Of a stretch of 57,216 nucleotides of DNA, positions 1-57,216 are shown piece by piece. The position numbers and the translations under genes were made by a program. Every line of letters starts with the position of its first letter. Within the stretch, counting starts at the first letter, position 1. Origin of the DNA: an uncultured Streptococcus sp. (GTDB taxonomy: Bacteria > Bacillota > Bacilli > Lactobacillales > Aerococcaceae); assembly GCA_963526005.1 (NCBI GenBank), contig CAURMP010000001.1, positions 1 to 57,216 of the forward strand. Reading direction: 5' to 3'. The notes below the pieces were generated by a model, which worked only from the letters and a program-made list of their open reading frames with translations, did not search any database and was not told where the DNA came from.

Positions 1-212
1 TTCATCGCAGTTGCTTGAATCTGTGCGAGTTCAACAGCATCCATGACCTCACTAGTGTCACCCATGACACGAGCTAAGAGTTCAGGAGTATTGTAGTCAT
101 TGTCCTTGTCCCATTGCCACCACTTGTCGTAGTCATCGAAAGGGTTGTAAGGATTGTCGAGTGTTGTTAACATTACATCAACAACAGTTGTCTGTGCTTG
201 ATAGTCTTCCAT
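1..212 (-). CDS. Conserved phage hypothetical protein, N-terminal part (continues across the junction into 57114-57216)
   Basis: ATG at 212 with GAAGGAG SD upstream; MEDYQAQTTVVDVMLTTLDNPYNPFDDYDKWWQWD...; open to position 1 and in frame with the window's right end. Confidence 0.8.
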   Translation of the reverse strand, partial: MEDYQAQTTVVDVMLTTLDNPYNPFDDYDKWWQWDKDNDYNTPELLARVMGDTSEVMDAVELAQIQATAM

Positions 213-230
213 GCCTTGCACTCCTTCCTA

Positions 231-2876
231 CTAGACTAGGTTCTGTATAGTAGAGACACCAACGCCAAGAGCCTCAGCTACTTCAGCATAGGTGTGACCC
301 TTCTTAAGCATAGACCTAGCTCTAGACGCATTAGCTAGGGACATAGCAGTCTCTTGTTTAGGAGTAGCCAGTTGTTTAACTCTATCACTGTCTGCAAAGC
401 GTAGTACATCAGTAAGCATCTTAGTACTAACAGCACCAGATTGAATCGCTTCCCACTCGTCATTCTCTATCTGAATCCTAGTCTTAGCACCATCAGCACC
501 AGTCTTAAGACGGGCTGCTGCAATAGCCTGTTGTTTAAGCTTCTTGAGTTGATCCTTCTGCATGTCAGGATCTCTCTTTTCAGCAATCACTTTGTTAGCT
601 ATTAGTTGCGCTTGTCTTTCTCTAGGAGAGTTAGCTAAAGCTAAGTTTAGCTTGTGTTGTAGAGATTCGACTTGTGTCTTGTACTTGACTTTAGCCTCTT
701 TGTTAACGACTAGATTAGGTGATGTCTGTACAACAGTGTTCGCCTTGTCACGCATCTTACCAAGGGCATTGATATAGTCACCATACATGTTTTCAATAGG
801 GGTGCCAGAACCTAGTTTCTTAGCGTCCTTAACTAATTCTACAACATGATCTGTAGAGATAGTTTTAGTCTTCTTGATAGTAGGCTTTAATCTAGGATTG
901 GCAGCTAGTTCCTCAGGAGACCTGTCCTTATACCAGGTTTCTAGGGTACGGTGTTCTGTCTTCGATCTAGAAATAAGAGTTGAAGCACCGCTTTTTATAT
1001 TACCAGAAATAACATCATAATGTTCTTGATATGTTTTTTTAAGATCCTTAATATTATGTTCTCTTTCTGAACGAGCAACATCCAAATTATGTTTCTCAGC
1101 ATCGATAACAACCATAGAATGTCGAACGGCTCTAGCAATTTCAGATTGAGAAGCTCCTTTTAAAGTCATATCAGTAATAAGATTCGAGACTTCACCCATC
1201 GTCTTTTGTTTTACTGTCCAGTTACCTTTTGAATCACGAGGTAATAACTTTTCATTAGGAGACCAATATTCTTTTGTATCAAAGTTCTTCAATTCTTTTA
1301 ATGAGCGACTAGTTTTAATTCCGTTTTTATTATTGGGAATAACCATAACTGTGTCACCATCAAAGTCGGCACCAGATAATTTACTTGCAACAGATGAATC
1401 AATACCGACTGCATCTTTTGCGCCCTTCATAAATTTAGCTGCGCCATTACCAAGTTTATTATTAACAGTTAATTCTGGTAATTCGAAAATACCACCATGA
1501 GGATAACGAACAAGAACAACCTTCTCACCATTCTTAAAGTTTGGTGCGTAAATTTCATTTGCTTTAATACCCGATAATGGTAATAAAACCTGACCTTTCA
1601 TTCTATCGAAACCAACTAGTTTCAAATTATGACGTTTGGTTGTAAGTCCATCAGCAAAGTCTTGCATCATTACTCGTTTAACTACAGGGTTTGTGAGATT
1701 ATTAATTTCATCAAACTCTTTTTGTAGTTTATCATAAGTGGCTTGGATCCTTCCCTTAACAAGAGCAGGTGGTTGTTTAGAAACAAACTGAGAAGATAAG
1801 GTCTTAGACCAAGTTCCCCAGTCACCTTCCTCATTTACTTTATTGATAGCACCTTTCTGTCCGTTAGGTTTGATTTGTGCACCAAATGGATTATCGGGAT
1901 CATCTTTAAGTTTCTTGAGTACATCTTGTTTAGAAGTTCCTTGATGTTTGTTGGTGTTGAATATGATGTCGACGCCTTTAGGGAAATCCTTAGGGTCACC
2001 ATAAACGGCCATACCTTTAAGATAATGTGTTCCACCTACACCAATACGAACTTGAGCGTAGCGAGAGCCATCTAGATCTAGACCTTTTGCTCCTGGACGA
2101 ATTTCCATAACACCATCTTTATCGGTACCACCTTGTTCAGCATAGCGAATATCAACACGCTTCCAATCAATATGTTCAATTGGTTTCAAACCTAATTTAG
2201 TATGACCATCTTCAGTCTTATAAATATTTGGTGGTTTGATTTCATGTTTATGTTCACGAACAATATCAGGATTTGATTCTTTGGTTAGGACTTTCATCTC
2301 AACCCAGTGATCATCGTTGGTAGCATTCTTAACATAAACTTTATGCATGTGATATCCATCGGATTCTAATTGTTGAACGGCACGTTTAAGCATGTTCTCA
2401 TTAATTCCAAGTTGTTGTGCTGCTCCCAAGCCTACGTCCAAATATGGATTCTCTTTAATTAAATCTTTCAAATCAGATTTAACTTGTTCCATACGATTGA
2501 CTTTCTGTTTGACAGAAGCGTCCATGTTCATACGAACTGTAGATTCAGGAATACCAGTTCTACGAGATATCTCAATAGAACCTAATCCCTGATCTGCTAG
2601 CTCTTGAATTCTGGAAATATTGTGTAAACGAATTTCTTGTTTAGCAATATTATTACGAGAACGGAATTCGGTTGTTGTAATACCAAGTTTCATTGAAATT
2701 TGAGTATCACTTAAACCATCCTTCCGATATTTTGCAACCTTGTCGGACCATGAAGTAGCCCGTTGATATGCATTCTCACCAGAACCCCATGCGTATCGTC
2801 CACTGTGTGGAACATTACCTTGGTGAGGAGTACCTCGGTGTAAGAGAATATCCTCATAAGCTTCTTGTAAATCCAT
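231..2876 (-). CDS. Single-subunit double-psi-beta-barrel RNA polymerase (YonO/cRdRP-like) with terminal HTH domains
   Basis: 881 aa; SGADFDGDTV catalytic motif preceded by VLVRYPHGG (R-x-P); HTH-like segments near the N-terminus (GLSDTQISMKLGI, GSIEISRRTGIPESTVR) and at the C-terminus (TYAEVAEALGVGVSTI). Confidence 0.8.
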   Translation of the reverse strand: MDLQEAYEDILLHRGTPHQGNVPHSGRYAWGSGENAYQRATSWSDKVAKYRKDGLSDTQISMKLGITTTEFRSRNNIAKQEIRLHNISRIQELADQGLGSIEISRRTGIPESTVRMNMDASVKQKVNRMEQVKSDLKDLIKENPYLDVGLGAAQQLGINENMLKRAVQQLESDGYHMHKVYVKNATNDDHWVEMKVLTKESNPDIVREHKHEIKPPNIYKTEDGHTKLGLKPIEHIDWKRVDIRYAEQGGTDKDGVMEIRPGAKGLDLDGSRYAQVRIGVGGTHYLKGMAVYGDPKDFPKGVDIIFNTNKHQGTSKQDVLKKLKDDPDNPFGAQIKPNGQKGAINKVNEEGDWGTWSKTLSSQFVSKQPPALVKGRIQATYDKLQKEFDEINNLTNPVVKRVMMQDFADGLTTKRHNLKLVGFDRMKGQVLLPLSGIKANEIYAPNFKNGEKVVLVRYPHGGIFELPELTVNNKLGNGAAKFMKGAKDAVGIDSSVASKLSGADFDGDTVMVIPNNKNGIKTSRSLKELKNFDTKEYWSPNEKLLPRDSKGNWTVKQKTMGEVSNLITDMTLKGASQSEIARAVRHSMVVIDAEKHNLDVARSEREHNIKDLKKTYQEHYDVISGNIKSGASTLISRSKTEHRTLETWYKDRSPEELAANPRLKPTIKKTKTISTDHVVELVKDAKKLGSGTPIENMYGDYINALGKMRDKANTVVQTSPNLVVNKEAKVKYKTQVESLQHKLNLALANSPRERQAQLIANKVIAEKRDPDMQKDQLKKLKQQAIAAARLKTGADGAKTRIQIENDEWEAIQSGAVSTKMLTDVLRFADSDRVKQLATPKQETAMSLANASRARSMLKKGHTYAEVAEALGVGVSTIQNLV

Positions 2877-2893
2877 TACAAATATGGTCCTTT

Positions 2894-3469
2894 CTATTTA
2901 GGTTTGTTCTCAAGAATCCCTGAAAATTCTTGAATGGTATGATATGCGTCGTATACATCTTCTGCGTCAGGAATATAAGTCTCAATGTTTTCACCTTGAT
3001 AAATACGTAACTCAAAGTCAGTCTTCTCAGGTTTAACACCATACTCTAAACAGAAATATGCTGCGTATACGAGGAGTTGTTCCATCTTTGGTTTAGTGAC
3101 ACCAGTTTTTAAATCATGAATCCTTAGAAATCCTCTCGGGTTATCTTTCTTAGGAGGGTCATAACGAATAGCGTCAGCTGTACCAAAAGCATACGGACTG
3201 TAAAATAACAATACTTCACTATCCATGTGATAACCAATTGCATCATTAACAAAATTTGCAACTGCAGGATGTGTGTGTCCTGGCAATAAGCGAATTCTAT
3301 GATTAATCGCGTGACTTGCAAATTCGTGTAACTCAGTACCTCTTTGCTTAGCTTTTTCATTCTCAAATCGCTCTACCAATTTCTCTGGTGTGTAGTGTAA
3401 CCAATGACATTGGCTAGCGCTAAGAAATGAATGCTTACCTTCGTACTCGATGTGTCTGTTCCATTTCAT
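2894..3469 (-). CDS. PD-(D/E)XK (Cas4/RecB-like) nuclease
   Basis: HSFLSAS, RGTELH, GTADAI, IHDLKTG and QLLVYA motifs. Confidence 0.75.
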   Translation of the reverse strand: MKWNRHIEYEGKHSFLSASQCHWLHYTPEKLVERFENEKAKQRGTELHEFASHAINHRIRLLPGHTHPAVANFVNDAIGYHMDSEVLLFYSPYAFGTADAIRYDPPKKDNPRGFLRIHDLKTGVTKPKMEQLLVYAAYFCLEYGVKPEKTDFELRIYQGENIETYIPDAEDVYDAYHTIQEFSGILENKPK

Positions 3470-3740
3470 CTAATACTAACTCCTTGTTCTCAGGATATAT
3501 GGTTCGAGCCCATCCACCAGCTTTGTTATACTTTTCCAAATAAAATTCTTGGTTTGGTTGATACGGTGCATTCGCACTTCTCTTAACTTCCAAGTGGTAA
3601 GAATATGCCCCAATGTCTACAGACAAGTCAGGGATACCTTGAATATGACCAGAGTCATTCTTTTTAACGATTGCATCAGGAAAACGTCCATGAATATCCT
3701 GAATTAATGTTCGTTGAAAATCTCTCTCAAGTTTGGACAT
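3435..3740 (-). CDS. VRR-NUC domain nuclease
   Basis: ERDFQ...GIPDL...LEVK...QPNQ pattern; likely start MSKLE at 3740. Confidence 0.8.
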   Translation of the reverse strand: MSKLERDFQRTLIQDIHGRFPDAIVKKNDSGHIQGIPDLSVDIGAYSYHLEVKRSANAPYQPNQEFYLEKYNKAGGWARTIYPENKELVLDEMEQTHRVRR

Positions 3741-4897
3741 GTTTGTTCTACCCAATTCCTTTCGTTAAATTTCTTTTTGCTAGATATGGATCTAGCGATA
3801 GCATCATCAATGGATGCCGGGGATTTCAAATATATGTAATACAGATCTGTAAAGGAGGTATTCACTCGGTTTATGCGACCTTCGGATTGTTCCATGATTC
3901 GGTAGGAGTAGTTCAATGAATAAAATAAGATTGTATCTGTCGTAATACAGTTCCATCCCTCGGCGCCTGCGGTGTATTGCACTAAATATACCCACGTTTC
4001 AGCATTTGGAATTGTTTCGTGCTTTTGACCGTTCCACTGATAAAATGCCCTATTTAATTCTTGACAAATCTCTTTGAGAATATCAAGTTCATAGGTGTAG
4101 TTGTAAAATATAATGATTCTATCACGAGTCATGATTTGTTGTCTAACATTCTCGCGTCGACGGTCGCTTGTATTAACAATGCGACGTAAGACTTGTGTAA
4201 ATTCAGAAGCGTTCATGATAGGCTCTTCCGTAAATGGATTGAACCGAGTATCAGTCACTTGTTTATACAAATCCTTATCGAACGAAGCATTAATATATTG
4301 TCTGTGTGTTCTAGTAGTTCTAAAGTCTTGCATTGGGACAGCAATATGTTGTCGCAATCGTTCGAGACGATCTGTCTCATGATATCGTTTGATCTGAGGG
4401 AACTTAGAATATGGATTGTACTCAACGTGTCTATCAACGAAATCTGTTTTGTTTCGGTAGAAGTTGTTCGCTAAGAATATACACATCCAATCCATCCACA
4501 CATCGCCTGGTGTTGCTGTTAGCATGATCCATTTGTTTCTTCGAGCAATCTTAATAAAAGATGTTCCCCATGAACCATAACCAATTGCTCGTTGTTCATC
4601 AAATAAAAAGAAAGCGTCTTTAACATCAAGATACTTTGTAATATTATTCCATGAATCAACAACACCTTCAATACCGAGCATCTCTAAGTCTCGGTGCCAT
4701 TCTTTATCATTTCGCTTTTTAGCTACTGTGATAATATACAGAGGCAAGTCTCTATGATTCTCCAAATAATAGAAAAGGCCAGTCAGGGATTTACCCGAAC
4801 CAACCTTTCCACATAAAACGGATCCATTGTGTAATCTATTTATGGCTTTACGCTGGTAATCATAAAGTTCTATCTCGTAACCGTTATTAGAAACCAT
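3704..4897 (-). CDS. Superfamily 2 DNA helicase (SNF2/DEAD-like)
   Basis: LYDYQ Q-motif, GKVGSGKS Walker A, FFLFDEQ Walker B, LTATPG motif III, QSEGRINR motif VI. Confidence 0.9.
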   Translation of the reverse strand: MVSNNGYEIELYDYQRKAINRLHNGSVLCGKVGSGKSLTGLFYYLENHRDLPLYIITVAKKRNDKEWHRDLEMLGIEGVVDSWNNITKYLDVKDAFFLFDEQRAIGYGSWGTSFIKIARRNKWIMLTATPGDVWMDWMCIFLANNFYRNKTDFVDRHVEYNPYSKFPQIKRYHETDRLERLRQHIAVPMQDFRTTRTHRQYINASFDKDLYKQVTDTRFNPFTEEPIMNASEFTQVLRRIVNTSDRRRENVRQQIMTRDRIIIFYNYTYELDILKEICQELNRAFYQWNGQKHETIPNAETWVYLVQYTAGAEGWNCITTDTILFYSLNYSYRIMEQSEGRINRVNTSFTDLYYIYLKSPASIDDAIARSISSKKKFNERNWVEQTCPNLREIFNEH

Positions 4898-5429
4898 ATT
4901 TACGACATAGTGGATTGTCTACCACGTGCACATATGCATTCTTAAGGTTAAGACGAGCATATTGTCCATCTGGGCTTGGGTCACGACGAGCAATCGTCAT
5001 ATCACAAGCTGCGATTTCCATATCATCCAACATACCAAGTTGGTCTTCATTTGTCAAATATGTACGTTCATGAGATTCAACAAGGTCGTCAGTTCCAAGT
5101 GCACCGTCATCATAAATGATTGCGACTGATGGCATACTGAATTGTGTATAAACACGGACTTTGAAGAAATATGTTGGGGTGTACATGTCTGGGTTTTCTT
5201 GCATTTTCAATTCTTGTTCTGGTGTAGATGCTTTTGGTTCGTATAGTTTCACATTGATACCATACTGTTGAAGCAATTCTACATCATCTGGTTTTACAGC
5301 GACGTTAAAATAACGGTCACCTGCTCGATTATACTTTCCTTCTGGTCGTCCAGAGAAGTTACGAGCAAATACGAATTGAACATCCTCAAGGATGAGTTGC
5401 GAGTTTGAAATTTGTGTGATCTGTGTCAT
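4887..5429 (-). CDS. Putative single-stranded DNA-binding protein
   Basis: FARNFSGRPEGKYNRAGDRYF motif recalled from the SSB-like family of this phage group; lies between the polymerase and helicase genes; SD AGAAAGGA before ATG 5429. Confidence 0.6.
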   Translation of the reverse strand: MTQITQISNSQLILEDVQFVFARNFSGRPEGKYNRAGDRYFNVAVKPDDVELLQQYGINVKLYEPKASTPEQELKMQENPDMYTPTYFFKVRVYTQFSMPSVAIIYDDGALGTDDLVESHERTYLTNEDQLGMLDDMEIAACDMTIARRDPSPDGQYARLNLKNAYVHVVDNPLCRKYGF

Positions 5430-5470
5430 AGTTATGTCCTTTCTATTCTGACGTGTGTCTGACTTTCCAC

Positions 5471-5517
5471 AAAAATAAAGAGAGGCGCAAAATTTCAAGA
5501 ATTTTGTTCTTCCTCTC
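5471..5517 (-). terminator. Hairpin plus U-tract starting immediately after promoter-motif copy 1
   Basis: AGAGAGG...CAAAATT-CTTGA-AATTTTG...CCTCTCT followed by TTATTTTT on the minus strand. Confidence 0.7.
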
Positions 5518-5542
5518 TATTATGTGCCATGGAATTCCTGCG
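5518..5542 (-). promoter_or_regulatory. Phage promoter-like motif, copy 1
   Basis: CGCAGGAATTCCATGGCACATAATA; matches the 25-bp consensus with a variant 3' end. Confidence 0.65.
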
Positions 5543-5562
5543 TGAGGTTTTCTAACATGAGA

Positions 5563-8500
5563 TTATGCGGACTCTGGTGTCTTAATTTTCAGAGTTCCGT
5601 GATTAATACTGATAGCTGTTGGAGAATATGACTCTTGCAATTCGAGAGCGTCAATATAATCTTTAGGCATATCGTCTACAATCTTCGTAATATCTCCAAC
5701 CTTCATTATTTTTTTCAATCCATCGATTGCTACTTTATCATAGTAAGCGAAGTCAACATCCTCGATATTGAACTGATCTGTCTGTTTGAACAAATATCCT
5801 TTTGTTCCAGTGACAGATTTAAAGTTCTCATCATCTTCGGTCCACATACATTCTGCTCCAGACTTGGATGCATAAATAGAACCGACCTTACCAACAAACT
5901 CATCACCAAGATAAATATGGCCTTTGGATTGTTTAGTGATAAAGAAATCTCTATCGACTAATTCTTCTTTGGTCCAAACCCGTTTAAGCAAATATGTATT
6001 CGCATACTCTGCTCCAACAGGAGACCAGCTGTCATCCTCGAGCTGCGCAATATAAACCGCGTTATTGATTAACGCCATTCGTTTGTACGTGTGCTCATGA
6101 ACAAATTTGTAATTATATTCTGGTCGCGCACCGAAGTCTTCAATGAACTTAATAATCTTCTCATCTGCGTTTGGAACTTTCACAGAGTCGGTCTTGATAT
6201 GACAGACTTTGTATCCTTGTTCTTCGACAGCAAATTTCAAGTCGACCATAAATAACGCTCCACGTTTTGCAACAATATTATCAATATTGTCTGGGTGTTT
6301 GAATTTATTATCAAACTTAGCAGAAGTCATTCCATATACGGAGTTGATAACAATCTTCAATGCAGTAACCAATGGTTTCAAATATTCAGGGTTGTCAAGG
6401 AACGGAGCCAAGACACCATCGAACATTTGTTTTACTTCATCAATCTTATTATGTTTCAATAAAACACGAACCTTCAATAAGTCAGCATACCTTTGAGTAT
6501 ATGGTCCGAAATAGTTCATGTTAACTAGTGAGTTTGGATGCATAGACTCAACGTCTTCTAGTGCAATATTTTCATACACTCCAGGCTCAGCATATACAAA
6601 TCCACCTTCACCAGTTTCGAATCCACGGTACGTTGATTTACCGAACTTATATTCATAACCAGCGAATAATTTATTGAGGTGTACATAGTTAAACTTATCT
6701 TGCGGACGAGGGTCATCACCAAATATAAACTTGGCAGTGAGTTGGTTGTTCGTTGCATTCATTGAACCTTTGGCGATTGTGGCCAAGATTTCTCGAGCAA
6801 CATAGTCCGCATAAATAGCATCGAATAATTTCTCAGTTGCATCCACGTCATTGACGCAGTATTCCACAACCGTATCAATCAATTCGTCAGGTACTGGTTT
6901 ATCCCAAGGGATTTCCATCTCGACGTGTTTGATACCCAAATCAACTTCCCAACGTTTCAACGATTGTTTCTTTTGAGAGTATTCGTAAATATCCGTGTAG
7001 CTCAATTCATAAGCTGCAGCATACATACCACTCTTCGCATTCTTCTCATTGATGATGCGATGTGACTGAGTAAATAACTCCATATTGTTTGAACCCAACA
7101 AGCGAGCATAAAGAATATGGTTATCGTATCGACGATTGTTAAATCCTACCAGAGGGAATGTCATCAAATATTCAATCTGATCTGGAGTTGGGTTAATCCA
7201 ACGAGTGAACTCATCTTCATGATACTTCTTCCAAACCACAACAAATAAATTCGGATACACCTCAATATCGAAGAACACCAATTCTTCTTTTGGATATATC
7301 TTTGTGAAGTTTGTGAGCTTCGCTTCTGTCTTCCCTTCATCGTCTCTCATGGTTGACCATGGAATTTGTTGAAATACAGCGAGACAGTAATCCTTGTTGT
7401 TCGTAGAGCGAATAGCTCTCATAAATACAGCATGACGCAAGTCTGTAATATCATACTCCAATCCCATGTCAGCTGCTTTCTGAATTTCATGCGCAATAAA
7501 ATCAATTGTTGGTTTAGTATTCGGATGACTTGGTTCTTTACCTTCAATCATTCCTAGTTGACGCTTTACAAAATTACGGAGCGTCTTTTCCGTATATGTG
7601 ATTTCTTTGATCTGGTCGTACATCTCTCTATCCTTCTTCTCCTTCAACGGTAAGCCCGACGAAATATGAGATAGCTGGAGGTTGTTAGATGCTTTATCAA
7701 TTCGTCGTAAAGAGGCTTTACCTCGATACACTTTGATTTCAATATTCTTTTCGACCAAATTATCCAGCTCATTCACGTTACCATCATAAATATAATGCAG
7801 GTGAATCCCTTGCCCAGATTTTGAGACCTCCGCATAAGTCGGTGGAAATTTAGAAGCTGCCTCTTTGTTCAACTCCAAATTCTTTTTACCGTTCTCATCC
7901 TTCAAATCAAAATCAATAATAACATGATTGAGTGGAACCTTGACCCAGTGTAATTTGTTTGTCTGAATATCCGACAGCTTGGTCACGACATTATCCCATT
8001 TCTCCGATGGGTTGCCATTTCTCAAAGCTGCTTGTGCTGGATAATCTGCTGCGAGTTTATTAAAGACCTCATTGTGGTGGTCGAACTCCAACCAATTATC
8101 AGGAACAACCGTATCATCCGCTTTCGTTGTACCAACGACTCCTTCAGGAAATGCGATGTTCCATCTAAACCCTTTAAAATAATTATTGACGCGGGTGCCA
8201 TCAACATGACTGTCTTTCAGCATCGTATCAAAATATCGAAGTGCTTCGCGTTTGATCGTTGCTTTGTATCCATCCGTCTTCCATCCCATGTCTTCCAAGT
8301 ACTCACGATATAACTCACTGATTTGTTTCAGTGTAATACCGTTTTGCATATGGATAGCATTGCTTCGAATGAAGTCAAAGATATGGTCAGTCTGTTCGGC
8401 CATGTCTACGTCGAAATAATCGTCATAATAATCAAATCCTAATTCTTCAAACCTACTAATAGCCATGTGAGCAATATAAGGCAGTTCATACTTAATCTGA

Positions 8501-9438
8501 CTCATCAGTTGATTATACTTTGTATGACTAACCTTCTGTCCACTTGGGTTCACAACAATAGCTCTTCGAGTAATACCCGAATCTACGTTACGAACTTTGT
8601 ATCGTTGGTTTGAGGCTGTAATTAACAACCCAATAAATTTAACGTCATAAGGCTCTTTGAATTTCTTGTTGACAGATATGGTTTCATGACTTGTCAATTT
8701 CAACAACGGAGTGTCGTTATAAATATGACTGATGTCCGTATCCTCGTCAATCAATAATGGAACCTCTTGTATTTGTCCTGTTGCAAATTGGTCTGCACTT
8801 GTCAGCAATTTCAAATCAATCGTTCCACAGTAATCTTCAAACAGCATTCGGAATATCTTTAGGACCGTTCCCTTACCGCTACCTTTCGAACCATACAAAT
8901 ACATGAACTTCTCAATCTTGTACATCTTGTTCGTAAATAACGCTCCCATGAACCAGAGGATTTTGTCTAGCTCTTTTGGAAGATACAATGTCCCTATCAA
9001 TTCCTTAAACGCAACCGCTTCTCCTTCTTGCGGTGAATAAGTCAATTGCGTTGTTGCGTAATCCCTTCGCTGCATCTTGTGATCAGCAAATAAAACTTTC
9101 TGGTTGAAAGAAATATCACTTGCTTCACAAGCTTTACAGAAATCTGCAAATAAACGAAACTTACCAGCAGATGCTTTACGAATCTCTTTTACATCTATTC
9201 GTAACCCAGGACGACCATCTTCCAATTCTCTTGCTCTACGCCAAAGCAAAGAGTCAATATCATAAAATAGGTTCTTCTGTTTCGTGTCCCAGAAACTTCC
9301 ATTCCAATATGCGTAAAACTTGGAACCTTTAACTACCAAGTCTTTTGCGTCGCCAAATATAAAGTCAGGAGAAACCTCATAATCGAGCGCTCGATTATTG
9401 GAAGTGAACTTTTTCACAGACACATCTAAAAAATCCAC
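5563..9438 (-). CDS. Fused SF3 (D5-like) helicase / AEP primase / 3'-5' exonuclease / family B DNA polymerase
   Basis: GSKGSGKGT Walker A; VIIDFDLKD and SKSGQGIHLHY (AEP); FFDIEVYPN, GFNNRRYD and YCVNDV (Exo I-III); DVESMHPN, KIVINSVYG and IKTDS (PolB motifs A-C). Confidence 0.9.
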   Translation of the reverse strand: MDFLDVSVKKFTSNNRALDYEVSPDFIFGDAKDLVVKGSKFYAYWNGSFWDTKQKNLFYDIDSLLWRRARELEDGRPGLRIDVKEIRKASAGKFRLFADFCKACEASDISFNQKVLFADHKMQRRDYATTQLTYSPQEGEAVAFKELIGTLYLPKELDKILWFMGALFTNKMYKIEKFMYLYGSKGSGKGTVLKIFRMLFEDYCGTIDLKLLTSADQFATGQIQEVPLLIDEDTDISHIYNDTPLLKLTSHETISVNKKFKEPYDVKFIGLLITASNQRYKVRNVDSGITRRAIVVNPSGQKVSHTKYNQLMSQIKYELPYIAHMAISRFEELGFDYYDDYFDVDMAEQTDHIFDFIRSNAIHMQNGITLKQISELYREYLEDMGWKTDGYKATIKREALRYFDTMLKDSHVDGTRVNNYFKGFRWNIAFPEGVVGTTKADDTVVPDNWLEFDHHNEVFNKLAADYPAQAALRNGNPSEKWDNVVTKLSDIQTNKLHWVKVPLNHVIIDFDLKDENGKKNLELNKEAASKFPPTYAEVSKSGQGIHLHYIYDGNVNELDNLVEKNIEIKVYRGKASLRRIDKASNNLQLSHISSGLPLKEKKDREMYDQIKEITYTEKTLRNFVKRQLGMIEGKEPSHPNTKPTIDFIAHEIQKAADMGLEYDITDLRHAVFMRAIRSTNNKDYCLAVFQQIPWSTMRDDEGKTEAKLTNFTKIYPKEELVFFDIEVYPNLFVVVWKKYHEDEFTRWINPTPDQIEYLMTFPLVGFNNRRYDNHILYARLLGSNNMELFTQSHRIINEKNAKSGMYAAAYELSYTDIYEYSQKKQSLKRWEVDLGIKHVEMEIPWDKPVPDELIDTVVEYCVNDVDATEKLFDAIYADYVAREILATIAKGSMNATNNQLTAKFIFGDDPRPQDKFNYVHLNKLFAGYEYKFGKSTYRGFETGEGGFVYAEPGVYENIALEDVESMHPNSLVNMNYFGPYTQRYADLLKVRVLLKHNKIDEVKQMFDGVLAPFLDNPEYLKPLVTALKIVINSVYGMTSAKFDNKFKHPDNIDNIVAKRGALFMVDLKFAVEEQGYKVCHIKTDSVKVPNADEKIIKFIEDFGARPEYNYKFVHEHTYKRMALINNAVYIAQLEDDSWSPVGAEYANTYLLKRVWTKEELVDRDFFITKQSKGHIYLGDEFVGKVGSIYASKSGAECMWTEDDENFKSVTGTKGYLFKQTDQFNIEDVDFAYYDKVAIDGLKKIMKVGDITKIVDDMPKDYIDALELQESYSPTAISINHGTLKIKTPESA

Positions 9439-9439
9439 T

Positions 9440-9789
9440 AAATTCTACCTCCTTGTGCTGCACACAGTTTTTGCCCTCGATTCCCTATTGTTATTATATA
9501 CAGTTCACTTTTCAACTCATCCCTAATAACAATAGAAAATGGGAGATTTTCCTGTGCGATTTCGGGTTTTTTAAGTTTTCCCCATGTTTTTTCGTGCAGT
9601 TTCACTCAATTTACCTCAAATATTATAGTACTCTAAGTACCTGCACAAAAAATTTTCATGTGTTGAAGCCGATTTTTCGGGCAGCAAAATGAGGCAAAAC
9701 CAGCAGTTTTCCTAAAATATCCAGGCAATTCTACCATAATATCATAGGATTTTCTCCCAATTTCACCCCATAAAACACCCGTTTCGACC
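9440..9789. other. Large non-coding gap, candidate replication origin
   Basis: ~350 bp with no plausible gene, directly upstream of the replicase; 12-bp inverted repeat ctattgttatta (9485-9496) / taataacaatag (9524-9535); several gtgc/gcac-centred short repeats and T/A tracts. Confidence 0.5.
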
Positions 9790-10032
9790 CTACTTTTTGT
9801 CCGTTAACCAGAGGATTTCAACAAAATAATGTCCATTTTTACCCTTAAATCCGTGCTCTGCAATGCGAATTTGATAGGTAAAACCATGGATAATCGCCTC
9901 TCCAACAGTCCCAAACAACCCCATAAGAACCGGATTTCGGTCCAAATCCATATGCCATCCACGAAGCGTTCCGTCTGGATTCTTCAAACTAACCGCATCA
10001 TGATAGTCTAATACCATAGGCTTTTTACTCAT
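9790..10032 (-). CDS. Hypothetical protein
   Basis: 80 aa; translationally coupled (TAATG) to the upstream gene. Confidence 0.7.
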   Translation of the reverse strand: MSKKPMVLDYHDAVSLKNPDGTLRGWHMDLDRNPVLMGLFGTVGEAIIHGFTYQIRIAEHGFKGKNGHYFVEILWLTDKK

Positions 10033-10304
10033 TATTCTTCCTCTTTTCCTTTTATCGCAGCGTCAAATTCCCTATCGTTCAAGTAATAATGATACGAGAG
10101 AATATGCTCTTTACGAATAACTGCTTTCTCCATTGTTTGTGCGGTACGACCATACACAATGGTTACATAATTGTCAGTCATAGTAACTCTTCGAACATGT
10201 CGAAATACTTCTGGAAATTCACCAATCGTAAATCGTTTCTGTTCTTGATATTCTCTAGAGTAGACAGGCACCAATACTTTAAACTCAACTTCTGTGTTAC
10301 TCAT
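10032..10304 (-). CDS. Hypothetical protein
   Basis: Start MSNTEV at 10304 with AAGGAG SD, overlapping the lysin stop. Confidence 0.7.
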
Positions 10305-11220
10305 TAGCGAGTTTCTCCTTAGCATCCTTACCTACAGTCGTTGTGATCTTACCATCAGGTTCAACAGTAAATGCAGGTTTCTCTTCCAGACGTCCATCAG
10401 GAAGTAGCAAATACCAACCATCGTTGTAACGAATAAATGCGTCTGACTTCATATCGCCATTCGTAGCTTCCAAGTAGTACCAGTTATCATAGTATTTAAC
10501 CCAACCAGTAACCATCGCTCCACTACGGTCGAAGTAATACCATTTACCATTGATTTTCTTCCAGCTAGTAGCCATATATCCGTCTTTATCAAACCAATAC
10601 CATTTACCATCAGTGTGTTTGACCCAGTCGTTAGCTACCATATATCCATTCGCATCGAAGTAGAACCAAGATTTATTCTCCTCAATATATTCGAATTTGC
10701 TTGTAGGATAGCTTCCATTCGCATAGACGAACCAATATCCTTTAGAGTCGCTGTTCCATCCAGTCTTCACTTCTTCCACAACAGCATCTGGATTAGTCAA
10801 ACGGTATACATAGAAATATGGACGACCTGCATACAACCAAATATCATCATGGTCATTCACAGTGATTCCATCAAAGCGGTAGTTACAGTGGATGATGTTG
10901 TTTTCATCAATAAAGATACCGGTATGTCCACCAGCACCACTAGAATATCCACGACGTCCCCAGATGAAGATATCCCCACGTTGAGCGTCCCATGGAGTGT
11001 TCTCTGCAATCAATGTATATCCATTATCGATCAACCACTGGTGTTCGTATTCAGTATTCACTGCCCAACCAGCAGATGAAGCTCCACCTGAACGTAGAGC
11101 GTAGTAAATAGAGGATGAACAGTCGTAGCTGTCTTCACCATCACGGTATTCCATACTATAGCTTACTTGCCCTTTACGAGCGCTCATCCATGCAATAGCA
11201 GTTTCTGTATTAATTGTCAT
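10297..11220 (-). CDS. pal: Endolysin, N-acetylmuramoyl-L-alanine amidase (Amidase_5) with choline-binding repeats; Dp-1 Pal-like
   Basis: [13 protein letters not shown]...DSYDCSSS...GGHTG catalytic domain closely resembling Pal; C-terminal repeats [41 protein letters not shown]. Confidence 0.9.
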
Positions 11221-11393
11221 TTAGTTTCTCCTTTTAAAAGTTTTTCTGTAGTTTCCTTTGAAATTTTTAATTGTTCACAGATTTCATTCCAGGTACCCGA
11301 CTCAACATAATGAATAGGATTTCCATTCTTATCGTATTCTTTACGTGATGTAGGCCCTAATCGAATTTCTCCAGTATATCCATCATTACTCAT
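11217..11393 (-). CDS. Hypothetical protein
   Basis: Coupled to both neighbours; start MSNDGY. Confidence 0.6.
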
Positions 11394-11676
11394 GCACATC
11401 ACCCTTACTTAAGTCAAATTTTGGATTATAATTCCTAAACATTGATGATTTTTCGTCTGGAATTCGAATTTTAGTATTTAGTTTCTCATCAATTTGCTTG
11501 TACAACTCGTATAAATATTCTGGAGCTGGATAATGATGTCGCACGCCGCTTTGTTCTGTTACGATGAACTCAACCGGATGTGCTTCGCCATATATAATCT
11601 CAATGTCTTTGATATCATAGTAAGTGATTTCTTGTAAAGTAGATCGACAGATCACAATAACAATAGATTTACTCAT
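11386..11676 (-). CDS. Hypothetical protein
   Basis: Start MSKSIV at 11676 with GAGGTG SD. Confidence 0.65.
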   Translation of the reverse strand: MSKSIVIVICRSTLQEITYYDIKDIEIIYGEAHPVEFIVTEQSGVRHHYPAPEYLYELYKQIDEKLNTKIRIPDEKSSMFRNYNPKFDLSKGDVHE

Positions 11677-11815
11677 GTCGTACACCTCGTTTCTCAAATA
11701 CATCTTTAATAGTTTCTTCAGTAGCTCCCGCATATCTTAAAAGATCACGAGAAACCATGATAAAGATTTCAAATTGCATTCTATCTTTAAGCGTATCTAC
11801 ATATCTACTCGTCAT
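11669..11815 (-). CDS. Small hypothetical protein (48 aa, not in ORF track)
   Basis: MTSRYVDTLKDRMQFEIFIMVSRDLLRYAGATEETIKDVFEKRGVRHE; GGAGG SD; fills the gap and overlaps both neighbours. Confidence 0.55.
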   Translation of the reverse strand: MTSRYVDTLKDRMQFEIFIMVSRDLLRYAGATEETIKDVFEKRGVRHE

Positions 11816-13532
11816 CATCGTCCTCCAATCCCTCAAAGATCTCTTTAATATCTTCTTTCGGCACTCCCAATTCTTCCAGTAGTGACTTAGTTTTCATAAG
11901 GCCTTTTCCAGAACCACGTGAAGCCATCACGATAACATTACTATTACCGCGCGAACCTTTTATCACAACTCCACGAGCTTTATCTTTTGCTTTGGTCATA
12001 CTACGACCTTTGTTACGATAATATACCCCGCGTAAGATAATTCCACGAATCCATTCACGCAAATATGGTGGGATGCCAGCATTACCCATTAAGACCTCCA
12101 TGTAAGAAACGACATAATTAGGATCGAATTCATTGTCGGTAATACATTTTATGATACGTGAGGTGTCATCATCAAGATCCGCCGGTACCAATATTTCTTC
12201 GTCTCGTTGTTTCATCAATACGACACTAATAATATCATCAGTAACCTCTTCGATAAACTTCTTAAGATAGTCTGTTGGTTTAACGGGTTTATCAGAGGCT
12301 TCTTTTTCTTTATTAAAATCCGTAATATAGTTTTTGATAGAATCGATGACTAATCGAGCATTTTTATCAGAAAGAATACGGAATGATGGAATATCTTTCA
12401 CATGATCGATAATTTTATATGGATCTTCATAATGGTCTATTGCGCAGCGTCCAATATTATAGGTATAATGTTCAATTCCACCTATTGTAGGAAGTTCGCC
12501 TCTCTCGCTTAGTTGCCAAATACGATTCGTACAGTCATCAACGTTCTCTTTAATATAATCGTAGAGTTCCTCTGCCAATTGTGGTTCATGTACAATTTCA
12601 GGACCTAATGGTGTAAATGGAGTTCCTGGTTTTCTCCAAAATTTCATTGTATCTTTGACTGCTTGCATATTGTATCTAAAGATATCTACAATATCCGAAT
12701 GGTCATGTTCTTCACGAACGACTTCCTCGCTAGCTTCGATTAGTTTCTTCATTTCCTCATCTTCTTTGTTAGGGCGTACCTGTTCAACCTTATTGTATTC
12801 TTTCATACATTGAGATTTCAATGAATTCTTATGATTTTGTGAGAAGTTAGGAAACACATCAATATGTTTCTGAAGTTCTGATATTGGAATATTGTTCTTG
12901 ATAATTTCTTTGACGGTAGTTTCCGCAAAATTCACAAACTCATGATATTGCTCTTGGTCATTATAGCCCCATACATCAATTCGAGAATATAGCTCACTTA
13001 GCATTCTATCAATATACATACCAATAGTCTCCTCAGGCAGCTCAGTTTCTATTTCAGCCTCTAAAGATTTAAACCCATTCTCGCATTGGGTCATTTGCCA
13101 ATTTTCACCTGGAGTTCTAAATATGTGCGCTCCATATAATGAGTTAAGCATACGTTTGTGATATAATTCATTATACTTTACATCAGAATCGTCACATGTT
13201 TCGATTAAATCCTTCACCGCATGAAAGTTTTTATTAATAACATCATCTTCCGCCTGTACACCTTTCAACCAGCACGCAGTCATCGCAGCATAGTTAGATA
13301 GGTCCTCAAGGGTGTCTAGGAGGCTCTCAGAGCCCACCTGCTGCGTTTTAGACTCATCCGTGAGGGATTGTAAGCGGAGCATTTTGTCTTGCATACGGAC
13401 CAAACTAGCGATGATTCCGAATTTGTCCAAAGACTCCTCGAATGAGTTGCCATAGTCGTGATTTTTACGACAGAACGTGTCATATTGTCCGTCGTATTGC
13501 GTTTTCATTGTTGTTGGGTTTAATTTAACCAT
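11805..13532 (-). CDS. Protein with N-terminal DUF1599/Nmad1-like (all-alpha NTP-pyrophosphatase fold) domain and a long unknown C-terminal region
   Basis: RKNHDYGNSF...RMQDKMLRL...ESLLDTLEDLSNYA signature; start MVKLNP at 13532 after GAAAGG. Confidence 0.75.
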   Translation of the reverse strand: MVKLNPTTMKTQYDGQYDTFCRKNHDYGNSFEESLDKFGIIASLVRMQDKMLRLQSLTDESKTQQVGSESLLDTLEDLSNYAAMTACWLKGVQAEDDVINKNFHAVKDLIETCDDSDVKYNELYHKRMLNSLYGAHIFRTPGENWQMTQCENGFKSLEAEIETELPEETIGMYIDRMLSELYSRIDVWGYNDQEQYHEFVNFAETTVKEIIKNNIPISELQKHIDVFPNFSQNHKNSLKSQCMKEYNKVEQVRPNKEDEEMKKLIEASEEVVREEHDHSDIVDIFRYNMQAVKDTMKFWRKPGTPFTPLGPEIVHEPQLAEELYDYIKENVDDCTNRIWQLSERGELPTIGGIEHYTYNIGRCAIDHYEDPYKIIDHVKDIPSFRILSDKNARLVIDSIKNYITDFNKEKEASDKPVKPTDYLKKFIEEVTDDIISVVLMKQRDEEILVPADLDDDTSRIIKCITDNEFDPNYVVSYMEVLMGNAGIPPYLREWIRGIILRGVYYRNKGRSMTKAKDKARGVVIKGSRGNSNVIVMASRGSGKGLMKTKSLLEELGVPKEDIKEIFEGLEDDDDE

Positions 13533-13642
13533 TATCTTACCTTTCTGTTTAGCACATATCCCATTGATTACTAGTTTCTTTTTGACTATCATTTGTCTTA
13601 TAATATTTCAGATCAATATATTCTTCTGTCATAACATCTCCT

Positions 13643-13912
13643 TTAATATCCACATCCAGTTCCAGGAGGATATGCTCGATTGAATTTCTCCATAGATTCA
13701 AAATATTCGATCAACGCTATGTTTGACATTGGAATATAAATAGCCTCTCGGTTGTCATCATCTAACTCAATTTTTAGTAGATTGATTCCTTCAGCTAGGA
13801 ACCCATAGTGTTTGACATCTTGATAAAGATGAACCGCAATACCTCTCCCGTTTTTAGCCTCTTTATCGTCTTTGTACTTAACATATAGAACACCATTATT
13901 TTTCTTACTCAT
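13643..13912 (-). CDS. Hypothetical protein
   Basis: 89 aa; overlaps the upstream stop; AGGTAG SD-like sequence. Confidence 0.7.
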   Translation of the reverse strand: MSKKNNGVLYVKYKDDKEAKNGRGIAVHLYQDVKHYGFLAEGINLLKIELDDDNREAIYIPMSNIALIEYFESMEKFNRAYPPGTGCGY

Positions 13913-14429
13913 ACCAGCTACCTACTTTCTCTCCATTTTTTAGTTTATCGAATGTGATAATATCACTGTTTCGGACTTTGAATGTAGTTACTGTTGAACT
14001 TGCTCCTGGCATAGCAAGATAGTGGATAGAAATATCACCATCCACTTTCGTATCTACACTAATATCAACCACCGATCGAATTAACTGGTCTCTAATACTG
14101 CCAGATGATCTATCATACCATCGAAGAAACACATCTATTGTATCAACGGCTGGGATTTTCTTTTTAGTTGCAGCTTCTACTAAGTCATCAATATACTGTT
14201 CATAGTCTGCTTTTTCTTGATACACTACCATTTTGGCAATGTTATCTTTTGGAATATACGTCAGTAGACCTCTCACCGTTTCGTCAGAATATTCCTTATA
14301 GGATTCAATAATCAAAAAGTCATCTAAGAATTTATACCCAGTTACGTCGATAAATAACGTTTCATCATGCGCAGCATTGTCTTTAAACTCAATATCGATA
14401 ACTTTGAGTTTCTCTCTGTCTTGTTCCAT
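13905..14429 (-). CDS. Hypothetical protein
   Basis: 174 aa with AGGAG SD. Confidence 0.75.
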   Translation of the reverse strand: MEQDREKLKVIDIEFKDNAAHDETLFIDVTGYKFLDDFLIIESYKEYSDETVRGLLTYIPKDNIAKMVVYQEKADYEQYIDDLVEAATKKKIPAVDTIDVFLRWYDRSSGSIRDQLIRSVVDISVDTKVDGDISIHYLAMPGASSTVTTFKVRNSDIITFDKLKNGEKVGSWYE

Positions 14430-14438
14430 CAGTCTCTC

Positions 14439-14933
14439 CTAGTTCAAAATATCATCGGCATAGTATCGCGCAATCAATCCTAATTCGTAGCATGTACCTA
14501 CAAATTCATTTAAATACTCATGACGATCATCTTGTTTTACTTGACCTTTATTCTTACGAGTATTCCAACTCGACAACGTAGAGAAATCAAATTGTTCAGC
14601 GGATTGCACAAACACACGGTACAAATAAATGAGAGGGAATTGAATCATCCCGTCTTTAATTTGTAATGAAGTCATCGCTACATTGTTCCATCCGAAGAAA
14701 TAATCCGCTGGATGGACCGGTTCACCAGCAGCTTTTCGCAAGTCTGCTACAGTAATAATACCTCCGCTACGGAGAATATTCAGCATAGAATCTAACCACA
14801 TCGCCAATTGGTCTTCTGCTGTAACTGCGATACCCATTTCCGTTAACTGTTTTGCTTGTTCTTCAAAATGTTTTGCCTTAATAACAGGTACACGTGTAAT
14901 TGGATATTTTTTGTTGTTTACATTAACGCTCAT
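14439..14933 (-). CDS. Hypothetical protein with a GxxTVAD...FGW domain
   Basis: Start MSVNVN after GAAGGAGG; motif shared with 17695-18561 and 19637-20299. Confidence 0.7.
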   Translation of the reverse strand: MSVNVNNKKYPITRVPVIKAKHFEEQAKQLTEMGIAVTAEDQLAMWLDSMLNILRSGGIITVADLRKAAGEPVHPADYFFGWNNVAMTSLQIKDGMIQFPLIYLYRVFVQSAEQFDFSTLSSWNTRKNKGQVKQDDRHEYLNEFVGTCYELGLIARYYADDILN

Positions 14934-15285
14934 TTTCTTTTCCTCCTTCGATAAAATCAATAACTTCTTTCAGATTATTTTCTACAAATTCGATGGTGTT
15001 ATGTTCATCAGTACTAATAGAATGATTACAGTCAAATCCTAAAATAGTAACATCTTTAAAATTTTCTTCATAAGTAATCCCGCCATGCATGATACCATCA
15101 ATATCATCTTTAAATTGTAATTCGGAATTTGGAACAACCACATAGCCACAGTACCAAGTGGTTCTAATTGGCGTAACATCTGCACCAAGAGAAAATAGAC
15201 TGCGAATATCTTTCTCCAAATAACTTATCTTCTTAATATGACACTCATGTTTCTTATATTTAAATTCTTTTACTACATCAATCAT
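14923..15285 (-). CDS. Conserved phage hypothetical protein (WYCGYV...HGGITY...GFDC family)
   Basis: Motif triad WYCGYV / MHGGITY / LGFDCNH, recalled as widespread in phage hypotheticals. Confidence 0.75.
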   Translation of the reverse strand: MIDVVKEFKYKKHECHIKKISYLEKDIRSLFSLGADVTPIRTTWYCGYVVVPNSELQFKDDIDGIMHGGITYEENFKDVTILGFDCNHSISTDEHNTIEFVENNLKEVIDFIEGGKENER

Positions 15286-15967
15286 TTTCTTTCCTACTTT
15301 TCAAATAGTTCTTAACTTCTTCTGCTAATTTTTTCTCATTCTCCTCAACAACCAATGGTTTATTAAGGTTCGACTTGTTTCCTCGTAATCCAATACCAAA
15401 GCGGTCTGCTAAAATAATGTCTTGATTACTATGAATATAACGAGCGTTTGAGCGGAACGACTGCTCCGCTCCGTCAAATAACACTCTTGCAATCATAGAT
15501 TCAGCTGATAACATGAATTCCGTTAGTTGTGGTGCAATATACACCCGCTCAGATTCCAGTTTCAACCGAATCATTTCAAATTTGTGTGTCTCGAGTGAGT
15601 GTGCCATATACTCATCATACTTTAGACCAGTATTCAGCAGTTCACAAATCACTCGTAATAGCATGTCTGTAGATGGGAATACTAATACCCGCAAGTCCCT
15701 TGGACGTTCTGACAAGATAAGATATGGATGTAAGTATCCATCAGTCCCTACAAACAAATCAAACGGCTCGGGGATATAAATACTGATATTCGGGCCATAC
15801 CGAAATCCAGTTAAAAAACCTCCCCCGAGGAAATTTCGAGATGCGTTATCTAGAATAGGCGTGTAATGGTAGGACTTACGAAATCCCTCATAGAGAATAT
15901 GACTCTCTGCTTTCTTTACGTCCACTCTATCATACGCATCAAAAAATGCCATGATGTTTTCAATCAT
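15278..15967 (-). CDS. Hypothetical protein
   Basis: Start MIENIM at 15967 with GGAGG SD. Confidence 0.75.
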   Translation of the reverse strand: MIENIMAFFDAYDRVDVKKAESHILYEGFRKSYHYTPILDNASRNFLGGGFLTGFRYGPNISIYIPEPFDLFVGTDGYLHPYLILSERPRDLRVLVFPSTDMLLRVICELLNTGLKYDEYMAHSLETHKFEMIRLKLESERVYIAPQLTEFMLSAESMIARVLFDGAEQSFRSNARYIHSNQDIILADRFGIGLRGNKSNLNKPLVVEENEKKLAEEVKNYLKSRKEND

Positions 15968-16622
15968 CTGAATCCCTCCAAAACACTTTGTCATTAATAT
16001 ATAATCCATCATTCGGAATGTTATAGATAAATTCCTGCATTCCAAATGACCAGATCTTCAAATCAGGATTGAATAAATACATGTGATGGATCTCACAATG
16101 CATGTTAATGACTTGAATAGCTTTTTCAATCTCTCCTTTAGATAGTAATACAAATAATCGATCCAAGAAGAAATCTCTAACAGCTATATCTTTGTCAATA
16201 ATACAAATATAAGGAGCGCCAAAGGCAGCATCCTTCACAATGAAAAACGGACTGCCCGCATCAATGCTACCTTTGTGACGAATACGTCCTGAACGATTGA
16301 ATATAAATGAGAATCCATAGAGCGGAAACTCAAATAAGGCATCTTTCTCCATTAAATAATGGATGACACTCCATCGATCACTCTCATAATATACTTGCTC
16401 CATGTCAAATGAGGAATCCAAATAGGTTGCTAGTTTGTACCAACGAGTTTCATTATCCTCTGGATCCAATTCTCGAGTCCAGCTAGATAATAACAACTGT
16501 CTTTTCTCAATATACTCTTCTAATTTACCTTCTAAACTCGAATCCATTCCCATGTTACGCAATAGAAATAACGCTATCGCGCACTTTGCTCTAGTTGTCC
16601 ATCTCTTGATACGTTTAAGCAT
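15960..16622 (-). CDS. Hypothetical protein
   Basis: 220 aa; TAATG coupling; GAAGGAG SD. Confidence 0.75.
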   Translation of the reverse strand: MLKRIKRWTTRAKCAIALFLLRNMGMDSSLEGKLEEYIEKRQLLLSSWTRELDPEDNETRWYKLATYLDSSFDMEQVYYESDRWSVIHYLMEKDALFEFPLYGFSFIFNRSGRIRHKGSIDAGSPFFIVKDAAFGAPYICIIDKDIAVRDFFLDRLFVLLSKGEIEKAIQVINMHCEIHHMYLFNPDLKIWSFGMQEFIYNIPNDGLYINDKVFWRDSDD

Positions 16623-17695
16623 TACTTATCTCCTTCAATCCCAAATACGAGCGGCATTTTGTCATCTACAATCAGACTGACTGCGTGGTTATGCTCGTGC
16701 CATAGTGTGTTAGACTCATTGTATTCGTTCTCCGGAATATGGAATAGTCCATAAGTACCATCAGCATTCGCTTTACCTTGACGATGATGTTCGAAGAATG
16801 AAATAATGGTGTCGTGAATAACCGGATCCAAATCAGATTTTAGATCAAGACCCATAGTATCTAGAATCCAATCAGCATACTGCTCGACAGTTCCAATATT
16901 CGTAGCGAATTGCAAACGTGTCGCATAGTAAATAATCGCTTCACCAATAGAAGCCCAGTCTGAATAAATGGTGCCAAATTTGAAGTATTCTGTACGGTCA
17001 CGAATAATATCATCACGTAGGTTATTGTCTCCAATATTCTCTTTTGTTGGAATATACTCCCATGAGAATAAGATTGCCAAGTTATCACGTAGTTCTTCGT
17101 TCTCAATTCCGGCTCTATCCATTACCAATGCACGGTAGTAATCGTATGACTCTTGTGTATTGTCGTCATAAATACGTTTATCGTGCTCCATATCATTCAC
17201 TTTCAAAGCTTTAATTTGTGCTGTCATTTCCCTTGTTTGCTCTATAATATCATTCACAGTGCGTTTGTCATCACGGTGGTTTAAGAGCTTTGTCCCTTCT
17301 TTAAACTTACGTACGTATTCATATACGTTTCCTTCAATATCGTAATGCTCGATTAACTCTTCTGTTAATGGATTGTAGTCAACACCAAATTTCTTCTCAT
17401 ATGGTGTCAATTCACGTTGAATATCTCCTTCCGGAGTTTTATACCAGTCCATTCCATCGTCTGGTAATCCCTCAATCTCACGCTTCGCTTTGTCGAATTC
17501 TTCTTCACGCGCTTTATTTGCTTCTAGTTTTTCCTCCACTTTCTTAGCCTCGGCAGCAGCCACTAGTTCTTCGTACGATAATCCTTCAGCTTCTAGCTGA
17601 TCTTCTTCCTTCCACCATTTGTAAATGCGATAGGCGCCATATCCAGCGCCCGTCACACCTACCAATGTTAAAATAACTTTGACAGGAGCTTTCAT
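16622..17695 (-). CDS. Conserved hypothetical protein, N-terminal membrane anchor and acidic body
   Basis: VILTLVGVTGAGYGAY hydrophobic N-terminus; 357 aa; D/E-rich. Confidence 0.75.
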   Translation of the reverse strand: MKAPVKVILTLVGVTGAGYGAYRIYKWWKEEDQLEAEGLSYEELVAAAEAKKVEEKLEANKAREEEFDKAKREIEGLPDDGMDWYKTPEGDIQRELTPYEKKFGVDYNPLTEELIEHYDIEGNVYEYVRKFKEGTKLLNHRDDKRTVNDIIEQTREMTAQIKALKVNDMEHDKRIYDDNTQESYDYYRALVMDRAGIENEELRDNLAILFSWEYIPTKENIGDNNLRDDIIRDRTEYFKFGTIYSDWASIGEAIIYYATRLQFATNIGTVEQYADWILDTMGLDLKSDLDPVIHDTIISFFEHHRQGKANADGTYGLFHIPENEYNESNTLWHEHNHAVSLIVDDKMPLVFGIEGDK

Positions 17696-18561
17696 TAGTT
17701 CAATTCCTTTCTAGTTTTCTTAGGCATAAGGTCTTTGAAATTAGTTGTAGCATATAGGTTGCGTGGTGTCTTCCAGCGAACGTATAGTTGTGCTTCATAT
17801 TCTTGCTTGTCATCGTTCCATACTTCATGCGTATCCCATTCCAAGAAGAATCCATCTCCATCAGTCCATCCAAATGGTAGAGCAGCTTTCGGTACTTCAA
17901 ATCCAAGCGCATCCAATACTTCTGCAAATGTGATCATACCTACTTTGGAAATACGAGCGGTCATTAGATCGTCTACTTCACGTACCCAAGCTTCATTGTA
18001 TTCTGGGTCATCCGAAGCATAGTTCGAAGAGTATTTAAACCAGCGTCCATAGAAATCGCCTTCATTAGGTATGATTGATTCCACTTCAATTTCTTTACCA
18101 TCGACTTCTACGGATTTAGTTTCCAAAGGTGCGTCAATTTTCTTGAATGTTTCTTCATCTAATACAGTCTTCGCACGTAGACGATAACGAGCATGTTCTT
18201 CTGTGGCCATCGCAAGCGCAGCTGACACAGCCTTCAGACGATTTGTTTGGATAGCGAAACCTAATACAATAGCTGCAGTAGACGCTGTTGCAACTGCCAC
18301 AGGTACCGCTACATCTTTCGCAATATCCATTACTACTTCTTTCTTAGAATATGGGATGTTTGCTTGATCCAATTCTTCGTACTTCGCTTTGGTCTTTTCT
18401 AGTTTCTTACCAGATTTGATTCCTTCATATACAGAATATCCGTATCCTGCAAGACCAACACCAAGTAAAATAAACGGTGCATACTTCTTCGTCAAGATTT
18501 TAGATGTAGTATATGTTGTTTTAGCTGCTGCTTTGATTGTTTTAACGTTTGGTAATTTCAT
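17695..18561 (-). CDS. DUF6353-like membrane-associated protein
   Basis: KKYAPFILLGVGLAG N-terminal segment, second hydrophobic segment, C-terminal ITFAEVLDALG...FGW; start MKLPNV at 18561 with GGAGG SD. Confidence 0.7.
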   Translation of the reverse strand: MKLPNVKTIKAAAKTTYTTSKILTKKYAPFILLGVGLAGYGYSVYEGIKSGKKLEKTKAKYEELDQANIPYSKKEVVMDIAKDVAVPVAVATASTAAIVLGFAIQTNRLKAVSAALAMATEEHARYRLRAKTVLDEETFKKIDAPLETKSVEVDGKEIEVESIIPNEGDFYGRWFKYSSNYASDDPEYNEAWVREVDDLMTARISKVGMITFAEVLDALGFEVPKAALPFGWTDGDGFFLEWDTHEVWNDDKQEYEAQLYVRWKTPRNLYATTNFKDLMPKKTRKELN

Positions 18562-18562
18562 T

Positions 18563-18826
18563 TTACTTTCCTCCAAGAATATCTTTAGCTGACTTTTCGT
18601 CGATATAGTTTTCACACAATAATGTGAACGCTGCATAGTGTTCAGATGTGAATACGGAATGTCCACGAATCTCTTCTGTCTTATGAATATGATCAATATG
18701 GTCAAATGCGATTGTCCATCCGTGATCAATTCCCTTAGTGTACACAATGTTTCTCAAATCTGAGAATAACATTGGACGATTTTCTCTACTTTTAACCTGT
18801 GTTTTTGGATATAGTCTAATTTTCAT
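18563..18826 (-). CDS. Hypothetical protein
   Basis: 87 aa with AAGGAG SD; fills the gap once the DUF6353 start is corrected. Confidence 0.7.
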   Translation of the reverse strand: MKIRLYPKTQVKSRENRPMLFSDLRNIVYTKGIDHGWTIAFDHIDHIHKTEEIRGHSVFTSEHYAAFTLLCENYIDEKSAKDILGGK

Positions 18827-19103
18827 GTAATTTCTTTAACTCCTTTGTGATTTGTTCATACGTTCTATCGATCATTGCGTCAATGACATGCTGCTGTTGC
18901 TGATGACGAATAAATAAGTCTGGCGTATCCCAGAACTCATTCACATAATATCCCTCATCCCTACGGAATAGGAATACCTTTTTGTTGTGTACTATAATAT
19001 AACCTTCCTGGAATTCGTCCATGCTTTCAATGTCTCGCCATGTATCAACGTAAATTCCATTCTTTATAATAATACAACCTAATTTAATTTCCTTTGTTTT
19101 CAT
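18816..19103 (-). CDS. Hypothetical protein
   Basis: 95 aa; ATGA overlap. Confidence 0.7.
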   Translation of the reverse strand: MKTKEIKLGCIIIKNGIYVDTWRDIESMDEFQEGYIIVHNKKVFLFRRDEGYYVNEFWDTPDLFIRHQQQQHVIDAMIDRTYEQITKELKKLHEN

Positions 19104-19285
19104 TTAGATTGTCCTTCCCACCATGTCAAACCAATAAATATATCAATGGCACAAATAAATATAAACGCCCATACGGCTTGTATTTGTAGGTTCAAGATTG
19201 CCCATAGAAACGCTGAAAAGGTGAGCAACGAGAAATTAACCAACAGTATACATAAACCGATTATTATTCCTACAATGAATCTCAT
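19100..19285 (-). CDS. Small membrane protein (two TM segments)
   Basis: 61 aa, almost entirely hydrophobic; ATGA overlap. Confidence 0.7.
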   Translation of the reverse strand: MRFIVGIIIGLCILLVNFSLLTFSAFLWAILNLQIQAVWAFIFICAIDIFIGLTWWEGQSK

Positions 19286-19374
19286 TTGCTTTTACCTACC
19301 CATAGTACCGCCAAAATAATCCAACCAACGGGTGGTGTGCATAACAATACAAGTGTTCCAATCATTTTTTTCAT
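19282..19374 (-). CDS. 30-aa membrane peptide
   Basis: MKKMIGTLVLLCTPPVGWIILAVLWVGKAK; GGAGG SD. Confidence 0.6.
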   Translation of the reverse strand: MKKMIGTLVLLCTPPVGWIILAVLWVGKSK

Positions 19375-19376
19375 TT

Positions 19377-19514
19377 TTACTTTCCTCCAAAGAATACTTC
19401 TAGCACATTAATATAATGTTTCTTTTGTTCGTTGAATTTATTATCAACCGTTGTTACGACGTCTCCGTCTAAATCGATATCCATTAGTTCGTAAGATATG
19501 CCTTTATTATTCAT
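19377..19514 (-). CDS. Small hypothetical protein (45 aa)
   Basis: MNNKGISYELMDIDLDGDVV...; GGAG SD. Confidence 0.55.
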   Translation of the reverse strand: MNNKGISYELMDIDLDGDVVTTVDNKFNEQKKHYINVLEVFFGGK

Positions 19515-19635
19515 TTAGTTTTTCTCCGTGATACTGTTTAATATTACTTATTTTATCTAAATCTTCATAATATAGATTTTCAAAATGTATATGTTTAGCT
19601 GTGAGTCTCTTTAAAAGTTCATCGCTATCAAACAT
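19507..19635 (-). CDS. Small hypothetical protein (42 aa)
   Basis: MFDSDELLKRL...; GGAGGTG SD. Confidence 0.55.
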   Translation of the reverse strand: MFDSDELLKRLTAKHIHFENLYYEDLDKISNIKQYHGEKLNE

Positions 19636-19636
19636 C

Positions 19637-20299
19637 TCACACCTCCACAGGCATAGGGAATTGGATTTTAAATCCTCCGCCACGGGCCGCCACAATACGT
19701 GCTCCTGCTAATCCTTGACCGCCATTCGCAATGGTCCAACCATAAGCTTGGTCTGTAAATTTAGATGGTTGATCTGAGAGTTCATAGAAATCCCCAACGG
19801 TCACCACACCATATGTTTCCAAATTAGCCAAGAGAATGTTGAATACTTCTTGTGCGTCTTGACGCGTCTCGAATACAATTTCTTCTACGAAATTTGATGC
19901 CGTGCGGCTACGCTTCGCATAAGATTGCGTATAATCTTTTTGTCCTCCGCCTCTCCATGAGTCTATACGAGTGACATTGTTTGGCGTGCGTCCCCAGTAG
20001 TTCCCAGGATTCCGTCTGTGAATATAATCATTCCCAAAGATGGCACGCTGCACAGCAGATATTGCTACATCAGCTACAGTATTCTGAATACTAGGTACAA
20101 TAACCTCCGTAAACATATGAGTAGCCATACCACGAAACCCTTCTTCGCCGAAAAATACATTGCTCATCCATTTACCAACACCAGGTTTTCGAACCTTACC
20201 TTTGGCTACTGGCTGAATATGTTTCTCTAGAGCTTCTCCAGCATCATCCAAATCCACTCGTTTCTGTTGTACTACTTTATTGTAGTCAGTCTTTGTCAT
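19637..20299 (-). CDS. Conserved hypothetical protein of this phage group
   Basis: EIVFETRQDAQEV...YGVVTVGDFYEL...TDQAYGW motif. Confidence 0.8.
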   Translation of the reverse strand: MTKTDYNKVVQQKRVDLDDAGEALEKHIQPVAKGKVRKPGVGKWMSNVFFGEEGFRGMATHMFTEVIVPSIQNTVADVAISAVQRAIFGNDYIHRRNPGNYWGRTPNNVTRIDSWRGGGQKDYTQSYAKRSRTASNFVEEIVFETRQDAQEVFNILLANLETYGVVTVGDFYELSDQPSKFTDQAYGWTIANGGQGLAGARIVAARGGGFKIQFPMPVEV

Positions 20300-20544
20300 A
20301 TTTTCCTACTTTCTATCGTTGCGGACCAGCTTGCATCTACTGGATCCATTCTCTTACTTACTCCGGTTAAGGCGTAGTATTTCTCGCCTCGATATATCAT
20401 CAAATCACGATATACATTTAATTCAGTTGCTAAGTCCGCTAGAGTCACATCTCGTGCTCCATCCAAAGGAATAATAAAGGTGTATGACCCCATTTGATTA
20501 TTCATAACGCGGACAGCTCCATAATCTTCAAGCATTACTGCCAT
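20296..20544 (-). CDS. Hypothetical protein
   Basis: 82 aa; ATGA overlap with the downstream gene. Confidence 0.65.
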   Translation of the reverse strand: MAVMLEDYGAVRVMNNQMGSYTFIIPLDGARDVTLADLATELNVYRDLMIYRGEKYYALTGVSKRMDPVDASWSATIESRKI

Positions 20545-20546
20545 AA

Positions 20547-20741
20547 TTATTCGTCGCTAGTCTTTTTGTTTTCGCCTGTTGTATAACCCCACACATAATG
20601 TGCGATCCCTACGATACCTCCTGTCAAAAATCCTGACACTCTCACATCTAATCCAAAGAAAAATACCATGGCCGTATAGCACATAGCATAGATTAGTCCT
20701 CCTGATAATAACATCAACACAAAGCCAATTAACGTTTTCAC
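20547..20741 (-). CDS. Small membrane protein
   Basis: GTG start after GAAAGGAG; two hydrophobic helices. Confidence 0.7.
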   Translation of the reverse strand: MKTLIGFVLMLLSGGLIYAMCYTAMVFFFGLDVRVSGFLTGGIVGIAHYVWGYTTGENKKTSDE

Positions 20742-20762
20742 TAGCTTCTCCTTTCTAATTAC

Positions 20763-20796
20763 AAAAAAGAATACCGAGAGTAATTCTCAGTATTCT
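20763..20796 (-). terminator. Intrinsic terminator
   Basis: AGAATACTGAGA-ATTAC-TCTCGGTATTCT followed by TTTTT. Confidence 0.8.
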
Positions 20797-20806
20797 GGTG
20801 AAACGG

Positions 20807-21118
20807 TTATTCGTTAATTTCGAACTCTCCGTCAATCACTTCGCCTTCAACCTCTTTACGATTCTTTTGAATATAAGAATCAACAGCTTTATAGACTAGA
20901 ACTCCTCCGGTCGCGATTAATGCGACTTTACCAACCTGTTTGACGACTGGTCTCCAGATAGCAGCAGCTTCTGCGCATTTATCTAAAAATCCTTTATCGT
21001 TCTTGACAGTAACAGCATTGTCTACACTTTCTTGTGCTTCCGTTGCTAGTTCTTCTACAACCTGTTGTCCTTGTTCGACAACTTCCTCGATTTGGTTTGA
21101 AACGTTTTCCATTGACAT
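20807..21118 (-). CDS. Acidic protein with one TM helix (monocistronic cassette)
   Basis: Lies between promoter copy 2 and a terminator; AGGAGG SD. Confidence 0.8.
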   Translation of the reverse strand: MSMENVSNQIEEVVEQGQQVVEELATEAQESVDNAVTVKNDKGFLDKCAEAAAIWRPVVKQVGKVALIATGGVLVYKAVDSYIQKNRKEVEGEVIDGEFEINE

Positions 21119-21148
21119 AATATTGTCCTCCTTTTTCTTTTATCGTTT

Positions 21149-21173
21149 CATTATAGGCCATGCAATTTCTGCG
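21149..21173 (-). promoter_or_regulatory. Phage promoter-like motif, copy 2
   Basis: CGCAGAAATTGCATGGCCTATAATG. Confidence 0.8.
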
Positions 21174-21175
21174 AA

Positions 21176-21448
21176 TTACAGACCTTCTAGACAAGATTCT
21201 CTACTAGCAAATGGTTTCACTAGTACTAACCCTCGTTTCTTTCGTATCTTATTAATTTCTCTGTAATCTTCACTAATTCGATACTTCAACCATTTTTGTA
21301 AACTCATTCCATCCGCTCGGACTGTGAATGAATAATGGATAGGATTTGGAGCTGGGTGTTGTATATCATTAAAATAGACCCGCTCCATGCTATCGTATAA
21401 GGCATTAATATACGCCCTATCGCTATATGGTATGCTACTCATTGTCAT
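21176..21448 (-). CDS. Hypothetical protein
   Basis: 90 aa; ends just before promoter copy 2. Confidence 0.65.
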   Translation of the reverse strand: MTMSSIPYSDRAYINALYDSMERVYFNDIQHPAPNPIHYSFTVRADGMSLQKWLKYRISEDYREINKIRKKRGLVLVKPFASRESCLEGL

Positions 21449-21578
21449 CCCTTTCTAGATGAATGACATAATGAGTCTTTGGAATGGATACTTCCACTTC
21501 TTTATCACAAGAATGAAAAGCATTTGCTAACTCATTCATTTCATCATCCGACAGTCTCAAGTGAATATGGTGTTTCAT
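21435..21578 (-). CDS. Small hypothetical protein (47 aa)
   Basis: MKHHIHLRLSDDEMNELANAFHSCDKEVEVSIPKTHYVIHLERDDNE; AGGAG SD; ATGA overlap. Confidence 0.6.
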   Translation of the reverse strand: MKHHIHLRLSDDEMNELANAFHSCDKEVEVSIPKTHYVIHLERDDNE

Positions 21579-22090
21579 GTTAAATAATCTTCTCCTATAG
21601 TTTTTCTAAGCCAGGTGAGAGTATCCCACCCGTTTGCATCTACTCGGTCGTAGATTGTATCCAAAATATCTAAGAAATATCTGATCTTTTCAGGGGCAAC
21701 CTTATCATCTTCGTGATGATCAAAAGGTTCGAACCACAGGTTTTCGCCTATGACACTGAGTTGATCGTCATAATAAAAGCCTTCGGCAAGGCAACTGACT
21801 AACTCATCCACGATTTCTCTTGTGATATTCCACAAACAGAGTCGTGAATCGATCTTGATAGTCTCATCGGGCACCATTAGTAACCCGAAAATATACCGTC
21901 TATACTCCGTGTCTAATCTTCTACGACTCCAATTACGTATCAAACGCTCAATATACCAATCGTCTATGAAAAACATCTCTTGTAACGGTAGGTTTTTAAC
22001 GTTAGCTACCACCGTATCATAGAAATCACCTTTAGACAATATGAGGGTATATTGTCCTGTAGAGTTCATCGGTTCAGCCTCCATGCTCAT
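21575..22090 (-). CDS. Hypothetical protein (paralog of 22074-22577)
   Basis: 171 aa; N-terminal similarity to its neighbour. Confidence 0.75.
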   Translation of the reverse strand: MSMEAEPMNSTGQYTLILSKGDFYDTVVANVKNLPLQEMFFIDDWYIERLIRNWSRRRLDTEYRRYIFGLLMVPDETIKIDSRLCLWNITREIVDELVSCLAEGFYYDDQLSVIGENLWFEPFDHHEDDKVAPEKIRYFLDILDTIYDRVDANGWDTLTWLRKTIGEDYLT

Positions 22091-22577
22091 TGTATTCTTC
22101 TACGACTTTGTCGTAATATGCTCCAAACTCATCCTTCAATTCTTTAGCGCTCATATACGCTCTCTTATTATCGGGATTAGTCTCGATACGATCTGCGGTC
22201 TCGCTAATCAATTCGTATAATAATTTGTAGTTCTCATGATCTACATCATGATTACCAAATACAGTTTTGTAATAAGATGTCTCCAACATCGATAATAGAA
22301 TATTGTTTACAATCTTACGAGCGATTCTAAAGTAATATAAATCCATATCCAAAATATGCATCTCTTCTGGTAGAGTCATAATGAAATGGAAATATTGTTT
22401 GTAATCTACTTGCGCAGGACTAACACCTGTTTCGGGATCTGTGTCTGTCCACGCAGCGATATACTTGTCAATTTCTTTTTGTGGCATCAACAGAAAATCA
22501 TCTAACGGCATGGCTTTCACCATATTAATCACCGTTTGTTTGAATTCCGCAGATGTCTTAACAATTGGTCTAGTCAT
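22074..22577 (-). CDS. Hypothetical protein (paralog of 21575-22090)
   Basis: 167 aa; AGGAG SD. Confidence 0.75.
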   Translation of the reverse strand: MTRPIVKTSAEFKQTVINMVKAMPLDDFLLMPQKEIDKYIAAWTDTDPETGVSPAQVDYKQYFHFIMTLPEEMHILDMDLYYFRIARKIVNNILLSMLETSYYKTVFGNHDVDHENYKLLYELISETADRIETNPDNKRAYMSAKELKDEFGAYYDKVVEEYNEHGG

Positions 22578-22926
22578 TTTTTACTCCTGCGTATAAATCG
22601 TGATAGTGTTGTTCAATCATTTTGATTGTCGACATACGTTTAAATGTACCATAGCAATACATTTTGTATGTCCATTTACCATCATTAATATCATATGAAA
22701 GTTTATCCATACTCATAATCAAACAGCGCTCAGGTAATTTATACGCTAGAATATCTGGACCATCAAAAATGTTTTTTAGATCTAGAATAATTACATCCGA
22801 ATGCATTTGATGGAAATTGGTATATCCATCCATAGCTAGTTTCTGGTTATCCGTTGTGATACGGATACAAAATGATCTTGGTGATTTGAATTTGTCTACT
22901 GACACTCTGTAAAATGGTTCTGCCAT
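22570..22926 (-). CDS. Hypothetical protein (paralog of 22926-23267)
   Basis: 118 aa; YKMYCYG motif. Confidence 0.7.
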   Translation of the reverse strand: MAEPFYRVSVDKFKSPRSFCIRITTDNQKLAMDGYTNFHQMHSDVIILDLKNIFDGPDILAYKLPERCLIMSMDKLSYDINDGKWTYKMYCYGTFKRMSTIKMIEQHYHDLYAGVKND

Positions 22927-23267
22927 TATCTTCTACCCCCGTAAAATTTTTCAAAAAATAGTTTAAGTACGTCCATTTTTGAATCTAATTCATTATTTCC
23001 ACAACAATATAGTTTATAGTAATATGTGTTTTTAGAGTCATCCAAAACAATTGGATCAATATCTATAATGATGAATTTATCAGGATATACCTCTATTTCT
23101 TCTAAAAATTTTTTAGTTTCTAAAAATTCAACATTATCTCTAATACATTTATTGTTCTTAAATGAATCCTTTAGTATTTTTAAATCGTCGTTTTCTATTC
23201 TCAATACAAAAGCATTTTCGTCATTTGGACTTACATGTCCTGTTACTTTACACAATGAGTTTATCAT
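22926..23267 (-). CDS. Hypothetical protein (paralog of 22570-22926)
   Basis: Start MINSLC at 23267 after GGAGG; YKLYCCG motif. Confidence 0.7.
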   Translation of the reverse strand: MINSLCKVTGHVSPNDENAFVLRIENDDLKILKDSFKNNKCIRDNVEFLETKKFLEEIEVYPDKFIIIDIDPIVLDDSKNTYYYKLYCCGNNELDSKMDVLKLFFEKFYGGRR

Positions 23268-23279
23268 TATCTTACCTCC

Positions 23280-23309
23280 AAAAAAAAGAAAGGGATGCGT
23301 AATCCCTTT
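23280..23309 (-). terminator. Intrinsic terminator overlapping the stop of 23308-23598
   Basis: AAAGGGAT-TACGC-ATCCCTTT followed by CTTTTTTTT. Confidence 0.8.
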
Positions 23310-23598
23310 ACTTAAATAGTTTTGATCCAATTGTACTCCATAGTTTGGAACCAATAATATTGAATTCCTCGAATTTCAGAACAGCACTTGCTCCGAGAAT
23401 ATCCACTACAGTCTTGAATAATTGTTCTGGGGTTACCTGATTCTTATACTGTTCATTCTTAACAGCAATAAGTTTCGCTAACTTCAGATTTAAATCCTGG
23501 ACTTCAGCGTTATCCTCCGATAGTGCTATCTGAATTTTCAAATTCTCAATTTGATAATCCAATCCATCATACAATACTAACATAGCTAATTTATGCAT
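23308..23598 (-). CDS. Hypothetical protein (monocistronic cassette)
   Basis: 96 aa between promoter copy 3 and a terminator. Confidence 0.8.
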   Translation of the reverse strand: MHKLAMLVLYDGLDYQIENLKIQIALSEDNAEVQDLNLKLAKLIAVKNEQYKNQVTPEQLFKTVVDILGASAVLKFEEFNIIGSKLWSTIGSKLFK

Positions 23599-23614
23599 AG
23601 TTTTACCTTCCTTT

Positions 23615-23639
23615 CATTATAGCATAGGGAAATCCTGCG
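23615..23639 (-). promoter_or_regulatory. Phage promoter-like motif, copy 3
   Basis: CGCAGGATTTCCCTATGCTATAATG. Confidence 0.8.
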
Positions 23640-23952
23640 GTCTAGGTACTTCTATCTGTTCGAGCGTTATGACAGTAAAACATTTATATACAGAATCTCT
23701 ATATAATTCTTTAGAAATACGTGTCAATTTATATGGTCGTCCACATAATTCTGCAAATATGATCGAATTTGAATTGTAATATTCATTTTCTAACAAATCT
23801 GAATGTAATGCCTCAATTACCTTCATATGTGAAGGTAAATACGGTTTAATTCTTAGATGGTCTCCCCGGTGTTCCACGTCTTCACAAGTATAATGTGATA
23901 TTGGAATAGAATATACTTTGTCATGATATTTAATAATCAGTCTACTAATCAT
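23617..23952 (-). CDS. Hypothetical protein (paralog of 23962-24267)
   Basis: MISRLIIKYHDKVYS; stop codon lies inside promoter copy 3. Confidence 0.7.
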   Translation of the reverse strand: MISRLIIKYHDKVYSIPISHYTCEDVEHRGDHLRIKPYLPSHMKVIEALHSDLLENEYYNSNSIIFAELCGRPYKLTRISKELYRDSVYKCFTVITLEQIEVPRPQDFPML

Positions 23953-23961
23953 ACTATCACC

Positions 23962-24267
23962 TCAAGATGGACAAACCATTTTTAGAACTAGATTCACACT
24001 ATCGTATTGTATACTATTGATTACAAAACTATAAACAGATATCCCATTTAAAGATAAAATTGTGGTAGATGGTTTAATCATTTTGAATGTTTTGTTTGAC
24101 TTTATAACTATATCATTAATAAAATCTTTATTATACGGAATCACGACTGCTAATTTGTTAACTATACCATCATTTGAACAATATGGTCTCTCTGTTTCAT
24201 CTAACAATAATGGATCTAGAAAAGAATATACCTTATCATTAACGTTTATAATAACACGGTCAATCAT
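23962..24267 (-). CDS. Hypothetical protein (paralog of 23617-23952)
   Basis: MIDRVIINVNDKVYS; GAGGTG SD. Confidence 0.7.
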   Translation of the reverse strand: MIDRVIINVNDKVYSFLDPLLLDETERPYCSNDGIVNKLAVVIPYNKDFINDIVIKSNKTFKMIKPSTTILSLNGISVYSFVINSIQYDSVNLVLKMVCPS

Positions 24268-24550
24268 CTAATTCACCTCTAAGAATATCATTCTGTTCCT
24301 TAAGAAATAGAGATTCACCTAACTTACCTTCTTCCGCAATCGCAGCATTTAACTCTCGATTCATACGAGAGTTACGACGATTTAGAAACAAATATGCAAT
24401 AGCTGTTAGAATACCTGTTCCGGCCATCATAACCGCGTTTGCGATTTCTTGACCTGCTTCTCCATCTCGTAAACCACGATAATATGCTTCTTGCATATCT
24501 TTATCTTCAAATTCCACTTTCTCAATCTCAAATAAATTCTTAAACATCAC
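24260..24550 (-). CDS. Single-TM hypothetical protein
   Basis: AVMMAGTGILTAIAYLFL hydrophobic segment. Confidence 0.7.
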   Translation of the reverse strand: MMFKNLFEIEKVEFEDKDMQEAYYRGLRDGEAGQEIANAVMMAGTGILTAIAYLFLNRRNSRMNRELNAAIAEEGKLGESLFLKEQNDILRGELDD

Positions 24551-24896
24551 TTAGCTCCTTCTTAAATTCCACTTCTTGTAGGGTCTTGTCTAGTATTTTT
24601 AATATAAAAACTAGATATGAAATATCTCGATAAGGGATCCATCCCTCTTCCATAGCCATTATAGTATCTAACATATGTTCCATCGCATATCCCAATTCGA
24701 CAATAGATAATTCCAGAGATAACATCTTTACTTTATGCACTTTGTCTTCTGCCATTTTTAATTTTGAAATATCTTCTTTTAAAATAGGAATACTTTCTTT
24801 AATATCCTTTTGTAAACGTCGATTAAAAAATAACCATGTAATCCATACAGGTCTATTCTTCAGTTTGTTGCTGTTCAGTATATACATTTTCATCAT
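24540..24896 (-). CDS. Hypothetical protein
   Basis: 118 aa; overlaps both neighbours. Confidence 0.6.
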   Translation of the reverse strand: MMKMYILNSNKLKNRPVWITWLFFNRRLQKDIKESIPILKEDISKLKMAEDKVHKVKMLSLELSIVELGYAMEHMLDTIMAMEEGWIPYRDISYLVFILKILDKTLQEVEFKKELSDV

Positions 24897-25155
24897 CCAA
24901 TCTAAATAATTTATCTAACTCTGGGTCATTTTGCATAGTAATATCTAGCGCAATTTGACCACTTCTTTTAACACGTTTAACGCCTTTTGATAATACAAAC
25001 ATTCCTAATGCCGCACTTCCAAAATAGAAAGCCCATTTGGTGAGATTTTGTTCCCAACCTTTAAGAACTTCAAGTCCTTGCAGTTCTTTTTCATAATTTG
25101 TTCGAATATAGTTTTCTGTTTCTTTACTCATTTCTTTAATTTGAATTCTATGCAT
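24853..25155 (-). CDS. Single-TM hypothetical protein
   Basis: WAFYFGSAALGMFVL segment; GAAAGG SD. Confidence 0.7.
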   Translation of the reverse strand: MHRIQIKEMSKETENYIRTNYEKELQGLEVLKGWEQNLTKWAFYFGSAALGMFVLSKGVKRVKRSGQIALDITMQNDPELDKLFRLDDENVYTEQQQTEE

Positions 25156-25185
25156 AATCTTACTTACCTTTCCAGTATATTTAAC

Positions 25186-25214
25186 AAAAAGAAAGGAGAA
25201 TATTATTCTCCTTT
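25186..25214 (-). terminator. Intrinsic terminator
   Basis: AAAGGAGAAT-AAT-ATTCTCCTTT followed by CTTTTT. Confidence 0.8.
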
Positions 25215-25302
25215 AAAGTCCCAATAGTTTCAAGAATGCTGTAATTAGTTTAAATCCTACAACCAATTTAACAACCTTAAATAATTCGGCTAAAAGTTTC
25301 AT
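25213..25302 (-). CDS. 29-aa cationic amphipathic peptide
   Basis: MKLLAELFKVVKLVVGFKLITAFLKLLGL; GAAAGGAG SD; stop overlaps the terminator. Confidence 0.7.
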   Translation of the reverse strand: MKLLAELFKVVKLVVGFKLITAFLKLLGL

Positions 25303-25315
25303 TTTATTCTCCTTT

Positions 25316-25495
25316 CTAAAATCCTTCATTACGAAGTTTTACTAAAACCTTCTGTAAAGTTTCTAGTCGTGCGTTGTGATAATGTTCATTATCAATATAT
25401 CCTTGTTTCTTAAGCTTTTCAATATGTGCTTCTTCCATAACAGCATATGCTGATAATAGTCTAAATCCAACTTCTCTAAATACTTTTCTGATCAT
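25316..25495 (-). CDS. Small hypothetical protein (59 aa)
   Basis: MIRKVFREVGFRLLSAYAVMEEAH...; AGGAGG SD directly after promoter copy 4. Confidence 0.75.
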   Translation of the reverse strand: MIRKVFREVGFRLLSAYAVMEEAHIEKLKKQGYIDNEHYHNARLETLQKVLVKLRNEGF

Positions 25496-25522
25496 TTTAG
25501 TGATCCTCCTATAATTTTATTT

Positions 25523-25547
25523 CATTATAGGGTGTGTAATTCCTGCG
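25523..25547 (-). promoter_or_regulatory. Phage promoter-like motif, copy 4
   Basis: CGCAGGAATTACACACCCTATAATG. Confidence 0.8.
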
Positions 25548-25872
25548 ACTTTACCAATTCTATTTTAAGAATATCCTCCTGGATTTGAACAATATCAAAT
25601 TTTGTTAAATCATTCCAAGAATTAAAGTAATTCACTAAATCTGTTCTTGTGTGAATCTCTGTTTCAGAATTTGAAAGAGTGTTGAATTCATCATTCTCAT
25701 CAAAACCCGCTAATGATGCTGTTGAAACACTATTTGCAACCTTGAATAGTACGTAGTATCCATTCTTTGGCAAGTAATATAACCAACAAATAACACCACC
25801 CACCTCTAGAACTTTAATTGGATTTTGTCTATCGATTTGCGTTGGTTTAGTATGAAATTTTACTTCTGACAT
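25525..25872 (-). CDS. Hypothetical protein
   Basis: 115 aa ending ...QELHTL* inside promoter copy 4. Confidence 0.75.
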   Translation of the reverse strand: MSEVKFHTKPTQIDRQNPIKVLEVGGVICWLYYLPKNGYYVLFKVANSVSTASLAGFDENDEFNTLSNSETEIHTRTDLVNYFNSWNDLTKFDIVQIQEDILKIELVKSQELHTL

Positions 25873-25884
25873 AATAAGTCCTTT

Positions 25885-26229
25885 CTAATATCCTTTAGAT
25901 AGTTTATCGAATGATTTTACAATTTTATCTAAACGTTCTTTTAAAATTTCAGGATTATATGCGCCATTCATCATATCTTGCATGGTAGCAGCACCGTGAG
26001 CATTGAAAAATGATTGAGTTGCATCATTAGCATCATTGGATGCTTCTTGTGTCTCAAATTTATGTACTCGCGGCAACGAAGAAAGAATTGTAACAATTAA
26101 TGCTCGATCCATAGGATCAGTTGTTCGTGTATAGTCATACATAATCGATTTAAGAAATGATAGTAATACCATATCAGCGCTACTGTAATTCGCCATTTCG
26201 GGACGAGTTACGAAATTAATAGGATTCAT
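25885..26229 (-). CDS. Hypothetical protein
   Basis: Start MNPINF at 26229 (ATGA overlap) with GGAGG SD. Confidence 0.75.
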   Translation of the reverse strand: MNPINFVTRPEMANYSSADMVLLSFLKSIMYDYTRTTDPMDRALIVTILSSLPRVHKFETQEASNDANDATQSFFNAHGAATMQDMMNGAYNPEILKERLDKIVKSFDKLSKGY

Positions 26230-26330
26230 TTTCTTTTCCTCCAATCTTTTAAATCCTTGTCTTCTTTGTATATTCGATACAAAGTAATGAAACTAATACC
26301 GATTGATATTAGTGATAAAAATAAAGCCAT
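26226..26330 (-). CDS. 34-aa membrane peptide (TM helix plus charged tail)
   Basis: MALFLSLISIGISFITLYRIYKEDKDLKDWRKRK; AAGGAGG SD. Confidence 0.7.
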   Translation of the reverse strand: MALFLSLISIGISFITLYRIYKEDKDLKDWRKRK

Positions 26331-26353
26331 AGTTTATACCTCCTTCTAATGAC

Positions 26354-26526
26354 TTACCAAAGCATACCATTGTTAAAAACTGACAATAAATGAGGCTTCC
26401 TCCTTAAATAATTATTTATGATATGCTTAGGAAAATCATTTGGCTTTATCTTATCGAAACATACCATCTAGTTTTAAATCAGTAAAAAGGTTTCCTCCTA
26501 TATATATTGATGATATGCTTTGGTAA
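26354..26526 (-). ncRNA. Candidate structured RNA: two tandem hairpins, each displaying AGGAGG in the loop
   Basis: Arms AAGCATATCAT/ATGGTATG(C/T)TT occur twice; mismatches resolve as G-U pairs only on the minus strand; the outer arms form a 17-bp inverted repeat. Confidence 0.55.
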
Positions 26527-26529
26527 AAC

Positions 26530-26567
26530 AAAAAAGAAAAGGACCGATTAATTCGATCCTATTTCTT
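26530..26567 (-). terminator. Intrinsic terminator
   Basis: AGGATCGA-ATTAA-TCGGTCCT followed by TTTCTTTTTT. Confidence 0.8.
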
Positions 26568-26738
26568 CATTATAAATCCTGCACCTATAGTCAACGCAAC
26601 TGCTCCCACAGTCACAGCAGTATTCACAACAGTTTGTCCAGCTCCTTTAGCGACTTGCATTGTAAAATCGTCGTCTTCAGTTACCTCCAATACTGTTCCT
26701 TCAAAACTGTAAAATGGGAATAATCCTTTGTTTAACAT
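26559..26738 (-). CDS. 59-aa membrane protein, paralog of 26949-27131
   Basis: MLNKGLFPFYSFEGTVLEVTEDDDFTMQVAKGAGQTVVNTAVTVGAVALTIGAGFIMKK; AGGAGG SD after promoter copy 5. Confidence 0.8.
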   Translation of the reverse strand: MLNKGLFPFYSFEGTVLEVTEDDDFTMQVAKGAGQTVVNTAVTVGAVALTIGAGFIMKK

Positions 26739-26761
26739 TTTAGTGTCCTCCTTTATTTATT

Positions 26762-26786
26762 CATTATAGGATGTGTAAATTATGCG
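26762..26786 (-). promoter_or_regulatory. Phage promoter-like motif, copy 5
   Basis: CGCATAATTTACACATCCTATAATG. Confidence 0.8.
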
Positions 26787-26791
26787 AAATC

Positions 26792-26824
26792 AAAAAAAGA
26801 AGAACCACATTAGTGATTCTATCT
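26792..26824 (-). terminator. Intrinsic terminator
   Basis: AGAATCAC-TAAT-GTGGTTCT followed by TCTTTTTTT. Confidence 0.75.
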
Positions 26825-26826
26825 GT

Positions 26827-26937
26827 TTATTCTATAAAGTCTTCCATCTCTGTAAATGCTTGTGTCCAATGTACGTATACACTGATAACACCAAATACAA
26901 TCAAGAATACTTTACCAATAAGCATCATGATTTCCAT
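26827..26937 (-). CDS. 36-aa membrane peptide
   Basis: MEIMMLIGKVFLIVFGVISVYVHWTQAFTEMEDFIE; AGGAG SD. Confidence 0.65.
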   Translation of the reverse strand: MEIMMLIGKVFLIVFGVISVYVHWTQAFTEMEDFIE

Positions 26938-26948
26938 AATTAGTTCTC

Positions 26949-27131
26949 CTATTTTTTCATAAATAATTTAGCATATCCACTTACGACAGCAATAGTTCCA
27001 ATCATTAGTGTACCATCGACGATCCCTTGTGCTAAAGATTTTGCAACAATACCTAAAGTACTATCACTATACTTCACCTCAAGTGGTGTGTCTTCATAGT
27101 TTACTAATCCAAAGATTCCTTTGTTGTTCAT
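26949..27131 (-). CDS. 60-aa membrane protein, paralog of 26559-26738
   Basis: MNNKGIFGLVNYEDTPLEV...VAKSLAQGIVDGTLMIGTIAVVSGYAKLFMKK; GGAGG SD after promoter copy 6. Confidence 0.8.
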   Translation of the reverse strand: MNNKGIFGLVNYEDTPLEVKYSDSTLGIVAKSLAQGIVDGTLMIGTIAVVSGYAKLFMKK

Positions 27132-27157
27132 GTTAGTGTCCTCCAATAATTTTATTT

Positions 27158-27182
27158 CATTATAGGATATGTAATTCCTGCG
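27158..27182 (-). promoter_or_regulatory. Phage promoter-like motif, copy 6
   Basis: CGCAGGAATTACATATCCTATAATG. Confidence 0.8.
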
Positions 27183-27624
27183 TTTCTTTTAGCGTACGAT
27201 AGGTCGGAATATCTTTATCTTTGAAATATCCACCATCGTTGCTAACATCTAACGCTGGAATATTGTTATCCCCACTGTCCAATAAATCACCTACAGTGTG
27301 TACATAGGCTTTGATAGTGCTGAAAAAATGAGGAGCATCGTTCTTTGTGACATAAATGGTTTGTGCAGTATGACCTTTAATCGGTTTTGGATTATGTACA
27401 CGAATACCTTTGAAATAGGATTGGTCTGGGTCAATATACCCCGAACAAATAATAGGAGCACCATTACAAACCATATTTACATAGAGTCGGAACTCATCTG
27501 TCTTCGGTTCATAATGACCGTGAATATACTTGTATTCCAACGACACCACATTTGGAATATGTTTAGTTGTTCCATAGCGATGAGGATTTTTCTTCGCTGT
27601 CTTACGTTTCTTACTTACTGGCAT
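27160..27624 (-). CDS. Hypothetical protein with a basic N-terminus
   Basis: Start MPVSKKRK at 27624 after AAGGAGG; ends ...QELHIL* inside promoter copy 6. Confidence 0.8.
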   Translation of the reverse strand: MPVSKKRKTAKKNPHRYGTTKHIPNVVSLEYKYIHGHYEPKTDEFRLYVNMVCNGAPIICSGYIDPDQSYFKGIRVHNPKPIKGHTAQTIYVTKNDAPHFFSTIKAYVHTVGDLLDSGDNNIPALDVSNDGGYFKDKDIPTYRTLKETQELHIL

Positions 27625-27650
27625 GTCGCCCTCCTTTTTGAAAAAAAATA

Positions 27651-27720
27651 AAGAAGAGAGGGAGTTGAACCCTCGACCCTCCGTACGATGCCGGATGCTC
27701 TCCCGCTGAGCTATCTTCTT
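27651..27720 (-). tRNA. tRNA-like RNA with a non-canonical anticodon arm (no assignable anticodon, no encoded CCA)
   Basis: AAGAAGA-TA-GCTC-AGCGGGA-GAGC-A-TCCG-GCATCGTA-CGGA-GGGTC-GAGGG-TTCAACT-CCCTC-TCTTCTT; perfect acceptor, D and T arms. Confidence 0.8.
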
Positions 27721-27745
27721 CATTATACACCATGTAATTTCTGCG
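27721..27745 (-). promoter_or_regulatory. Phage promoter-like motif, copy 7
   Basis: CGCAGAAATTACATGGTGTATAATG, abutting the 5' end of the tRNA-like element. Confidence 0.8.
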
Positions 27746-27768
27746 AAAAAAGAAGACAAAGTCTTCTT
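27746..27768 (-). terminator. Intrinsic terminator
   Basis: AAGAAGAC-TTT-GTCTTCTT followed by TTTT, directly before promoter copy 7. Confidence 0.7.
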
Positions 27769-27780
27769 ACATTATTCTAT

Positions 27781-28170
27781 TTAATCATTAGTTATTTCTT
27801 TATAGCTAAGCATAGCTCTAGCAATATCTTGATGTTTACAATAGAAATGTAACATAAAGTCTTTGTCATAAATTATTCTATTAACAGATTTTGTCATTAT
27901 ATTATAATAATTACATACAGAATTAAATTTATCAATATTAACAGTAAAGAATTGTTCATCCTCGTTCCAAAATCCGCTCAGTATAAATTGAAATGATTCT
28001 AATGCTATATCGAATCTCCATCTATCTAAAGCATCTGCAGATACATAATCTAATGCTTCTCTAAACATAGTTTCGATATAATCATTCTTTACACCCCAAA
28101 TATACCAACGGTATGCAGCGTTGTACAATTTTTTAATTGTTTCTTCTTTTAGTTCATGTGATGTAGTCAT
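27781..28170 (-). CDS. Hypothetical protein (monocistronic cassette)
   Basis: 129 aa; AGGAGG SD after promoter copy 8. Confidence 0.8.
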   Translation of the reverse strand: MTTSHELKEETIKKLYNAAYRWYIWGVKNDYIETMFREALDYVSADALDRWRFDIALESFQFILSGFWNEDEQFFTVNIDKFNSVCNYYNIMTKSVNRIIYDKDFMLHFYCKHQDIARAMLSYKEITND

Positions 28171-28198
28171 AATATTGACCCTCCTATAATTTTTATTT

Positions 28199-28223
28199 CA
28201 TTATAGGACATGTAAAATATGCG
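28199..28223 (-). promoter_or_regulatory. Phage promoter-like motif, copy 8
   Basis: CGCATATTTTACATGTCCTATAATG. Confidence 0.8.
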
Positions 28224-28266
28224 AAATTGAGATTAAAAATCACTCCCGGGGAATTTTTGGAAATTC

Positions 28267-28293
28267 AAAAAAGACGGAGCCATGTAGACTCCG
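28267..28293 (-). terminator. Terminator closing the late/structural region
   Basis: CGGAG-TCTACATGG-CTCCG followed by TCTTTTTT. Confidence 0.7.
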
Positions 28294-28301
28294 CATTTCC
28301 A

Positions 28302-28697
28302 TTAATTCATATATTGTGAGGCCTTTTTACGTAGTTGTTCTGCTCTATTGTCTTTAGCGTTAGAAACTAATGATAGACGTCCAGCTTTATTTGTATTAAA
28401 TGTCATAGCTCGACCTCTTGATTTCGACGCCAAATCATACATTTCTGATAATACTGCACGATCTTTAGTAGCTGACATATGTTTGCGCATGGCTTTAAAT
28501 TGAAGTCTATACCCTTTGGCTTGTCTTTTTGTGACCATTCCATCTTTCTTCAATCGTTTGACAAGTGATTTCATGGTCTTATATTGCGATGCTTCATTAC
28601 GAACAATTTGACTACGACTCTTAATACCCCATCGCATCCCACGAATTCCATAGTGTTCTATAACATCATTATAAGATTGAATACCGATATAGTTCAT
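28302..28697 (-). CDS. Basic HxGxxGMxWG-tag protein (DUF7211-like)
   Basis: DVIEHYGIRGMRWG; K/R-rich body. Confidence 0.8.
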   Translation of the reverse strand: MNYIGIQSYNDVIEHYGIRGMRWGIKSRSQIVRNEASQYKTMKSLVKRLKKDGMVTKRQAKGYRLQFKAMRKHMSATKDRAVLSEMYDLASKSRGRAMTFNTNKAGRLSLVSNAKDNRAEQLRKKASQYMN

Positions 28698-28711
28698 ATA
28701 TTAGATTCCTT

Positions 28712-29251
28712 CTAGAATTTTCCTCCAGCATTAACATATGCTTTAGCACGAGTAGCTTTAGCTTTATTAATATCGTTCTTATAACGTGTATTTAGACCAA
28801 CATATGCATTACTCATTTTCTTCAGAGCTTCGCCTTTACGAACTCGGTAATCTTGATGAGATTCTCCAGCGGCTTTGTTACGTTTTGTAAAGAAAGCATC
28901 ATTTCCATATTTCTTAAAGATCTTTTCATCTCCAGTAGAGTGTTTATCTAAAGCTTTACGCTTATCTGATTTATATTTCTTATTCGCTTTAACCATATCG
29001 TCAACAACTCGGTTACTGTATTCCATATGTCTAGAACTTACGCTCAAAGGACTTCCAGTCATACCTCGAGTTTTACGACGTGCAACAGCATAAAAATTAG
29101 GGTGACGTAGTTTACGTTTGACCATACCGCCATAAGCAGATCCCCAACGTTTCATACGTTGTCCCCACTTCATCCCTTTAACGCCGTGGTGTTGCAAGAT
29201 ATCTTCAAAGCTATCAGTTTGATATAGTTCATTTTCTTCAATAATAATCAT
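28712..29251 (-). CDS. Basic HxGxxGMxWG-tag protein (DUF7211-like)
   Basis: DILQHHGVKGMKWG; K/R-rich body. Confidence 0.8.
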   Translation of the reverse strand: MIIIEENELYQTDSFEDILQHHGVKGMKWGQRMKRWGSAYGGMVKRKLRHPNFYAVARRKTRGMTGSPLSVSSRHMEYSNRVVDDMVKANKKYKSDKRKALDKHSTGDEKIFKKYGNDAFFTKRNKAAGESHQDYRVRKGEALKKMSNAYVGLNTRYKNDINKAKATRAKAYVNAGGKF

Positions 29252-29361
29252 AGTTTCATCCTCCGGGATAGTGAATTTTGTTGTTTATTTGACTGAGAAT
29301 ATCTAGCAGTTCATAATAGTGTCCTTTATACTCTGCAAGATGATTCATCAATGTTAATACT

Positions 29362-29410
29362 AAAAATAAAAGGGTTAGCATACCCACAAATGAGAGTATG
29401 CTAATAACCC
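29362..29410 (-). terminator. Intrinsic terminator
   Basis: TTAGCATACTC-TCATTTGT-GGGTATGCTAA (extendable by GGG/CCC) followed by TTTTATTTTT. Confidence 0.75.
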
Positions 29411-29447
29411 ATAAAATAATTTCCGATTTTTTCATTAGAGATTATCC

Positions 29448-30977
29448 TTATTGTTGAGGATGTTCCTCCGTACGAGTATTTGCCGTTAGTTCTTGGCGAA
29501 GCTGTTGAATCATTTGATCCACTTCTTGTTTTGTGTAGAAATCTTTCGTCTCTTCACGAATAAAGGTAGTAATAACTTGTTTATCAACTACATCCTCATA
29601 ACGGAATTGTAAAAGGATGTGATCTTGACCGGCAGTATCTTGCCATTTAAGGGTTAAATTACTATCATTTTTTACGATTTTGAAATCATGACCATTCAAA
29701 ATATAACCCGCCAAACTATCTAGTGTGCCGTTAGTAGCACTTGATAGCACCGTTAGCATTTGATCTAAATTATTACTGTCAAACGTACTACTTCCACCAG
29801 TTACTTCTCGAAGAGATGAGAATGGAATTGTTAGTAGTGGTCGAGGGGATATACCATCCGAATAATATGCTACTTCGTAATGATCATCACGTTTAATAAA
29901 TTGCACGTGTTTATTCCATGTGGTGGTATTTTCTAATATAGTATGTGTAACTTCATTAGATTCATCTGGTCCATTTAATAGCAACTCATTGATATCATGC
30001 GCAGATATAGTGCCGCGATTCATTGCATTTTTAATGAAATTAGTATTTAAAAATTGGTTAATAATACTAGTCGTAAGAGACTCTTTATCAGGAATACGAG
30101 GATTCACGTCATCCAAGATTTCTTGTTTAATAGTCTCTACATTCGGTAATTTACCATCTACAATAGATAGAATATCACGTTTTAGATCTTCCACATTGAG
30201 TGTGTTATTAGTATTTTCATCTCGATATTTTGCGAGATTTACAGAAGACATAAGACCTCCAACTTTAACAGTAAGAGTATCATTATCTAGCTCTAATTCA
30301 ACATCTTTTCGCCCTTCTATTTTGATCATATCTAGAACATCACGATATGTTGGATTTTCGTCACTAACATCTCTGGTCACTAATTCACATTCATAAACAA
30401 CAGGTTGATCCAAAGTACCAATAATGTTTGTCTTGTCATTTCTAATAGCAACATTTGTGTACGCGTTTGCTCCATACAAAAGATTGTCAGGATTTTTGAT
30501 TTGATTATCGTGGGAACGGAAAGGAATCACCACCTTTAATTCACGTTGTGAATTCATAAACGAGGAACTATTTTCTGTATAACCTTCTTCAGTTCCATTA
30601 TATACACTATAATAAATGGTGACTGCCATTTCACCATCAACGTCAAAGTCTTTATGTGGAGGTAAAACAATATCAAATGATTTATGCTGTTCTTCCCATT
30701 TAAGATCAACTCTAGAATTCCAATCATCTTTTTTAGTTTCTTCTGAAGAACCAAATCTAGGAGCGTAAAATAATAGTAGTGGGTTAAAATCGCCAAAGAC
30801 TTGAATATCTTTACTAATTGAATGTACTTTTACTAATCCTGGATACTCGATCTGTCCCGATATAGTATAAGAATACGACGAAATAGGTGTTGGTAACATA
30901 TCCGAGATATTAATTCGGATTATTTTCTTTTCATAACTATACCAAACCGTATGATTTAATCTAATAGTATCAATCAT
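29448..30977 (-). CDS. Hypothetical protein, possibly a minor tail/baseplate component
   Basis: 509 aa at the end of the tail module; no motif recognised. Confidence 0.6.
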   Translation of the reverse strand: MIDTIRLNHTVWYSYEKKIIRINISDMLPTPISSYSYTISGQIEYPGLVKVHSISKDIQVFGDFNPLLLFYAPRFGSSEETKKDDWNSRVDLKWEEQHKSFDIVLPPHKDFDVDGEMAVTIYYSVYNGTEEGYTENSSSFMNSQRELKVVIPFRSHDNQIKNPDNLLYGANAYTNVAIRNDKTNIIGTLDQPVVYECELVTRDVSDENPTYRDVLDMIKIEGRKDVELELDNDTLTVKVGGLMSSVNLAKYRDENTNNTLNVEDLKRDILSIVDGKLPNVETIKQEILDDVNPRIPDKESLTTSIINQFLNTNFIKNAMNRGTISAHDINELLLNGPDESNEVTHTILENTTTWNKHVQFIKRDDHYEVAYYSDGISPRPLLTIPFSSLREVTGGSSTFDSNNLDQMLTVLSSATNGTLDSLAGYILNGHDFKIVKNDSNLTLKWQDTAGQDHILLQFRYEDVVDKQVITTFIREETKDFYTKQEVDQMIQQLRQELTANTRTEEHPQQ

Positions 30978-30995
30978 TTATTTATATCCTTTCAA

Positions 30996-31583
30996 TTACG
31001 AAATTTTGAATGGCCAAGCAATTGCTTTACCATTTTGACCCCATTCTCCGTCATTCATAAATGAGGATAGAGGTTCACCATTATAAACCATTTCTTGATT
31101 AAATTGAACAATAACCAATTTGCCTTCTTCAGAAATCTCTGTATGAGATTCATCGAAGAATGTAGCGATTTCATTACGCTCATAGGTTTTACCAACTTGA
31201 AGTTTAGGAAGAAGCGCTGCAAGTTTCTTATAGACAACACCATAGTGAACATTGTCGGACATAATGGTATTGAGAACCATTGCCTCGATAAATTCGTCGC
31301 GACGTTTGTTTTCTTGAGTAGACATTGTAATTAGTTTATCCAACTCATCTACTTTCTTCGCAGTTTCTTGGACTTCCCATTCAGCGAAATAAGTTTTGTG
31401 GAACTGACGCATACATTTGTCTACGTAGTCTGCATGGTTGCGATCATCCACTGTATGTTTACCAGGTAGATATACAGTGATAAGATTAGTTGGTGTGTCC
31501 GTAAACAATTCGAATTGAGTTTTTTCGACTACTCCATTCTCATCAAAAAGATGATAGTGACTTCTGATTTTAAATGAGCTCAT
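30996..31583 (-). CDS. DUF1366-like tail-module protein
   Basis: Follows the tail-tip gene; LPGKH, VIVQFNQ and YNGE...WGQNG resemble streptococcal phage DUF1366 proteins. Confidence 0.55.
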   Translation of the reverse strand: MSSFKIRSHYHLFDENGVVEKTQFELFTDTPTNLITVYLPGKHTVDDRNHADYVDKCMRQFHKTYFAEWEVQETAKKVDELDKLITMSTQENKRRDEFIEAMVLNTIMSDNVHYGVVYKKLAALLPKLQVGKTYERNEIATFFDESHTEISEEGKLVIVQFNQEMVYNGEPLSSFMNDGEWGQNGKAIAWPFKIS

Positions 31584-31597
31584 AAATTAGCTCCTTT

Positions 31598-31837
31598 CTA
31601 TTTATTAATCGGAGGAAGATTAAGTTCTTCTGGCGTTACTTCTTCTATAGAAGCACCTGTTTGAGATTTGATGATATCCAATTCTCGTTGCTTTTCTTCC
31701 AATTGTTTTTGAAGATCGGTTACTTGATTTAAATAACCTTCTGCTTTCGCCTCAGCTTCAAACTTCTCAACAGTCACAACCAATAGTTGATTGGACATTT
31801 TTGTCAGCATTTTTTCTAAAATTTCTTTATCTTCCAT
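31598..31837 (-). CDS. Small coiled-coil protein
   Basis: Start MEDKEI at 31837; heptad-like sequence; typical position after Tal. Confidence 0.7.
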   Translation of the reverse strand: MEDKEILEKMLTKMSNQLLVVTVEKFEAEAKAEGYLNQVTDLQKQLEEKQRELDIIKSQTGASIEEVTPEELNLPPINK

Positions 31838-31839
31838 TT

Positions 31840-34800
31840 TTATACCCAATCTTTCTTTTCTTTGTTGAAAGCCCAATAATATGTCTTATCTGCATAACCA
31901 TTCCAAAGACTCTTACCAGGCCAGAAACTGGTTTCAATGTTTTGTCCGCTGTAAGTTTTATCTTTAAATAATGGTATATACCATAAGTTATTGGTTTGAG
32001 ATCCATCATCTACATATAAATACGCACTAGTATTCGTCATGGCATGCGTATTACCAGAAAATGTCACAATACCCATCCATCGAACCCCATATACACCGAT
32101 ACTATCATTTGAATATGGTGATCCCCACCTATAAGGTGAATATAGAGGAGTATTTAACTGATAATTTGTCATTACCGGGGTATATTCTGTATATTTTGAA
32201 GGTCCCCCGAATATACGAGTACCTCCCGCAATGCGCCCATTTAATTGGACAGTGATATCATCAGTTTTTGCATTTCGTTTCAATATTTGCATACGACCAT
32301 TTGACATATACATATACATTTCATTACCTAAAGCGATTCCTTTAGTAAATATGTATTGAATCCGTCCTACAAGAGCATCTAAATCAATCAAATTTGCATT
32401 TTTACCAGTAATTTTACCAGCATCTATCCAAGAAATCTTCGCATCATCAATAGCTGCTTTAGCAATTTTTGCATTACTGATAGACCCATCTTTAATCATA
32501 GCTTCATCGATAACACCTCTAGTAATATGAGTATTCCCATCAATCTCGATATTTTTACCTTTGATTCGTACACCATTTGGATTGGCGTTGATCTCGGTAG
32601 CTAATGAGTTTGGTCCAGATAACACACGAACAGCATACGAGTTACTCAATTGTTTGACCATAGTTGACGATATACCAGTTGCTGGGGTGTATTCATTCGA
32701 TACAGTACCCCTAACCATCATGATTTCTTTGATACGGATAACTCCAGTATTCTCAATAGCGATCATAAATGGTAATAGACCAGGTGATTCTAAAGCGACA
32801 TCTTCATTTGGAGTGACTGTTTTCTTGACAGTAACCCAATCTGTGAATGGATTGTTAGATCCTGTTCGAGGATCATTAGCCCTAGTGTCATGGAATACCA
32901 TAGGTGTTTTATTTAAAGTATGATTTTTAAGAGCAATTAAATAACGACTCTTATTAGGAGTATCTTGCGCCGTTTCAAATTTGATTTTAAAAGAAACTGT
33001 ATAACTTTCATTTCTTTTAACCTGTGACATGGCGACTGGTAATGATACAACACTCCATCCTGTGAATCCAGAAGATTTTGGAACGGACATCATATACTCA
33101 TTTTTACCATAAACTCCAGGGAAATCTCCTCGATAACGATTGTTTGCTCCTGGTACAAAGTTTGCGATGGCTCCGGCAAAGGTCTCGGTATCCAACACTA
33201 AGTTTGTACTTGCAGAAGAGGCGTTGGTAATAGTCGTTTGGAATGATTGGTTTGTCATAACCATTTGAGCTACTTTAGTAGCAACCCCATTCTCAGTCTC
33301 ACCAATAGTCCTCTTATACATATTCAGAGTCTGTTCAACAGCTTGGAATTTCGCATTAGTTGTAATGTCAAGGTCTTCTGGATGTTCCTTGAAGTCATTT
33401 ACAACTTTTGAACGTTCTAACTGAACTCGTGTAATATACAAATTGACCAAGATGGACGGTGTAAATGTGACCTTGACATATATCTTATGATAATCATGTT
33501 TTGCTATGAGGGTTCTACCAATACGACGCATATAACGATTACCAGCAGTAATTCCCGCCAATTCGAGATGTGTTCCCCTTACTATCGAAGCCACTCCTTC
33601 ACGAATCTCATTGGTTCCATCCATATAATAACCAAATACTTCCAGTTTAATCGCGTCTTTATTTGCATCTTGCAATCCATCCATTGCTACATCTAGAGAT
33701 AAGGTTAGTGGTTCATCTTTTTTGACGGGTTCCATAACCCATTGTCCAAGCCAAGACCAATCACTAGGCGTACCATACGCATGGATAATACCTTTACGTT
33801 TAAAGTTGTTAAATCCATGATCATAGTTGTAGTTAAATCCTGTGGCGTTTTGAATGTCCCAATGTGTTGTAGTTACCTTTTGATTTTCTTGAATGCCCTT
33901 CATGAAGTGACCATTCTTAAGAAGATTTGTACCGCCATTCTCAATGAAAGTATCTTCAACAGCACTAACCCAGTCAATCACCATATCACCAGAATATAGA
34001 ATACACTGAGTGATTTCGAATGGGACATTATTTGACCGGTCAACACGGAAACGAATCTGATTACAACGGTTCCAAGCATTGTCATTAAGAGTAATATAAC
34101 CAATTCTGAATGTTGGATTGGATCCGCTGATATTCATATCGTTAGGTGATGGATACTCGGGAACAACTCCATTAAGTCCCATCAAATAGGCGCCATCATC
34201 TGTATACAACTCTGGCATGACTCGAGCATTTGTTACATTTGATGCAAATTTAACAGTGTATTGAAGTGTCAATTTCGCATTTTGAGGAATACCCAATTCT
34301 CTAAGAGTCTTATTGCCAACAGTATTATACCCAAAAATAACTAAATAACCATTAGAGTTCAACGTATAAGATCCAGAATGACGAGTCTTATCCGTCCCTT
34401 GTAGATAGTTACGTCCACCATATTTCTTAGGTATCTTGGTTTCCACTTGACGGATATTTGTACGAATACCATCGATGGCCGTATTCACAATTGTTTGAGC
34501 ATTTGTTCTAGCAGTTCCAACAGCATTCTCAGTAGCTGAAGCAATAGCTTGACGAATGGCGCCATTTGTTTGTGTGATACTTGACGAAATAATACCATTA
34601 ACTTGTCCTGTTAAATTGGAAGTAATACGTTGAGCAATAGATCCTTCAGCTACTTGAATTTGAGCATTGGTGTAACTCTTTGCGCCATTCAAAGCTTCCT
34701 CTTTAGCAGTATTTACTTTAGCAGTAATTTGATTTGGAAGAGCTTGTAATGTGGCTTCTGCTTGAGTCATTTGACCCTTTAAGCCTGTAATTTCCTGAGC

Positions 34801-37590
34801 CTTCAACTCGATTTGTCTGTTGGTCTGATCGATAGATGTTTTAACATTTGTAACATTCTCTCCCAATTTACCAACAGTCGTTTGAAGTGTCGTGAGATTT
34901 CGATCGATTAATCGTTTATACTCACCAATAACTTCTTCTAAATCAGTATCATTAGGATGCCAATCAGACAGAATATGAGATTCTTCCAATTGCCACGCAG
35001 CAGTATAAATCGTATTCGATCCACTATCTTTGTTGATAATACCAAGAACCGCGTTAGGATTTGACAAGTTACTAGGTGTTCTAAATTTAACCCAGTGTCT
35101 TTCCCAATCACGAGTAACATTCCATCCGTTGTTAAAAGATGGATCGTATGCAATTAACTTCATATCAGTAGCGGAACGGCTATGATAAACGACTTGACCA
35201 CCACCGGAAGATTTCACATAGAATGAGAAAATGTAATCTTGATTTGGTCTCAATTTCACCATATTAGATTCAGGAGGATTTAAAGACAACGCTACTCGAG
35301 ATGCTGAGTTGATCTTCAACACATTTAGATCTTTTGAATATAATCTAAATGTCTCTCCATTAGCAACAGTCCATCCTCTAAAATCAGTAGGTGGCATTGT
35401 GATACTATTACGAATCAAGTTGTTAGTACCAATTCGAAGATTATTGTATTTCTCCGTAATACCATCTTGTAGTTGACGAATATCTCGTTGGGTCTGTTGA
35501 ATAAGGGCCGACTTATCCGCAAGTTGCTTTTGGGATAAATCCGCAAGTTTATTGTTGAAATCCGCTTTGGCCGCTTCGAAGCTTTTCTTAACGGTATCTA
35601 ACGCCGATTTGGCACTTGCAATTTCGGCATTAAATTCATCAGCCACTTCTTCAACCGCTGCTTGAGCATCAATAGCAACTCCATCTAATTGACTTTTTAA
35701 ATCCTCTTGAGATTCTTCGAACTCGTCAAGGGATTCTTGGATCTCTGTTCTAAGATCATTTATCTTAGTTTCTAGTTGTTCCCCAAAGTCATGTGGCATT
35801 AACAATATCCATTGAGTTCCATCGAAACGATACATATCAATTTCGCCCTCAGCTACTTCCTTGAACCAAATATCATTCTCCTTGGCCATATCAGCAGGAG
35901 GTTCGTCTGGTCCATAGAAGTTTTGGTTTTTACCATTAGCAGAGGTAAGGATTTTATTAACAGAATTGTCGATATCGAAGAACGCATCACTGATAGCTTT
36001 TTGGGTATGATCTTTCCACTCAGCTCTCTGCGCTTCAGCAAGACTTGATGAATTGTTCCCATCGGAAGTTGCTACGATTTTGATGATACGTTCACTTAAG
36101 ACGTCATACTCAATCTCATTGACTGTAACCGTTACATCCGCATCAATCTTTTTGACATAGACATCGATCGTATCACACAATTTGATCTTTTCAAGACTAC
36201 GAAGCATGGATCTTTCCCAAGATGTTGTATCTTGTAATGGGATCATGTCAACTTCGATCTTGATATTTGGAACATCCACATTTGGATTCTCATCAAAGTA
36301 ACTAGCAGCTTCTGCCGTAACCATCGCTGGTGTAATGACAATCTTAGTACTCTCTTTGATTTGATCCTGTCTAGCCTTACGAGCAGATTTCTCAGCCTCT
36401 CTAGCATTCTTCTTATCAATTTTAGCTTGTTTAGCGGCAGCACGTTTAGCACGACGATCTTTTTCCTGTTGTTGGAACTTCGCGTTTCGTTCTGCTTCTT
36501 TTTGTTGATATGCAGCTTCTCTAGCTTGATATCTAGCCTCAGCTTCAGCAGCACGTTGGGCTTTAGACTTCTTAATACCACGATTAGCTTCACGAGCAGC
36601 TTTAGCAGCAGCACGTTTTTCTTGAGCAGCTACTCGAGCAGAAGCCCTAGCAGCTTGACGTTCTTCAAATCGTCGTTCTCTTGCTGCTTCACGATCGATT
36701 TCTAGCTGTTCTCGTCGAGCTTCTTCAGCAGATCTTCGGGCGGCATCGACTGCTCTGTTATTTTCCCGATCGGCTTTCAATTGGTCTTTACGACTAGCTT
36801 TCTGTTGTTGTTTGTAATCATTGAATTTCTTAGAAATATCAATTGGTACAATTCGTTTAACAGAATAATCATTGTAATGATCAGAGAAAATAACATCACC
36901 ATAGATCGTTTGTTCTTGCTGGTTTTCTCCTTCTGGAGTATATTTGGCATAAGGTAAAATACGAGTGAACTTACCAATCATGTTTGTAGTAATCTTAATG
37001 TTTTTAAGATTCTTACGTGGTCTAATGGTAGTTACATGGTCAGTACCTCTTCGCCGATAAAGATAAATGGAATCATTCTCCCGTTTAACTTCACCACCAA
37101 AAACACTTACAAGAGATTCCTTCTCGCCAACAAGAGTTGCCCAAACGTTTTGTGCTTCGGATACCTCGAATGGATGTATAGCACTAATATCAGACCAGAA
37201 TCGATATCGGATATTATCCAATGCAGCTGATCGAATACCTGCCCATGCACTATTAGGATTTGCGCCTAATACTGTGAATGGTTTAACAACGTTTCCAGCG
37301 AGATCATCGGTTATAGAAACCCCTTTTACAGTCATATGATTCGCTGCTAAATCAACAGCAGTTTCATAAATACGAAATGCATGTGGTTGATCATAGTCAT
37401 TTGGTCTTGACAAAATGATCCGATTATGAACGATATCAGTTATCCACTCTCCTTGAAGAGGGTATACCAATTCAATCTCAAATTTTCCATTTCGAGCTTC
37501 GGTAACTTTACATTCCTCCGCGTCATGGAGGATGCCTATACCATTAGTACGAAACAGAGTTTCATCTTGTTCGTATAAAATAGGTCTCAT
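31840..37590 (-). CDS. Tail tip / Tal-receptor-binding protein with four CBM-like modules
   Basis: N-terminal MRPILYE...NGIG.L...ARNGKFEIEL.YP Tal domain; coiled-coil stretches; modules opening GTNNLI / GGRNYL / GGTNLL / STNLVL; C-terminal beta-repeats (ISNAKIAKAAIDDAKI). Confidence 0.85.
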   Translation of the reverse strand: MRPILYEQDETLFRTNGIGILHDAEECKVTEARNGKFEIELVYPLQGEWITDIVHNRIILSRPNDYDQPHAFRIYETAVDLAANHMTVKGVSITDDLAGNVVKPFTVLGANPNSAWAGIRSAALDNIRYRFWSDISAIHPFEVSEAQNVWATLVGEKESLVSVFGGEVKRENDSIYLYRRRGTDHVTTIRPRKNLKNIKITTNMIGKFTRILPYAKYTPEGENQQEQTIYGDVIFSDHYNDYSVKRIVPIDISKKFNDYKQQQKASRKDQLKADRENNRAVDAARRSAEEARREQLEIDREAARERRFEERQAARASARVAAQEKRAAAKAAREANRGIKKSKAQRAAEAEARYQAREAAYQQKEAERNAKFQQQEKDRRAKRAAAKQAKIDKKNAREAEKSARKARQDQIKESTKIVITPAMVTAEAASYFDENPNVDVPNIKIEVDMIPLQDTTSWERSMLRSLEKIKLCDTIDVYVKKIDADVTVTVNEIEYDVLSERIIKIVATSDGNNSSSLAEAQRAEWKDHTQKAISDAFFDIDNSVNKILTSANGKNQNFYGPDEPPADMAKENDIWFKEVAEGEIDMYRFDGTQWILLMPHDFGEQLETKINDLRTEIQESLDEFEESQEDLKSQLDGVAIDAQAAVEEVADEFNAEIASAKSALDTVKKSFEAAKADFNNKLADLSQKQLADKSALIQQTQRDIRQLQDGITEKYNNLRIGTNNLIRNSITMPPTDFRGWTVANGETFRLYSKDLNVLKINSASRVALSLNPPESNMVKLRPNQDYIFSFYVKSSGGGQVVYHSRSATDMKLIAYDPSFNNGWNVTRDWERHWVKFRTPSNLSNPNAVLGIINKDSGSNTIYTAAWQLEESHILSDWHPNDTDLEEVIGEYKRLIDRNLTTLQTTVGKLGENVTNVKTSIDQTNRQIELKAQEITGLKGQMTQAEATLQALPNQITAKVNTAKEEALNGAKSYTNAQIQVAEGSIAQRITSNLTGQVNGIISSSITQTNGAIRQAIASATENAVGTARTNAQTIVNTAIDGIRTNIRQVETKIPKKYGGRNYLQGTDKTRHSGSYTLNSNGYLVIFGYNTVGNKTLRELGIPQNAKLTLQYTVKFASNVTNARVMPELYTDDGAYLMGLNGVVPEYPSPNDMNISGSNPTFRIGYITLNDNAWNRCNQIRFRVDRSNNVPFEITQCILYSGDMVIDWVSAVEDTFIENGGTNLLKNGHFMKGIQENQKVTTTHWDIQNATGFNYNYDHGFNNFKRKGIIHAYGTPSDWSWLGQWVMEPVKKDEPLTLSLDVAMDGLQDANKDAIKLEVFGYYMDGTNEIREGVASIVRGTHLELAGITAGNRYMRRIGRTLIAKHDYHKIYVKVTFTPSILVNLYITRVQLERSKVVNDFKEHPEDLDITTNAKFQAVEQTLNMYKRTIGETENGVATKVAQMVMTNQSFQTTITNASSASTNLVLDTETFAGAIANFVPGANNRYRGDFPGVYGKNEYMMSVPKSSGFTGWSVVSLPVAMSQVKRNESYTVSFKIKFETAQDTPNKSRYLIALKNHTLNKTPMVFHDTRANDPRTGSNNPFTDWVTVKKTVTPNEDVALESPGLLPFMIAIENTGVIRIKEIMMVRGTVSNEYTPATGISSTMVKQLSNSYAVRVLSGPNSLATEINANPNGVRIKGKNIEIDGNTHITRGVIDEAMIKDGSISNAKIAKAAIDDAKISWIDAGKITGKNANLIDLDALVGRIQYIFTKGIALGNEMYMYMSNGRMQILKRNAKTDDITVQLNGRIAGGTRIFGGPSKYTEYTPVMTNYQLNTPLYSPYRWGSPYSNDSIGVYGVRWMGIVTFSGNTHAMTNTSAYLYVDDGSQTNNLWYIPLFKDKTYSGQNIETSFWPGKSLWNGYADKTYYWAFNKEKKDWV

Positions 37591-38369
37591 ACAAGAACCC
37601 TCCAGTTTGGTTTAAGTTTTATCAATTGTGGCGCTGTACCATCCGGTTTTGTAATCGTCAATCGATTTCGTGGATCCTTACCTGGATAAAGAACAAAGAA
37701 ATCTTTACCAATAGTCTTGTTATTAAAGTTGGTAATAAGACTACGATCCTTCGCATAAACAGAATATGTCTCACAATCAATGTATATGTTTTCTCTATTA
37801 AGATTTCTCAAGGATAATGTTCGATCGCCAATACGAATATCCAATTGTCCATAAACGCCAGTAAATGAAACAAGTGGTCTAGCAATGTATTGTGTTGGAT
37901 TTGTTAACAAATATCCATTAGAAACATTAATTTCAGGAGAATTTCTCACGTATTTGTATGGTTGACACTTCAACTTAGCCGTGAATGAAATACATCCTTC
38001 ATAGTAATACTTATTTTCAAAAGTAAGCTCGGTTAATATCACCATATACTCATGATTTTCATCGAAATACGGTATAAATGCTACCCATTCTCCAACGCCT
38101 TGATTGAATAATGTATAAATATTATTACGAGCATCAGATAAAGAAGTATGATTATCTTTATCGGATCGTCCATCGTAGAAACACTTAAGCTCGAATTCGG
38201 TTGGCTCATAACCATCATCGTCATAAGCCAACTCTCCTTCGAAAGCATTAGGTGCGATAAAAGAGACACGTCTCTTCGGGGCTACAATATCTGGTCGATC
38301 CTGGATAAAGATGTTTAGTTCTTCAGAGTTAACTCCATTGAACACGAAATAACCAGGTTTCATCACCAT
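37587..38369 (-). CDS. Distal tail protein (Dit)
   Basis: FVFNGVNSEELNI...KCQPYKY...PNWRVL; directly follows the tape measure gene. Confidence 0.85.
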   Translation of the reverse strand: MVMKPGYFVFNGVNSEELNIFIQDRPDIVAPKRRVSFIAPNAFEGELAYDDDGYEPTEFELKCFYDGRSDKDNHTSLSDARNNIYTLFNQGVGEWVAFIPYFDENHEYMVILTELTFENKYYYEGCISFTAKLKCQPYKYVRNSPEINVSNGYLLTNPTQYIARPLVSFTGVYGQLDIRIGDRTLSLRNLNRENIYIDCETYSVYAKDRSLITNFNNKTIGKDFFVLYPGKDPRNRLTITKPDGTAPQLIKLKPNWRVLV

Positions 38370-41300
38370 TTACCAGAGTACCTCCTCGCCTCTTCCTCTT
38401 CGATTTTCATCATCGAATTGTTTCATATGTTCTTGAACTTGTTTTGCAAGTTCTTTAGGATTAATTGGGTGTCCACTGTTATCCACAGTCACATTAATAT
38501 TGTATTCTTTTGTAGAATTATCAGTATTAACCGTCGTTGTTTGACCGGAGCTACTTCCAGGAGAATATACTGGGGTAGGAACTCTAGTAGCAGATCCAAG
38601 ATTCAATCCATAATCTTTTGGTTTGAACTTATCTAGATTAGATGAGTCAATAACCGGAGTAATAGTTGGAGTGTAGTTCATGTCATCAACAGCAACATCC
38701 AACATATCTCCAACTTGGTTCACAGCTCCAGCAACAGCTTCTGCCATTGCATTTCCGTGTTTAACTGCATCATCAGCAGCTGCTGTAAATCCATTCTTAA
38801 ATGTATCCTGCATTTGTTGGATTGATTTAGGCATCTCTTTATCAATACCCATAACAATACCTTGAGGAATATACTTACCAACAGATTTTGCAAATAATCT
38901 TGATGGTGAATGAATTTGAGCGGCAGCTCTAGCTGCTTCATTAGCTTTGTTGATGATTCGTTGAGCAGCAGATTCAATCGAACCAACATTTGCCCAGATA
39001 CCACTAGCAATACCATCAGAAATATACCAACCAACATTGTATCCATTTGATTTCGCAGTTCCATTGTAACTAGAAATAGTTGACATGATACTATTCATGT
39101 TACTATCAACAGTTGACTTCGCAGTATTCATACCATTTTGGATGCTACTATTAATAGTAGACATCATCTGTGTGATGGTATTTTGTGCATTTGATGCAAA
39201 CTGATCAAATGTCCCTTTCAATTGACTAGTAGAACTTTGGATATTACTATTGATCTGGGACATATTGGATTGAATTGTTGAAGACACTCGACTCATAGAA
39301 TCTGAAACTGTTCTCATAACTTGATCCAATGAGCTTGACATTTGGTTCGCAACTTCAGTCATTCGTGCTTTAATGGTACCCATCACAGTGTCCATGTTCT
39401 GAGATACAACATCTCGAACGGTGTTCATTGAGTTTGTTGTTGCATCTTGGACTAAGATAAATCCATCAGTAACTGCTTGTGCCAATTGACCAATAGACGT
39501 TGTCATAGTACCTTGTACGATAACCATTCCATTTAGAACAGCATCATTCATAGCTGTCATTCCCAATGTAGCAGCTTCTCCCATCTTACCAAATCCAGTA
39601 GCAGAATCTGTTAGTGATGTTCCGAAGTTTGTTAGGGTTGTTTGAACATTTCCTAGAGATGCGTTGAATAAATCGAATGAAGCCGGTAAAGAACCAATAG
39701 CAGTTCCCACCAAAGTGACACCATTTTGAATGTTTGTGAAACTGTTAACAATTCCGTCAAGCAAAGCTTGGACTCCTCCAATTTGTGCTGTAAATAGCAT
39801 GAATGCTCCAGCAACAATTGTTAAACTTCCTTGTAACTGTTGAATTGGTGTTGCCAATTGTTGGAATGTGCTAGCCACGGGACCGATAGATCCTGAAATA
39901 GTTCCGAGACTTCCACTTAATGATTCAAATGCGCTATTAACACTAGGAATCGTACCAGAGATAGTTCCAATAGATCCTTGTAATTGTGCCATACCTCCAG
40001 CGAGAATCAACAAGTTTCCGGAAGCACCACCAAGATTATTGATAGCATTGCCTAGGTTCTCGATATCTTGGATAAATCCTTGTAAGTTACCTGCCCAGGC
40101 AGAACCACCAAGTCCAGCAATAGCTCCAGCAATAGCGGAAATACCACCAGCGGCTCCGAAACCATGTTCAGAAAGTAATTTGGCGCCTTCACCAAATAGT
40201 TTGAAACCTTCTCCTGCATTCTTAGCAGCTTCACCAAAGGCTTTGATAATATTAGCAACTCCATCCAATGCAGATTTAATCGCATTACCGATAGATTCAA
40301 ATACTTTACCAACTCCTTCAAGAGCAGTCTTAATAGCAGTACCGACAGATTCTACAACAGATCCAACACCTTCCATAGCAGTCTTAATACCAGCTCCGAC
40401 AGATTCAAATACTCCACCAAGAGCTTCTAAAGTACCTTGAATTCCGCTAAATACAGATTTGATAATTTCACCGATAGAATTAACGATATCAACAATTCCT
40501 TGGATAGCTGCTTTAATAACATCTCCGATTGTCTGGAAGATCTGACCAAGTACTTCTAGAGCGGCTTTAATTGTATCCACAACAGATTGTACAATCGGAG
40601 CTAATGTTTTAATGATTTCAACAATACCATTTACAATTGTCTCGACAACAGGAGCAAGAATTTCTAAAGCAGCCACAATACCATCAACTAATACCTTAAT
40701 TGTATCAGCGATTGGTTGTAAAATACCAGGGAGATTCTCGATCAATACGGTTAATACATCACCAATAATTTTAATAATTGGTTCTAACGCAGGAGCTAAT
40801 TGTACAATAAAGTCTACAATCATTTGCATGATTGGACCGAGAACTTCTGCAATCTTAGTCAAGATTGGTCCTGCTAGGTTTTGAATAACACCTAAGATTA
40901 TATCAGCAATCACTTGTAGAAGCGATGATAATGCTGGAATCAATTGATCCTTAACCCCCATCAGCGCGTTCGCTAAACTTTGTACAAATTGTACGGCAAC
41001 TTCAACTGCTACTTGAAGTAAAATATCAAGGTTTTCTACCAGACCTTTTGACAATTCAGTCAACATTTCAACAGCAGATGTAACTAATTGAGGAGCATTA
41101 TCACGAATACCATTCATCAATCCAATGACTAGTTGTAACCCTGCAGTAACTAAATATGGAACTAATTCCACAAGACCAGCTATAGCAGCTTTGACGGTTT
41201 CAACCAATGCAGTAACAATAGTTGGAGCATTATCAGCAATAGATTTAATAAATGCAGTGAAGCCATCCACAACTGCTCGTAAAGCATCTGGAGCAATCGC

Positions 41301-44300
41301 AGCCAATTCCTTGATAGCTGTTACAAACGCCAAGAAACCAACACCAGCAATCAATACCGAGGTCGCTGCCAGAATAGAAGATATACCAAAAGTTATCAAT
41401 GTTTCGGACAATATAAGGAGACCCGGCGCTACCGCCTGAGCAAGAGCACCAGCGGCCAATAAGATTGCTAAGTTACCAGCAAGAGCTAGCATTGCAACTC
41501 CAACAGCAACGAGGTTAAGTGTTGATAGTAACATAATCGGAACTGTGATGGCCATAAGACCTGCGGCCAATAGAAGTAATTGACCTGCCGCACCAAAGCT
41601 TCCAAATTTCTCAAGTAAATATGATGTACCAACCAGTAAACCAAGAGTAACTCCAATAGCAACCGTAGCGGCCGCAATACCTTGCCATGGTTGAGCGGCA
41701 ACTTGACTTAAAGCTGTTCCGACGGCATATAACACACCAGCAAATACAGCAAGACCACTTAGTGTCTCTAGGTCGATATCCATTTTTTTAATAGCATAAG
41801 TTACACCAATAAGTGCACCCATAACTGCTGAAATACCAACAACGGCGACCAACATCTGTTGCCATGAAAGTTTACCGACTTGTTCGAGTGCCGTACCGAT
41901 CGCATATAATACTCCACCAAACGAATCAAATACATATTTTAGAGATACTAAATCGGATAGTGAGTCTACGGATCCTGTTATGATTTTGACAGTAAATGCC
42001 ATTGCGAGCATAACCCCGCCCATAGCAGTTGCTGCCGCCAATAAACTCGACCACGAGAACTTGGATAGAATGGATAAGTTCATTGTTACTTGGAACAAGA
42101 TACCCGTTAAGATAACAAGTGATCCTGCAGCGGCCAAGTTTAGATGAACCCTATTCATCAGAGTAGAAACTAATATCAAGGATAACATAATAGCATCCAT
42201 GCCAAGTATACCTTTTGCAATTTGTCCAATAGACATGTTCGCCAATGGTTCAATAGATCTAATAATAAGATAGATAGCAGCACCGAGAGCAGCAATACCG
42301 AGAGCTGCACCAATCTTAGGTTTTGCTTTCTGCATAATATAGCTAGCGGCTATTAATGATAGTAATAATGCTTCGACTCCGACCATGGCTTTAACTAAAG
42401 ACATGACCGGAATATTTGCTAGTATTTCAACAGCTTTAACAACTAAATAAATAGCGCCTGCGAATGTTATTAAGGCAAACATAGCACTTAATTTAACTTT
42501 CACATCAGCAATAACTCTAGTTGCTGCGGATAATGAAAGTAGAAGTACTGTAACAGATCCAGAAGCGACAGCAAGATTTGCGATATCATAGTTAGCCAAT
42601 ATAGCTACTGAATTAACTAGAGATCTAATTGCAATAGCAAAGGTTATTAGAGTAGCCAAAGCACTCAGCTTAATCTTAACCCCATTTAAGGATCGTGCTG
42701 CTGTTGCAAGTGATGCTAATAATATAACGACAGAAGCAACCGCTGGAATCAAATGTTCAATATCAAACTTAGCCAGTGTTGCAACAGAAGCTACCAGTAC
42801 CCTAGTAGCAAATGCGAATACAGAGAGTGACTGGATCGCTTTAATACTGATCTTGACATTGTTTAAAACTCTAGCAGCACCTACTAAACCAAATAATAAG
42901 GCTTCTAGAGAGACCATAGCCGGCACTAAACGTTCGGGATCAATATCCGCAATGGCTTTTACAGACATCACTAATATGCGTACAGCAATTGCCATACCAA
43001 TCATCTTAATGACACTGGCTTTAGATCCTCCGACATAATCCATTAATTTCATAGACGCAACAAGTCCAAGCATGACTCCATATAGACTTGCTATAGCAGG
43101 GCCTAATTGATCTTGAGGTATTTGGGCTAATTTCATCATTGCTCCGGCTAATAATCGAATTGCAATGGCAAATCCGATCATCGTTCCGATAGCGCCCTTA
43201 GGTAATTTGGATATGGCACCGAGCACTTTCATGGATTTCATCAATCCAAACATAGCTGCTCCCATACCAATAATACCTTTGGATAAATCTTTCATAGGGA
43301 TTTTTGATAGTTTGTCAATAGATATGGCTAATAGGAATACTGCCCCTGCAATACCCAATAAAAGCCACACTTTAACCCCTTGAGAGAACATATTCAAGTT
43401 TTGTTTAAATGTATCAAGGACACCGCCAGCATCTTCTACCATTTTCTTACCGTCACCAGTGAATTTTGTAAAAGCACCTTTTACTTTATCAAAAATGGTA
43501 TTAAAGATTGTACTATCTGAATTCTTAAATGCAATCCACTTATCTAAGGCAAATAAACCGATAATGGCTTTGATAATACTTGAGATATCGAATGATATGA
43601 ACGCATCTTTTAATCCATCATATCCGGATTTAAAAGCATTCACGATTCCGTCCCAAGCTCCACCCATTTTGTTTGCTAATCCTGTTAGAGCTTTATTAAT
43701 AAAGTCTCCCGATTTGGATATAGCATTAGCAGCTCCTGATAAAATACTAGTAAGGCCTGTGAAAGGATTATTTAATCCCAAGATCTTACCAAATACCGCA
43801 GAAATGACAGCGAATATACCCGTAAACACAGAGGCTATTAAATGACCAATTGCCTTAAATAATCCTACTGATTGAATACCTTGTTCTAATCCTTCTACGA
43901 ATTTACGAATGGCTTCTGTAATCTTAAAGAGTATAATAGCAAAATCTTTAAAACCGGATCCATCTCCGCCAGAAAATGCACTAAAAAATTCACGTAATAC
44001 TAATGTTACAATCTTAAATAATGATGCTAAAATAGCAAACACATTAGCAATAGCTTTGCCCATGTAGATTAAACCAACATGGACATTTGTATTGGCACGT
44101 AGCATTTCAAAGAATTTTGATATGCTATCTGCTATATTCTTGATGGGTAATATGACCTTATCAGAATTTTGTCCAACGGAGTTAAATCCTGTGGATAATG
44201 TTTTAAGTGCCCATCCAATTGTCACAAATACATTGGCAACGGCCTTACCAACAGAAGCCATAGTGGTCATGAAATTGGTATTATTCTTTAATCCTTCGGT

Positions 44301-45824
44301 AAATTTTTCAAGACCTTTAGTGAAATCATAAAATACTTGCGCATTTGATTTATAATCTCCGATTACCGAACGGAATCCTTCACGATATTTAGTCATGGCT
44401 CCGAATACAAATTCAAAACTGTTTTGGATAGAATTAAAGAGACTCTGTTGTCCTCCCATATCTTTCCATGTTTTTAACAAGGCATTACGATAGTTACCAA
44501 GACTTAAAGTCATTCCCGTAACTGCATCTTCATAAGTTCCTTGGTCATCATTGAAGAATGGGTTTACTACTTCGCCAATCTTGGTCCACATATCTCGAGC
44601 TTCTTCGAATCCGCCCAAGAAATATTCCCAAGTAGTTGCCCATCCAGAACCAATGGATTCTTGAACAGTATCAACCAATTGTCCAAAGGTTTTTACTTTT
44701 TGAGCAGCATCCAACATAGATTGGTTTTCTGCAAACTCATTTAATGTTTTTATTAGGACTTCCGAAGTCAACCATCCATCTTTAAGTGTTTCACGAAAGG
44801 CTTTTGATTTGTCAACGGCAACACCCATATTTTCGGCGGTTTTTAGTAAAGCATCTTGGAATAATTTACCACCCATACCTGCAGCGACAACGGAGTTCCA
44901 GTCTTGAAGTCCTACTCTACCGGCAGCAAGTGCTTGTGATAACTGATACATACCAGTAGATGCTTGTAATGTTGATGATCCAGAAGCAGCCGCTAAATTT
45001 GAAATACCTTTAATGGCAGATACAGATTTGTCTAGACTAACACCTGCAGCAGTAAACGTACCGATGTTTTTAGTCATATCAGCAAATGAATATACTGTTT
45101 TATCGGCATAATCATTCAAATTTTGTAAAGCGGCAGATACACTTTTCATACGAACACTTGAATCTGGTATCTCCCATTCGGTATTCGTCATGATTGTTTG
45201 AATAGATCCAAGTTTATCTTTATACTCGCCAAGACCATCCATAGGACCTCTAAAGAATTGTCCTGTGAAATTCATAGCTTTCTGAATTAAACCACTCAAG
45301 ACATTCCCGACTGCCACATTCATAGCAGTCATAGATCCGCTAACAGAATTAGCCGCCTTCTCAAATGCAGCAGCTAAAGGCGAGGCATCGAATGCTACAA
45401 TTTTATTATTTAGACTATCAATTGATTTGATAGAATTTGGAAATCCTTCGTGATTATCTGCCTTCTGGAAAATACCTTTTAATCGTGACAAGATGTCAGA
45501 GGTACGAGAAGTACGATTCTCGACGTCTGCATTCATCTTATCAATTGCTTGAGCAGCTCCAGACATGTCAATACCTTGGGTGCTCTTTTGGAAAATTCCT
45601 TTAAGGCGAGATAGTAGTCCCTCCGATTTTGTTGTTGATTTTGAAATTGTGTCCAACATCGTTGACATATCAGAGTCAATGTTTTGCGCTGCTGACTTTC
45701 CATTGACAGTATCGAAAGCTTTCTTCAAACGATTCAAAGCATTAATAGTATCTTCTACGTTTTTAGTAAAACCTTTATTGTCTAAGGAGACTCGAGCAAC
45801 TTTTTCGTCTACATATCCGCTCAT
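38370..45824 (-). CDS. Tape measure protein
   Basis: 2484 aa; tape-measure domain (QASTGMYQLSQALAAGRVGLQDWNSV); long hydrophobic and 11-residue-periodic repeats; C-terminal IHSPSRLF. Confidence 0.95.
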   Translation of the reverse strand: MSGYVDEKVARVSLDNKGFTKNVEDTINALNRLKKAFDTVNGKSAAQNIDSDMSTMLDTISKSTTKSEGLLSRLKGIFQKSTQGIDMSGAAQAIDKMNADVENRTSRTSDILSRLKGIFQKADNHEGFPNSIKSIDSLNNKIVAFDASPLAAAFEKAANSVSGSMTAMNVAVGNVLSGLIQKAMNFTGQFFRGPMDGLGEYKDKLGSIQTIMTNTEWEIPDSSVRMKSVSAALQNLNDYADKTVYSFADMTKNIGTFTAAGVSLDKSVSAIKGISNLAAASGSSTLQASTGMYQLSQALAAGRVGLQDWNSVVAAGMGGKLFQDALLKTAENMGVAVDKSKAFRETLKDGWLTSEVLIKTLNEFAENQSMLDAAQKVKTFGQLVDTVQESIGSGWATTWEYFLGGFEEARDMWTKIGEVVNPFFNDDQGTYEDAVTGMTLSLGNYRNALLKTWKDMGGQQSLFNSIQNSFEFVFGAMTKYREGFRSVIGDYKSNAQVFYDFTKGLEKFTEGLKNNTNFMTTMASVGKAVANVFVTIGWALKTLSTGFNSVGQNSDKVILPIKNIADSISKFFEMLRANTNVHVGLIYMGKAIANVFAILASLFKIVTLVLREFFSAFSGGDGSGFKDFAIILFKITEAIRKFVEGLEQGIQSVGLFKAIGHLIASVFTGIFAVISAVFGKILGLNNPFTGLTSILSGAANAISKSGDFINKALTGLANKMGGAWDGIVNAFKSGYDGLKDAFISFDISSIIKAIIGLFALDKWIAFKNSDSTIFNTIFDKVKGAFTKFTGDGKKMVEDAGGVLDTFKQNLNMFSQGVKVWLLLGIAGAVFLLAISIDKLSKIPMKDLSKGIIGMGAAMFGLMKSMKVLGAISKLPKGAIGTMIGFAIAIRLLAGAMMKLAQIPQDQLGPAIASLYGVMLGLVASMKLMDYVGGSKASVIKMIGMAIAVRILVMSVKAIADIDPERLVPAMVSLEALLFGLVGAARVLNNVKISIKAIQSLSVFAFATRVLVASVATLAKFDIEHLIPAVASVVILLASLATAARSLNGVKIKLSALATLITFAIAIRSLVNSVAILANYDIANLAVASGSVTVLLLSLSAATRVIADVKVKLSAMFALITFAGAIYLVVKAVEILANIPVMSLVKAMVGVEALLLSLIAASYIMQKAKPKIGAALGIAALGAAIYLIIRSIEPLANMSIGQIAKGILGMDAIMLSLILVSTLMNRVHLNLAAAGSLVILTGILFQVTMNLSILSKFSWSSLLAAATAMGGVMLAMAFTVKIITGSVDSLSDLVSLKYVFDSFGGVLYAIGTALEQVGKLSWQQMLVAVVGISAVMGALIGVTYAIKKMDIDLETLSGLAVFAGVLYAVGTALSQVAAQPWQGIAAATVAIGVTLGLLVGTSYLLEKFGSFGAAGQLLLLAAGLMAITVPIMLLSTLNLVAVGVAMLALAGNLAILLAAGALAQAVAPGLLILSETLITFGISSILAATSVLIAGVGFLAFVTAIKELAAIAPDALRAVVDGFTAFIKSIADNAPTIVTALVETVKAAIAGLVELVPYLVTAGLQLVIGLMNGIRDNAPQLVTSAVEMLTELSKGLVENLDILLQVAVEVAVQFVQSLANALMGVKDQLIPALSSLLQVIADIILGVIQNLAGPILTKIAEVLGPIMQMIVDFIVQLAPALEPIIKIIGDVLTVLIENLPGILQPIADTIKVLVDGIVAALEILAPVVETIVNGIVEIIKTLAPIVQSVVDTIKAALEVLGQIFQTIGDVIKAAIQGIVDIVNSIGEIIKSVFSGIQGTLEALGGVFESVGAGIKTAMEGVGSVVESVGTAIKTALEGVGKVFESIGNAIKSALDGVANIIKAFGEAAKNAGEGFKLFGEGAKLLSEHGFGAAGGISAIAGAIAGLGGSAWAGNLQGFIQDIENLGNAINNLGGASGNLLILAGGMAQLQGSIGTISGTIPSVNSAFESLSGSLGTISGSIGPVASTFQQLATPIQQLQGSLTIVAGAFMLFTAQIGGVQALLDGIVNSFTNIQNGVTLVGTAIGSLPASFDLFNASLGNVQTTLTNFGTSLTDSATGFGKMGEAATLGMTAMNDAVLNGMVIVQGTMTTSIGQLAQAVTDGFILVQDATTNSMNTVRDVVSQNMDTVMGTIKARMTEVANQMSSSLDQVMRTVSDSMSRVSSTIQSNMSQINSNIQSSTSQLKGTFDQFASNAQNTITQMMSTINSSIQNGMNTAKSTVDSNMNSIMSTISSYNGTAKSNGYNVGWYISDGIASGIWANVGSIESAAQRIINKANEAARAAAQIHSPSRLFAKSVGKYIPQGIVMGIDKEMPKSIQQMQDTFKNGFTAAADDAVKHGNAMAEAVAGAVNQVGDMLDVAVDDMNYTPTITPVIDSSNLDKFKPKDYGLNLGSATRVPTPVYSPGSSSGQTTTVNTDNSTKEYNINVTVDNSGHPINPKELAKQVQEHMKQFDDENRRGRGEEVLW

Positions 45825-45831
45825 AGTTTAC

Positions 45832-46521
45832 CTATACTTTCTTTTTAGATAATTCTTTAAACATCTTCAAAGCATCACTATTAGCTGCATCGATAGCTGC
45901 TGTTTGTGTTTTAGCTTTCTTATTGATGTTCTTAAAGTTGGTAGAAATTTCTTTTAATTTTTGTCCTAGAGATTTTTTATCCTTAAAGCTAGCGGCTTTC
46001 TTAACTTCTTTCTGAGCTTTTCTAGCTGCCTCTGCTTCCATAGCTTCTTTCATTCGACTAGCAAATCGTTCTGTATCTTTTCTATGTGCTTCTTTTACTC
46101 GATCTGTAATTTTCTTACTTGCCTCTTTGATTTTGTTCGTATTATTCACACGAATATCTCTAGTCTTATCTTTCAGCTTTCTACTAGCTTCTCTAATTTT
46201 ATCCATTTTACCTTTTTTCGGTAACATATTCGATTCTCTAATTTGATTCATTGTATCGAGACCGGATTTAACAGCATCAATTTTCTTTTTTGCCATTAAA
46301 TAATTTGCGCCTTTATAACCAGCATAAGCTGCTAAAGCAACTCCACCTACAATCGCAGCTTTTTTCAACTTCCGTTCGACATTTGATCGTCGAACAGCTT
46401 TCTGATATGCAGTGTTTTGGTCGTAACCTTTAGACATATATTTATTTGTCAAATGTGTCACACGATTTCTCTGACCCCACTTCATACCTTTGATTCCAAA
46501 GTGTTGTATGGTATCATTCAT
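45832..46521 (-). CDS. Basic HxGxxGMxWG-tag protein with one hydrophobic segment
   Basis: DTIQHFGIKGMKWG; AAIVGGVALAAYAGY; very K-rich. Confidence 0.8.
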   Translation of the reverse strand: MNDTIQHFGIKGMKWGQRNRVTHLTNKYMSKGYDQNTAYQKAVRRSNVERKLKKAAIVGGVALAAYAGYKGANYLMAKKKIDAVKSGLDTMNQIRESNMLPKKGKMDKIREASRKLKDKTRDIRVNNTNKIKEASKKITDRVKEAHRKDTERFASRMKEAMEAEAARKAQKEVKKAASFKDKKSLGQKLKEISTNFKNINKKAKTQTAAIDAANSDALKMFKELSKKKV

Positions 46522-46880
46522 AGAATATACTCCTTCAATATTTTATCGATAGTAGCTTTATAGACTTTATCGATTGTAGTATCAATATATGGTTGCGGAG
46601 GAACATATCCTCCCGTACCAGTACCGTGTCCATAGTGAATAATAATAGCAATATTAACATTATCATTCACATTAGTATTTATAATTTCTAGTTCTTCCCC
46701 ACGACTGGTATGTTTAATAACATAGTCCCAACTATCTGCAGTTTCACCAGAATCTTTTGGAGTAGCTGCTTTTAGAGCAGCAACTATTTTCTGACCAAGA
46801 GGATCTAAAGAACTCTTACGATTCTTCTTAAGAAATTTTTCAAGATCATCAAAAGATCCTTTATTATCAAAAGAAAACAT
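46518..46880 (-). CDS. HK97 gp10-like tail completion protein
   Basis: TPKDSGETADSW...YGHGT...PQPYI. Confidence 0.75.
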   Translation of the reverse strand: MFSFDNKGSFDDLEKFLKKNRKSSLDPLGQKIVAALKAATPKDSGETADSWDYVIKHTSRGEELEIINTNVNDNVNIAIIIHYGHGTGTGGYVPPQPYIDTTIDKVYKATIDKILKEYIL

Positions 46881-46883
46881 ACA

Positions 46884-47303
46884 TTACCCCTCTTTCAAGT
46901 CTTGTTTACGTTTATCTTTTAAATATTGTTTGTATTCTCTGTAAGAGTCTTTTAGATCTCTTCGCTCTTGTTTGTATTCTCTTTTTGCCCCGTATCGACC
47001 AGTTAACTTATCCAACGCAAATGATCCTGCTACTCCAGATACACCATATTTTAACATATCGGCATTACGTCCTGCCACACCAAGAGCTAAAGCAGCAATG
47101 GCAGATTTTTTAAGAGCTCGACTATATAATTCCGGTCGATTTTGTTTATATTTGATTTTAGCATTACGTAATTTACGTTTATACGTATGATGCCCTTTTA
47201 CTCGATCAACTAAATATCGTGATCGTACTCCCCATTTCATACCTTTGATTCCGAAATGTTGGATAGTATCAATAGAGGATGTAGCAATATATTTATCACT
47301 CAA
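46884..47303 (-). CDS. Basic HxGxxGMxWG-tag protein
   Basis: DTIQHFGIKGMKWG; K/R-rich with a central hydrophobic stretch. Confidence 0.8.
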   Translation of the reverse strand: MSDKYIATSSIDTIQHFGIKGMKWGVRSRYLVDRVKGHHTYKRKLRNAKIKYKQNRPELYSRALKKSAIAALALGVAGRNADMLKYGVSGVAGSFALDKLTGRYGAKREYKQERRDLKDSYREYKQYLKDKRKQDLKEG

Positions 47304-47866
47304 TCAAGTTTCCTCCTCTGTTCTTCTTGACGTCTACGTTCCATGATGACACGACGATGTTCTTCCATAGCTTCCGCTCGAGTCATCTTCTTAGGCGGTT
47401 CTTGTAGCGAGCCAACACAATTTAATAACATAATGAGCTTATTCAAATTTCTATCTTCCCATGAAAACGGAATATGATTCAATGCCATATGAGCATAAAT
47501 TATCTCAGATGTAAATATCTTCTTTCTACTATATCCAGCTGCGGCAGAACCTTGTGATTTTGGTAATGTTGTAGCGGATGGTGTATGCTGTAGATATGCA
47601 ACGATAGCGTTATAATTTTCCTGTGATAATTTTGTAACGTCTATGTCTTGATCGCAGATACATTGGATAAAATCTAATATGTCCTCAGGGGTAATATTGT
47701 CAATATTATCTATGAAACGTTTTTCATGTTTCGTTTCCCACTTGTCAAGATTTTTAAGCGTGTATCTAAATGTCACTTCTTGACCCGGTTCAATAATAAA
47801 TTCCTGTTTATCATCATCCCATAACTCAACATCATCAATTCTCAATGTCAAAAACTCTGACGCCAT
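47300..47866 (-). CDS. Putative tail assembly chaperone 2
   Basis: Lies between the major tail and tape measure genes; KWETKHEKRF, TSEIIY...IPF, LNKLIML motifs. Confidence 0.65.
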   Translation of the reverse strand: MASEFLTLRIDDVELWDDDKQEFIIEPGQEVTFRYTLKNLDKWETKHEKRFIDNIDNITPEDILDFIQCICDQDIDVTKLSQENYNAIVAYLQHTPSATTLPKSQGSAAAGYSRKKIFTSEIIYAHMALNHIPFSWEDRNLNKLIMLLNCVGSLQEPPKKMTRAEAMEEHRRVIMERRRQEEQRRKLD

Positions 47867-47889
47867 AATATTCACACCTCAAAAAATTT

Positions 47890-47922
47890 AAAAATAAAGG
47901 AGGCGTGCATTGTATACACGCC
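47890..47922 (-). terminator. Hairpin/terminator after tail chaperone 1
   Basis: GGCGTGTAT-ACA-ATGCACGCC followed by TCCTTTATTTTT. Confidence 0.7.
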
Positions 47923-47930
47923 AACCCTTA

Positions 47931-48338
47931 TTAAGCTGGAGCAGAGACAGCGTTCTCTGCTTTGTTCAAACCACGGATATGTGAAGTAATTCCTGTAACG
48001 AAATTTTCTAACACTTTACGAGTTTCATCGTGGAAGTCTTCGATCAATGCTTCATAAGCAAGTGATTGTACGAACTCTTCACGAATTTGTTCATTCTTAA
48101 TGAAGCGTTTACCGTCTTCAGAACGAACACCATAAGCAGTTAGGACAATATCATTAAGCAATTCATACATCTTTTCAAGATTCTTATCTTCGATAAGTTT
48201 CTCGATGTATTTCGCCATATCTTCTTTTCCGTAACGACCTTGCAATGCTACAAGTTCCATACGGCTAAGATTGAAATATAGAGTTTCGTCCTGGATGTTT
48301 CCATCGAAATCTTCATACTTTACTTTTTGTTTTAACAT
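47931..48338 (-). CDS. Putative tail assembly chaperone 1
   Basis: MLKQKVKYEDFDG...YFNLS...AYGVRSEDGKRFIK; follows the major tail gene. Confidence 0.7.
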   Translation of the reverse strand: MLKQKVKYEDFDGNIQDETLYFNLSRMELVALQGRYGKEDMAKYIEKLIEDKNLEKMYELLNDIVLTAYGVRSEDGKRFIKNEQIREEFVQSLAYEALIEDFHDETRKVLENFVTGITSHIRGLNKAENAVSAPA

Positions 48339-48363
48339 TTGTGAATACCCCTTTAATTAATAA

Positions 48364-49014
48364 TTATGCCAACATCGCAATAATTTGTTGTGGCGTTGGA
48401 AGATACGCATCACGTGATTCTGTTCCGTAAATAGCTTCTTCAATTTTAGCCAATTTAGCAGCATCAACTTCTGTGGATGTAATGGTTAATACAGAAGCTG
48501 GTTTCTTACCAGGAATTGGAACAGGTGTTGAAGTAACACTCCATGATGGGTTTTGTGGCTCTGGACTATCATTGACAGTCGCATGTGAGCGCTCAGATGG
48601 AGCAGCTTTACATCCGTACCACAAGTGAAGTTTGTAACCGTATTCATTACCTTTAACGTCGTTACCAAGAATTGATTTGAACGCAAAACCAAATGCTTTA
48701 CGGTTTTGTTGATGTGCTGTAACACCTTTAGCAATTGTAGCCATACCATCACATTCATCAAACTCTTTTGGAGAACTGAATGCTTCGATAGTACCTTCAA
48801 ATTTCTCAGCACCAGTAAGTGACAAGTATTTAATGTTGTCAGCATATTGGTCATTTGATTCTGCACCTGATGGAGATTCATTCGCTGCAGTGATACCATT
48901 CCAAGCTACCCCACGAGGATATGATCCATCGTCTGCTTGTACAAATAGAACCGCATTAGAGACACCAGTCTCATAAAAGCGTTTTCCAAGTTCGTCAAAT
49001 ACTAATTTAGCCAT
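48364..49014 (-). CDS. Major tail protein
   Basis: GVAWNG...ESPSG...YADNIKY motif; 216 aa; position in the tail module. Confidence 0.9.
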   Translation of the reverse strand: MAKLVFDELGKRFYETGVSNAVLFVQADDGSYPRGVAWNGITAANESPSGAESNDQYADNIKYLSLTGAEKFEGTIEAFSSPKEFDECDGMATIAKGVTAHQQNRKAFGFAFKSILGNDVKGNEYGYKLHLWYGCKAAPSERSHATVNDSPEPQNPSWSVTSTPVPIPGKKPASVLTITSTEVDAAKLAKIEEAIYGTESRDAYLPTPQQIIAMLA

Positions 49015-49342
49015 TTGATAAGCCTCCCGTATTAATTGTTAGTAATGTGTGATTCATATTATCACTAATGAATTCACTATTGTAATAGCAGTATTGCTCT
49101 TCGATTAGAGCTTCAACCACTGGCGATTCGACACGCTTATCAATCACAGTAATTTGATACTCTTCATGAGTATGATATCTAAGATTATCAGCATGTCTTT
49201 GACGAATTGCTTTTCTCCTGTAAATAATACAAGGATATGTCAACGTCGTCTTTCCTGTGGGATTGTAGTAGAGACTATAGCTCTCGCCCGTTTTCGCTAT
49301 TGCTTTCTGAATGCAATCCCGGATAAGCATTCTCTTGCTCAT
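49007..49342 (-). CDS. Tail terminator-like protein
   Basis: LYYNP...YPCIIY...YQITVID. Confidence 0.7.
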   Translation of the reverse strand: MSKRMLIRDCIQKAIAKTGESYSLYYNPTGKTTLTYPCIIYRRKAIRQRHADNLRYHTHEEYQITVIDKRVESPVVEALIEEQYCYYNSEFISDNMNHTLLTINTGGLSNG

Positions 49343-49652
49343 TATAGACTCCTCCTAGATCCACAAAAATTCTAGGCGCTTTTATGTTGTATGAAACAAC
49401 TTTCCATTTCACGCCTTGAAATTTAACATAAAGCAGATTTGCAATATGTTTCATAAGAAATTGATTGGCAACGATAGAAAGCTGGTTGGTAATTGTGATG
49501 TTGTCTATTGTAGATTTGTCGCCATTTTGACGACCGTATCTATTCTGAACGACATCACCCTTGATAATCTTAGATACCAATTTGGGTTCATAGACATCAG
49601 GTTCTACCTCGACATCTTTCAATCGAAAACCAGCTTCACCGCTGAACTTCAT
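49275..49652 (-). CDS. Head-to-tail stopper/closure protein
   Basis: EVEPDVY...NQLSIVA...YVKFQGVKWKV; follows the capsid gene. Confidence 0.7.
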   Translation of the reverse strand: MKFSGEAGFRLKDVEVEPDVYEPKLVSKIIKGDVVQNRYGRQNGDKSTIDNITITNQLSIVANQFLMKHIANLLYVKFQGVKWKVVSYNIKAPRIFVDLGGVYNEQENAYPGLHSESNSENGREL

Positions 49653-49654
49653 TC

Positions 49655-51538
49655 TTATCCTCCAGGAACTCCTGTACGAGCAGCTTCAGATCCAGCTGCA
49701 GCACCAGCTGCTGGTTTGAAGTAAACTGCCGCTTTAGCACGAGTAAGGGCACCAGACAAGCGAGTTTCGATCAAGTATTTCTGTTTGTTGTAGTCAATAT
49801 CGAAGTGTTCGAATGTGTTCACTTCACCACCACGGTTAGTACCGATTTGGTAGTCAGCAAGGTTGACCATAATCAATTCTTCAGGTTTCAAAAAGTTTGT
49901 TTCAACGATTTCAGCCACACCGAACAATGAAGCAAGATATTCTTTAGTTGCGGGTTGTTGGCCACCAAATACCCATTGTTCATTCTTGTTACGCAAGAAG
50001 CGAAGTTTTGTCAAGAATAGCGGGTTGATGTACAATGATGGCATACCTGATCCAAGCATCTTAGTCTTTTGTTCAGCGACTGTTTGGAAGATATCCAATA
50101 GCATGTTTGGATTGTAAGTTGCTTTGATTGTGTAGAAGTCATCATCTTTTGTGATTGGACGAATACGATCTTCTTTAATTTTGTTTGCGTCACCTGTTTG
50201 ACGACCATCTGACACCAAGATTGCTTGCGCAATTTCATCATTCAGTTTGATACGCATTTCTTGGTTGAAGAACGCAGCAACATTCAATTGTTGACCAATA
50301 TCGATAGCATCGTCACGGTCAATAGATTGTTTTTTATAGATCGTTTGAGGATCTGTTTTACGAGAAAGGAATGAGAGAATTTGTTCTTTCTTCTCAGTTC
50401 CTTTGATGTAACCTTTAGCGCGAAGTTGTTCATCAGTCAAGTCAGAAAGGTCTGTCATGATTGATTTAACAAACGCAGTAGGAACTTTAGTTACGCGGCT
50501 AAGAATATGTTCTGTAGCAGTGTTAGGTGAGTAAATTACTTGAACACCATTTTGCAGTTGGTGATCAGGGAACAACAATTCAATATTGTTCATTGAGTGT
50601 TGAAGAACGTCACCATTTTCCATTTCAGCAAGTACTTGACCTACTTTACGGCCTGATTTCTGAGCGGCTTCAAGAGCAGCCGTCAATGAATGACGGATTT
50701 CTTCATCACGATTAGGTGCAGATTGTTCGAATGCATTGTAGTGCATAGTTTGTCCTCCTAGGGCAGATTGTTCAATGTTGTTATCTGAATCGGTATCAGA
50801 ATCGACTTCTTCGTCATCAGATTCAGCAAGTTCATTAAGAACTTCAGTTACACGTGCATCAACAGCTTCATCAAACTGTTCATTCACAGTTTGTTCCATG
50901 TTTTCAAGGGCTTCATTTACAGAAGCTTCTGTAAGAATAGCAACGGCTTCTTGTTGGTCTTCGTTAAGAGTCGCCAATACACCGTCCATAATGTCTGCTG
51001 CTTGATCATCATCTGCGTGTTGAATGCGGTCAAACAAACTTACTCGCTCTTGTCCAATCAAGACATCATTTGCAGAATGTAAAAGTTGATCACTTTCCAT
51101 AATGATTCTTTCTCCTTCATCGGGATTATCCGAGTGCGTTAGCACTTCAGTAATAACAGCTCCCGGATTAGCTCCGGCAACTACAAGTGATACTTCATAG
51201 ATGTTACCATGGATTACGTCATTATTCGGAGTACGCTTAATACGGTTAGCTCCAATCGACATATGCCAGATATCTCTATGCTGTACAAGTTCTTTGGCAT
51301 TTTGGGCATTTGGTGTATTATTGAAATAACCTTGTCCATAAACGCCATCCTCCGCATGGTGCAACAACACATGACCAATGATATTTTCAGGCGTGCTTGG
51401 GTCATGAGACCAAACAAGCGGAACCTTCTTTCCATCATTCTCACGGAATGCTCCATGACGGATCACGACACCATCGGTACACCGCATGTCGTTACGGGTT
51501 ACATAACCCGCGAAATCATACTTGGGATGTTTATCCAT
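49655..51538 (-). CDS. Prohead protease / scaffold / major capsid protein fusion
   Basis: HK97-type protease (VPLVWSH, MSIGA, EVSLVVAGANPGA); acidic linker; capsid domain (FDIDYNKQKYLIETRLSGAL); start MDKH after GGAGG. Confidence 0.9.
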   Translation of the reverse strand: MDKHPKYDFAGYVTRNDMRCTDGVVIRHGAFRENDGKKVPLVWSHDPSTPENIIGHVLLHHAEDGVYGQGYFNNTPNAQNAKELVQHRDIWHMSIGANRIKRTPNNDVIHGNIYEVSLVVAGANPGAVITEVLTHSDNPDEGERIIMESDQLLHSANDVLIGQERVSLFDRIQHADDDQAADIMDGVLATLNEDQQEAVAILTEASVNEALENMEQTVNEQFDEAVDARVTEVLNELAESDDEEVDSDTDSDNNIEQSALGGQTMHYNAFEQSAPNRDEEIRHSLTAALEAAQKSGRKVGQVLAEMENGDVLQHSMNNIELLFPDHQLQNGVQVIYSPNTATEHILSRVTKVPTAFVKSIMTDLSDLTDEQLRAKGYIKGTEKKEQILSFLSRKTDPQTIYKKQSIDRDDAIDIGQQLNVAAFFNQEMRIKLNDEIAQAILVSDGRQTGDANKIKEDRIRPITKDDDFYTIKATYNPNMLLDIFQTVAEQKTKMLGSGMPSLYINPLFLTKLRFLRNKNEQWVFGGQQPATKEYLASLFGVAEIVETNFLKPEELIMVNLADYQIGTNRGGEVNTFEHFDIDYNKQKYLIETRLSGALTRAKAAVYFKPAAGAAAGSEAARTGVPGG

Positions 51539-51558
51539 TATACGATTTACCTCCATCA

Positions 51559-52872
51559 TTATTTGCCGCCATTTTGAAGATCCTCTTCACTGTACTGAGG
51601 TACTTCCTCATAGTACTGTTGACCATCAGGGGACTCGACCGACCCAGGTATAGACACATCTTGTCTAGAATCCGAAATATTAGGATTATACAATTGATCT
51701 GCCATTGGATCATCCATAGGACCATAACCAATGACTGCACGGAATTCATTAGAAGTAAGGATTCTATTTCTAAGAAGAGAATCTCCAATTGTTGCCAACT
51801 GACTAGTTGGAACCAACTTGAATGGATCACTGTATGTCACGATGCGATGACCTTGGGTATAGCCAGTCTTCGTGATAAATTTTCTTTGAAATTCTTCTTG
51901 AATTCTAGTCACAATCGGATCGATTGTTCGCGTATAATAGTTTTGCATCTGTTCAGCAGTGGCAGTACCATCAAATACAGCTTTTGTCAAACCGATCTGA
52001 CTAAGCAATTCTTCAGTCAAATATTTAATCTCATCCATAAGATTAGAATTGATTTGTCGATTCAACTGAGTAATCTTTTCATCTGCTGCAATATATGCAA
52101 TCCCTAAATTGGAATCCTGCAATTGTTTCTCAATATCTTTGACGCGTCCGTCGGCTTCTTGTTTCTTAATATCATTTCGGACCGGAACTGGCAATTGGAG
52201 AATCATGTTCCATTTGTTTGCTACAGAATCCAAATCTTGTTTATCAAGAATTGATAATTTCTGAATTAAACGATTCATGGTAGGGTTGTCCGTTCCTAGA
52301 ATATTAGCCAATGGGTTCTCAATGATCGCACACATTCGTTTAGGGATAATAATCTCTGAGAAATCACCCTTGTTTTCGTTGTATACTTTCACTCGAACTT
52401 TTGTAGGAAACCATTCGATGACCTTACCAACTCGCATTGCTTTGATATCATACGAGTCAGAATGCATAGGGTCAACAGTTGCCTCAAGTGGAACTGCCAC
52501 AACGACACCTTCATCAAATAAAGAATAAACCAAATCATGGAAGAAGTCTGTGCTAGACTGATCCGTATTCATCTCCACTTCAAACAATCGTTGAAGCGCC
52601 GAGTTATATTGAACCTCTTGGTTCTGTTTATCGGCAGCTAATTTGACGTGTTGAAATTTAACCATAGATGCATCCATAGCAATTCGGTTAAAGATCATGG
52701 ATGAAATTGATGATCTGGCATATGATCTTGACGGAATAGCATTATTTGGATTTAATGCTCTTGGCTCCGTTGTAAGTTGATATTGAGTTTGTGTTTCTAC
52801 CAATGATGGTTTATTAGTATCGTTGGTAAACATTGACCAAGCATGTTGTAGTCCATCAGTAAAAATACTCAT
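51559..52872 (-). CDS. Portal protein
   Basis: 437 aa after the terminase; SMIFNRIAMD, YYTRTIDP and ILTSNEFR motifs. Confidence 0.9.
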   Translation of the reverse strand: MSIFTDGLQHAWSMFTNDTNKPSLVETQTQYQLTTEPRALNPNNAIPSRSYARSSISSMIFNRIAMDASMVKFQHVKLAADKQNQEVQYNSALQRLFEVEMNTDQSSTDFFHDLVYSLFDEGVVVAVPLEATVDPMHSDSYDIKAMRVGKVIEWFPTKVRVKVYNENKGDFSEIIIPKRMCAIIENPLANILGTDNPTMNRLIQKLSILDKQDLDSVANKWNMILQLPVPVRNDIKKQEADGRVKDIEKQLQDSNLGIAYIAADEKITQLNRQINSNLMDEIKYLTEELLSQIGLTKAVFDGTATAEQMQNYYTRTIDPIVTRIQEEFQRKFITKTGYTQGHRIVTYSDPFKLVPTSQLATIGDSLLRNRILTSNEFRAVIGYGPMDDPMADQLYNPNISDSRQDVSIPGSVESPDGQQYYEEVPQYSEEDLQNGGK

Positions 52873-52890
52873 ATACTCATACTGGCCTTT

Positions 52891-54618
52891 CTATACGAAT
52901 AAATCGAGGTTACGTTTATACGCAACCCAGGCATCTATTAATGCTGCAACGTTATCGATCTTTTCATCGGCACGTTTTTTAGACAATTTATAGTTACCGT
53001 TGTTATCTTGGATAGCGACGGCATTACCCATCGCAAACTTCATTAGTTCTTCATCAAATATGAGAAGACGTTCCATAGCCAAGTTTTTCAACTCACCCAT
53101 CGGAACAGATTCGGTTTTGGCACCTTGAATAACTTTCTCGACACCAAATTCACCGTTATCTCGGGTCCATCTTTCCACAAATTCTCGAGCATTATACGGG
53201 TCAAAGCCAAATGCATATACGATATATTTGTGTGAATAGATCATTTCAGTTAGGTCATCATACACTTTATTCAAGTCTAAGACAACACCATCCATTACAA
53301 TTAACGTTCCTTCAGCAATCAGTTCATCATAACGATTACGCATCGCTGAAGTTAGTTTCTTGAGTTTTGATTCGCAGACATAAGATCTAGTTTTTATACC
53401 AAATCGTCCACGACCAAGTGGAAATAGAAATGTGAATGCACAGAAGTCATCCCCTTGTGAAAGGTCAGCACCCATTGCGCATTCAAGACCATCGAAGTTT
53501 TGGGGTCTATGTGGAATTGTTTCTTCATACACAAAGAAATAAGTATAACCTTCAACTGGGATACCAAAACGTTTAGCTAAAGTATCAGCTCTTGTTGCAG
53601 GTTGATTTTCGGCACGCTCTACTTCATTTCTGTATGTTTCATAAGACACTGTAGCACCCAAATTAGGATTAGCTTTCAACCACATATCAGGATATGCAAC
53701 TTCACGAACGTCATCTAATCGGTAATACCATATAGACACGTGGGGGTTGAAATATCGTCCTTCTAAAATGTCCACCAATTCCATCTTGATAGTATCCCCT
53801 ACCCCATCACGAGCTGTACCTTCCGAGGAAGTAGCTATGATGAGATAGTTCTCGTTCTTTGAGGCTCCTTGTTCAATGGCACCAATTACGTCCTCTCGGA
53901 CTTCACCAGATAGCCATTCATCGACAGAGGCGTATTTACAACGAAGACCTTGAAGTTTGTCAATGGACATCGGTCGGATCTCCAATAGACTATTCGTTGC
54001 GAAATTCTCTACACCCTTTTTAGTGGATGCCAAGAGCTGCTTCTGGGTTAAATTCCCAGTCATTTTAGAACCCTGGACCATGTAGCGAATTAAAGGACCT
54101 TTTGCGCGACTAAGAGCCGTTCGGAATGGACCCATAATTTCTTCGGCTTGCTTCATGGTAGGAGCAGCGACAATCTGGTGGGTTGTAGAAGTATCAATCA
54201 ACAACATGTAAGCTTGCATGTATGTTGAATACAATGATTTAGCGGCACCACGTCCTACTATCAAGTATTGTTTCGTGGTAAGTCGCTTGAATTTTGATTT
54301 TGTTTCCCATTTACCGAGCTTAGGATTGTATACCTTATCTTCGGAAATGTAGAACCAAGCGAGGGCGCATTCTGCCCATAATTTAAAGGACGGTAGAAGA
54401 GTAACATCACTACCATCTGTCAGAGTCATCTCATTTTCGCAAAATCTAACAAAGCCCTCAATCGCTTGATTATCATAGTAATAATCCGGTGACTCAATCA
54501 AGAAGTCGATTCGGTTCATTTCCAGTGACACCATCCGATTGACCGGAATTTCACCTCTAAGAACTTGTTCCTTAAACTTCATATACTCTTCCGGATATGC
54601 TTTATTCGATAATACCAA
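52891..54618 (-). CDS. terL: Terminase large subunit
   Basis: VGRGAAKS Walker A, ASVDEW Walker B, GADLSQGDDF nuclease motif, KIDNVAA. Confidence 0.95.
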   Translation of the reverse strand: MVLSNKAYPEEYMKFKEQVLRGEIPVNRMVSLEMNRIDFLIESPDYYYDNQAIEGFVRFCENEMTLTDGSDVTLLPSFKLWAECALAWFYISEDKVYNPKLGKWETKSKFKRLTTKQYLIVGRGAAKSLYSTYMQAYMLLIDTSTTHQIVAAPTMKQAEEIMGPFRTALSRAKGPLIRYMVQGSKMTGNLTQKQLLASTKKGVENFATNSLLEIRPMSIDKLQGLRCKYASVDEWLSGEVREDVIGAIEQGASKNENYLIIATSSEGTARDGVGDTIKMELVDILEGRYFNPHVSIWYYRLDDVREVAYPDMWLKANPNLGATVSYETYRNEVERAENQPATRADTLAKRFGIPVEGYTYFFVYEETIPHRPQNFDGLECAMGADLSQGDDFCAFTFLFPLGRGRFGIKTRSYVCESKLKKLTSAMRNRYDELIAEGTLIVMDGVVLDLNKVYDDLTEMIYSHKYIVYAFGFDPYNAREFVERWTRDNGEFGVEKVIQGAKTESVPMGELKNLAMERLLIFDEELMKFAMGNAVAIQDNNGNYKLSKKRADEKIDNVAALIDAWVAYKRNLDLFV

Positions 54619-54630
54619 AATGTTTATCTC

Positions 54631-55125
54631 CTATTTGAAAATTTTCACAGTTTCATTAAACGCATGTCCAGTATCTCTACCTAATGTGGCAAGGTTCTTA
54701 GTCAATTGCGAGTAATTTTTTGGATTCTTTGTTAGCAAATCTTTAGTGATTGTCTGAACAGCAGTATCTCTGATAAGTTTACCAGTTTCTCTACCGAATG
54801 AACCAAATGATTTTTGGCCACCAGGATTAGACAATCGATTTGATCGTTGAACCTGTTCTGCGAAATCGTTCTCCAAGCGCAATCGATTAGTTGCTTCTCT
54901 CAAGTCATGAGAAGTCATCATATGTCTACTATGATACTTCTTATTCCAAGCAGCTCCTGCTTTACGACTTGCTTTTTTCAACTGACGCATCTTTGAACGC
55001 TCTGATCGATTCTTACGGAATCCCCATCGCATTCCTTTGATGCCGAAGTGCTCGATGATATCATCGCTTTCGTTTCCTTTAATCGCGTGGAGTAGTTCTG
55101 GATTCATTAAGTCGTTCTGGATCAT
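54631..55125 (-). CDS. Basic HxGxxGMxWG-tag protein
   Basis: ELLHA...DIIEHFGIKGMRWG; K/R-rich. Confidence 0.8.
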   Translation of the reverse strand: MIQNDLMNPELLHAIKGNESDDIIEHFGIKGMRWGFRKNRSERSKMRQLKKASRKAGAAWNKKYHSRHMMTSHDLREATNRLRLENDFAEQVQRSNRLSNPGGQKSFGSFGRETGKLIRDTAVQTITKDLLTKNPKNYSQLTKNLATLGRDTGHAFNETVKIFK

Positions 55126-55456
55126 TAAACTTCTCCTTTTGAATGATTATACGATGCGCTGTGGATTGAAGAGATTTCTCTAAAGAAGTTAACACACTCC
55201 CTGCTGGAGGATCAAACTTGAGACGAATATTAATGTAGATGAATTGTTTAACCAATCTCAAAAGATTTTTATCATCAATATCTAGTAAGCCTTTCCATTC
55301 TGCATCAGTATTCATAACAAAACTGTTATTTACGAATGTCAGTTGTGATAGCTCACCAATGATACCATCTAATTCCATGATTAATCTCGAATCAAATCCT
55401 GTATCTTCTTCTGAAGCGAAATCTAACGTTGTCTTAACATCGTTAAGAATTGTCAT
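55079..55456 (-). CDS. Head-to-tail adaptor (gp6-like)
   Basis: TILNDVKTTL...FDSRLIM...RLKFDPP. Confidence 0.7.
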   Translation of the reverse strand: MTILNDVKTTLDFASEEDTGFDSRLIMELDGIIGELSQLTFVNNSFVMNTDAEWKGLLDIDDKNLLRLVKQFIYINIRLKFDPPAGSVLTSLEKSLQSTAHRIIIQKEKFNDPERLNESRTTPRD

Positions 55457-55465
55457 ATATCCACC

Positions 55466-55900
55466 TCACCATAGTTTAGTGTCTCCAGGGCATCTTTCTA
55501 TAAACACAAGAGATGGTTCATTTGTTTGACCGTAATGAATGATGTTGTGAGTTCCATATGATGTTGTAATCAATAGGTCGGGATTAAGAATAATTTCTTC
55601 TCTCCATTGTAGTATATCATCCTCAATAAGAGGAATCATATGATGTACTAAAGGAGGTCCTTCTATCTCTACACCAGGAACGCCCAAGTCATAACCCATA
55701 TCACGAGCTATAACTTCTTCACGTAAATCTCTCCACATTCTAGACTTATAAAATTTATTTGAAATTTCTCGAGGCGATTGATAACCTCGATTTGCTAATG
55801 ATAGAAAGTTCAATCTATCACCAAAGTCTTTAAATTCTAAAAGTTTGGAATAGCTGAGATCTCTAAGAATAGAACGTTGTTCGTCTAGTTGAAGTATCAT
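55466..55900 (-). CDS. HNH endonuclease (packaging-associated type)
   Basis: FYKSRMWRDLREEVIARD...VHHMIP...THNIIH; located between the cos region and the terminase. Confidence 0.8.
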   Translation of the reverse strand: MILQLDEQRSILRDLSYSKLLEFKDFGDRLNFLSLANRGYQSPREISNKFYKSRMWRDLREEVIARDMGYDLGVPGVEIEGPPLVHHMIPLIEDDILQWREEIILNPDLLITTSYGTHNIIHYGQTNEPSLVFIERCPGDTKLW

Positions 55901-56211
55901 AGGGTTTCTGACGGAGCATAACCACGAATAGCACGAATAACTTCTTCGCTGTCTCCTTTACCTTTCACTTCACTGTTCAACAATTCAATCTTAGAATCAT
56001 TCAATGTTTTCTTGGATCTTAGATTTTCCAACTGGAGTTCATTTTCAATTGTACCGTATCGGAGTAATGCATTCAAAGTACTTGGTGCAATAGTTCCATC
56101 GGCTAGTTGTTTTTCTGCCAAGTCGAAAGCTTTCTTTGTGAGTTTCTGCATTCGACCATCTGGCGTTAGTGCTTGTCGAGGTATTACCTCATTATTTCTT
56201 CTCCGGCTCAT
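55897..56211 (-). CDS. Conserved hypothetical protein, possible terminase small subunit
   Basis: DLAEKQLADGT motif; position in the packaging module. Confidence 0.5.
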   Translation of the reverse strand: MSRRRNNEVIPRQALTPDGRMQKLTKKAFDLAEKQLADGTIAPSTLNALLRYGTIENELQLENLRSKKTLNDSKIELLNSEVKGKGDSEEVIRAIRGYAPSETL

Positions 56212-56539
56212 ATAGAGATACCTCCGGAGTAGAAGTTAAATCCTGAAGTCGGCGTAATTCTTGAACTGAGTGTTCAATATAATCTTCAGCTTGTTCCGCT
56301 GTTAATTTTACACCAGTCTCTTGAGCGAAGCTTAAAAGTTTATTCATAGCTTCACGTTTCTTGTCATCATTCGGAATCAGTACTGAATCTAGTGATGATA
56401 CAATGATCATTGCACGGTCCGCCAATGTCTGAATTGACTTGTTGTGTGTAACTGCTCCTAAGAGCTTTACAAGATTTACTACAACAGGCGCAACAATAAT
56501 TAATACTGTAACAACATCAATAATTTTGTCAATGCTCAT
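56192..56539 (-). CDS. Holin (LL-H type)
   Basis: N-terminal TM helix, then ADRAMIIV...DKKREA...IEHSV. Confidence 0.75.
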   Translation of the reverse strand: MSIDKIIDVVTVLIIVAPVVVNLVKLLGAVTHNKSIQTLADRAMIIVSSLDSVLIPNDDKKREAMNKLLSFAQETGVKLTAEQAEDYIEHSVQELRRLQDLTSTPEVSLYEPEKK

Positions 56540-56945
56540 TCTTTAGATCCCTTTCTTTTAATTCTTCAACGTAGTCGTTTACGATTCTTGTAACATAAGA
56601 GTTGTATCCCTTTTCAGCATACTCGCCGTAAAGAGTTAAGACCTCATTCTTAGATAATCGACCAGATTGAATACCTGTGATGATTTGCAAACGAAGAAAG
56701 TCTCTCTCTTGGTTCCTCTGCATCTCTTGGAAACTCGTAGTTAAAGCGTTGAGTGTGTTTTTAATACCCTCAATCTCTTCATTCTGTTTCTTCTCCAAGT
56801 TGGTCCACAACTTCTTGAAGACTTTAACACCGAAACCGATGATGGAGGCGCCTACACCAATGTAAACACCTATCTGTGAAAGAACTTCAGGAGATATTAA
56901 CCACATTAGCAACGCTTTGAGGTGCATATACACATCATCGGGCAT
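56529..56945 (-). CDS. Membrane protein, holin/antiholin-like
   Basis: TM helix, coiled coil and Y..Y...GYNSYV motif; GAAAGGAG SD. Confidence 0.65.
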   Translation of the reverse strand: MPDDVYMHLKALLMWLISPEVLSQIGVYIGVGASIIGFGVKVFKKLWTNLEKKQNEEIEGIKNTLNALTTSFQEMQRNQERDFLRLQIITGIQSGRLSKNEVLTLYGEYAEKGYNSYVTRIVNDYVEELKERDLKNEH

Positions 56946-57030
56946 AGTTAGTTCTCCTTTCAAGTGACATCGACCGCAGTTTAAAAGACCTAAATTGGAC
57001 TTTTAAACCCCTCCGGAGAAATTTCAGAGT

Positions 57031-57039
57031 GGTGCGGCG
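57031..57039 (-). other. Candidate cos site (9-nt 3' overhang CGCCGCACC)
   Basis: GC-rich island in the gap between the last and first genes, flanked by hairpins; resembles the CGCCGNNCT ends recalled for related phages. Confidence 0.55.
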
Positions 57040-57113
57040 ATGCAAAGGGGTCGGGAATTTTCGCGACCCTCCCCCTATGGGGTGTCTAATTTTTTATTTT
57101 TAAATTAAACTTA

Positions 57114-57216
57114 TTATTCTTCACCATCATTTGTAGGTAGACGGATTGGAGTCTTCGTGTTTGGTTTGCATACAGTCCAAACGTCTGAGATTGGACCATC
57201 ATCTATGATCCAGTTC
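57114..57216 (-). CDS. C-terminal part of the gene starting at 212
   Basis: ...NWIIDDGPISDVWTVCKPNTKTPIRLPTNDGEE*, in frame with 1-212. Confidence 0.75.
   Translation of the reverse strand, partial: NWIIDDGPISDVWTVCKPNTKTPIRLPTNDGEE

Follow-up and report, generated by a model that had tools for sequence, protein, structure and literature searches.

Why should five otherwise unrelated basic proteins of one phage carry the same short peptide close to their N-termini, and why should the RNA polymerase of that phage carry a part of it? The question is raised by a DNA stretch of 57,216 nt (the window), in whose initial annotation the peptide was read as a portable tag that loads proteins into the head, is cut after a His and lets them be ejected with the DNA. 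A complete siphophage of ~57 kb makes up the window, and its lineage joins several actinophage groups with Faecalibacterium phage FP_oengus, the P092 group and Lactococcus phage 1706. Our literature search found no paper on the DUF7211 tag as a particle-loading signal, and no experimental work on the tag or on this phage. According to the accessible text of Koert et al. (bioRxiv 10.1101/842583), the polymerase family is a hallmark of an actinophage supercluster, the Lactococcus 1706 group and FP_oengus.

A common tag on five basic proteins

The window was scanned in six frames with the pattern [DE].[ILV].H..G..GM[KR]WG. Exactly five matches were obtained, all on the minus strand, in ORFs starting at 28697, 29251, 46521, 47303 and 55125, and GM[KR]WG was absent from any frame outside these tags. 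Pfam families were scanned in 25 window proteins. The motif had been described as DUF7211-like, which proved apt: all five proteins matched the 25-position DUF7211 profile (PF23847) above its gathering score of 27 bits, and a profile search of the window's contig found DUF7211 at the same five places.

Protein A (131 aa, pI 10.7; 28302..28697, tag at 28626-28667) scored 28.5 bits and protein B (179 aa, pI 10.2; 28712..29251, tag at 29162-29203) 38.9 bits. Both genes follow the tail-fibre genes, and B displays an acidic 21-residue leader with a net charge of -6. Protein C (229 aa, pI 10.3; 45832..46521, tag at 46474-46515; 33.3 bits) is encoded immediately before the tape measure gene. Its tag starts at residue 3, the chain after the His has a net charge of +37, and a hydrophobic stretch covers residues 55-73. 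Protein D (139 aa, TTG start, pI 10.2; 46884..47303, tag at 47229-47270; 36.4 bits) is encoded between the tail-chaperone region and the tail-completion gene, with a hydrophobic stretch at about residues 59-90; its tag is identical to that of C, and the two genes flank the tail-completion gene. The core tagged protein E (164 aa, pI 10.4; 54631..55125, tag at 55021-55062; 34.8 bits), encoded directly upstream of the large terminase, carries the tag DIIEHFGIKGMRWG and a conserved C-terminal block ...ATNRLRLENDFAEQV. An additional site of the type found in the capsid-precursor linker (see below), ELLH/A at 55084-55098, lies 13 residues before the His of its tag. An alignment of 61 sequences of this protein showed invariant E25, H26, G28, G31, M32, W34 and G35, together with a RLRLENDFAEQ block.

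The five proteins are basic (pI 10.2-10.7, K+R 19.5-26.2%), with net charges of +20 to +37 for the cargo and -1 to -6 for the leaders. When they were compared pairwise past the tag, no BLASTP similarity was detected (best E 1.2), in line with the earlier description of one tag on five otherwise unrelated K/R-rich proteins. The same description had the proteins begin with the tag, which holds roughly, the tag being near the N-terminus, but not literally, as it starts at residue 3-22. The tag region was predicted to be unstructured in a low-confidence model, and DUF7211 is a short, probably disordered peptide.

Histidine sites in the capsid precursor and in the portal

The capsid protein is made as part of a protease-capsid fusion, with an N-terminal S78 domain and a C-terminal HK97-like capsid domain in one ORF on the minus strand (phrog_3270, E 7e-160, spanning residues 12-618). 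The prohead serine protease domain (Peptidase_S78, residues 1-142; 51134..51559) matched PF04586 with 35.8 bits against a cut-off of 21 and ends at the site EVLTH/S, whose H142 was invariant in 5/5 distant and 121/121 close homologues. An acidic scaffold-like linker follows (residues 143-321; 50597..51133), with a pI of 4.05, a net charge of -36 and the sites DQLLH/S, DRIQH/A, EEIRH/S and DVLQH/S. The last of these directly precedes the conserved start of the capsid domain, S-M-N-N-I-E-L-L-F-P-D. This domain (residues 322-634; 49655..50596) matched phrog_7080 and phrog_10, major head protein; it has a conserved block from LFPD onward and only 3 His in 309 aa. The mature capsid protein is predicted to comprise residues 322-634, that is, 313 aa. 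The portal protein (51559..52872, minus strand; PF04860, 63.9 bits) has the site DGLQH/A at residues 6-11 (52840-52857). An aligned site, L-x-H-[ASG]-[WYV]-N-x-F, was found in 5/7 phages, with N replacing His in Tanis and Dynamite.

The six [DE]-x-[IL]-x-H sites quoted in the initial annotation were all recovered as written, five in the fusion (EVLTHS at 138, DQLLHS at 157, DRIQHA at 177, EEIRHS at 286 and DVLQHS at 317) and one in the portal (DGLQHA at 6), and their density in the linker was beyond chance. In 18,247 aa (69 ORFs) [DE]x[IL]xH occurred 21 times, with 7.1 expected from composition; when tags, linker, RNA polymerase and the N-terminus of the portal are set aside, 9 remain, in line with the chance level. 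Five of the 21, all of the form [DE]x[IL]xH[SA], were in the 196-aa acidic linker, versus 0.076 expected, and none of 100,000 linker shuffles reached five sites. Five of the six linker His were in the [DE]x[IL]xH context. The linker was the least conserved part of the fusion (mean identity 0.80 vs 0.90 and 0.96 among 121 homologues). At all five fusion sites, the His was present in 121/121 close homologues and P3 was always I or L, with variable neighbouring residues. Among distant homologues H290 was invariant (5/5) and H321 was kept in 4/5; Dynamite has Tyr at the site before the capsid domain. The linkers of Tanis, DrGrey, Dynamite, P092, 1706 and ReqiPoco6 are all dense in [LIVMF]xH[small]. 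From this pattern we infer that the S78 protease would cut the fusion after the His of [DE]-x-[IL]-x-His. To our knowledge, no HK97-family protease is said to cut after His.

A logo of 378 tag instances, whose His was fixed by the search pattern, displayed D/E at -4 and -5 and L/I at -2 (95%), so that the P5-P1 pattern before the His is common to tags and linker sites. The tag consensus over the library was [DE][DE]-F/I-L-E/A-H-Y/F/H-G-V-K-G-M-K-W-G-V-R-K. The residue after the His was aromatic in 97% of the 378 tags, mostly Y/F/H, and S/A at the linker sites of the window, also G/D in those of relatives. The pattern [DE]x[IL]xH, a putative cleavage consensus of the head protease, is common to the tag and five linker sites, with a different residue after the His.

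The RNA polymerase and its half-tag

A single-chain two-barrel (YonO/crAss-like) RNA polymerase of 881 aa is encoded on the minus strand at 231-2876. It was assigned to this family by a full-length match to phrog_4291 (residues 4-879, E 2.1e-296) and an intact DxDGD metal-binding loop, here DFDGD at residues 504-508. HTH domains are present at both ends, and HTH families were also matched in Pfam; the score against Pfam RdRP was 21.0 bits, below the cut-off of 23.8. The N-terminus displays DILLHRGTPHQGNVPHSGRYAWG at residues 9-31, within a half-tag, DILLH-RGTP...SGRYAWGSG, at residues 9-33 (2778-2852). D9, L11, H13, G15 and S25-G33 did not vary among 7 homologues, which were drawn from five host genera.

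The polymerase had been thought to begin with a variant of the tag, and this stands for the first half: hhalign of the half-tag against the tags gave a probability of 81% (E 1.2e-5) over 15 columns that cover only the tag's first half, and D-x-L-x-H-x-G is invariant in the 7 homologues. It does not stand for the second half. No DUF7211 match was detected in the polymerase at E<=0.01 in the Pfam scan, with a score under the 27-bit cut-off, and the homologues in Tanis and ReqiPoco6 matched no more than profile positions 5-13, with 13.2 and 14.1 bits.

The tag in related phages

The tag was found to be portable well beyond the five unrelated proteins of the window. A library-wide profile search returned 8060 tagged representatives at E<=1e-3 and 904 at <=1e-10, often with several copies per polyprotein. 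Among the best 150 of the 8060, 142 had 2-5 tags by regular-expression count, roughly 150-300 aa apart (about 200). This spacing is the layout of a putative polyprotein cut at each module. The domains joined to tags were surveyed in the 53 longest polyproteins. A 2H phosphoesterase was present in 19 (8 above the Pfam cut-off), GNAT in 4 (3 above), and CW_7, LysM and a glutamine deamidase fold in one each. In some proteins of relatives the tag is internal, many polyproteins have an N-terminal 2H module that no tag precedes, and several tagged relatives also have hydrophobic stretches. An extra [LIVMF]xH[SAGTND] was present within 30 aa upstream of 121/323 internal tags (37%), compared with 116/2146 background windows (5%), most often at 9-13 residues. 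Such a site could be the real cut, the tag being kept.

In phages of Actinomycetota and Bacillota alike, the tag hardly varies. Tag and polymerase co-occurred in all ten related phage records examined, and the tag was present in 0/400 other bacterial genomes sampled from the phylum of the host assembly. Next to the core tagged gene, on its upstream side, lies a conserved gene for a connector-type virion protein (Phage_connect_2; 55079..55456, minus strand; PF24829, 50.7 bits). The order HNH, connector, tagged gene, TerL is found in P092, 1706, Tanis, DrGrey, Dynamite and ReqiPoco6, and in P092, Tanis, DrGrey, Dynamite and 1706 the corresponding gene before TerL is tagged. In actinophage relatives, tagged genes lie between terminase and portal, among the head genes.

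In the record of phage 1706 (EU081845.1), orf7 and orf75 were labelled 'structural protein' by the depositors. The former lies upstream of TerL and has two tags, and the latter is the RNA polymerase homologue, with its half-tag. Virion mass spectrometry by Garneau et al. in 2008 is said to be the basis of these labels. As a database label only, this suggests that the polymerase and a tagged protein are present in virions of this relative. The untagged small proteins orf62 and orf71 are also labelled structural, so the label may cover co-purifying proteins, or entry may need no tag.

Proposed role of the tag

The sequences themselves show that the tag is shared, that the His sites are conserved, that tags are arranged in polyproteins and that tag and polymerase occur together. 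Since an Ile/Leu-x-His site like those of the capsid-precursor spacer stands at the start of the tag, tagged proteins are probably loaded into the particle and trimmed. On balance, we consider it rather probable that the tag marks the basic proteins, and through the half-tag the polymerase, for the assembling particle, where they would be trimmed before entering the cell with the DNA. The steps of loading, the exact cut, the compartment and the ejection are what we infer, as follows. The capsid would be made as one chain of S78 protease, acidic spacer and capsid protein; a cut after His would free the protease, fragment the spacer and leave the 313-aa capsid protein. DUF7211 would draw the very basic proteins into the assembling particle, trimming taking place there, and the half-tag would give the phage's own RNA polymerase the same route. 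The basic cargo (net +20 to +37) would probably associate with the acidic spacer (net -36) during assembly, remain with the DNA once the spacer is destroyed, and enter the cell with it, where the polymerase could transcribe phage genes independently of the host enzyme. The particle compartment may be the tail instead of the head, since two tagged genes are located among tail genes.

A broader proposal is tentative, and we hold it to be possible but not probable: a modular 'cargo code' in a widespread lineage of Gram-positive siphophages, in which a DUF7211 module leads proteins to the procapsid via the acidic spacer, followed by the S78 cut at His and injection. If true, the S78 protease would have a previously undescribed His specificity, and a polymerase among the cargo would make early transcription independent of the host. 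The swappable cargo of relatives, i.e., 2H phosphoesterases, acetyltransferases and a deamidase fold, could counter host defences on arrival, and the tag would be a ready-made handle to load chosen proteins into phage particles.

The cut would lie elsewhere if the protease accepted only linker-type sites, with a small residue after the His. The whole of DUF7211 would then stay as the mature N-terminus, where it could dock on the portal, the connector or the inner face of the capsid, or bind DNA, its L-x-H acting as a mimic for substrate docking. The aromatic residue after the His in nearly all tags agrees with this, as do the linker-type sites found upstream of more than a third of internal tags and of the tag in protein E. 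The most conserved part, G-V-K-G-M-K-W-G-V-R-K, follows the His, which is odd for a mere discarded leader, and the core tagged gene always adjoins the connector gene. However, 4/5 tagged proteins of the window lack an upstream site, as do many proteins with a single tag, which would leave the protease nothing to cut; the acidic P5/P4 and the I/L at P3 before the tag's His match the linker sites, and some tags do have a small residue after the His (e.g. LQH-A-G in P0012). We regard a kept tag as fairly unlikely.

The likeness to the linker sites may also be coincidental, the tag being a short linear motif with a role after synthesis or entry, for instance in membrane or cell-wall targeting, host-factor binding or association with the tape measure protein in the tail lumen. 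The positions of C and D around the tail-completion gene near the tape measure gene and of A and B after the tail-fibre genes would fit such roles, as would the hydrophobic stretches in C, D and several relatives, the LysM or CW_7 wall-binding modules of some polyproteins and the predicted lack of structure. Coincidence is nevertheless hard to reconcile with an extended [DE]-x-[IL]-x-H match to conserved linker sites whose His is otherwise rare and invariant. The polyprotein layout, the 'structural protein' labels of 1706 and the position of actinophage tagged genes between terminase and portal also speak against it, and we judge it improbable. That the shared N-termini are the remnant of gene duplication in one fast-evolving family, with no signal function, would be suggested by the small size, basic character and helical look of all tagged proteins and by the identical tags of C and D. 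Yet no similarity was detected beyond the tag, which is itself near-invariant between phages of two phyla, is joined to unrelated enzyme domains and recurs 2-5 times inside single chains; a duplication origin is thus highly improbable.

Comparison with known systems

In phage T4, a capsid-targeting sequence on the internal proteins IPI-III and Alt is removed by the prohead protease gp21. At the end of the targeting peptide lies a consensus site for the head protease, an enzyme that cleaves the scaffold and the capsid precursor as well; the internal proteins, mostly basic, stay with the DNA and are injected. As in T4, a short near-N-terminal peptide is common to otherwise unrelated, basic proteins, here recognized from sequence. 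Unlike in T4, there is no sequence homology to gp21 or to the T4 targeting peptide, the tag being a separate Pfam family, and the protease is of the HK97-type S78 class and fused to the capsid protein. In the tag, the conserved half comes after the presumed cut, and tags are also found inside chains and as repeats in polyproteins. The phage itself is a ~57-kb siphophage whose system is known from sequence alone. The analogy suggests that the DUF7211 cargo system may be a variant of T4-like capsid targeting. The presumed P1 residue is His here and Glu in T4; the protease site of phiKZ and SPN3US is of the Glu type as well. In these two phages, many head-internal proteins are cut by the capsid-maturing protease and enter the cell (accessible text of PMC7411985 and PMC10052503). 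Both are giant myophages whose protease belongs to a different family, and no single portable DUF7211-like tag is known from them.

MuF-anchored polyvalent cargo proteins, reportedly described by Iyer, Aravind and co-workers in 2017, were considered as well and rejected: neither the 25 window proteins scanned nor the 53 polyproteins gave a Pfam match to a MuF family.

RNA polymerases packaged in virions include the N4 vRNAP and gp66 of crAss-like phage; such phage-encoded enzymes travel in the particle and enter the cell along with the DNA, where they begin transcription. In Thermus phage P23-45, the polymerase is fused to the tape measure and packaged in the virion, as stated in the accessible part of PMC10770324. 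The present enzyme is likewise phage-encoded, but of the two-barrel YonO/crAss type and compact (881 aa, HTH at both ends), and its packaging is suggested only by the 1706 label; no route like the one proposed here, by a half-tag in common with other cargo, has been described in those systems. YonO of the Bacillus SPbeta prophage belongs to the same enzyme class (PMC5467207, accessible text), and the corresponding portions of Koert et al. (bioRxiv 10.1101/842583) report the same polymerase family with HTH ends and the DxDGD loop. The accessible text of these two papers makes no mention of virion packaging, an N-terminal tag or His sites.

Like HK97 gp4 and the gp5 delta domain, the capsid system studied here has an S78 protease and a scaffold-like segment before the capsid domain, presumably removed on maturation. 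Unlike in HK97, protease, spacer and capsid form one chain, and the spacer has repeated conserved His sites. Protease-capsid fusions are described in Arthrobacter cluster AM/AU phages by Klyczek et al. (PMC5513430, accessible text).

A shared tag on basic proteins

The full tag motif was found five times in the window by a six-frame regular-expression search, and GM[KR]WG was absent elsewhere. All five tagged proteins belong to DUF7211 (PF23847), with 28.5-38.9 bits against a Pfam cut-off of 27. They are basic (pI 10.2-10.7) and otherwise unrelated, with no BLASTP similarity to each other past the tag (best E 1.2). The variant at the start of the YonO/crAss-like RNA polymerase (231-2876, - strand) was present at residues 9-31 (D-I-L-L-H-R-G-T...S-G-R-Y-A-W-G), as were the six [DE]-x-[IL]-x-H sites that the initial annotation had quoted from the portal and from the protease-capsid fusion, a single chain of S78 protease, acidic linker and HK97-like capsid domain. 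The observation of a shared tag and shared His sites was thereby confirmed. The interpretation attached to it, that the tag loads cargo into the head, was partly supported, namely by this common pattern and by the labels of phage 1706 proteins described below. In the 69 ORFs (18,247 aa), [DE]x[IL]xH occurred 21 times versus 7.1 expected; the nine occurrences outside the tags, linker, polymerase and portal are at chance level.

Protein E, the tagged protein adjoining the large terminase (54631-55125, - strand), might by its position have been the small terminase. This assignment was rejected, as its counterpart in phage 1706 is labelled structural and its tag is common to the four other proteins. 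A sequence search against solved structures returned nothing relevant for protein E (best E 0.9, a methyltransferase). The AlphaFold2 model, based on 61 homologues, was helical and of low confidence (mean pLDDT 62.7, pTM 0.27), and its tag region was without secondary structure. The family also has a second block, W..KY..R..M[TS]..D[LI]..A[TV].RLRLENDFAEQ, which is invariant in 61 sequences and more conserved than the tag, with a helical hairpin as its predicted fold. Complex prediction with residues 1-137 of the protease domain and the N-terminal 60 residues of protein E was uninformative either way (score 0.02, mark 0.32). Matches in the ESM Atlas were confined to DUF7211 virus clusters, and all tblastn matches of the tagged proteins were annotated 'hypothetical protein'.

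Histidine sites in the capsid precursor

The 196-aa linker of the fusion carries five [DE]x[IL]xH sites versus 0.076 expected, and shuffling the linker 100,000 times never yielded five. In 121 distinct close homologues (83-99% identity), the linker had the lowest mean identity to the window (0.80; protease 0.90, capsid domain 0.96). Nevertheless, each of the five sites had its His in 121/121 and, two positions earlier, either I or L without exception; the intervening and adjacent residues vary. This pattern indicates that the linker sites are under selection.

The fusion was also aligned with those of the more distant phages P092, Tanis, DrGrey and Dynamite (36-40% identity). The catalytic Ser of its protease domain is S101 in the numbering of the window. 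Both H142, the last residue of the protease domain, and H290, in the middle of the linker, were invariant. A His just before the conserved start of the capsid (...L-Q-H/G/S-I-x-N-I-D/E-x-L-F-P-D, the first slash marking the presumed cut) was found in four of the five phages, Dynamite having Tyr. A cut after H321 would generate a 313-aa capsid protein. Sites of the form [LIVMF]-x-H-[small] recur throughout the linkers of P092, Tanis, DrGrey, Dynamite, 1706 and ReqiPoco6, and His is scarce in the capsid domains. At the portal N-terminus, the site L-x-H-[ASG]-[WYV]-N-x-F was found in 5/7 phages, with Asn replacing the His in Tanis and Dynamite. This conservation makes it very probable that the fused S78 protease acts in maturation at [IL]-x-His where a small residue comes next. 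For [IL]-x-His as the site of capsid maturation we see a strong likelihood.

The half-tag of the polymerase

Close to the N-terminus, D-x-L-x-H-x-G and S-G-R-Y-x-x-G-S-G are invariant across seven polymerase homologues, whose phages have Streptococcus-like, Lactococcus, Faecalibacterium, Arthrobacter, Gordonia and Streptomyces hosts. Profile-profile comparison matched this region to 15 columns in the first half of the tag (probability 81%, E 1.2e-5). Since the second half gave no alignment to the polymerase N-terminus in this comparison and the region falls below the DUF7211 Pfam cut-off, the polymerase is described as carrying a half-tag and not DUF7211 proper.

The tag across the sequence libraries

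The five tags of the window were combined into a profile, which in a search against 1.84 billion representatives gave 8060 matches at E<=1e-3, 904 at E<=1e-10 and 3 at E<=1e-30. The layout of the tag was examined by regular expression in the best 150 of the 8060 matches, a set biased to multi-copy proteins. In this set, 86 proteins had three tags, 40 two, 15 four, one five, seven one and one none, mostly spaced by about 150-300 residues. The logo of 378 instances reads [DE][DE]-F/I/V-L-E/A-H-Y/F/H-G-V-K-G-M-K-W-G-V-R-K, in which the expression itself dictated the His and several of the Gly. It shows that the first half of the tag has the acidic P5/P4 and aliphatic P3 residues of the linker sites, counted back from the presumed P1 His. 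Many of the best 150 chains end in the module found upstream of the terminase (...R-L/M-x-L-E-x-x-F/Y...), the family of protein E.

The tag is not always N-terminal. In Gordonia phage Tanis, gp12 (5478-7043) carries it at residue 350, after a 2H-phosphoesterase-like domain, and Dynamite gp7 has two tags. When the 53 longest of the best 150 polyproteins were scanned for domains, an N-terminal 2H phosphoesterase (2H-phosphoesterase/LigT-like) preceding the first tag was matched in 19, eight of them above the Pfam cut-off. A GNAT domain was matched in four (three above cut-off), and CW_7, LysM and a glutamine-deamidase fold in one each; the remainder showed tags with no other domain matched. Phage enzymes of the 2H-phosphoesterase fold can degrade cyclic-nucleotide immune signals. 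Separately, Streptomyces phage DrGrey gp10 (6010-6702) is a tagged protein of 230 aa with an H-E-x-x-H motif (THESAHAF); the tag is its sole Pfam match, and the motif suggests a small metallopeptidase as cargo.

Virion evidence and co-occurrence

Notes in the ReqiPoco6 record led to Lactococcus phage 1706. In the depositors' own record (EU081845.1), orf7 and orf75 both have the product 'structural protein'. The former, of 462 aa, lies directly upstream of the terminase and has two tags, at H34 and H183; the latter is the polymerase homologue, with the half-tag ...D-D-S-L-Q-H-Y-G-T-K-R-H-S-G-R-Y-P-W-G. The record contains at least 11 'structural' labels and at least four putative portal, capsid or tail labels. 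The same label is given to orf62 (45052-45330) and orf71 (49658-50011), which are small, untagged and outside the structural block, and which may be further virion proteins or co-purified ones. Because these two carry it, either co-purifying proteins were labelled too or the tag is not the sole way in. Garneau, Tremblay and Moineau reportedly analysed 1706 virions by gel electrophoresis and LC-MS/MS in 2008 and identified 15 structural proteins. In ReqiPepy6 and ReqiPoco6, the 'structural' labels were copied from 1706 by similarity. The accessible part of Klyczek et al. 2017 (PMC5513430) contains no mass spectrometry, and nothing on virion proteins was found in PMC5371800 or PMC4155818.

The polymerase and DUF7211 above cut-off occurred together in 10/10 related phage records examined (Dynamite, Tanis, DrGrey, FP_oengus, P092, BitterVaud1, Count, ReqiPoco6, 1706 and D_HF5_2C), which are relatives and not independent samples. 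Across these records the number of tagged genes ranged from one to seven and their placement varied; in the actinophages they lie between terminase and portal. The near-identical phage D_HF5_2C (OR148986.1) also has five DUF7211 genes but a different set, with three in the tail region, where the window has two, and one after the tail-fibre genes, where the window has two. Turnover of the tagged set is seen between close relatives. No match to the tag was found in 400 further genomes drawn from the phylum to which the window's assembly belongs.

Proposed loading mechanism and site of cleavage

The linker is extremely acidic (pI 4.05, net charge -36), and the cargo past the His is strongly basic (net +20 to +37; polymerase +31), with mildly acidic leaders. 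We propose that the cargo would enter the procapsid during assembly through the combined action of its disordered tag and of charge attraction to the linker, acting as spacer. The protease, with its activity confined to the procapsid, would then cut the spacer, the portal tip and the cargo at His sites, and the basic cargo would stay with the packaged DNA and exit with it. Polyproteins in which the first module, often the 2H enzyme, has no tag of its own fit loading before cutting. The explanation as a whole is rather probable.

A cut exactly after the tag's His has somewhat less than an even chance. The main rival reading is that the cargo is cut at an upstream site with a small residue following. 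An additional [LIVMF]-x-H-[SAGTND] within 30 residues upstream was found for 121 of 323 internal tags versus 116 of 2146 background windows of the same proteins, most commonly 9-13 residues before the tag's His. Protein E has such a double site, ELLH/A and then IIEH/F 13 residues on. For the tag's own His speaks the likeness of the tag's first half to the linker sites at P5 to P3.

The proposed loading follows the same logic as the capsid-targeting sequence and internal proteins of T4 and the virion polymerases of N4, crAss-like phages and P23-45, to which it is not homologous. The protease here is of the HK97 type, the presumed P1 residue is His, and the tag forms a Pfam family of its own. 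A literature search for 'DUF7211' found no paper, and one with the motif strings found only an unrelated case report. On virion or YonO-type polymerases in this lineage, only Koert et al. (bioRxiv 10.1101/842583) was found, and nothing on a packaged polymerase. If true, the proposal would assign a function to a family with thousands of members and give an HK97-type protease a defined recognition site with a cut after His. It would also mean that a phage lineage across two bacterial phyla carries its own RNA polymerase and a changeable protein set in the particle, and would provide a short peptide with which phages of lactic acid bacteria and actinomycetes could be loaded with proteins.

Genome, lineage and a candidate promoter

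The window is one entire contig of a 1.56 Mb assembly (183 contigs, 81% complete) and appears to be a complete phage genome that ended up in the bin of a bacterial one. Every sizeable ORF is on the - strand. Pfam and PHROG scans of 25 ORFs revealed a standard siphophage morphogenesis block, in the order HNH, connector-type virion protein, large terminase, portal, protease-capsid fusion, adaptor, terminator, major tail protein, chaperone, tail completion protein, 2484-aa tape measure protein, Dit and large tail protein. The single-chain YonO/crAss-type polymerase lies at the far end (phrog_4291, E 2e-296). The window shows 96% DNA identity to Caudovirus D_HF5_2C over 87% of an 11-kb probe. For P0189, a close capsid homologue, the source names a Streptococcus parasanguinis MAG.

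Full-length relatives of the polymerase were found in 250 phage records, among them phages of Arthrobacter, Gordonia, Streptomyces and Lactococcus (1706, P092 group) and Faecalibacterium phage FP_oengus. Lactococcus phage P087 was considered as a relative and rejected, being unrelated. This is the lineage to which the accessible part of Koert et al. (bioRxiv 10.1101/842583) ascribes common ancestry across Actinobacteria and Firmicutes, with the polymerase as its signature; virion packaging or a shared tag is not mentioned in that part.

A putative lysin gene (10297-11220, - strand), whose match in OR148986.1 is annotated 'lysin', contains three 60-bp tandem units at 10469-10610. The encoded 20-aa repeats might be cell-wall-binding repeats.

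A 27-nt element, CGCAGRAATTACATNNCCTATAATGAA, occurs in six copies at up to 3 mismatches versus none expected in 100 shuffles. The copies are on the - strand at 21147-21173, 25521-25547, 26760-26786, 27156-27182, 27719-27745 and 28197-28223, with weaker ones near 5516 and 23612. The element is always on the coding strand, just upstream of the ribosome-binding site of small low-GC genes. It includes TATAAT, and the conserved block spans the spacer and not the -35 box. As a candidate phage-specific promoter, it might serve the phage polymerase.

Follow-up and report, generated by a model that had tools for sequence, protein, structure and literature searches.

The window, the whole 57,216-nucleotide stretch of oral phage DNA analysed here, contains near its left edge a polymerase gene that comes after helicase, VRR-Nuc and exonuclease genes and is followed by a small conserved gene and then the right cos end (Table 1). 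Its product matches PHROG 4291 over residues 4-879 (profile positions 5-903 of 909, E = 2.1e-296), making it a full-length member, and is 37.6% identical to orf75 of Lactococcus phage 1706 and 99.8% identical to OR148986. The family comprises 752 clusters at 50% identity, and its matches in 250 GenBank phages, with at least 80% coverage in 249 of the 250 records, are mostly mislabelled as "HTH DNA-binding protein" or "RNA-dependent RNA polymerase", the first in actinophages as "HTH DNA-binding domain protein", the second being also the PHROG and RefSeq label. The polymerase is not a new find but belongs to a known, already-described family. Ruprich-Robert and Thuriaux named the "1706 family" in 2010 (PMC2919709), and the accessible part of their paper predicts polymerases, leaves RNA amplification or other polymerisation possible and calls the role an enigma. 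The available portion of Koert et al. (bioRxiv 10.1101/842583) describes the family with N- and C-terminal HTHs and FP_oengus with a putative RNAP. The polymerase prediction for the family has been in print in 2010 and 2021. The accessible parts of these two sources do not connect the family with a promoter, start site or packaging tag, and our literature searches found no bench test of the 1706 orf75 family and nothing relevant on cluster AU transcription, ReqiPoco6 proteomics, 1706 structural proteins or the near-identical saliva phage.

Table 1. Features of the window discussed in the text
Feature	Position	Strand
phrog_4303, a small acidic gene of 103 aa, running on over the window join at 57216	1..221	-
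Single-chain two-barrel RNA polymerase gene, PHROG 4291 / 1706 orf75 family, 881 aa	231..2876	-
C-terminal sigma4-like HTH, residues about 845-881	234..344	-
Two-barrel catalytic core, residues 233-717: D254, Q275-x-R277, K287-G288, K310, R457-x-P459, D504-x-D506-G-D508	726..2180	-
DFDGD metal-binding loop	1353..1367	-
VRYP motif (R457, P459)	1500..1511	-
N-terminal HTH, HTH and winged-HTH-like modules, residues about 43-198; candidate promoter readers	2283..2750	-
Polymerase N-terminal tag, residues 11-31 (L-x-H-x-G ... SGRY-x-W-G); low model confidence; candidate head-loading tag and prohead-protease site	2784..2846	-
Promoter-motif copy (CACATAAT variant), heads SSB-helicase-nuclease-exonuclease-polymerase operon	5519..5542	-
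Promoter-motif copy	21150..21173	-
Promoter-motif copy; alone among the seven middle copies in having a passable sigma-70 -35 box	23616..23639	-
Promoter-motif copy	25524..25547	-
Promoter-motif copy	26763..26786	-
Promoter-motif copy	27159..27182	-
tRNA-like RNA; closing stem from first base after TATAAT, into U-tract; no encoded CCA; irregular anticodon arm	27650..27721	-
Promoter-motif copy before tRNA-like RNA, behind terminator-like hairpin	27722..27745	-
Promoter-motif copy, first of middle cluster, just past terminator 28274-28294 closing the structural block	28200..28223	-
Pair of small basic proteins (131 and 179 aa), each with an N-terminal DUF7211 tag	28302..29251	-
DUF7211-tagged small basic proteins, one at 45832-46521 and one at 46884-47303	45832..47303	-
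Scaffold region of protease(S78)-scaffold-capsid polyprotein, repeated L/I-x-H; last site abuts likely mature capsid start	50525..51154	-
L-x-H site at portal N-terminus; 5/5 portals compared	52843..52851	-
Small basic protein with DUF7211 tag, adjoins terminase; positional homologue of 1706 orf7 ("structural")	54631..55125	-
cos-like site (TGCATCGCC...); matches physical right ends of 1706, ReqiPoco6, P078, Circum and RavenPuff	about 57024..57044	-

The first-pass annotation recognised the polymerase from a VRYP motif about 45 residues ahead of GADFDGD. The two motifs occupy residues 456-459 and 502-508, their starts 46 residues apart, and a six-frame scan of the window found no DFDGD outside this ORF (one unrelated DLDGD lies elsewhere). 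Across 150 aligned family sequences (mostly at 40-48% identity to the query), R457, P459, D504, D506, G507 and D508 are invariant (150/150), and the motif is therefore more than a chance match. The first-barrel residue D254 is present in 148 of the 150, the other two having Glu, and R277 and K287 in all, so that the catalytic residues are kept in 148-150 of 150 sequences.

A structure model of the protein (pLDDT 84.5, pTM 0.76), checked for the double-psi barrel that the first pass had predicted, contains two. It compares best with QDE-1 (Z 19.6, 358 aligned, rmsd 4.2) and RDR2 (Z 19.6), and also matches Thermus phage P23-45 gp64 (Z 14.8, rmsd 4.8, 359 aligned) and P74-26 gp62 (Z 14.3); a Foldseek search with the model gave E = 3e-10. 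QDE-1 and RDR2 (Z 18-19.6 over residues 233-717, aligned with QDE-1 682-1186) share the Q-x-R...KG and R-x-P...DxDGD layout, and the motif order and aligned range suggest that D254, R277 and K287 are equivalent to QDE-1 D709, R738 and K743. These two enzymes have a role in RNA silencing, whereas the polymerase here belongs to a phage, has HTHs and occurs alongside a dsDNA promoter class. At the sequence level, a Pfam match to cellular RdRP PF05183 at residues 493-609 is weak (E = 1.5e-4; 21 bits, below the gathering cut-off of 23.8), a PDB sequence search returned HTH matches only, and an NCBIfam search returned nothing. The crAss-like phi14:2 gp66 is not among the structural matches listed, and crAss-like entries appear weakly in one further search. 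Together with the invariant residues, the modelled fold shows that the product of ORF 231-2876 has the two-barrel architecture and all predicted catalytic residues, and bears out the first-pass call of a single-chain two-barrel polymerase.

Two-barrel RNAPs of other phages invite comparison. According to the available part of PMC10770324, P23-45 gp64 and gp96 are compact DNA-dependent RNAPs, each a single two-barrel chain with promoter motifs of its own; gp64 is a non-virion protein and gp96 a virion protein delivered as a tape-measure fusion. The polymerase here is 12-16% identical to these enzymes and differs in being free-standing and about 880 aa long, in having HTHs at either end and in carrying a candidate head-loading tag. 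SPbeta YonO, as described in the accessible part of PMC5467207, is also a single-chain phage two-barrel RNAP of about 100 kDa encoded just upstream of the late cluster; it transcribes late genes, and its promoter is left undefined there. Sequence similarity to YonO, which the first pass named among polymerases with this catalytic signature, did not extend beyond the catalytic loop (E = 1.3 for the best BLASTP match; hhalign probability 0.7%), and on these values we rejected the polymerase as a YonO orthologue. Members of the 1706 orf75 family share the DxDGD motif, the HTHs at both ends and the penultimate place before cos with our protein, which differs from them only in its probable host, here mitis-group Streptococcus.

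Both Pfam and the structure model agree with the first pass that HTH-like motifs stand at both termini of the polymerase, three of the modules being N-terminal and one C-terminal. Pfam HTH models match residues 857-880 (PF13384, E = 1.6e-8; Sigma70_r4_2 PF08281, E = 1.7e-6), and further HTH matches fall at residues 94-115 and 153-175. The scanned ORFs yielded neither a sigma factor nor another HTH regulator. A comparison of six phages, few for such a purpose, gave no clear link between the HTH sequences and the first promoter box.

The motif CGCA-N7-CA-N5-TATAAT occurs eight times in the window, always on the coding strand, where 0.46 copies were expected and none of 100 shuffles reached eight; the structural block holds no copy. 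Its last box, TATAAT, is a perfect sigma-A -10 box. Thirteen copies of the same motif are found in Rhodococcus phage ReqiPoco6, from another host phylum, and variants in Circum, 1706, P078 and RavenPuff; in relatives the third box can be TGTTAT or TATTAT. The polymerase is encoded by 14 of the 15 searchable motif-bearing contigs, and one complete-looking motif-bearing contig (G152, 91%) has no polymerase match. Further, a strict motif copy is absent from the 8 kb upstream of the polymerase in 31 of 49 loci, with variants in only some of them.

The motif also precedes tRNA-like RNAs. An IMG/VR pattern of motif plus tRNA-like RNA that permitted a gap of up to 23 bases gave 65 matches; the distance from TATAAT to tRNA position 1 was at most 4 bases in 49 of them and never exceeded 8. 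Among 40 distinct RNAs the closing stem begins at +1 in 21 and by +3 in 35, and an upstream U-tract is present in 31. Sigma-A and sigma-70 promoters start 6-8 nt past the -10 box, and RNA stems at +1 to +3 in 35 of 40 argue, indirectly and from sequence, against such a start. The tRNA-like RNA in the window begins its fold with the base immediately following TATAAT, an arrangement at odds with a sigma-A -10 box. A -35 hexamer 16-18 nt upstream of TATAAT accompanies one of the seven middle copies, the copy at 5542 was unlisted in the sigma-70 scan, and the generic scan performed at chance level. The T7 promoter ends TATA/G (the slash marking the start), and by analogy the motif may present a melted TATA-like box directly before +1, although the polymerase here is two-barrel and not T7-like. 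A repeated mid-genome motif containing TATAAT is also known from Gordonia phage Vardy, of the same phage group, where the authors read a 50-bp intergenic motif as a sigma-70 -10 box (PMC9671010), whereas the RNA stems from +1 argue for a phage-polymerase promoter. This non-sigma-A promoter class lends support to two first-pass proposals, that the polymerase is probably DNA-dependent and that its HTHs may replace a sigma factor.

The polymerase N-terminus shows the hydrophobic-x-H-x-G ... WG pattern of DUF7211 proteins, with L/I11 in 141, H13 in 146, G15 and G31 each in 149 and W30 in only 100 of the 150 sequences. It resembles the tags of five small basic proteins, whose ORFs match Pfam DUF7211 (PF23847) at 28.5-38.9 bits (cut-off 27), and also L/I-x-H sites carried by the portal and by the capsid scaffold; the Pfam model does not match the polymerase tag itself. 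Capsid scaffolds have L/I at -2 of His in 23 of 31 cases vs 31 of 186 in the background, for a scaffold region picked after the pattern was seen. The counts reported here come from related sequences and are thus not independent. T4 has a capsid-targeting sequence, and its gp21 cleaves after L/I-x-E; by analogy, cargo, scaffold and portal may here be processed through a short tag at the N-terminus and repeated protease sites, although the candidate site ends in His and the conserved part of the tag comes after it. No PDB match was found for the capsid polyprotein, and a literature search on DUF7211/GMKWG found nothing relevant.

In GenBank 1706 orf75 is labelled "structural protein", reportedly on the basis of mass spectrometry by Garneau in 2008, and the tag pattern occurs in 1706 only in orf7 and orf75, both labelled structural. 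The label is unspecific because the untagged, non-module genes orf62 and orf71 carry it too. The structural label in ReqiPoco6 was copied from 1706. A codon score for genes of at least 150 codons sorted 13/13 structural and 13/13 non-structural genes correctly in leave-one-out, and the polymerase gene, at +0.052, lies above all sorted genes and so has structural-gene codon usage. The 1706 label, this codon usage and a tag common to probable head proteins together lend support to packaging of the polymerase. The gene is second-to-last, as the first pass stated, relative to the inferred cos end at about 57024-57044, and lying just before cos it would therefore lead into the structural operon on the circularised genome. 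The window itself is circularly permuted, the circle having been opened within the last gene.

We favour, with moderate confidence, a reading in which the polymerase is a DNA-dependent RNAP, produced late and packaged in the head, that reads CGCA-N7-CA-N5-TATAAT promoters once it has been injected. It would be made alongside the structural proteins, and its L-x-H-x-G...WG tag, like the DUF7211 tags, would bring about its entry into the prohead; there the S78 protease would probably cut the tag after L/I-x-H as in scaffold and portal. Having entered the cell by injection with the DNA, it would bind the motif, probably via its own HTHs, and melt the TATAAT box, with RNA starting at or beside the purine directly after it. 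The promoters would drive the middle block, made up of small host-takeover genes and tRNA-like RNAs, as well as the operon ending in the polymerase gene, from which read-through across cos into the structural genes may occur. More tentatively, and with somewhat less confidence than for this phage, the whole family may be a self-sufficient, virion-loaded two-barrel RNAP of about 100 kDa that uses a rigid 24-bp dsDNA promoter via fused HTHs without sigma, starts T7-style after TATAAT, and loads heads by a His-site tag common to other cargo. If true, phages of Firmicutes and of Actinobacteria would have in common a conserved minimal cellular-type polymerase whose autonomy resembles that of T7; it would show how a two-barrel core can recognise promoters in the absence of sigma, and would provide Gram-positive hosts with a capsid-loading peptide and a new orthogonal polymerase-promoter pair. 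The promoter consensus, predicted +1 and candidate tag make the family testable on cultured phages.

It is rather unlikely, though the strongest of the alternatives, that the polymerase is an unpackaged, YonO-like DNA-dependent RNAP made in mid-phase by host RNAP and transcribing the late structural operon from near cos; the motif would then be an activator-aided host sigma-A promoter, or be read by the phage enzyme only once host RNAP had made it. The gene directly precedes cos and the structural block, which lacks a motif copy, and TATAAT is the consensus -10 box; YonO transcribes only late genes (available part of PMC5467207), and gp64, the closest phage structure, is non-virion (available part of PMC10770324). 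However, a start at +7 would cost the tRNA-like RNAs their 5' stem, a passable -35 box stands at only 1/7 middle copies and relatives carry TGTTAT/TATTAT third boxes, and the structural label of the 1706 orthologue, the codon usage and the tag in the polymerase gene speak for packaging.

We consider it improbable that a packaged RNAP needs a separate promoter-recognition factor, most plausibly the phrog_4303 protein, with the HTHs serving only for non-specific DNA binding or as a clamp. The gene immediately after the polymerase is phrog_4303 in 66 of 67 loci, and likewise in each of the five reference phages with annotation at that end, but 1706 orf76 has neither structural label nor tag, and the acidic phrog_4303 protein does not appear DNA-binding in character. 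A complex prediction for polymerase residues 41-881 with this small protein gave a score of 0.00 and a mark of 0.32, which speak neither for nor against this reading; the small protein's own model had no fold match above Z 3.4 and no Atlas match.

Equally doubtful is a two-barrel nucleotidyltransferase with a non-mRNA job (priming DNA replication with RNA, RNA-templated synthesis or drawing DNA into the cell) and a promoter class belonging to another factor, for although QDE-1 and RDR2 are the closest structures, the databases say RNA-dependent, the available part of PMC2919709 allowed other polymerisation, and helicase, nuclease and SSB genes adjoin, the phage already has a primase-polymerase gene, four HTH-like modules suit dsDNA recognition, the scanned ORFs show no sigma factor or further HTH regulator, and both tested RdRP-like phage lineages (YonO; P23-45 gp64/gp96) transcribe DNA in the accessible parts of PMC5467207 and PMC10770324.

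The window is one whole contig that closes into a circle, which ruled out a prophage flank. The assembly bin (G000) was rejected as a shown host, having no spacer-like match and only a 35-bp match in the lysin region, and phrog_4291 occurs in 0 of 139 other genomes of the bin's family. The first-pass description of the phage as streptococcal stands as far as its lysin carries it: the protein is 82% identical to that of S. infantis phage 23TH, 81% to that of S. mitis phage SM1 and 72% to that of Dp-1, suggesting that the host is probably a mitis-group Streptococcus.

The 881-aa product of the polymerase gene (see the table) is almost certainly a two-barrel polymerase of the Lactococcus phage 1706 family. 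VRYP (residues 456-459) lies ahead of GADFDGD (residues 502-508), the sole DFDGD across six frames of the window, and helix-turn-helix (HTH) models fall at both termini (Pfam; residues 94-115, 153-175 and 857-880); the first-pass annotation had read the motif pair and the terminal HTHs in this way. The structure model adds an HTH-like unit at about residues 43-76, and a Pfam RdRP match at residues 493-609 is below threshold. We aligned the window polymerase with 148 of 150 listed representatives and the relative P0002, omitting P0131 and P0177 for their long N-terminal extensions. Q275, R277, K287, G288, R457, P459, D504, D506, G507 and D508 are invariant, with D254 kept in 148 and K310 in 144 of the 150 sequences. 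These fit the eight residues named in PMC2919709, onto which we infer that D254, R277 and K287 map. An AlphaFold model built from 75 sequences (pLDDT 84.5, pTM 0.76; residues 1-40 low) matched QDE-1 (Foldseek E 2.9e-10), P74-26 gp62 and P23-45 gp64. VIA-align of residues 233-717 gave Z 19.6 for both QDE-1 and maize RDR2, 14.8 for P23-45 gp64, 14.3 for P74-26 gp62 and, for the large subunit of cellular RNAPs, values near 11. The earlier two-barrel call, for which comparison with QDE-1 had been proposed, is thus upheld by both the invariant residues and the model. Sequence comparison with SPbeta YonO found no similarity outside the catalytic loop. Since YonO (PMC5467207) and P23-45 gp64 and gp96 (PMC10770324) are described as DNA-dependent, an 'RNA-dependent' database label is no evidence of template, and we consider the protein very likely to be a DNA-dependent RNAP.

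Coordinates of features in the window
Feature	Position	Strand	Remarks
Polymerase ORF	231-2876	-	881 aa
One motif copy	5519-5542	-	Heads SSB-helicase-nuclease-exonuclease-polymerase operon
SF3 helicase + primase + family-B-like DNA polymerase fusion (phrog_4210)	5563-9438	-	1291 aa
Pal-type lysin	10297-11220	-	Amidase_5 + choline-binding repeats
Seven motif copies	21150-28223	-	Precede small genes, just past terminator closing structural block
tRNA-like gene	~27649-27721	-	ARAGORN 27649-27721; Rfam tRNA 50.7 bits at 27650-27720
Tail protein	31840-37590	-	1916 aa
Cos-like sequence	57024-57044		Matches physical right ends of 1706, ReqiPoco6, P078, Circum and RavenPuff

The polymerase is a full-length match to PHROG 4291 (E 2.1e-296). 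By tblastn the family occurs in 250 of 50,697 phage records, with 80% or more of the protein covered in 249 of them, from hosts including Arthrobacter (95), Gordonia (55), Streptomyces (54) and Lactococcus (13). In a large protein set, 7,998 of 8,000 scored candidates match the family, as do 752 clusters (50% identity) at E<=1e-30. The family is already predicted in print: Ruprich-Robert and Thuriaux (2010; PMC2919709) place the 1706 protein among five YonO-like families with a role that is 'an enigma', and Koert et al. (bioRxiv 10.1101/842583) note its DxDGD motif and its HTHs at both termini and regard the protein as a potential RNA polymerase. No biochemical test of a 1706-family polymerase was found in the literature searched, which covered few subscription papers; the candidate promoter, start site and tag, examined independently here, make the family directly accessible to experiment.

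CGCA-N7-CA-N5-TATAAT occurs eight times in the window at no more than one mismatch, six of these exactly and every one on the coding strand, against 0.46 expected (eight were reached in 0 of 100 shuffles). The same scan found no copy in the structural block. Coding-strand copies number 13 in ReqiPoco6 and, with a CGCG first box, eight in Circum, which has one more on the opposite strand. Relaxed patterns gave 13 matches in 1706 (mostly TATAGT, one probably chance), 10 in P078 (TTTA-type first box) and two in RavenPuff. The polymerase operon has a copy in front of it in ReqiPoco6, Circum, 1706 and P078, and in RavenPuff no copy was seen at this place. Among 49 IMG/VR loci that extend 6 kb or more upstream of the polymerase, 18 carry the strict motif on the coding strand (12 being close relatives), versus three on the other strand. 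It is absent upstream in 31, some of which hold TATTAT/TGTTAT variants under a relaxed search. The first box varies among lactococcal members (TTTA in P078, CACA), and 1706 has TATAGT; nature thus offers variants with which HTH specificity could be mapped.

A similar motif in Gordonia phage Vardy has been described with TATAAT taken as a sigma-70 -10 box (PMC9671010). In the window, a passable -35 box accompanies just one of the seven middle copies, and scanning of the ORFs found neither a sigma factor nor an HTH regulator apart from the polymerase. The polymerase is encoded by 14 of 15 motif-bearing contigs searched (15 of the 33 that reach 40 kb). Further, the tRNA-like gene starts one base past the TATAAT of the copy at 27722-27745. 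Sigma-A transcripts start 6-8 nt past the -10 box, so such a start would remove part of the acceptor stem. Searching IMG/VR for the motif with TAGCTCAG behind it yielded 65 matches in 62 loci. TATAAT and tRNA position 1 are separated by at most 4 bases in 49 of the 65 (33 of 44 distinct ones) and never by more than 8, with up to 23 permitted by the pattern. Of 45 distinct RNAs, 40 had a U-tract that could be located (the other 5 were dropped); among these 40 the closing stem begins at +1 in 21 cases and no later than +3 in 35. Compensatory changes are present in the stems. A U-tract directly precedes the motif in 31 of the 40, and the 27722-27745 copy has a terminator-like hairpin and a U-tract immediately upstream. 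Together the data, with related sequences counted, argue indirectly that the phage enzyme reads the motif and that +1 falls where TATAAT ends. The 5' ends may instead come from read-through followed by RNase P trimming. We regard reading of the motif by the phage polymerase as probable.

The tRNA-like RNAs (27650-27721, minus strand; IMG/VR loci L006-L067) are without CCA, have irregular or missing anticodon arms, and differ in anticodon between close relatives (CAT, CGT, TGT or none), and their acceptor stem doubles as the terminator. In appearance they are closer to decoys or small regulatory RNAs than to functional tRNAs.

GenBank labels 1706 orf75 a 'structural protein', a label reportedly based on mass spectrometry of virions by Garneau (2008); that of ReqiPoco6 was copied from 1706, and the untagged 1706 orf62 and orf71 are also labelled structural. 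DUF7211 N-terminal tags occur on five small basic window proteins (pI 10.2-10.7), and the polymerase begins with a family-conserved variant, L-x-H-x-G...SGRY-x-W-G, which scores below detection in Pfam. In 1706 the tag pattern is confined to orf7 (twice) and orf75, both labelled structural. The relatives P0131 and P0177 carry about 160 additional residues ahead of the tag. In residues 136-345 of the protease-scaffold-capsid polyprotein, compared in five phages, L/I occupies the second position ahead of His in 23 of 31 cases, against 31 of 186 in other window proteins; the window polyprotein alone has 5 of 7 (p 0.002, post hoc). The last L/I-x-H site adjoins the same likely capsid start, and L-x-H lies near the portal N-terminus, in all five phages. 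T4 heads are processed at L/I-x-E, which these putative sites resemble.

A leave-one-out codon score separated 13/13 structural from 13/13 non-structural genes (>=150 codons). The polymerase gene (+0.052) scores above all 26, and its two immediate upstream neighbours have -0.017 and -0.005. On the coding strand, a simple scan listed no terminator from 5542 to the window end or across 54000-57216, so transcription may read through over cos. Packaging of the polymerase in the virion is reasonably likely, and we lean slightly towards an enzyme that is made late, head-packaged and injected, and reads motif promoters as a DNA-dependent RNAP.

The main genes are all on the minus strand. The window is the entire contig, and comparison with the near-identical GenBank phage OR148986, from saliva (polymerase 99.8% identical in protein), shows a closed circle whose cut falls within the last gene and leaves a 3-base overlap. 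The cos-like site (cos overhangs are given in PMC4110766) matches physical right ends and so makes the polymerase gene second-to-last on virion DNA (the first-pass annotation had it second-to-last in transcription), and on the circle it leads into the structural block. AAA(A/T)TTYYCCGGRG adjoins cos (57010-57024, minus strand) and recurs at the structural-block end (28243-28257, minus strand), with four one-mismatch matches versus 0.08 expected. Similar sequences begin the left ends of 1706, ReqiPoco6 and RavenPuff, and the element is possibly a terminase or late-control site.

The only host evidence is lysin sequence similarity, closest to mitis-group Streptococcus phages, which points to that group. 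The phage is the largest contig of its bacterial bin (GC 37.5% versus 39.5%) and was probably co-binned; the remainder has choline-binding-repeat genes and no feature linking it to the phage. The lysin gene sits among non-structural genes, distant from the holin at 56192-56539.

Finally, of 80 loci, 67 extend far enough downstream (13 were too short), and in 66 of these a 103-aa acidic gene comes directly after the polymerase. Its product (phrog_4303; window 1-221 plus the 57216 end) has an invariant L-x-T-x-DNP...W...D and gave no fold match or family name. The phrog_4210 fusion is the group's other signature gene. Ahead of it, a 351-bp intergenic stretch (9439-9789, minus strand) with A-tracts and repeated GCAC-like elements is a candidate replication origin; 1706 has a similar repeat-rich gap directly before orf75. 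Within its Tal-like N-terminal part, the tail protein carries a very basic, charged low-complexity insert (residues 270-410, approximately).
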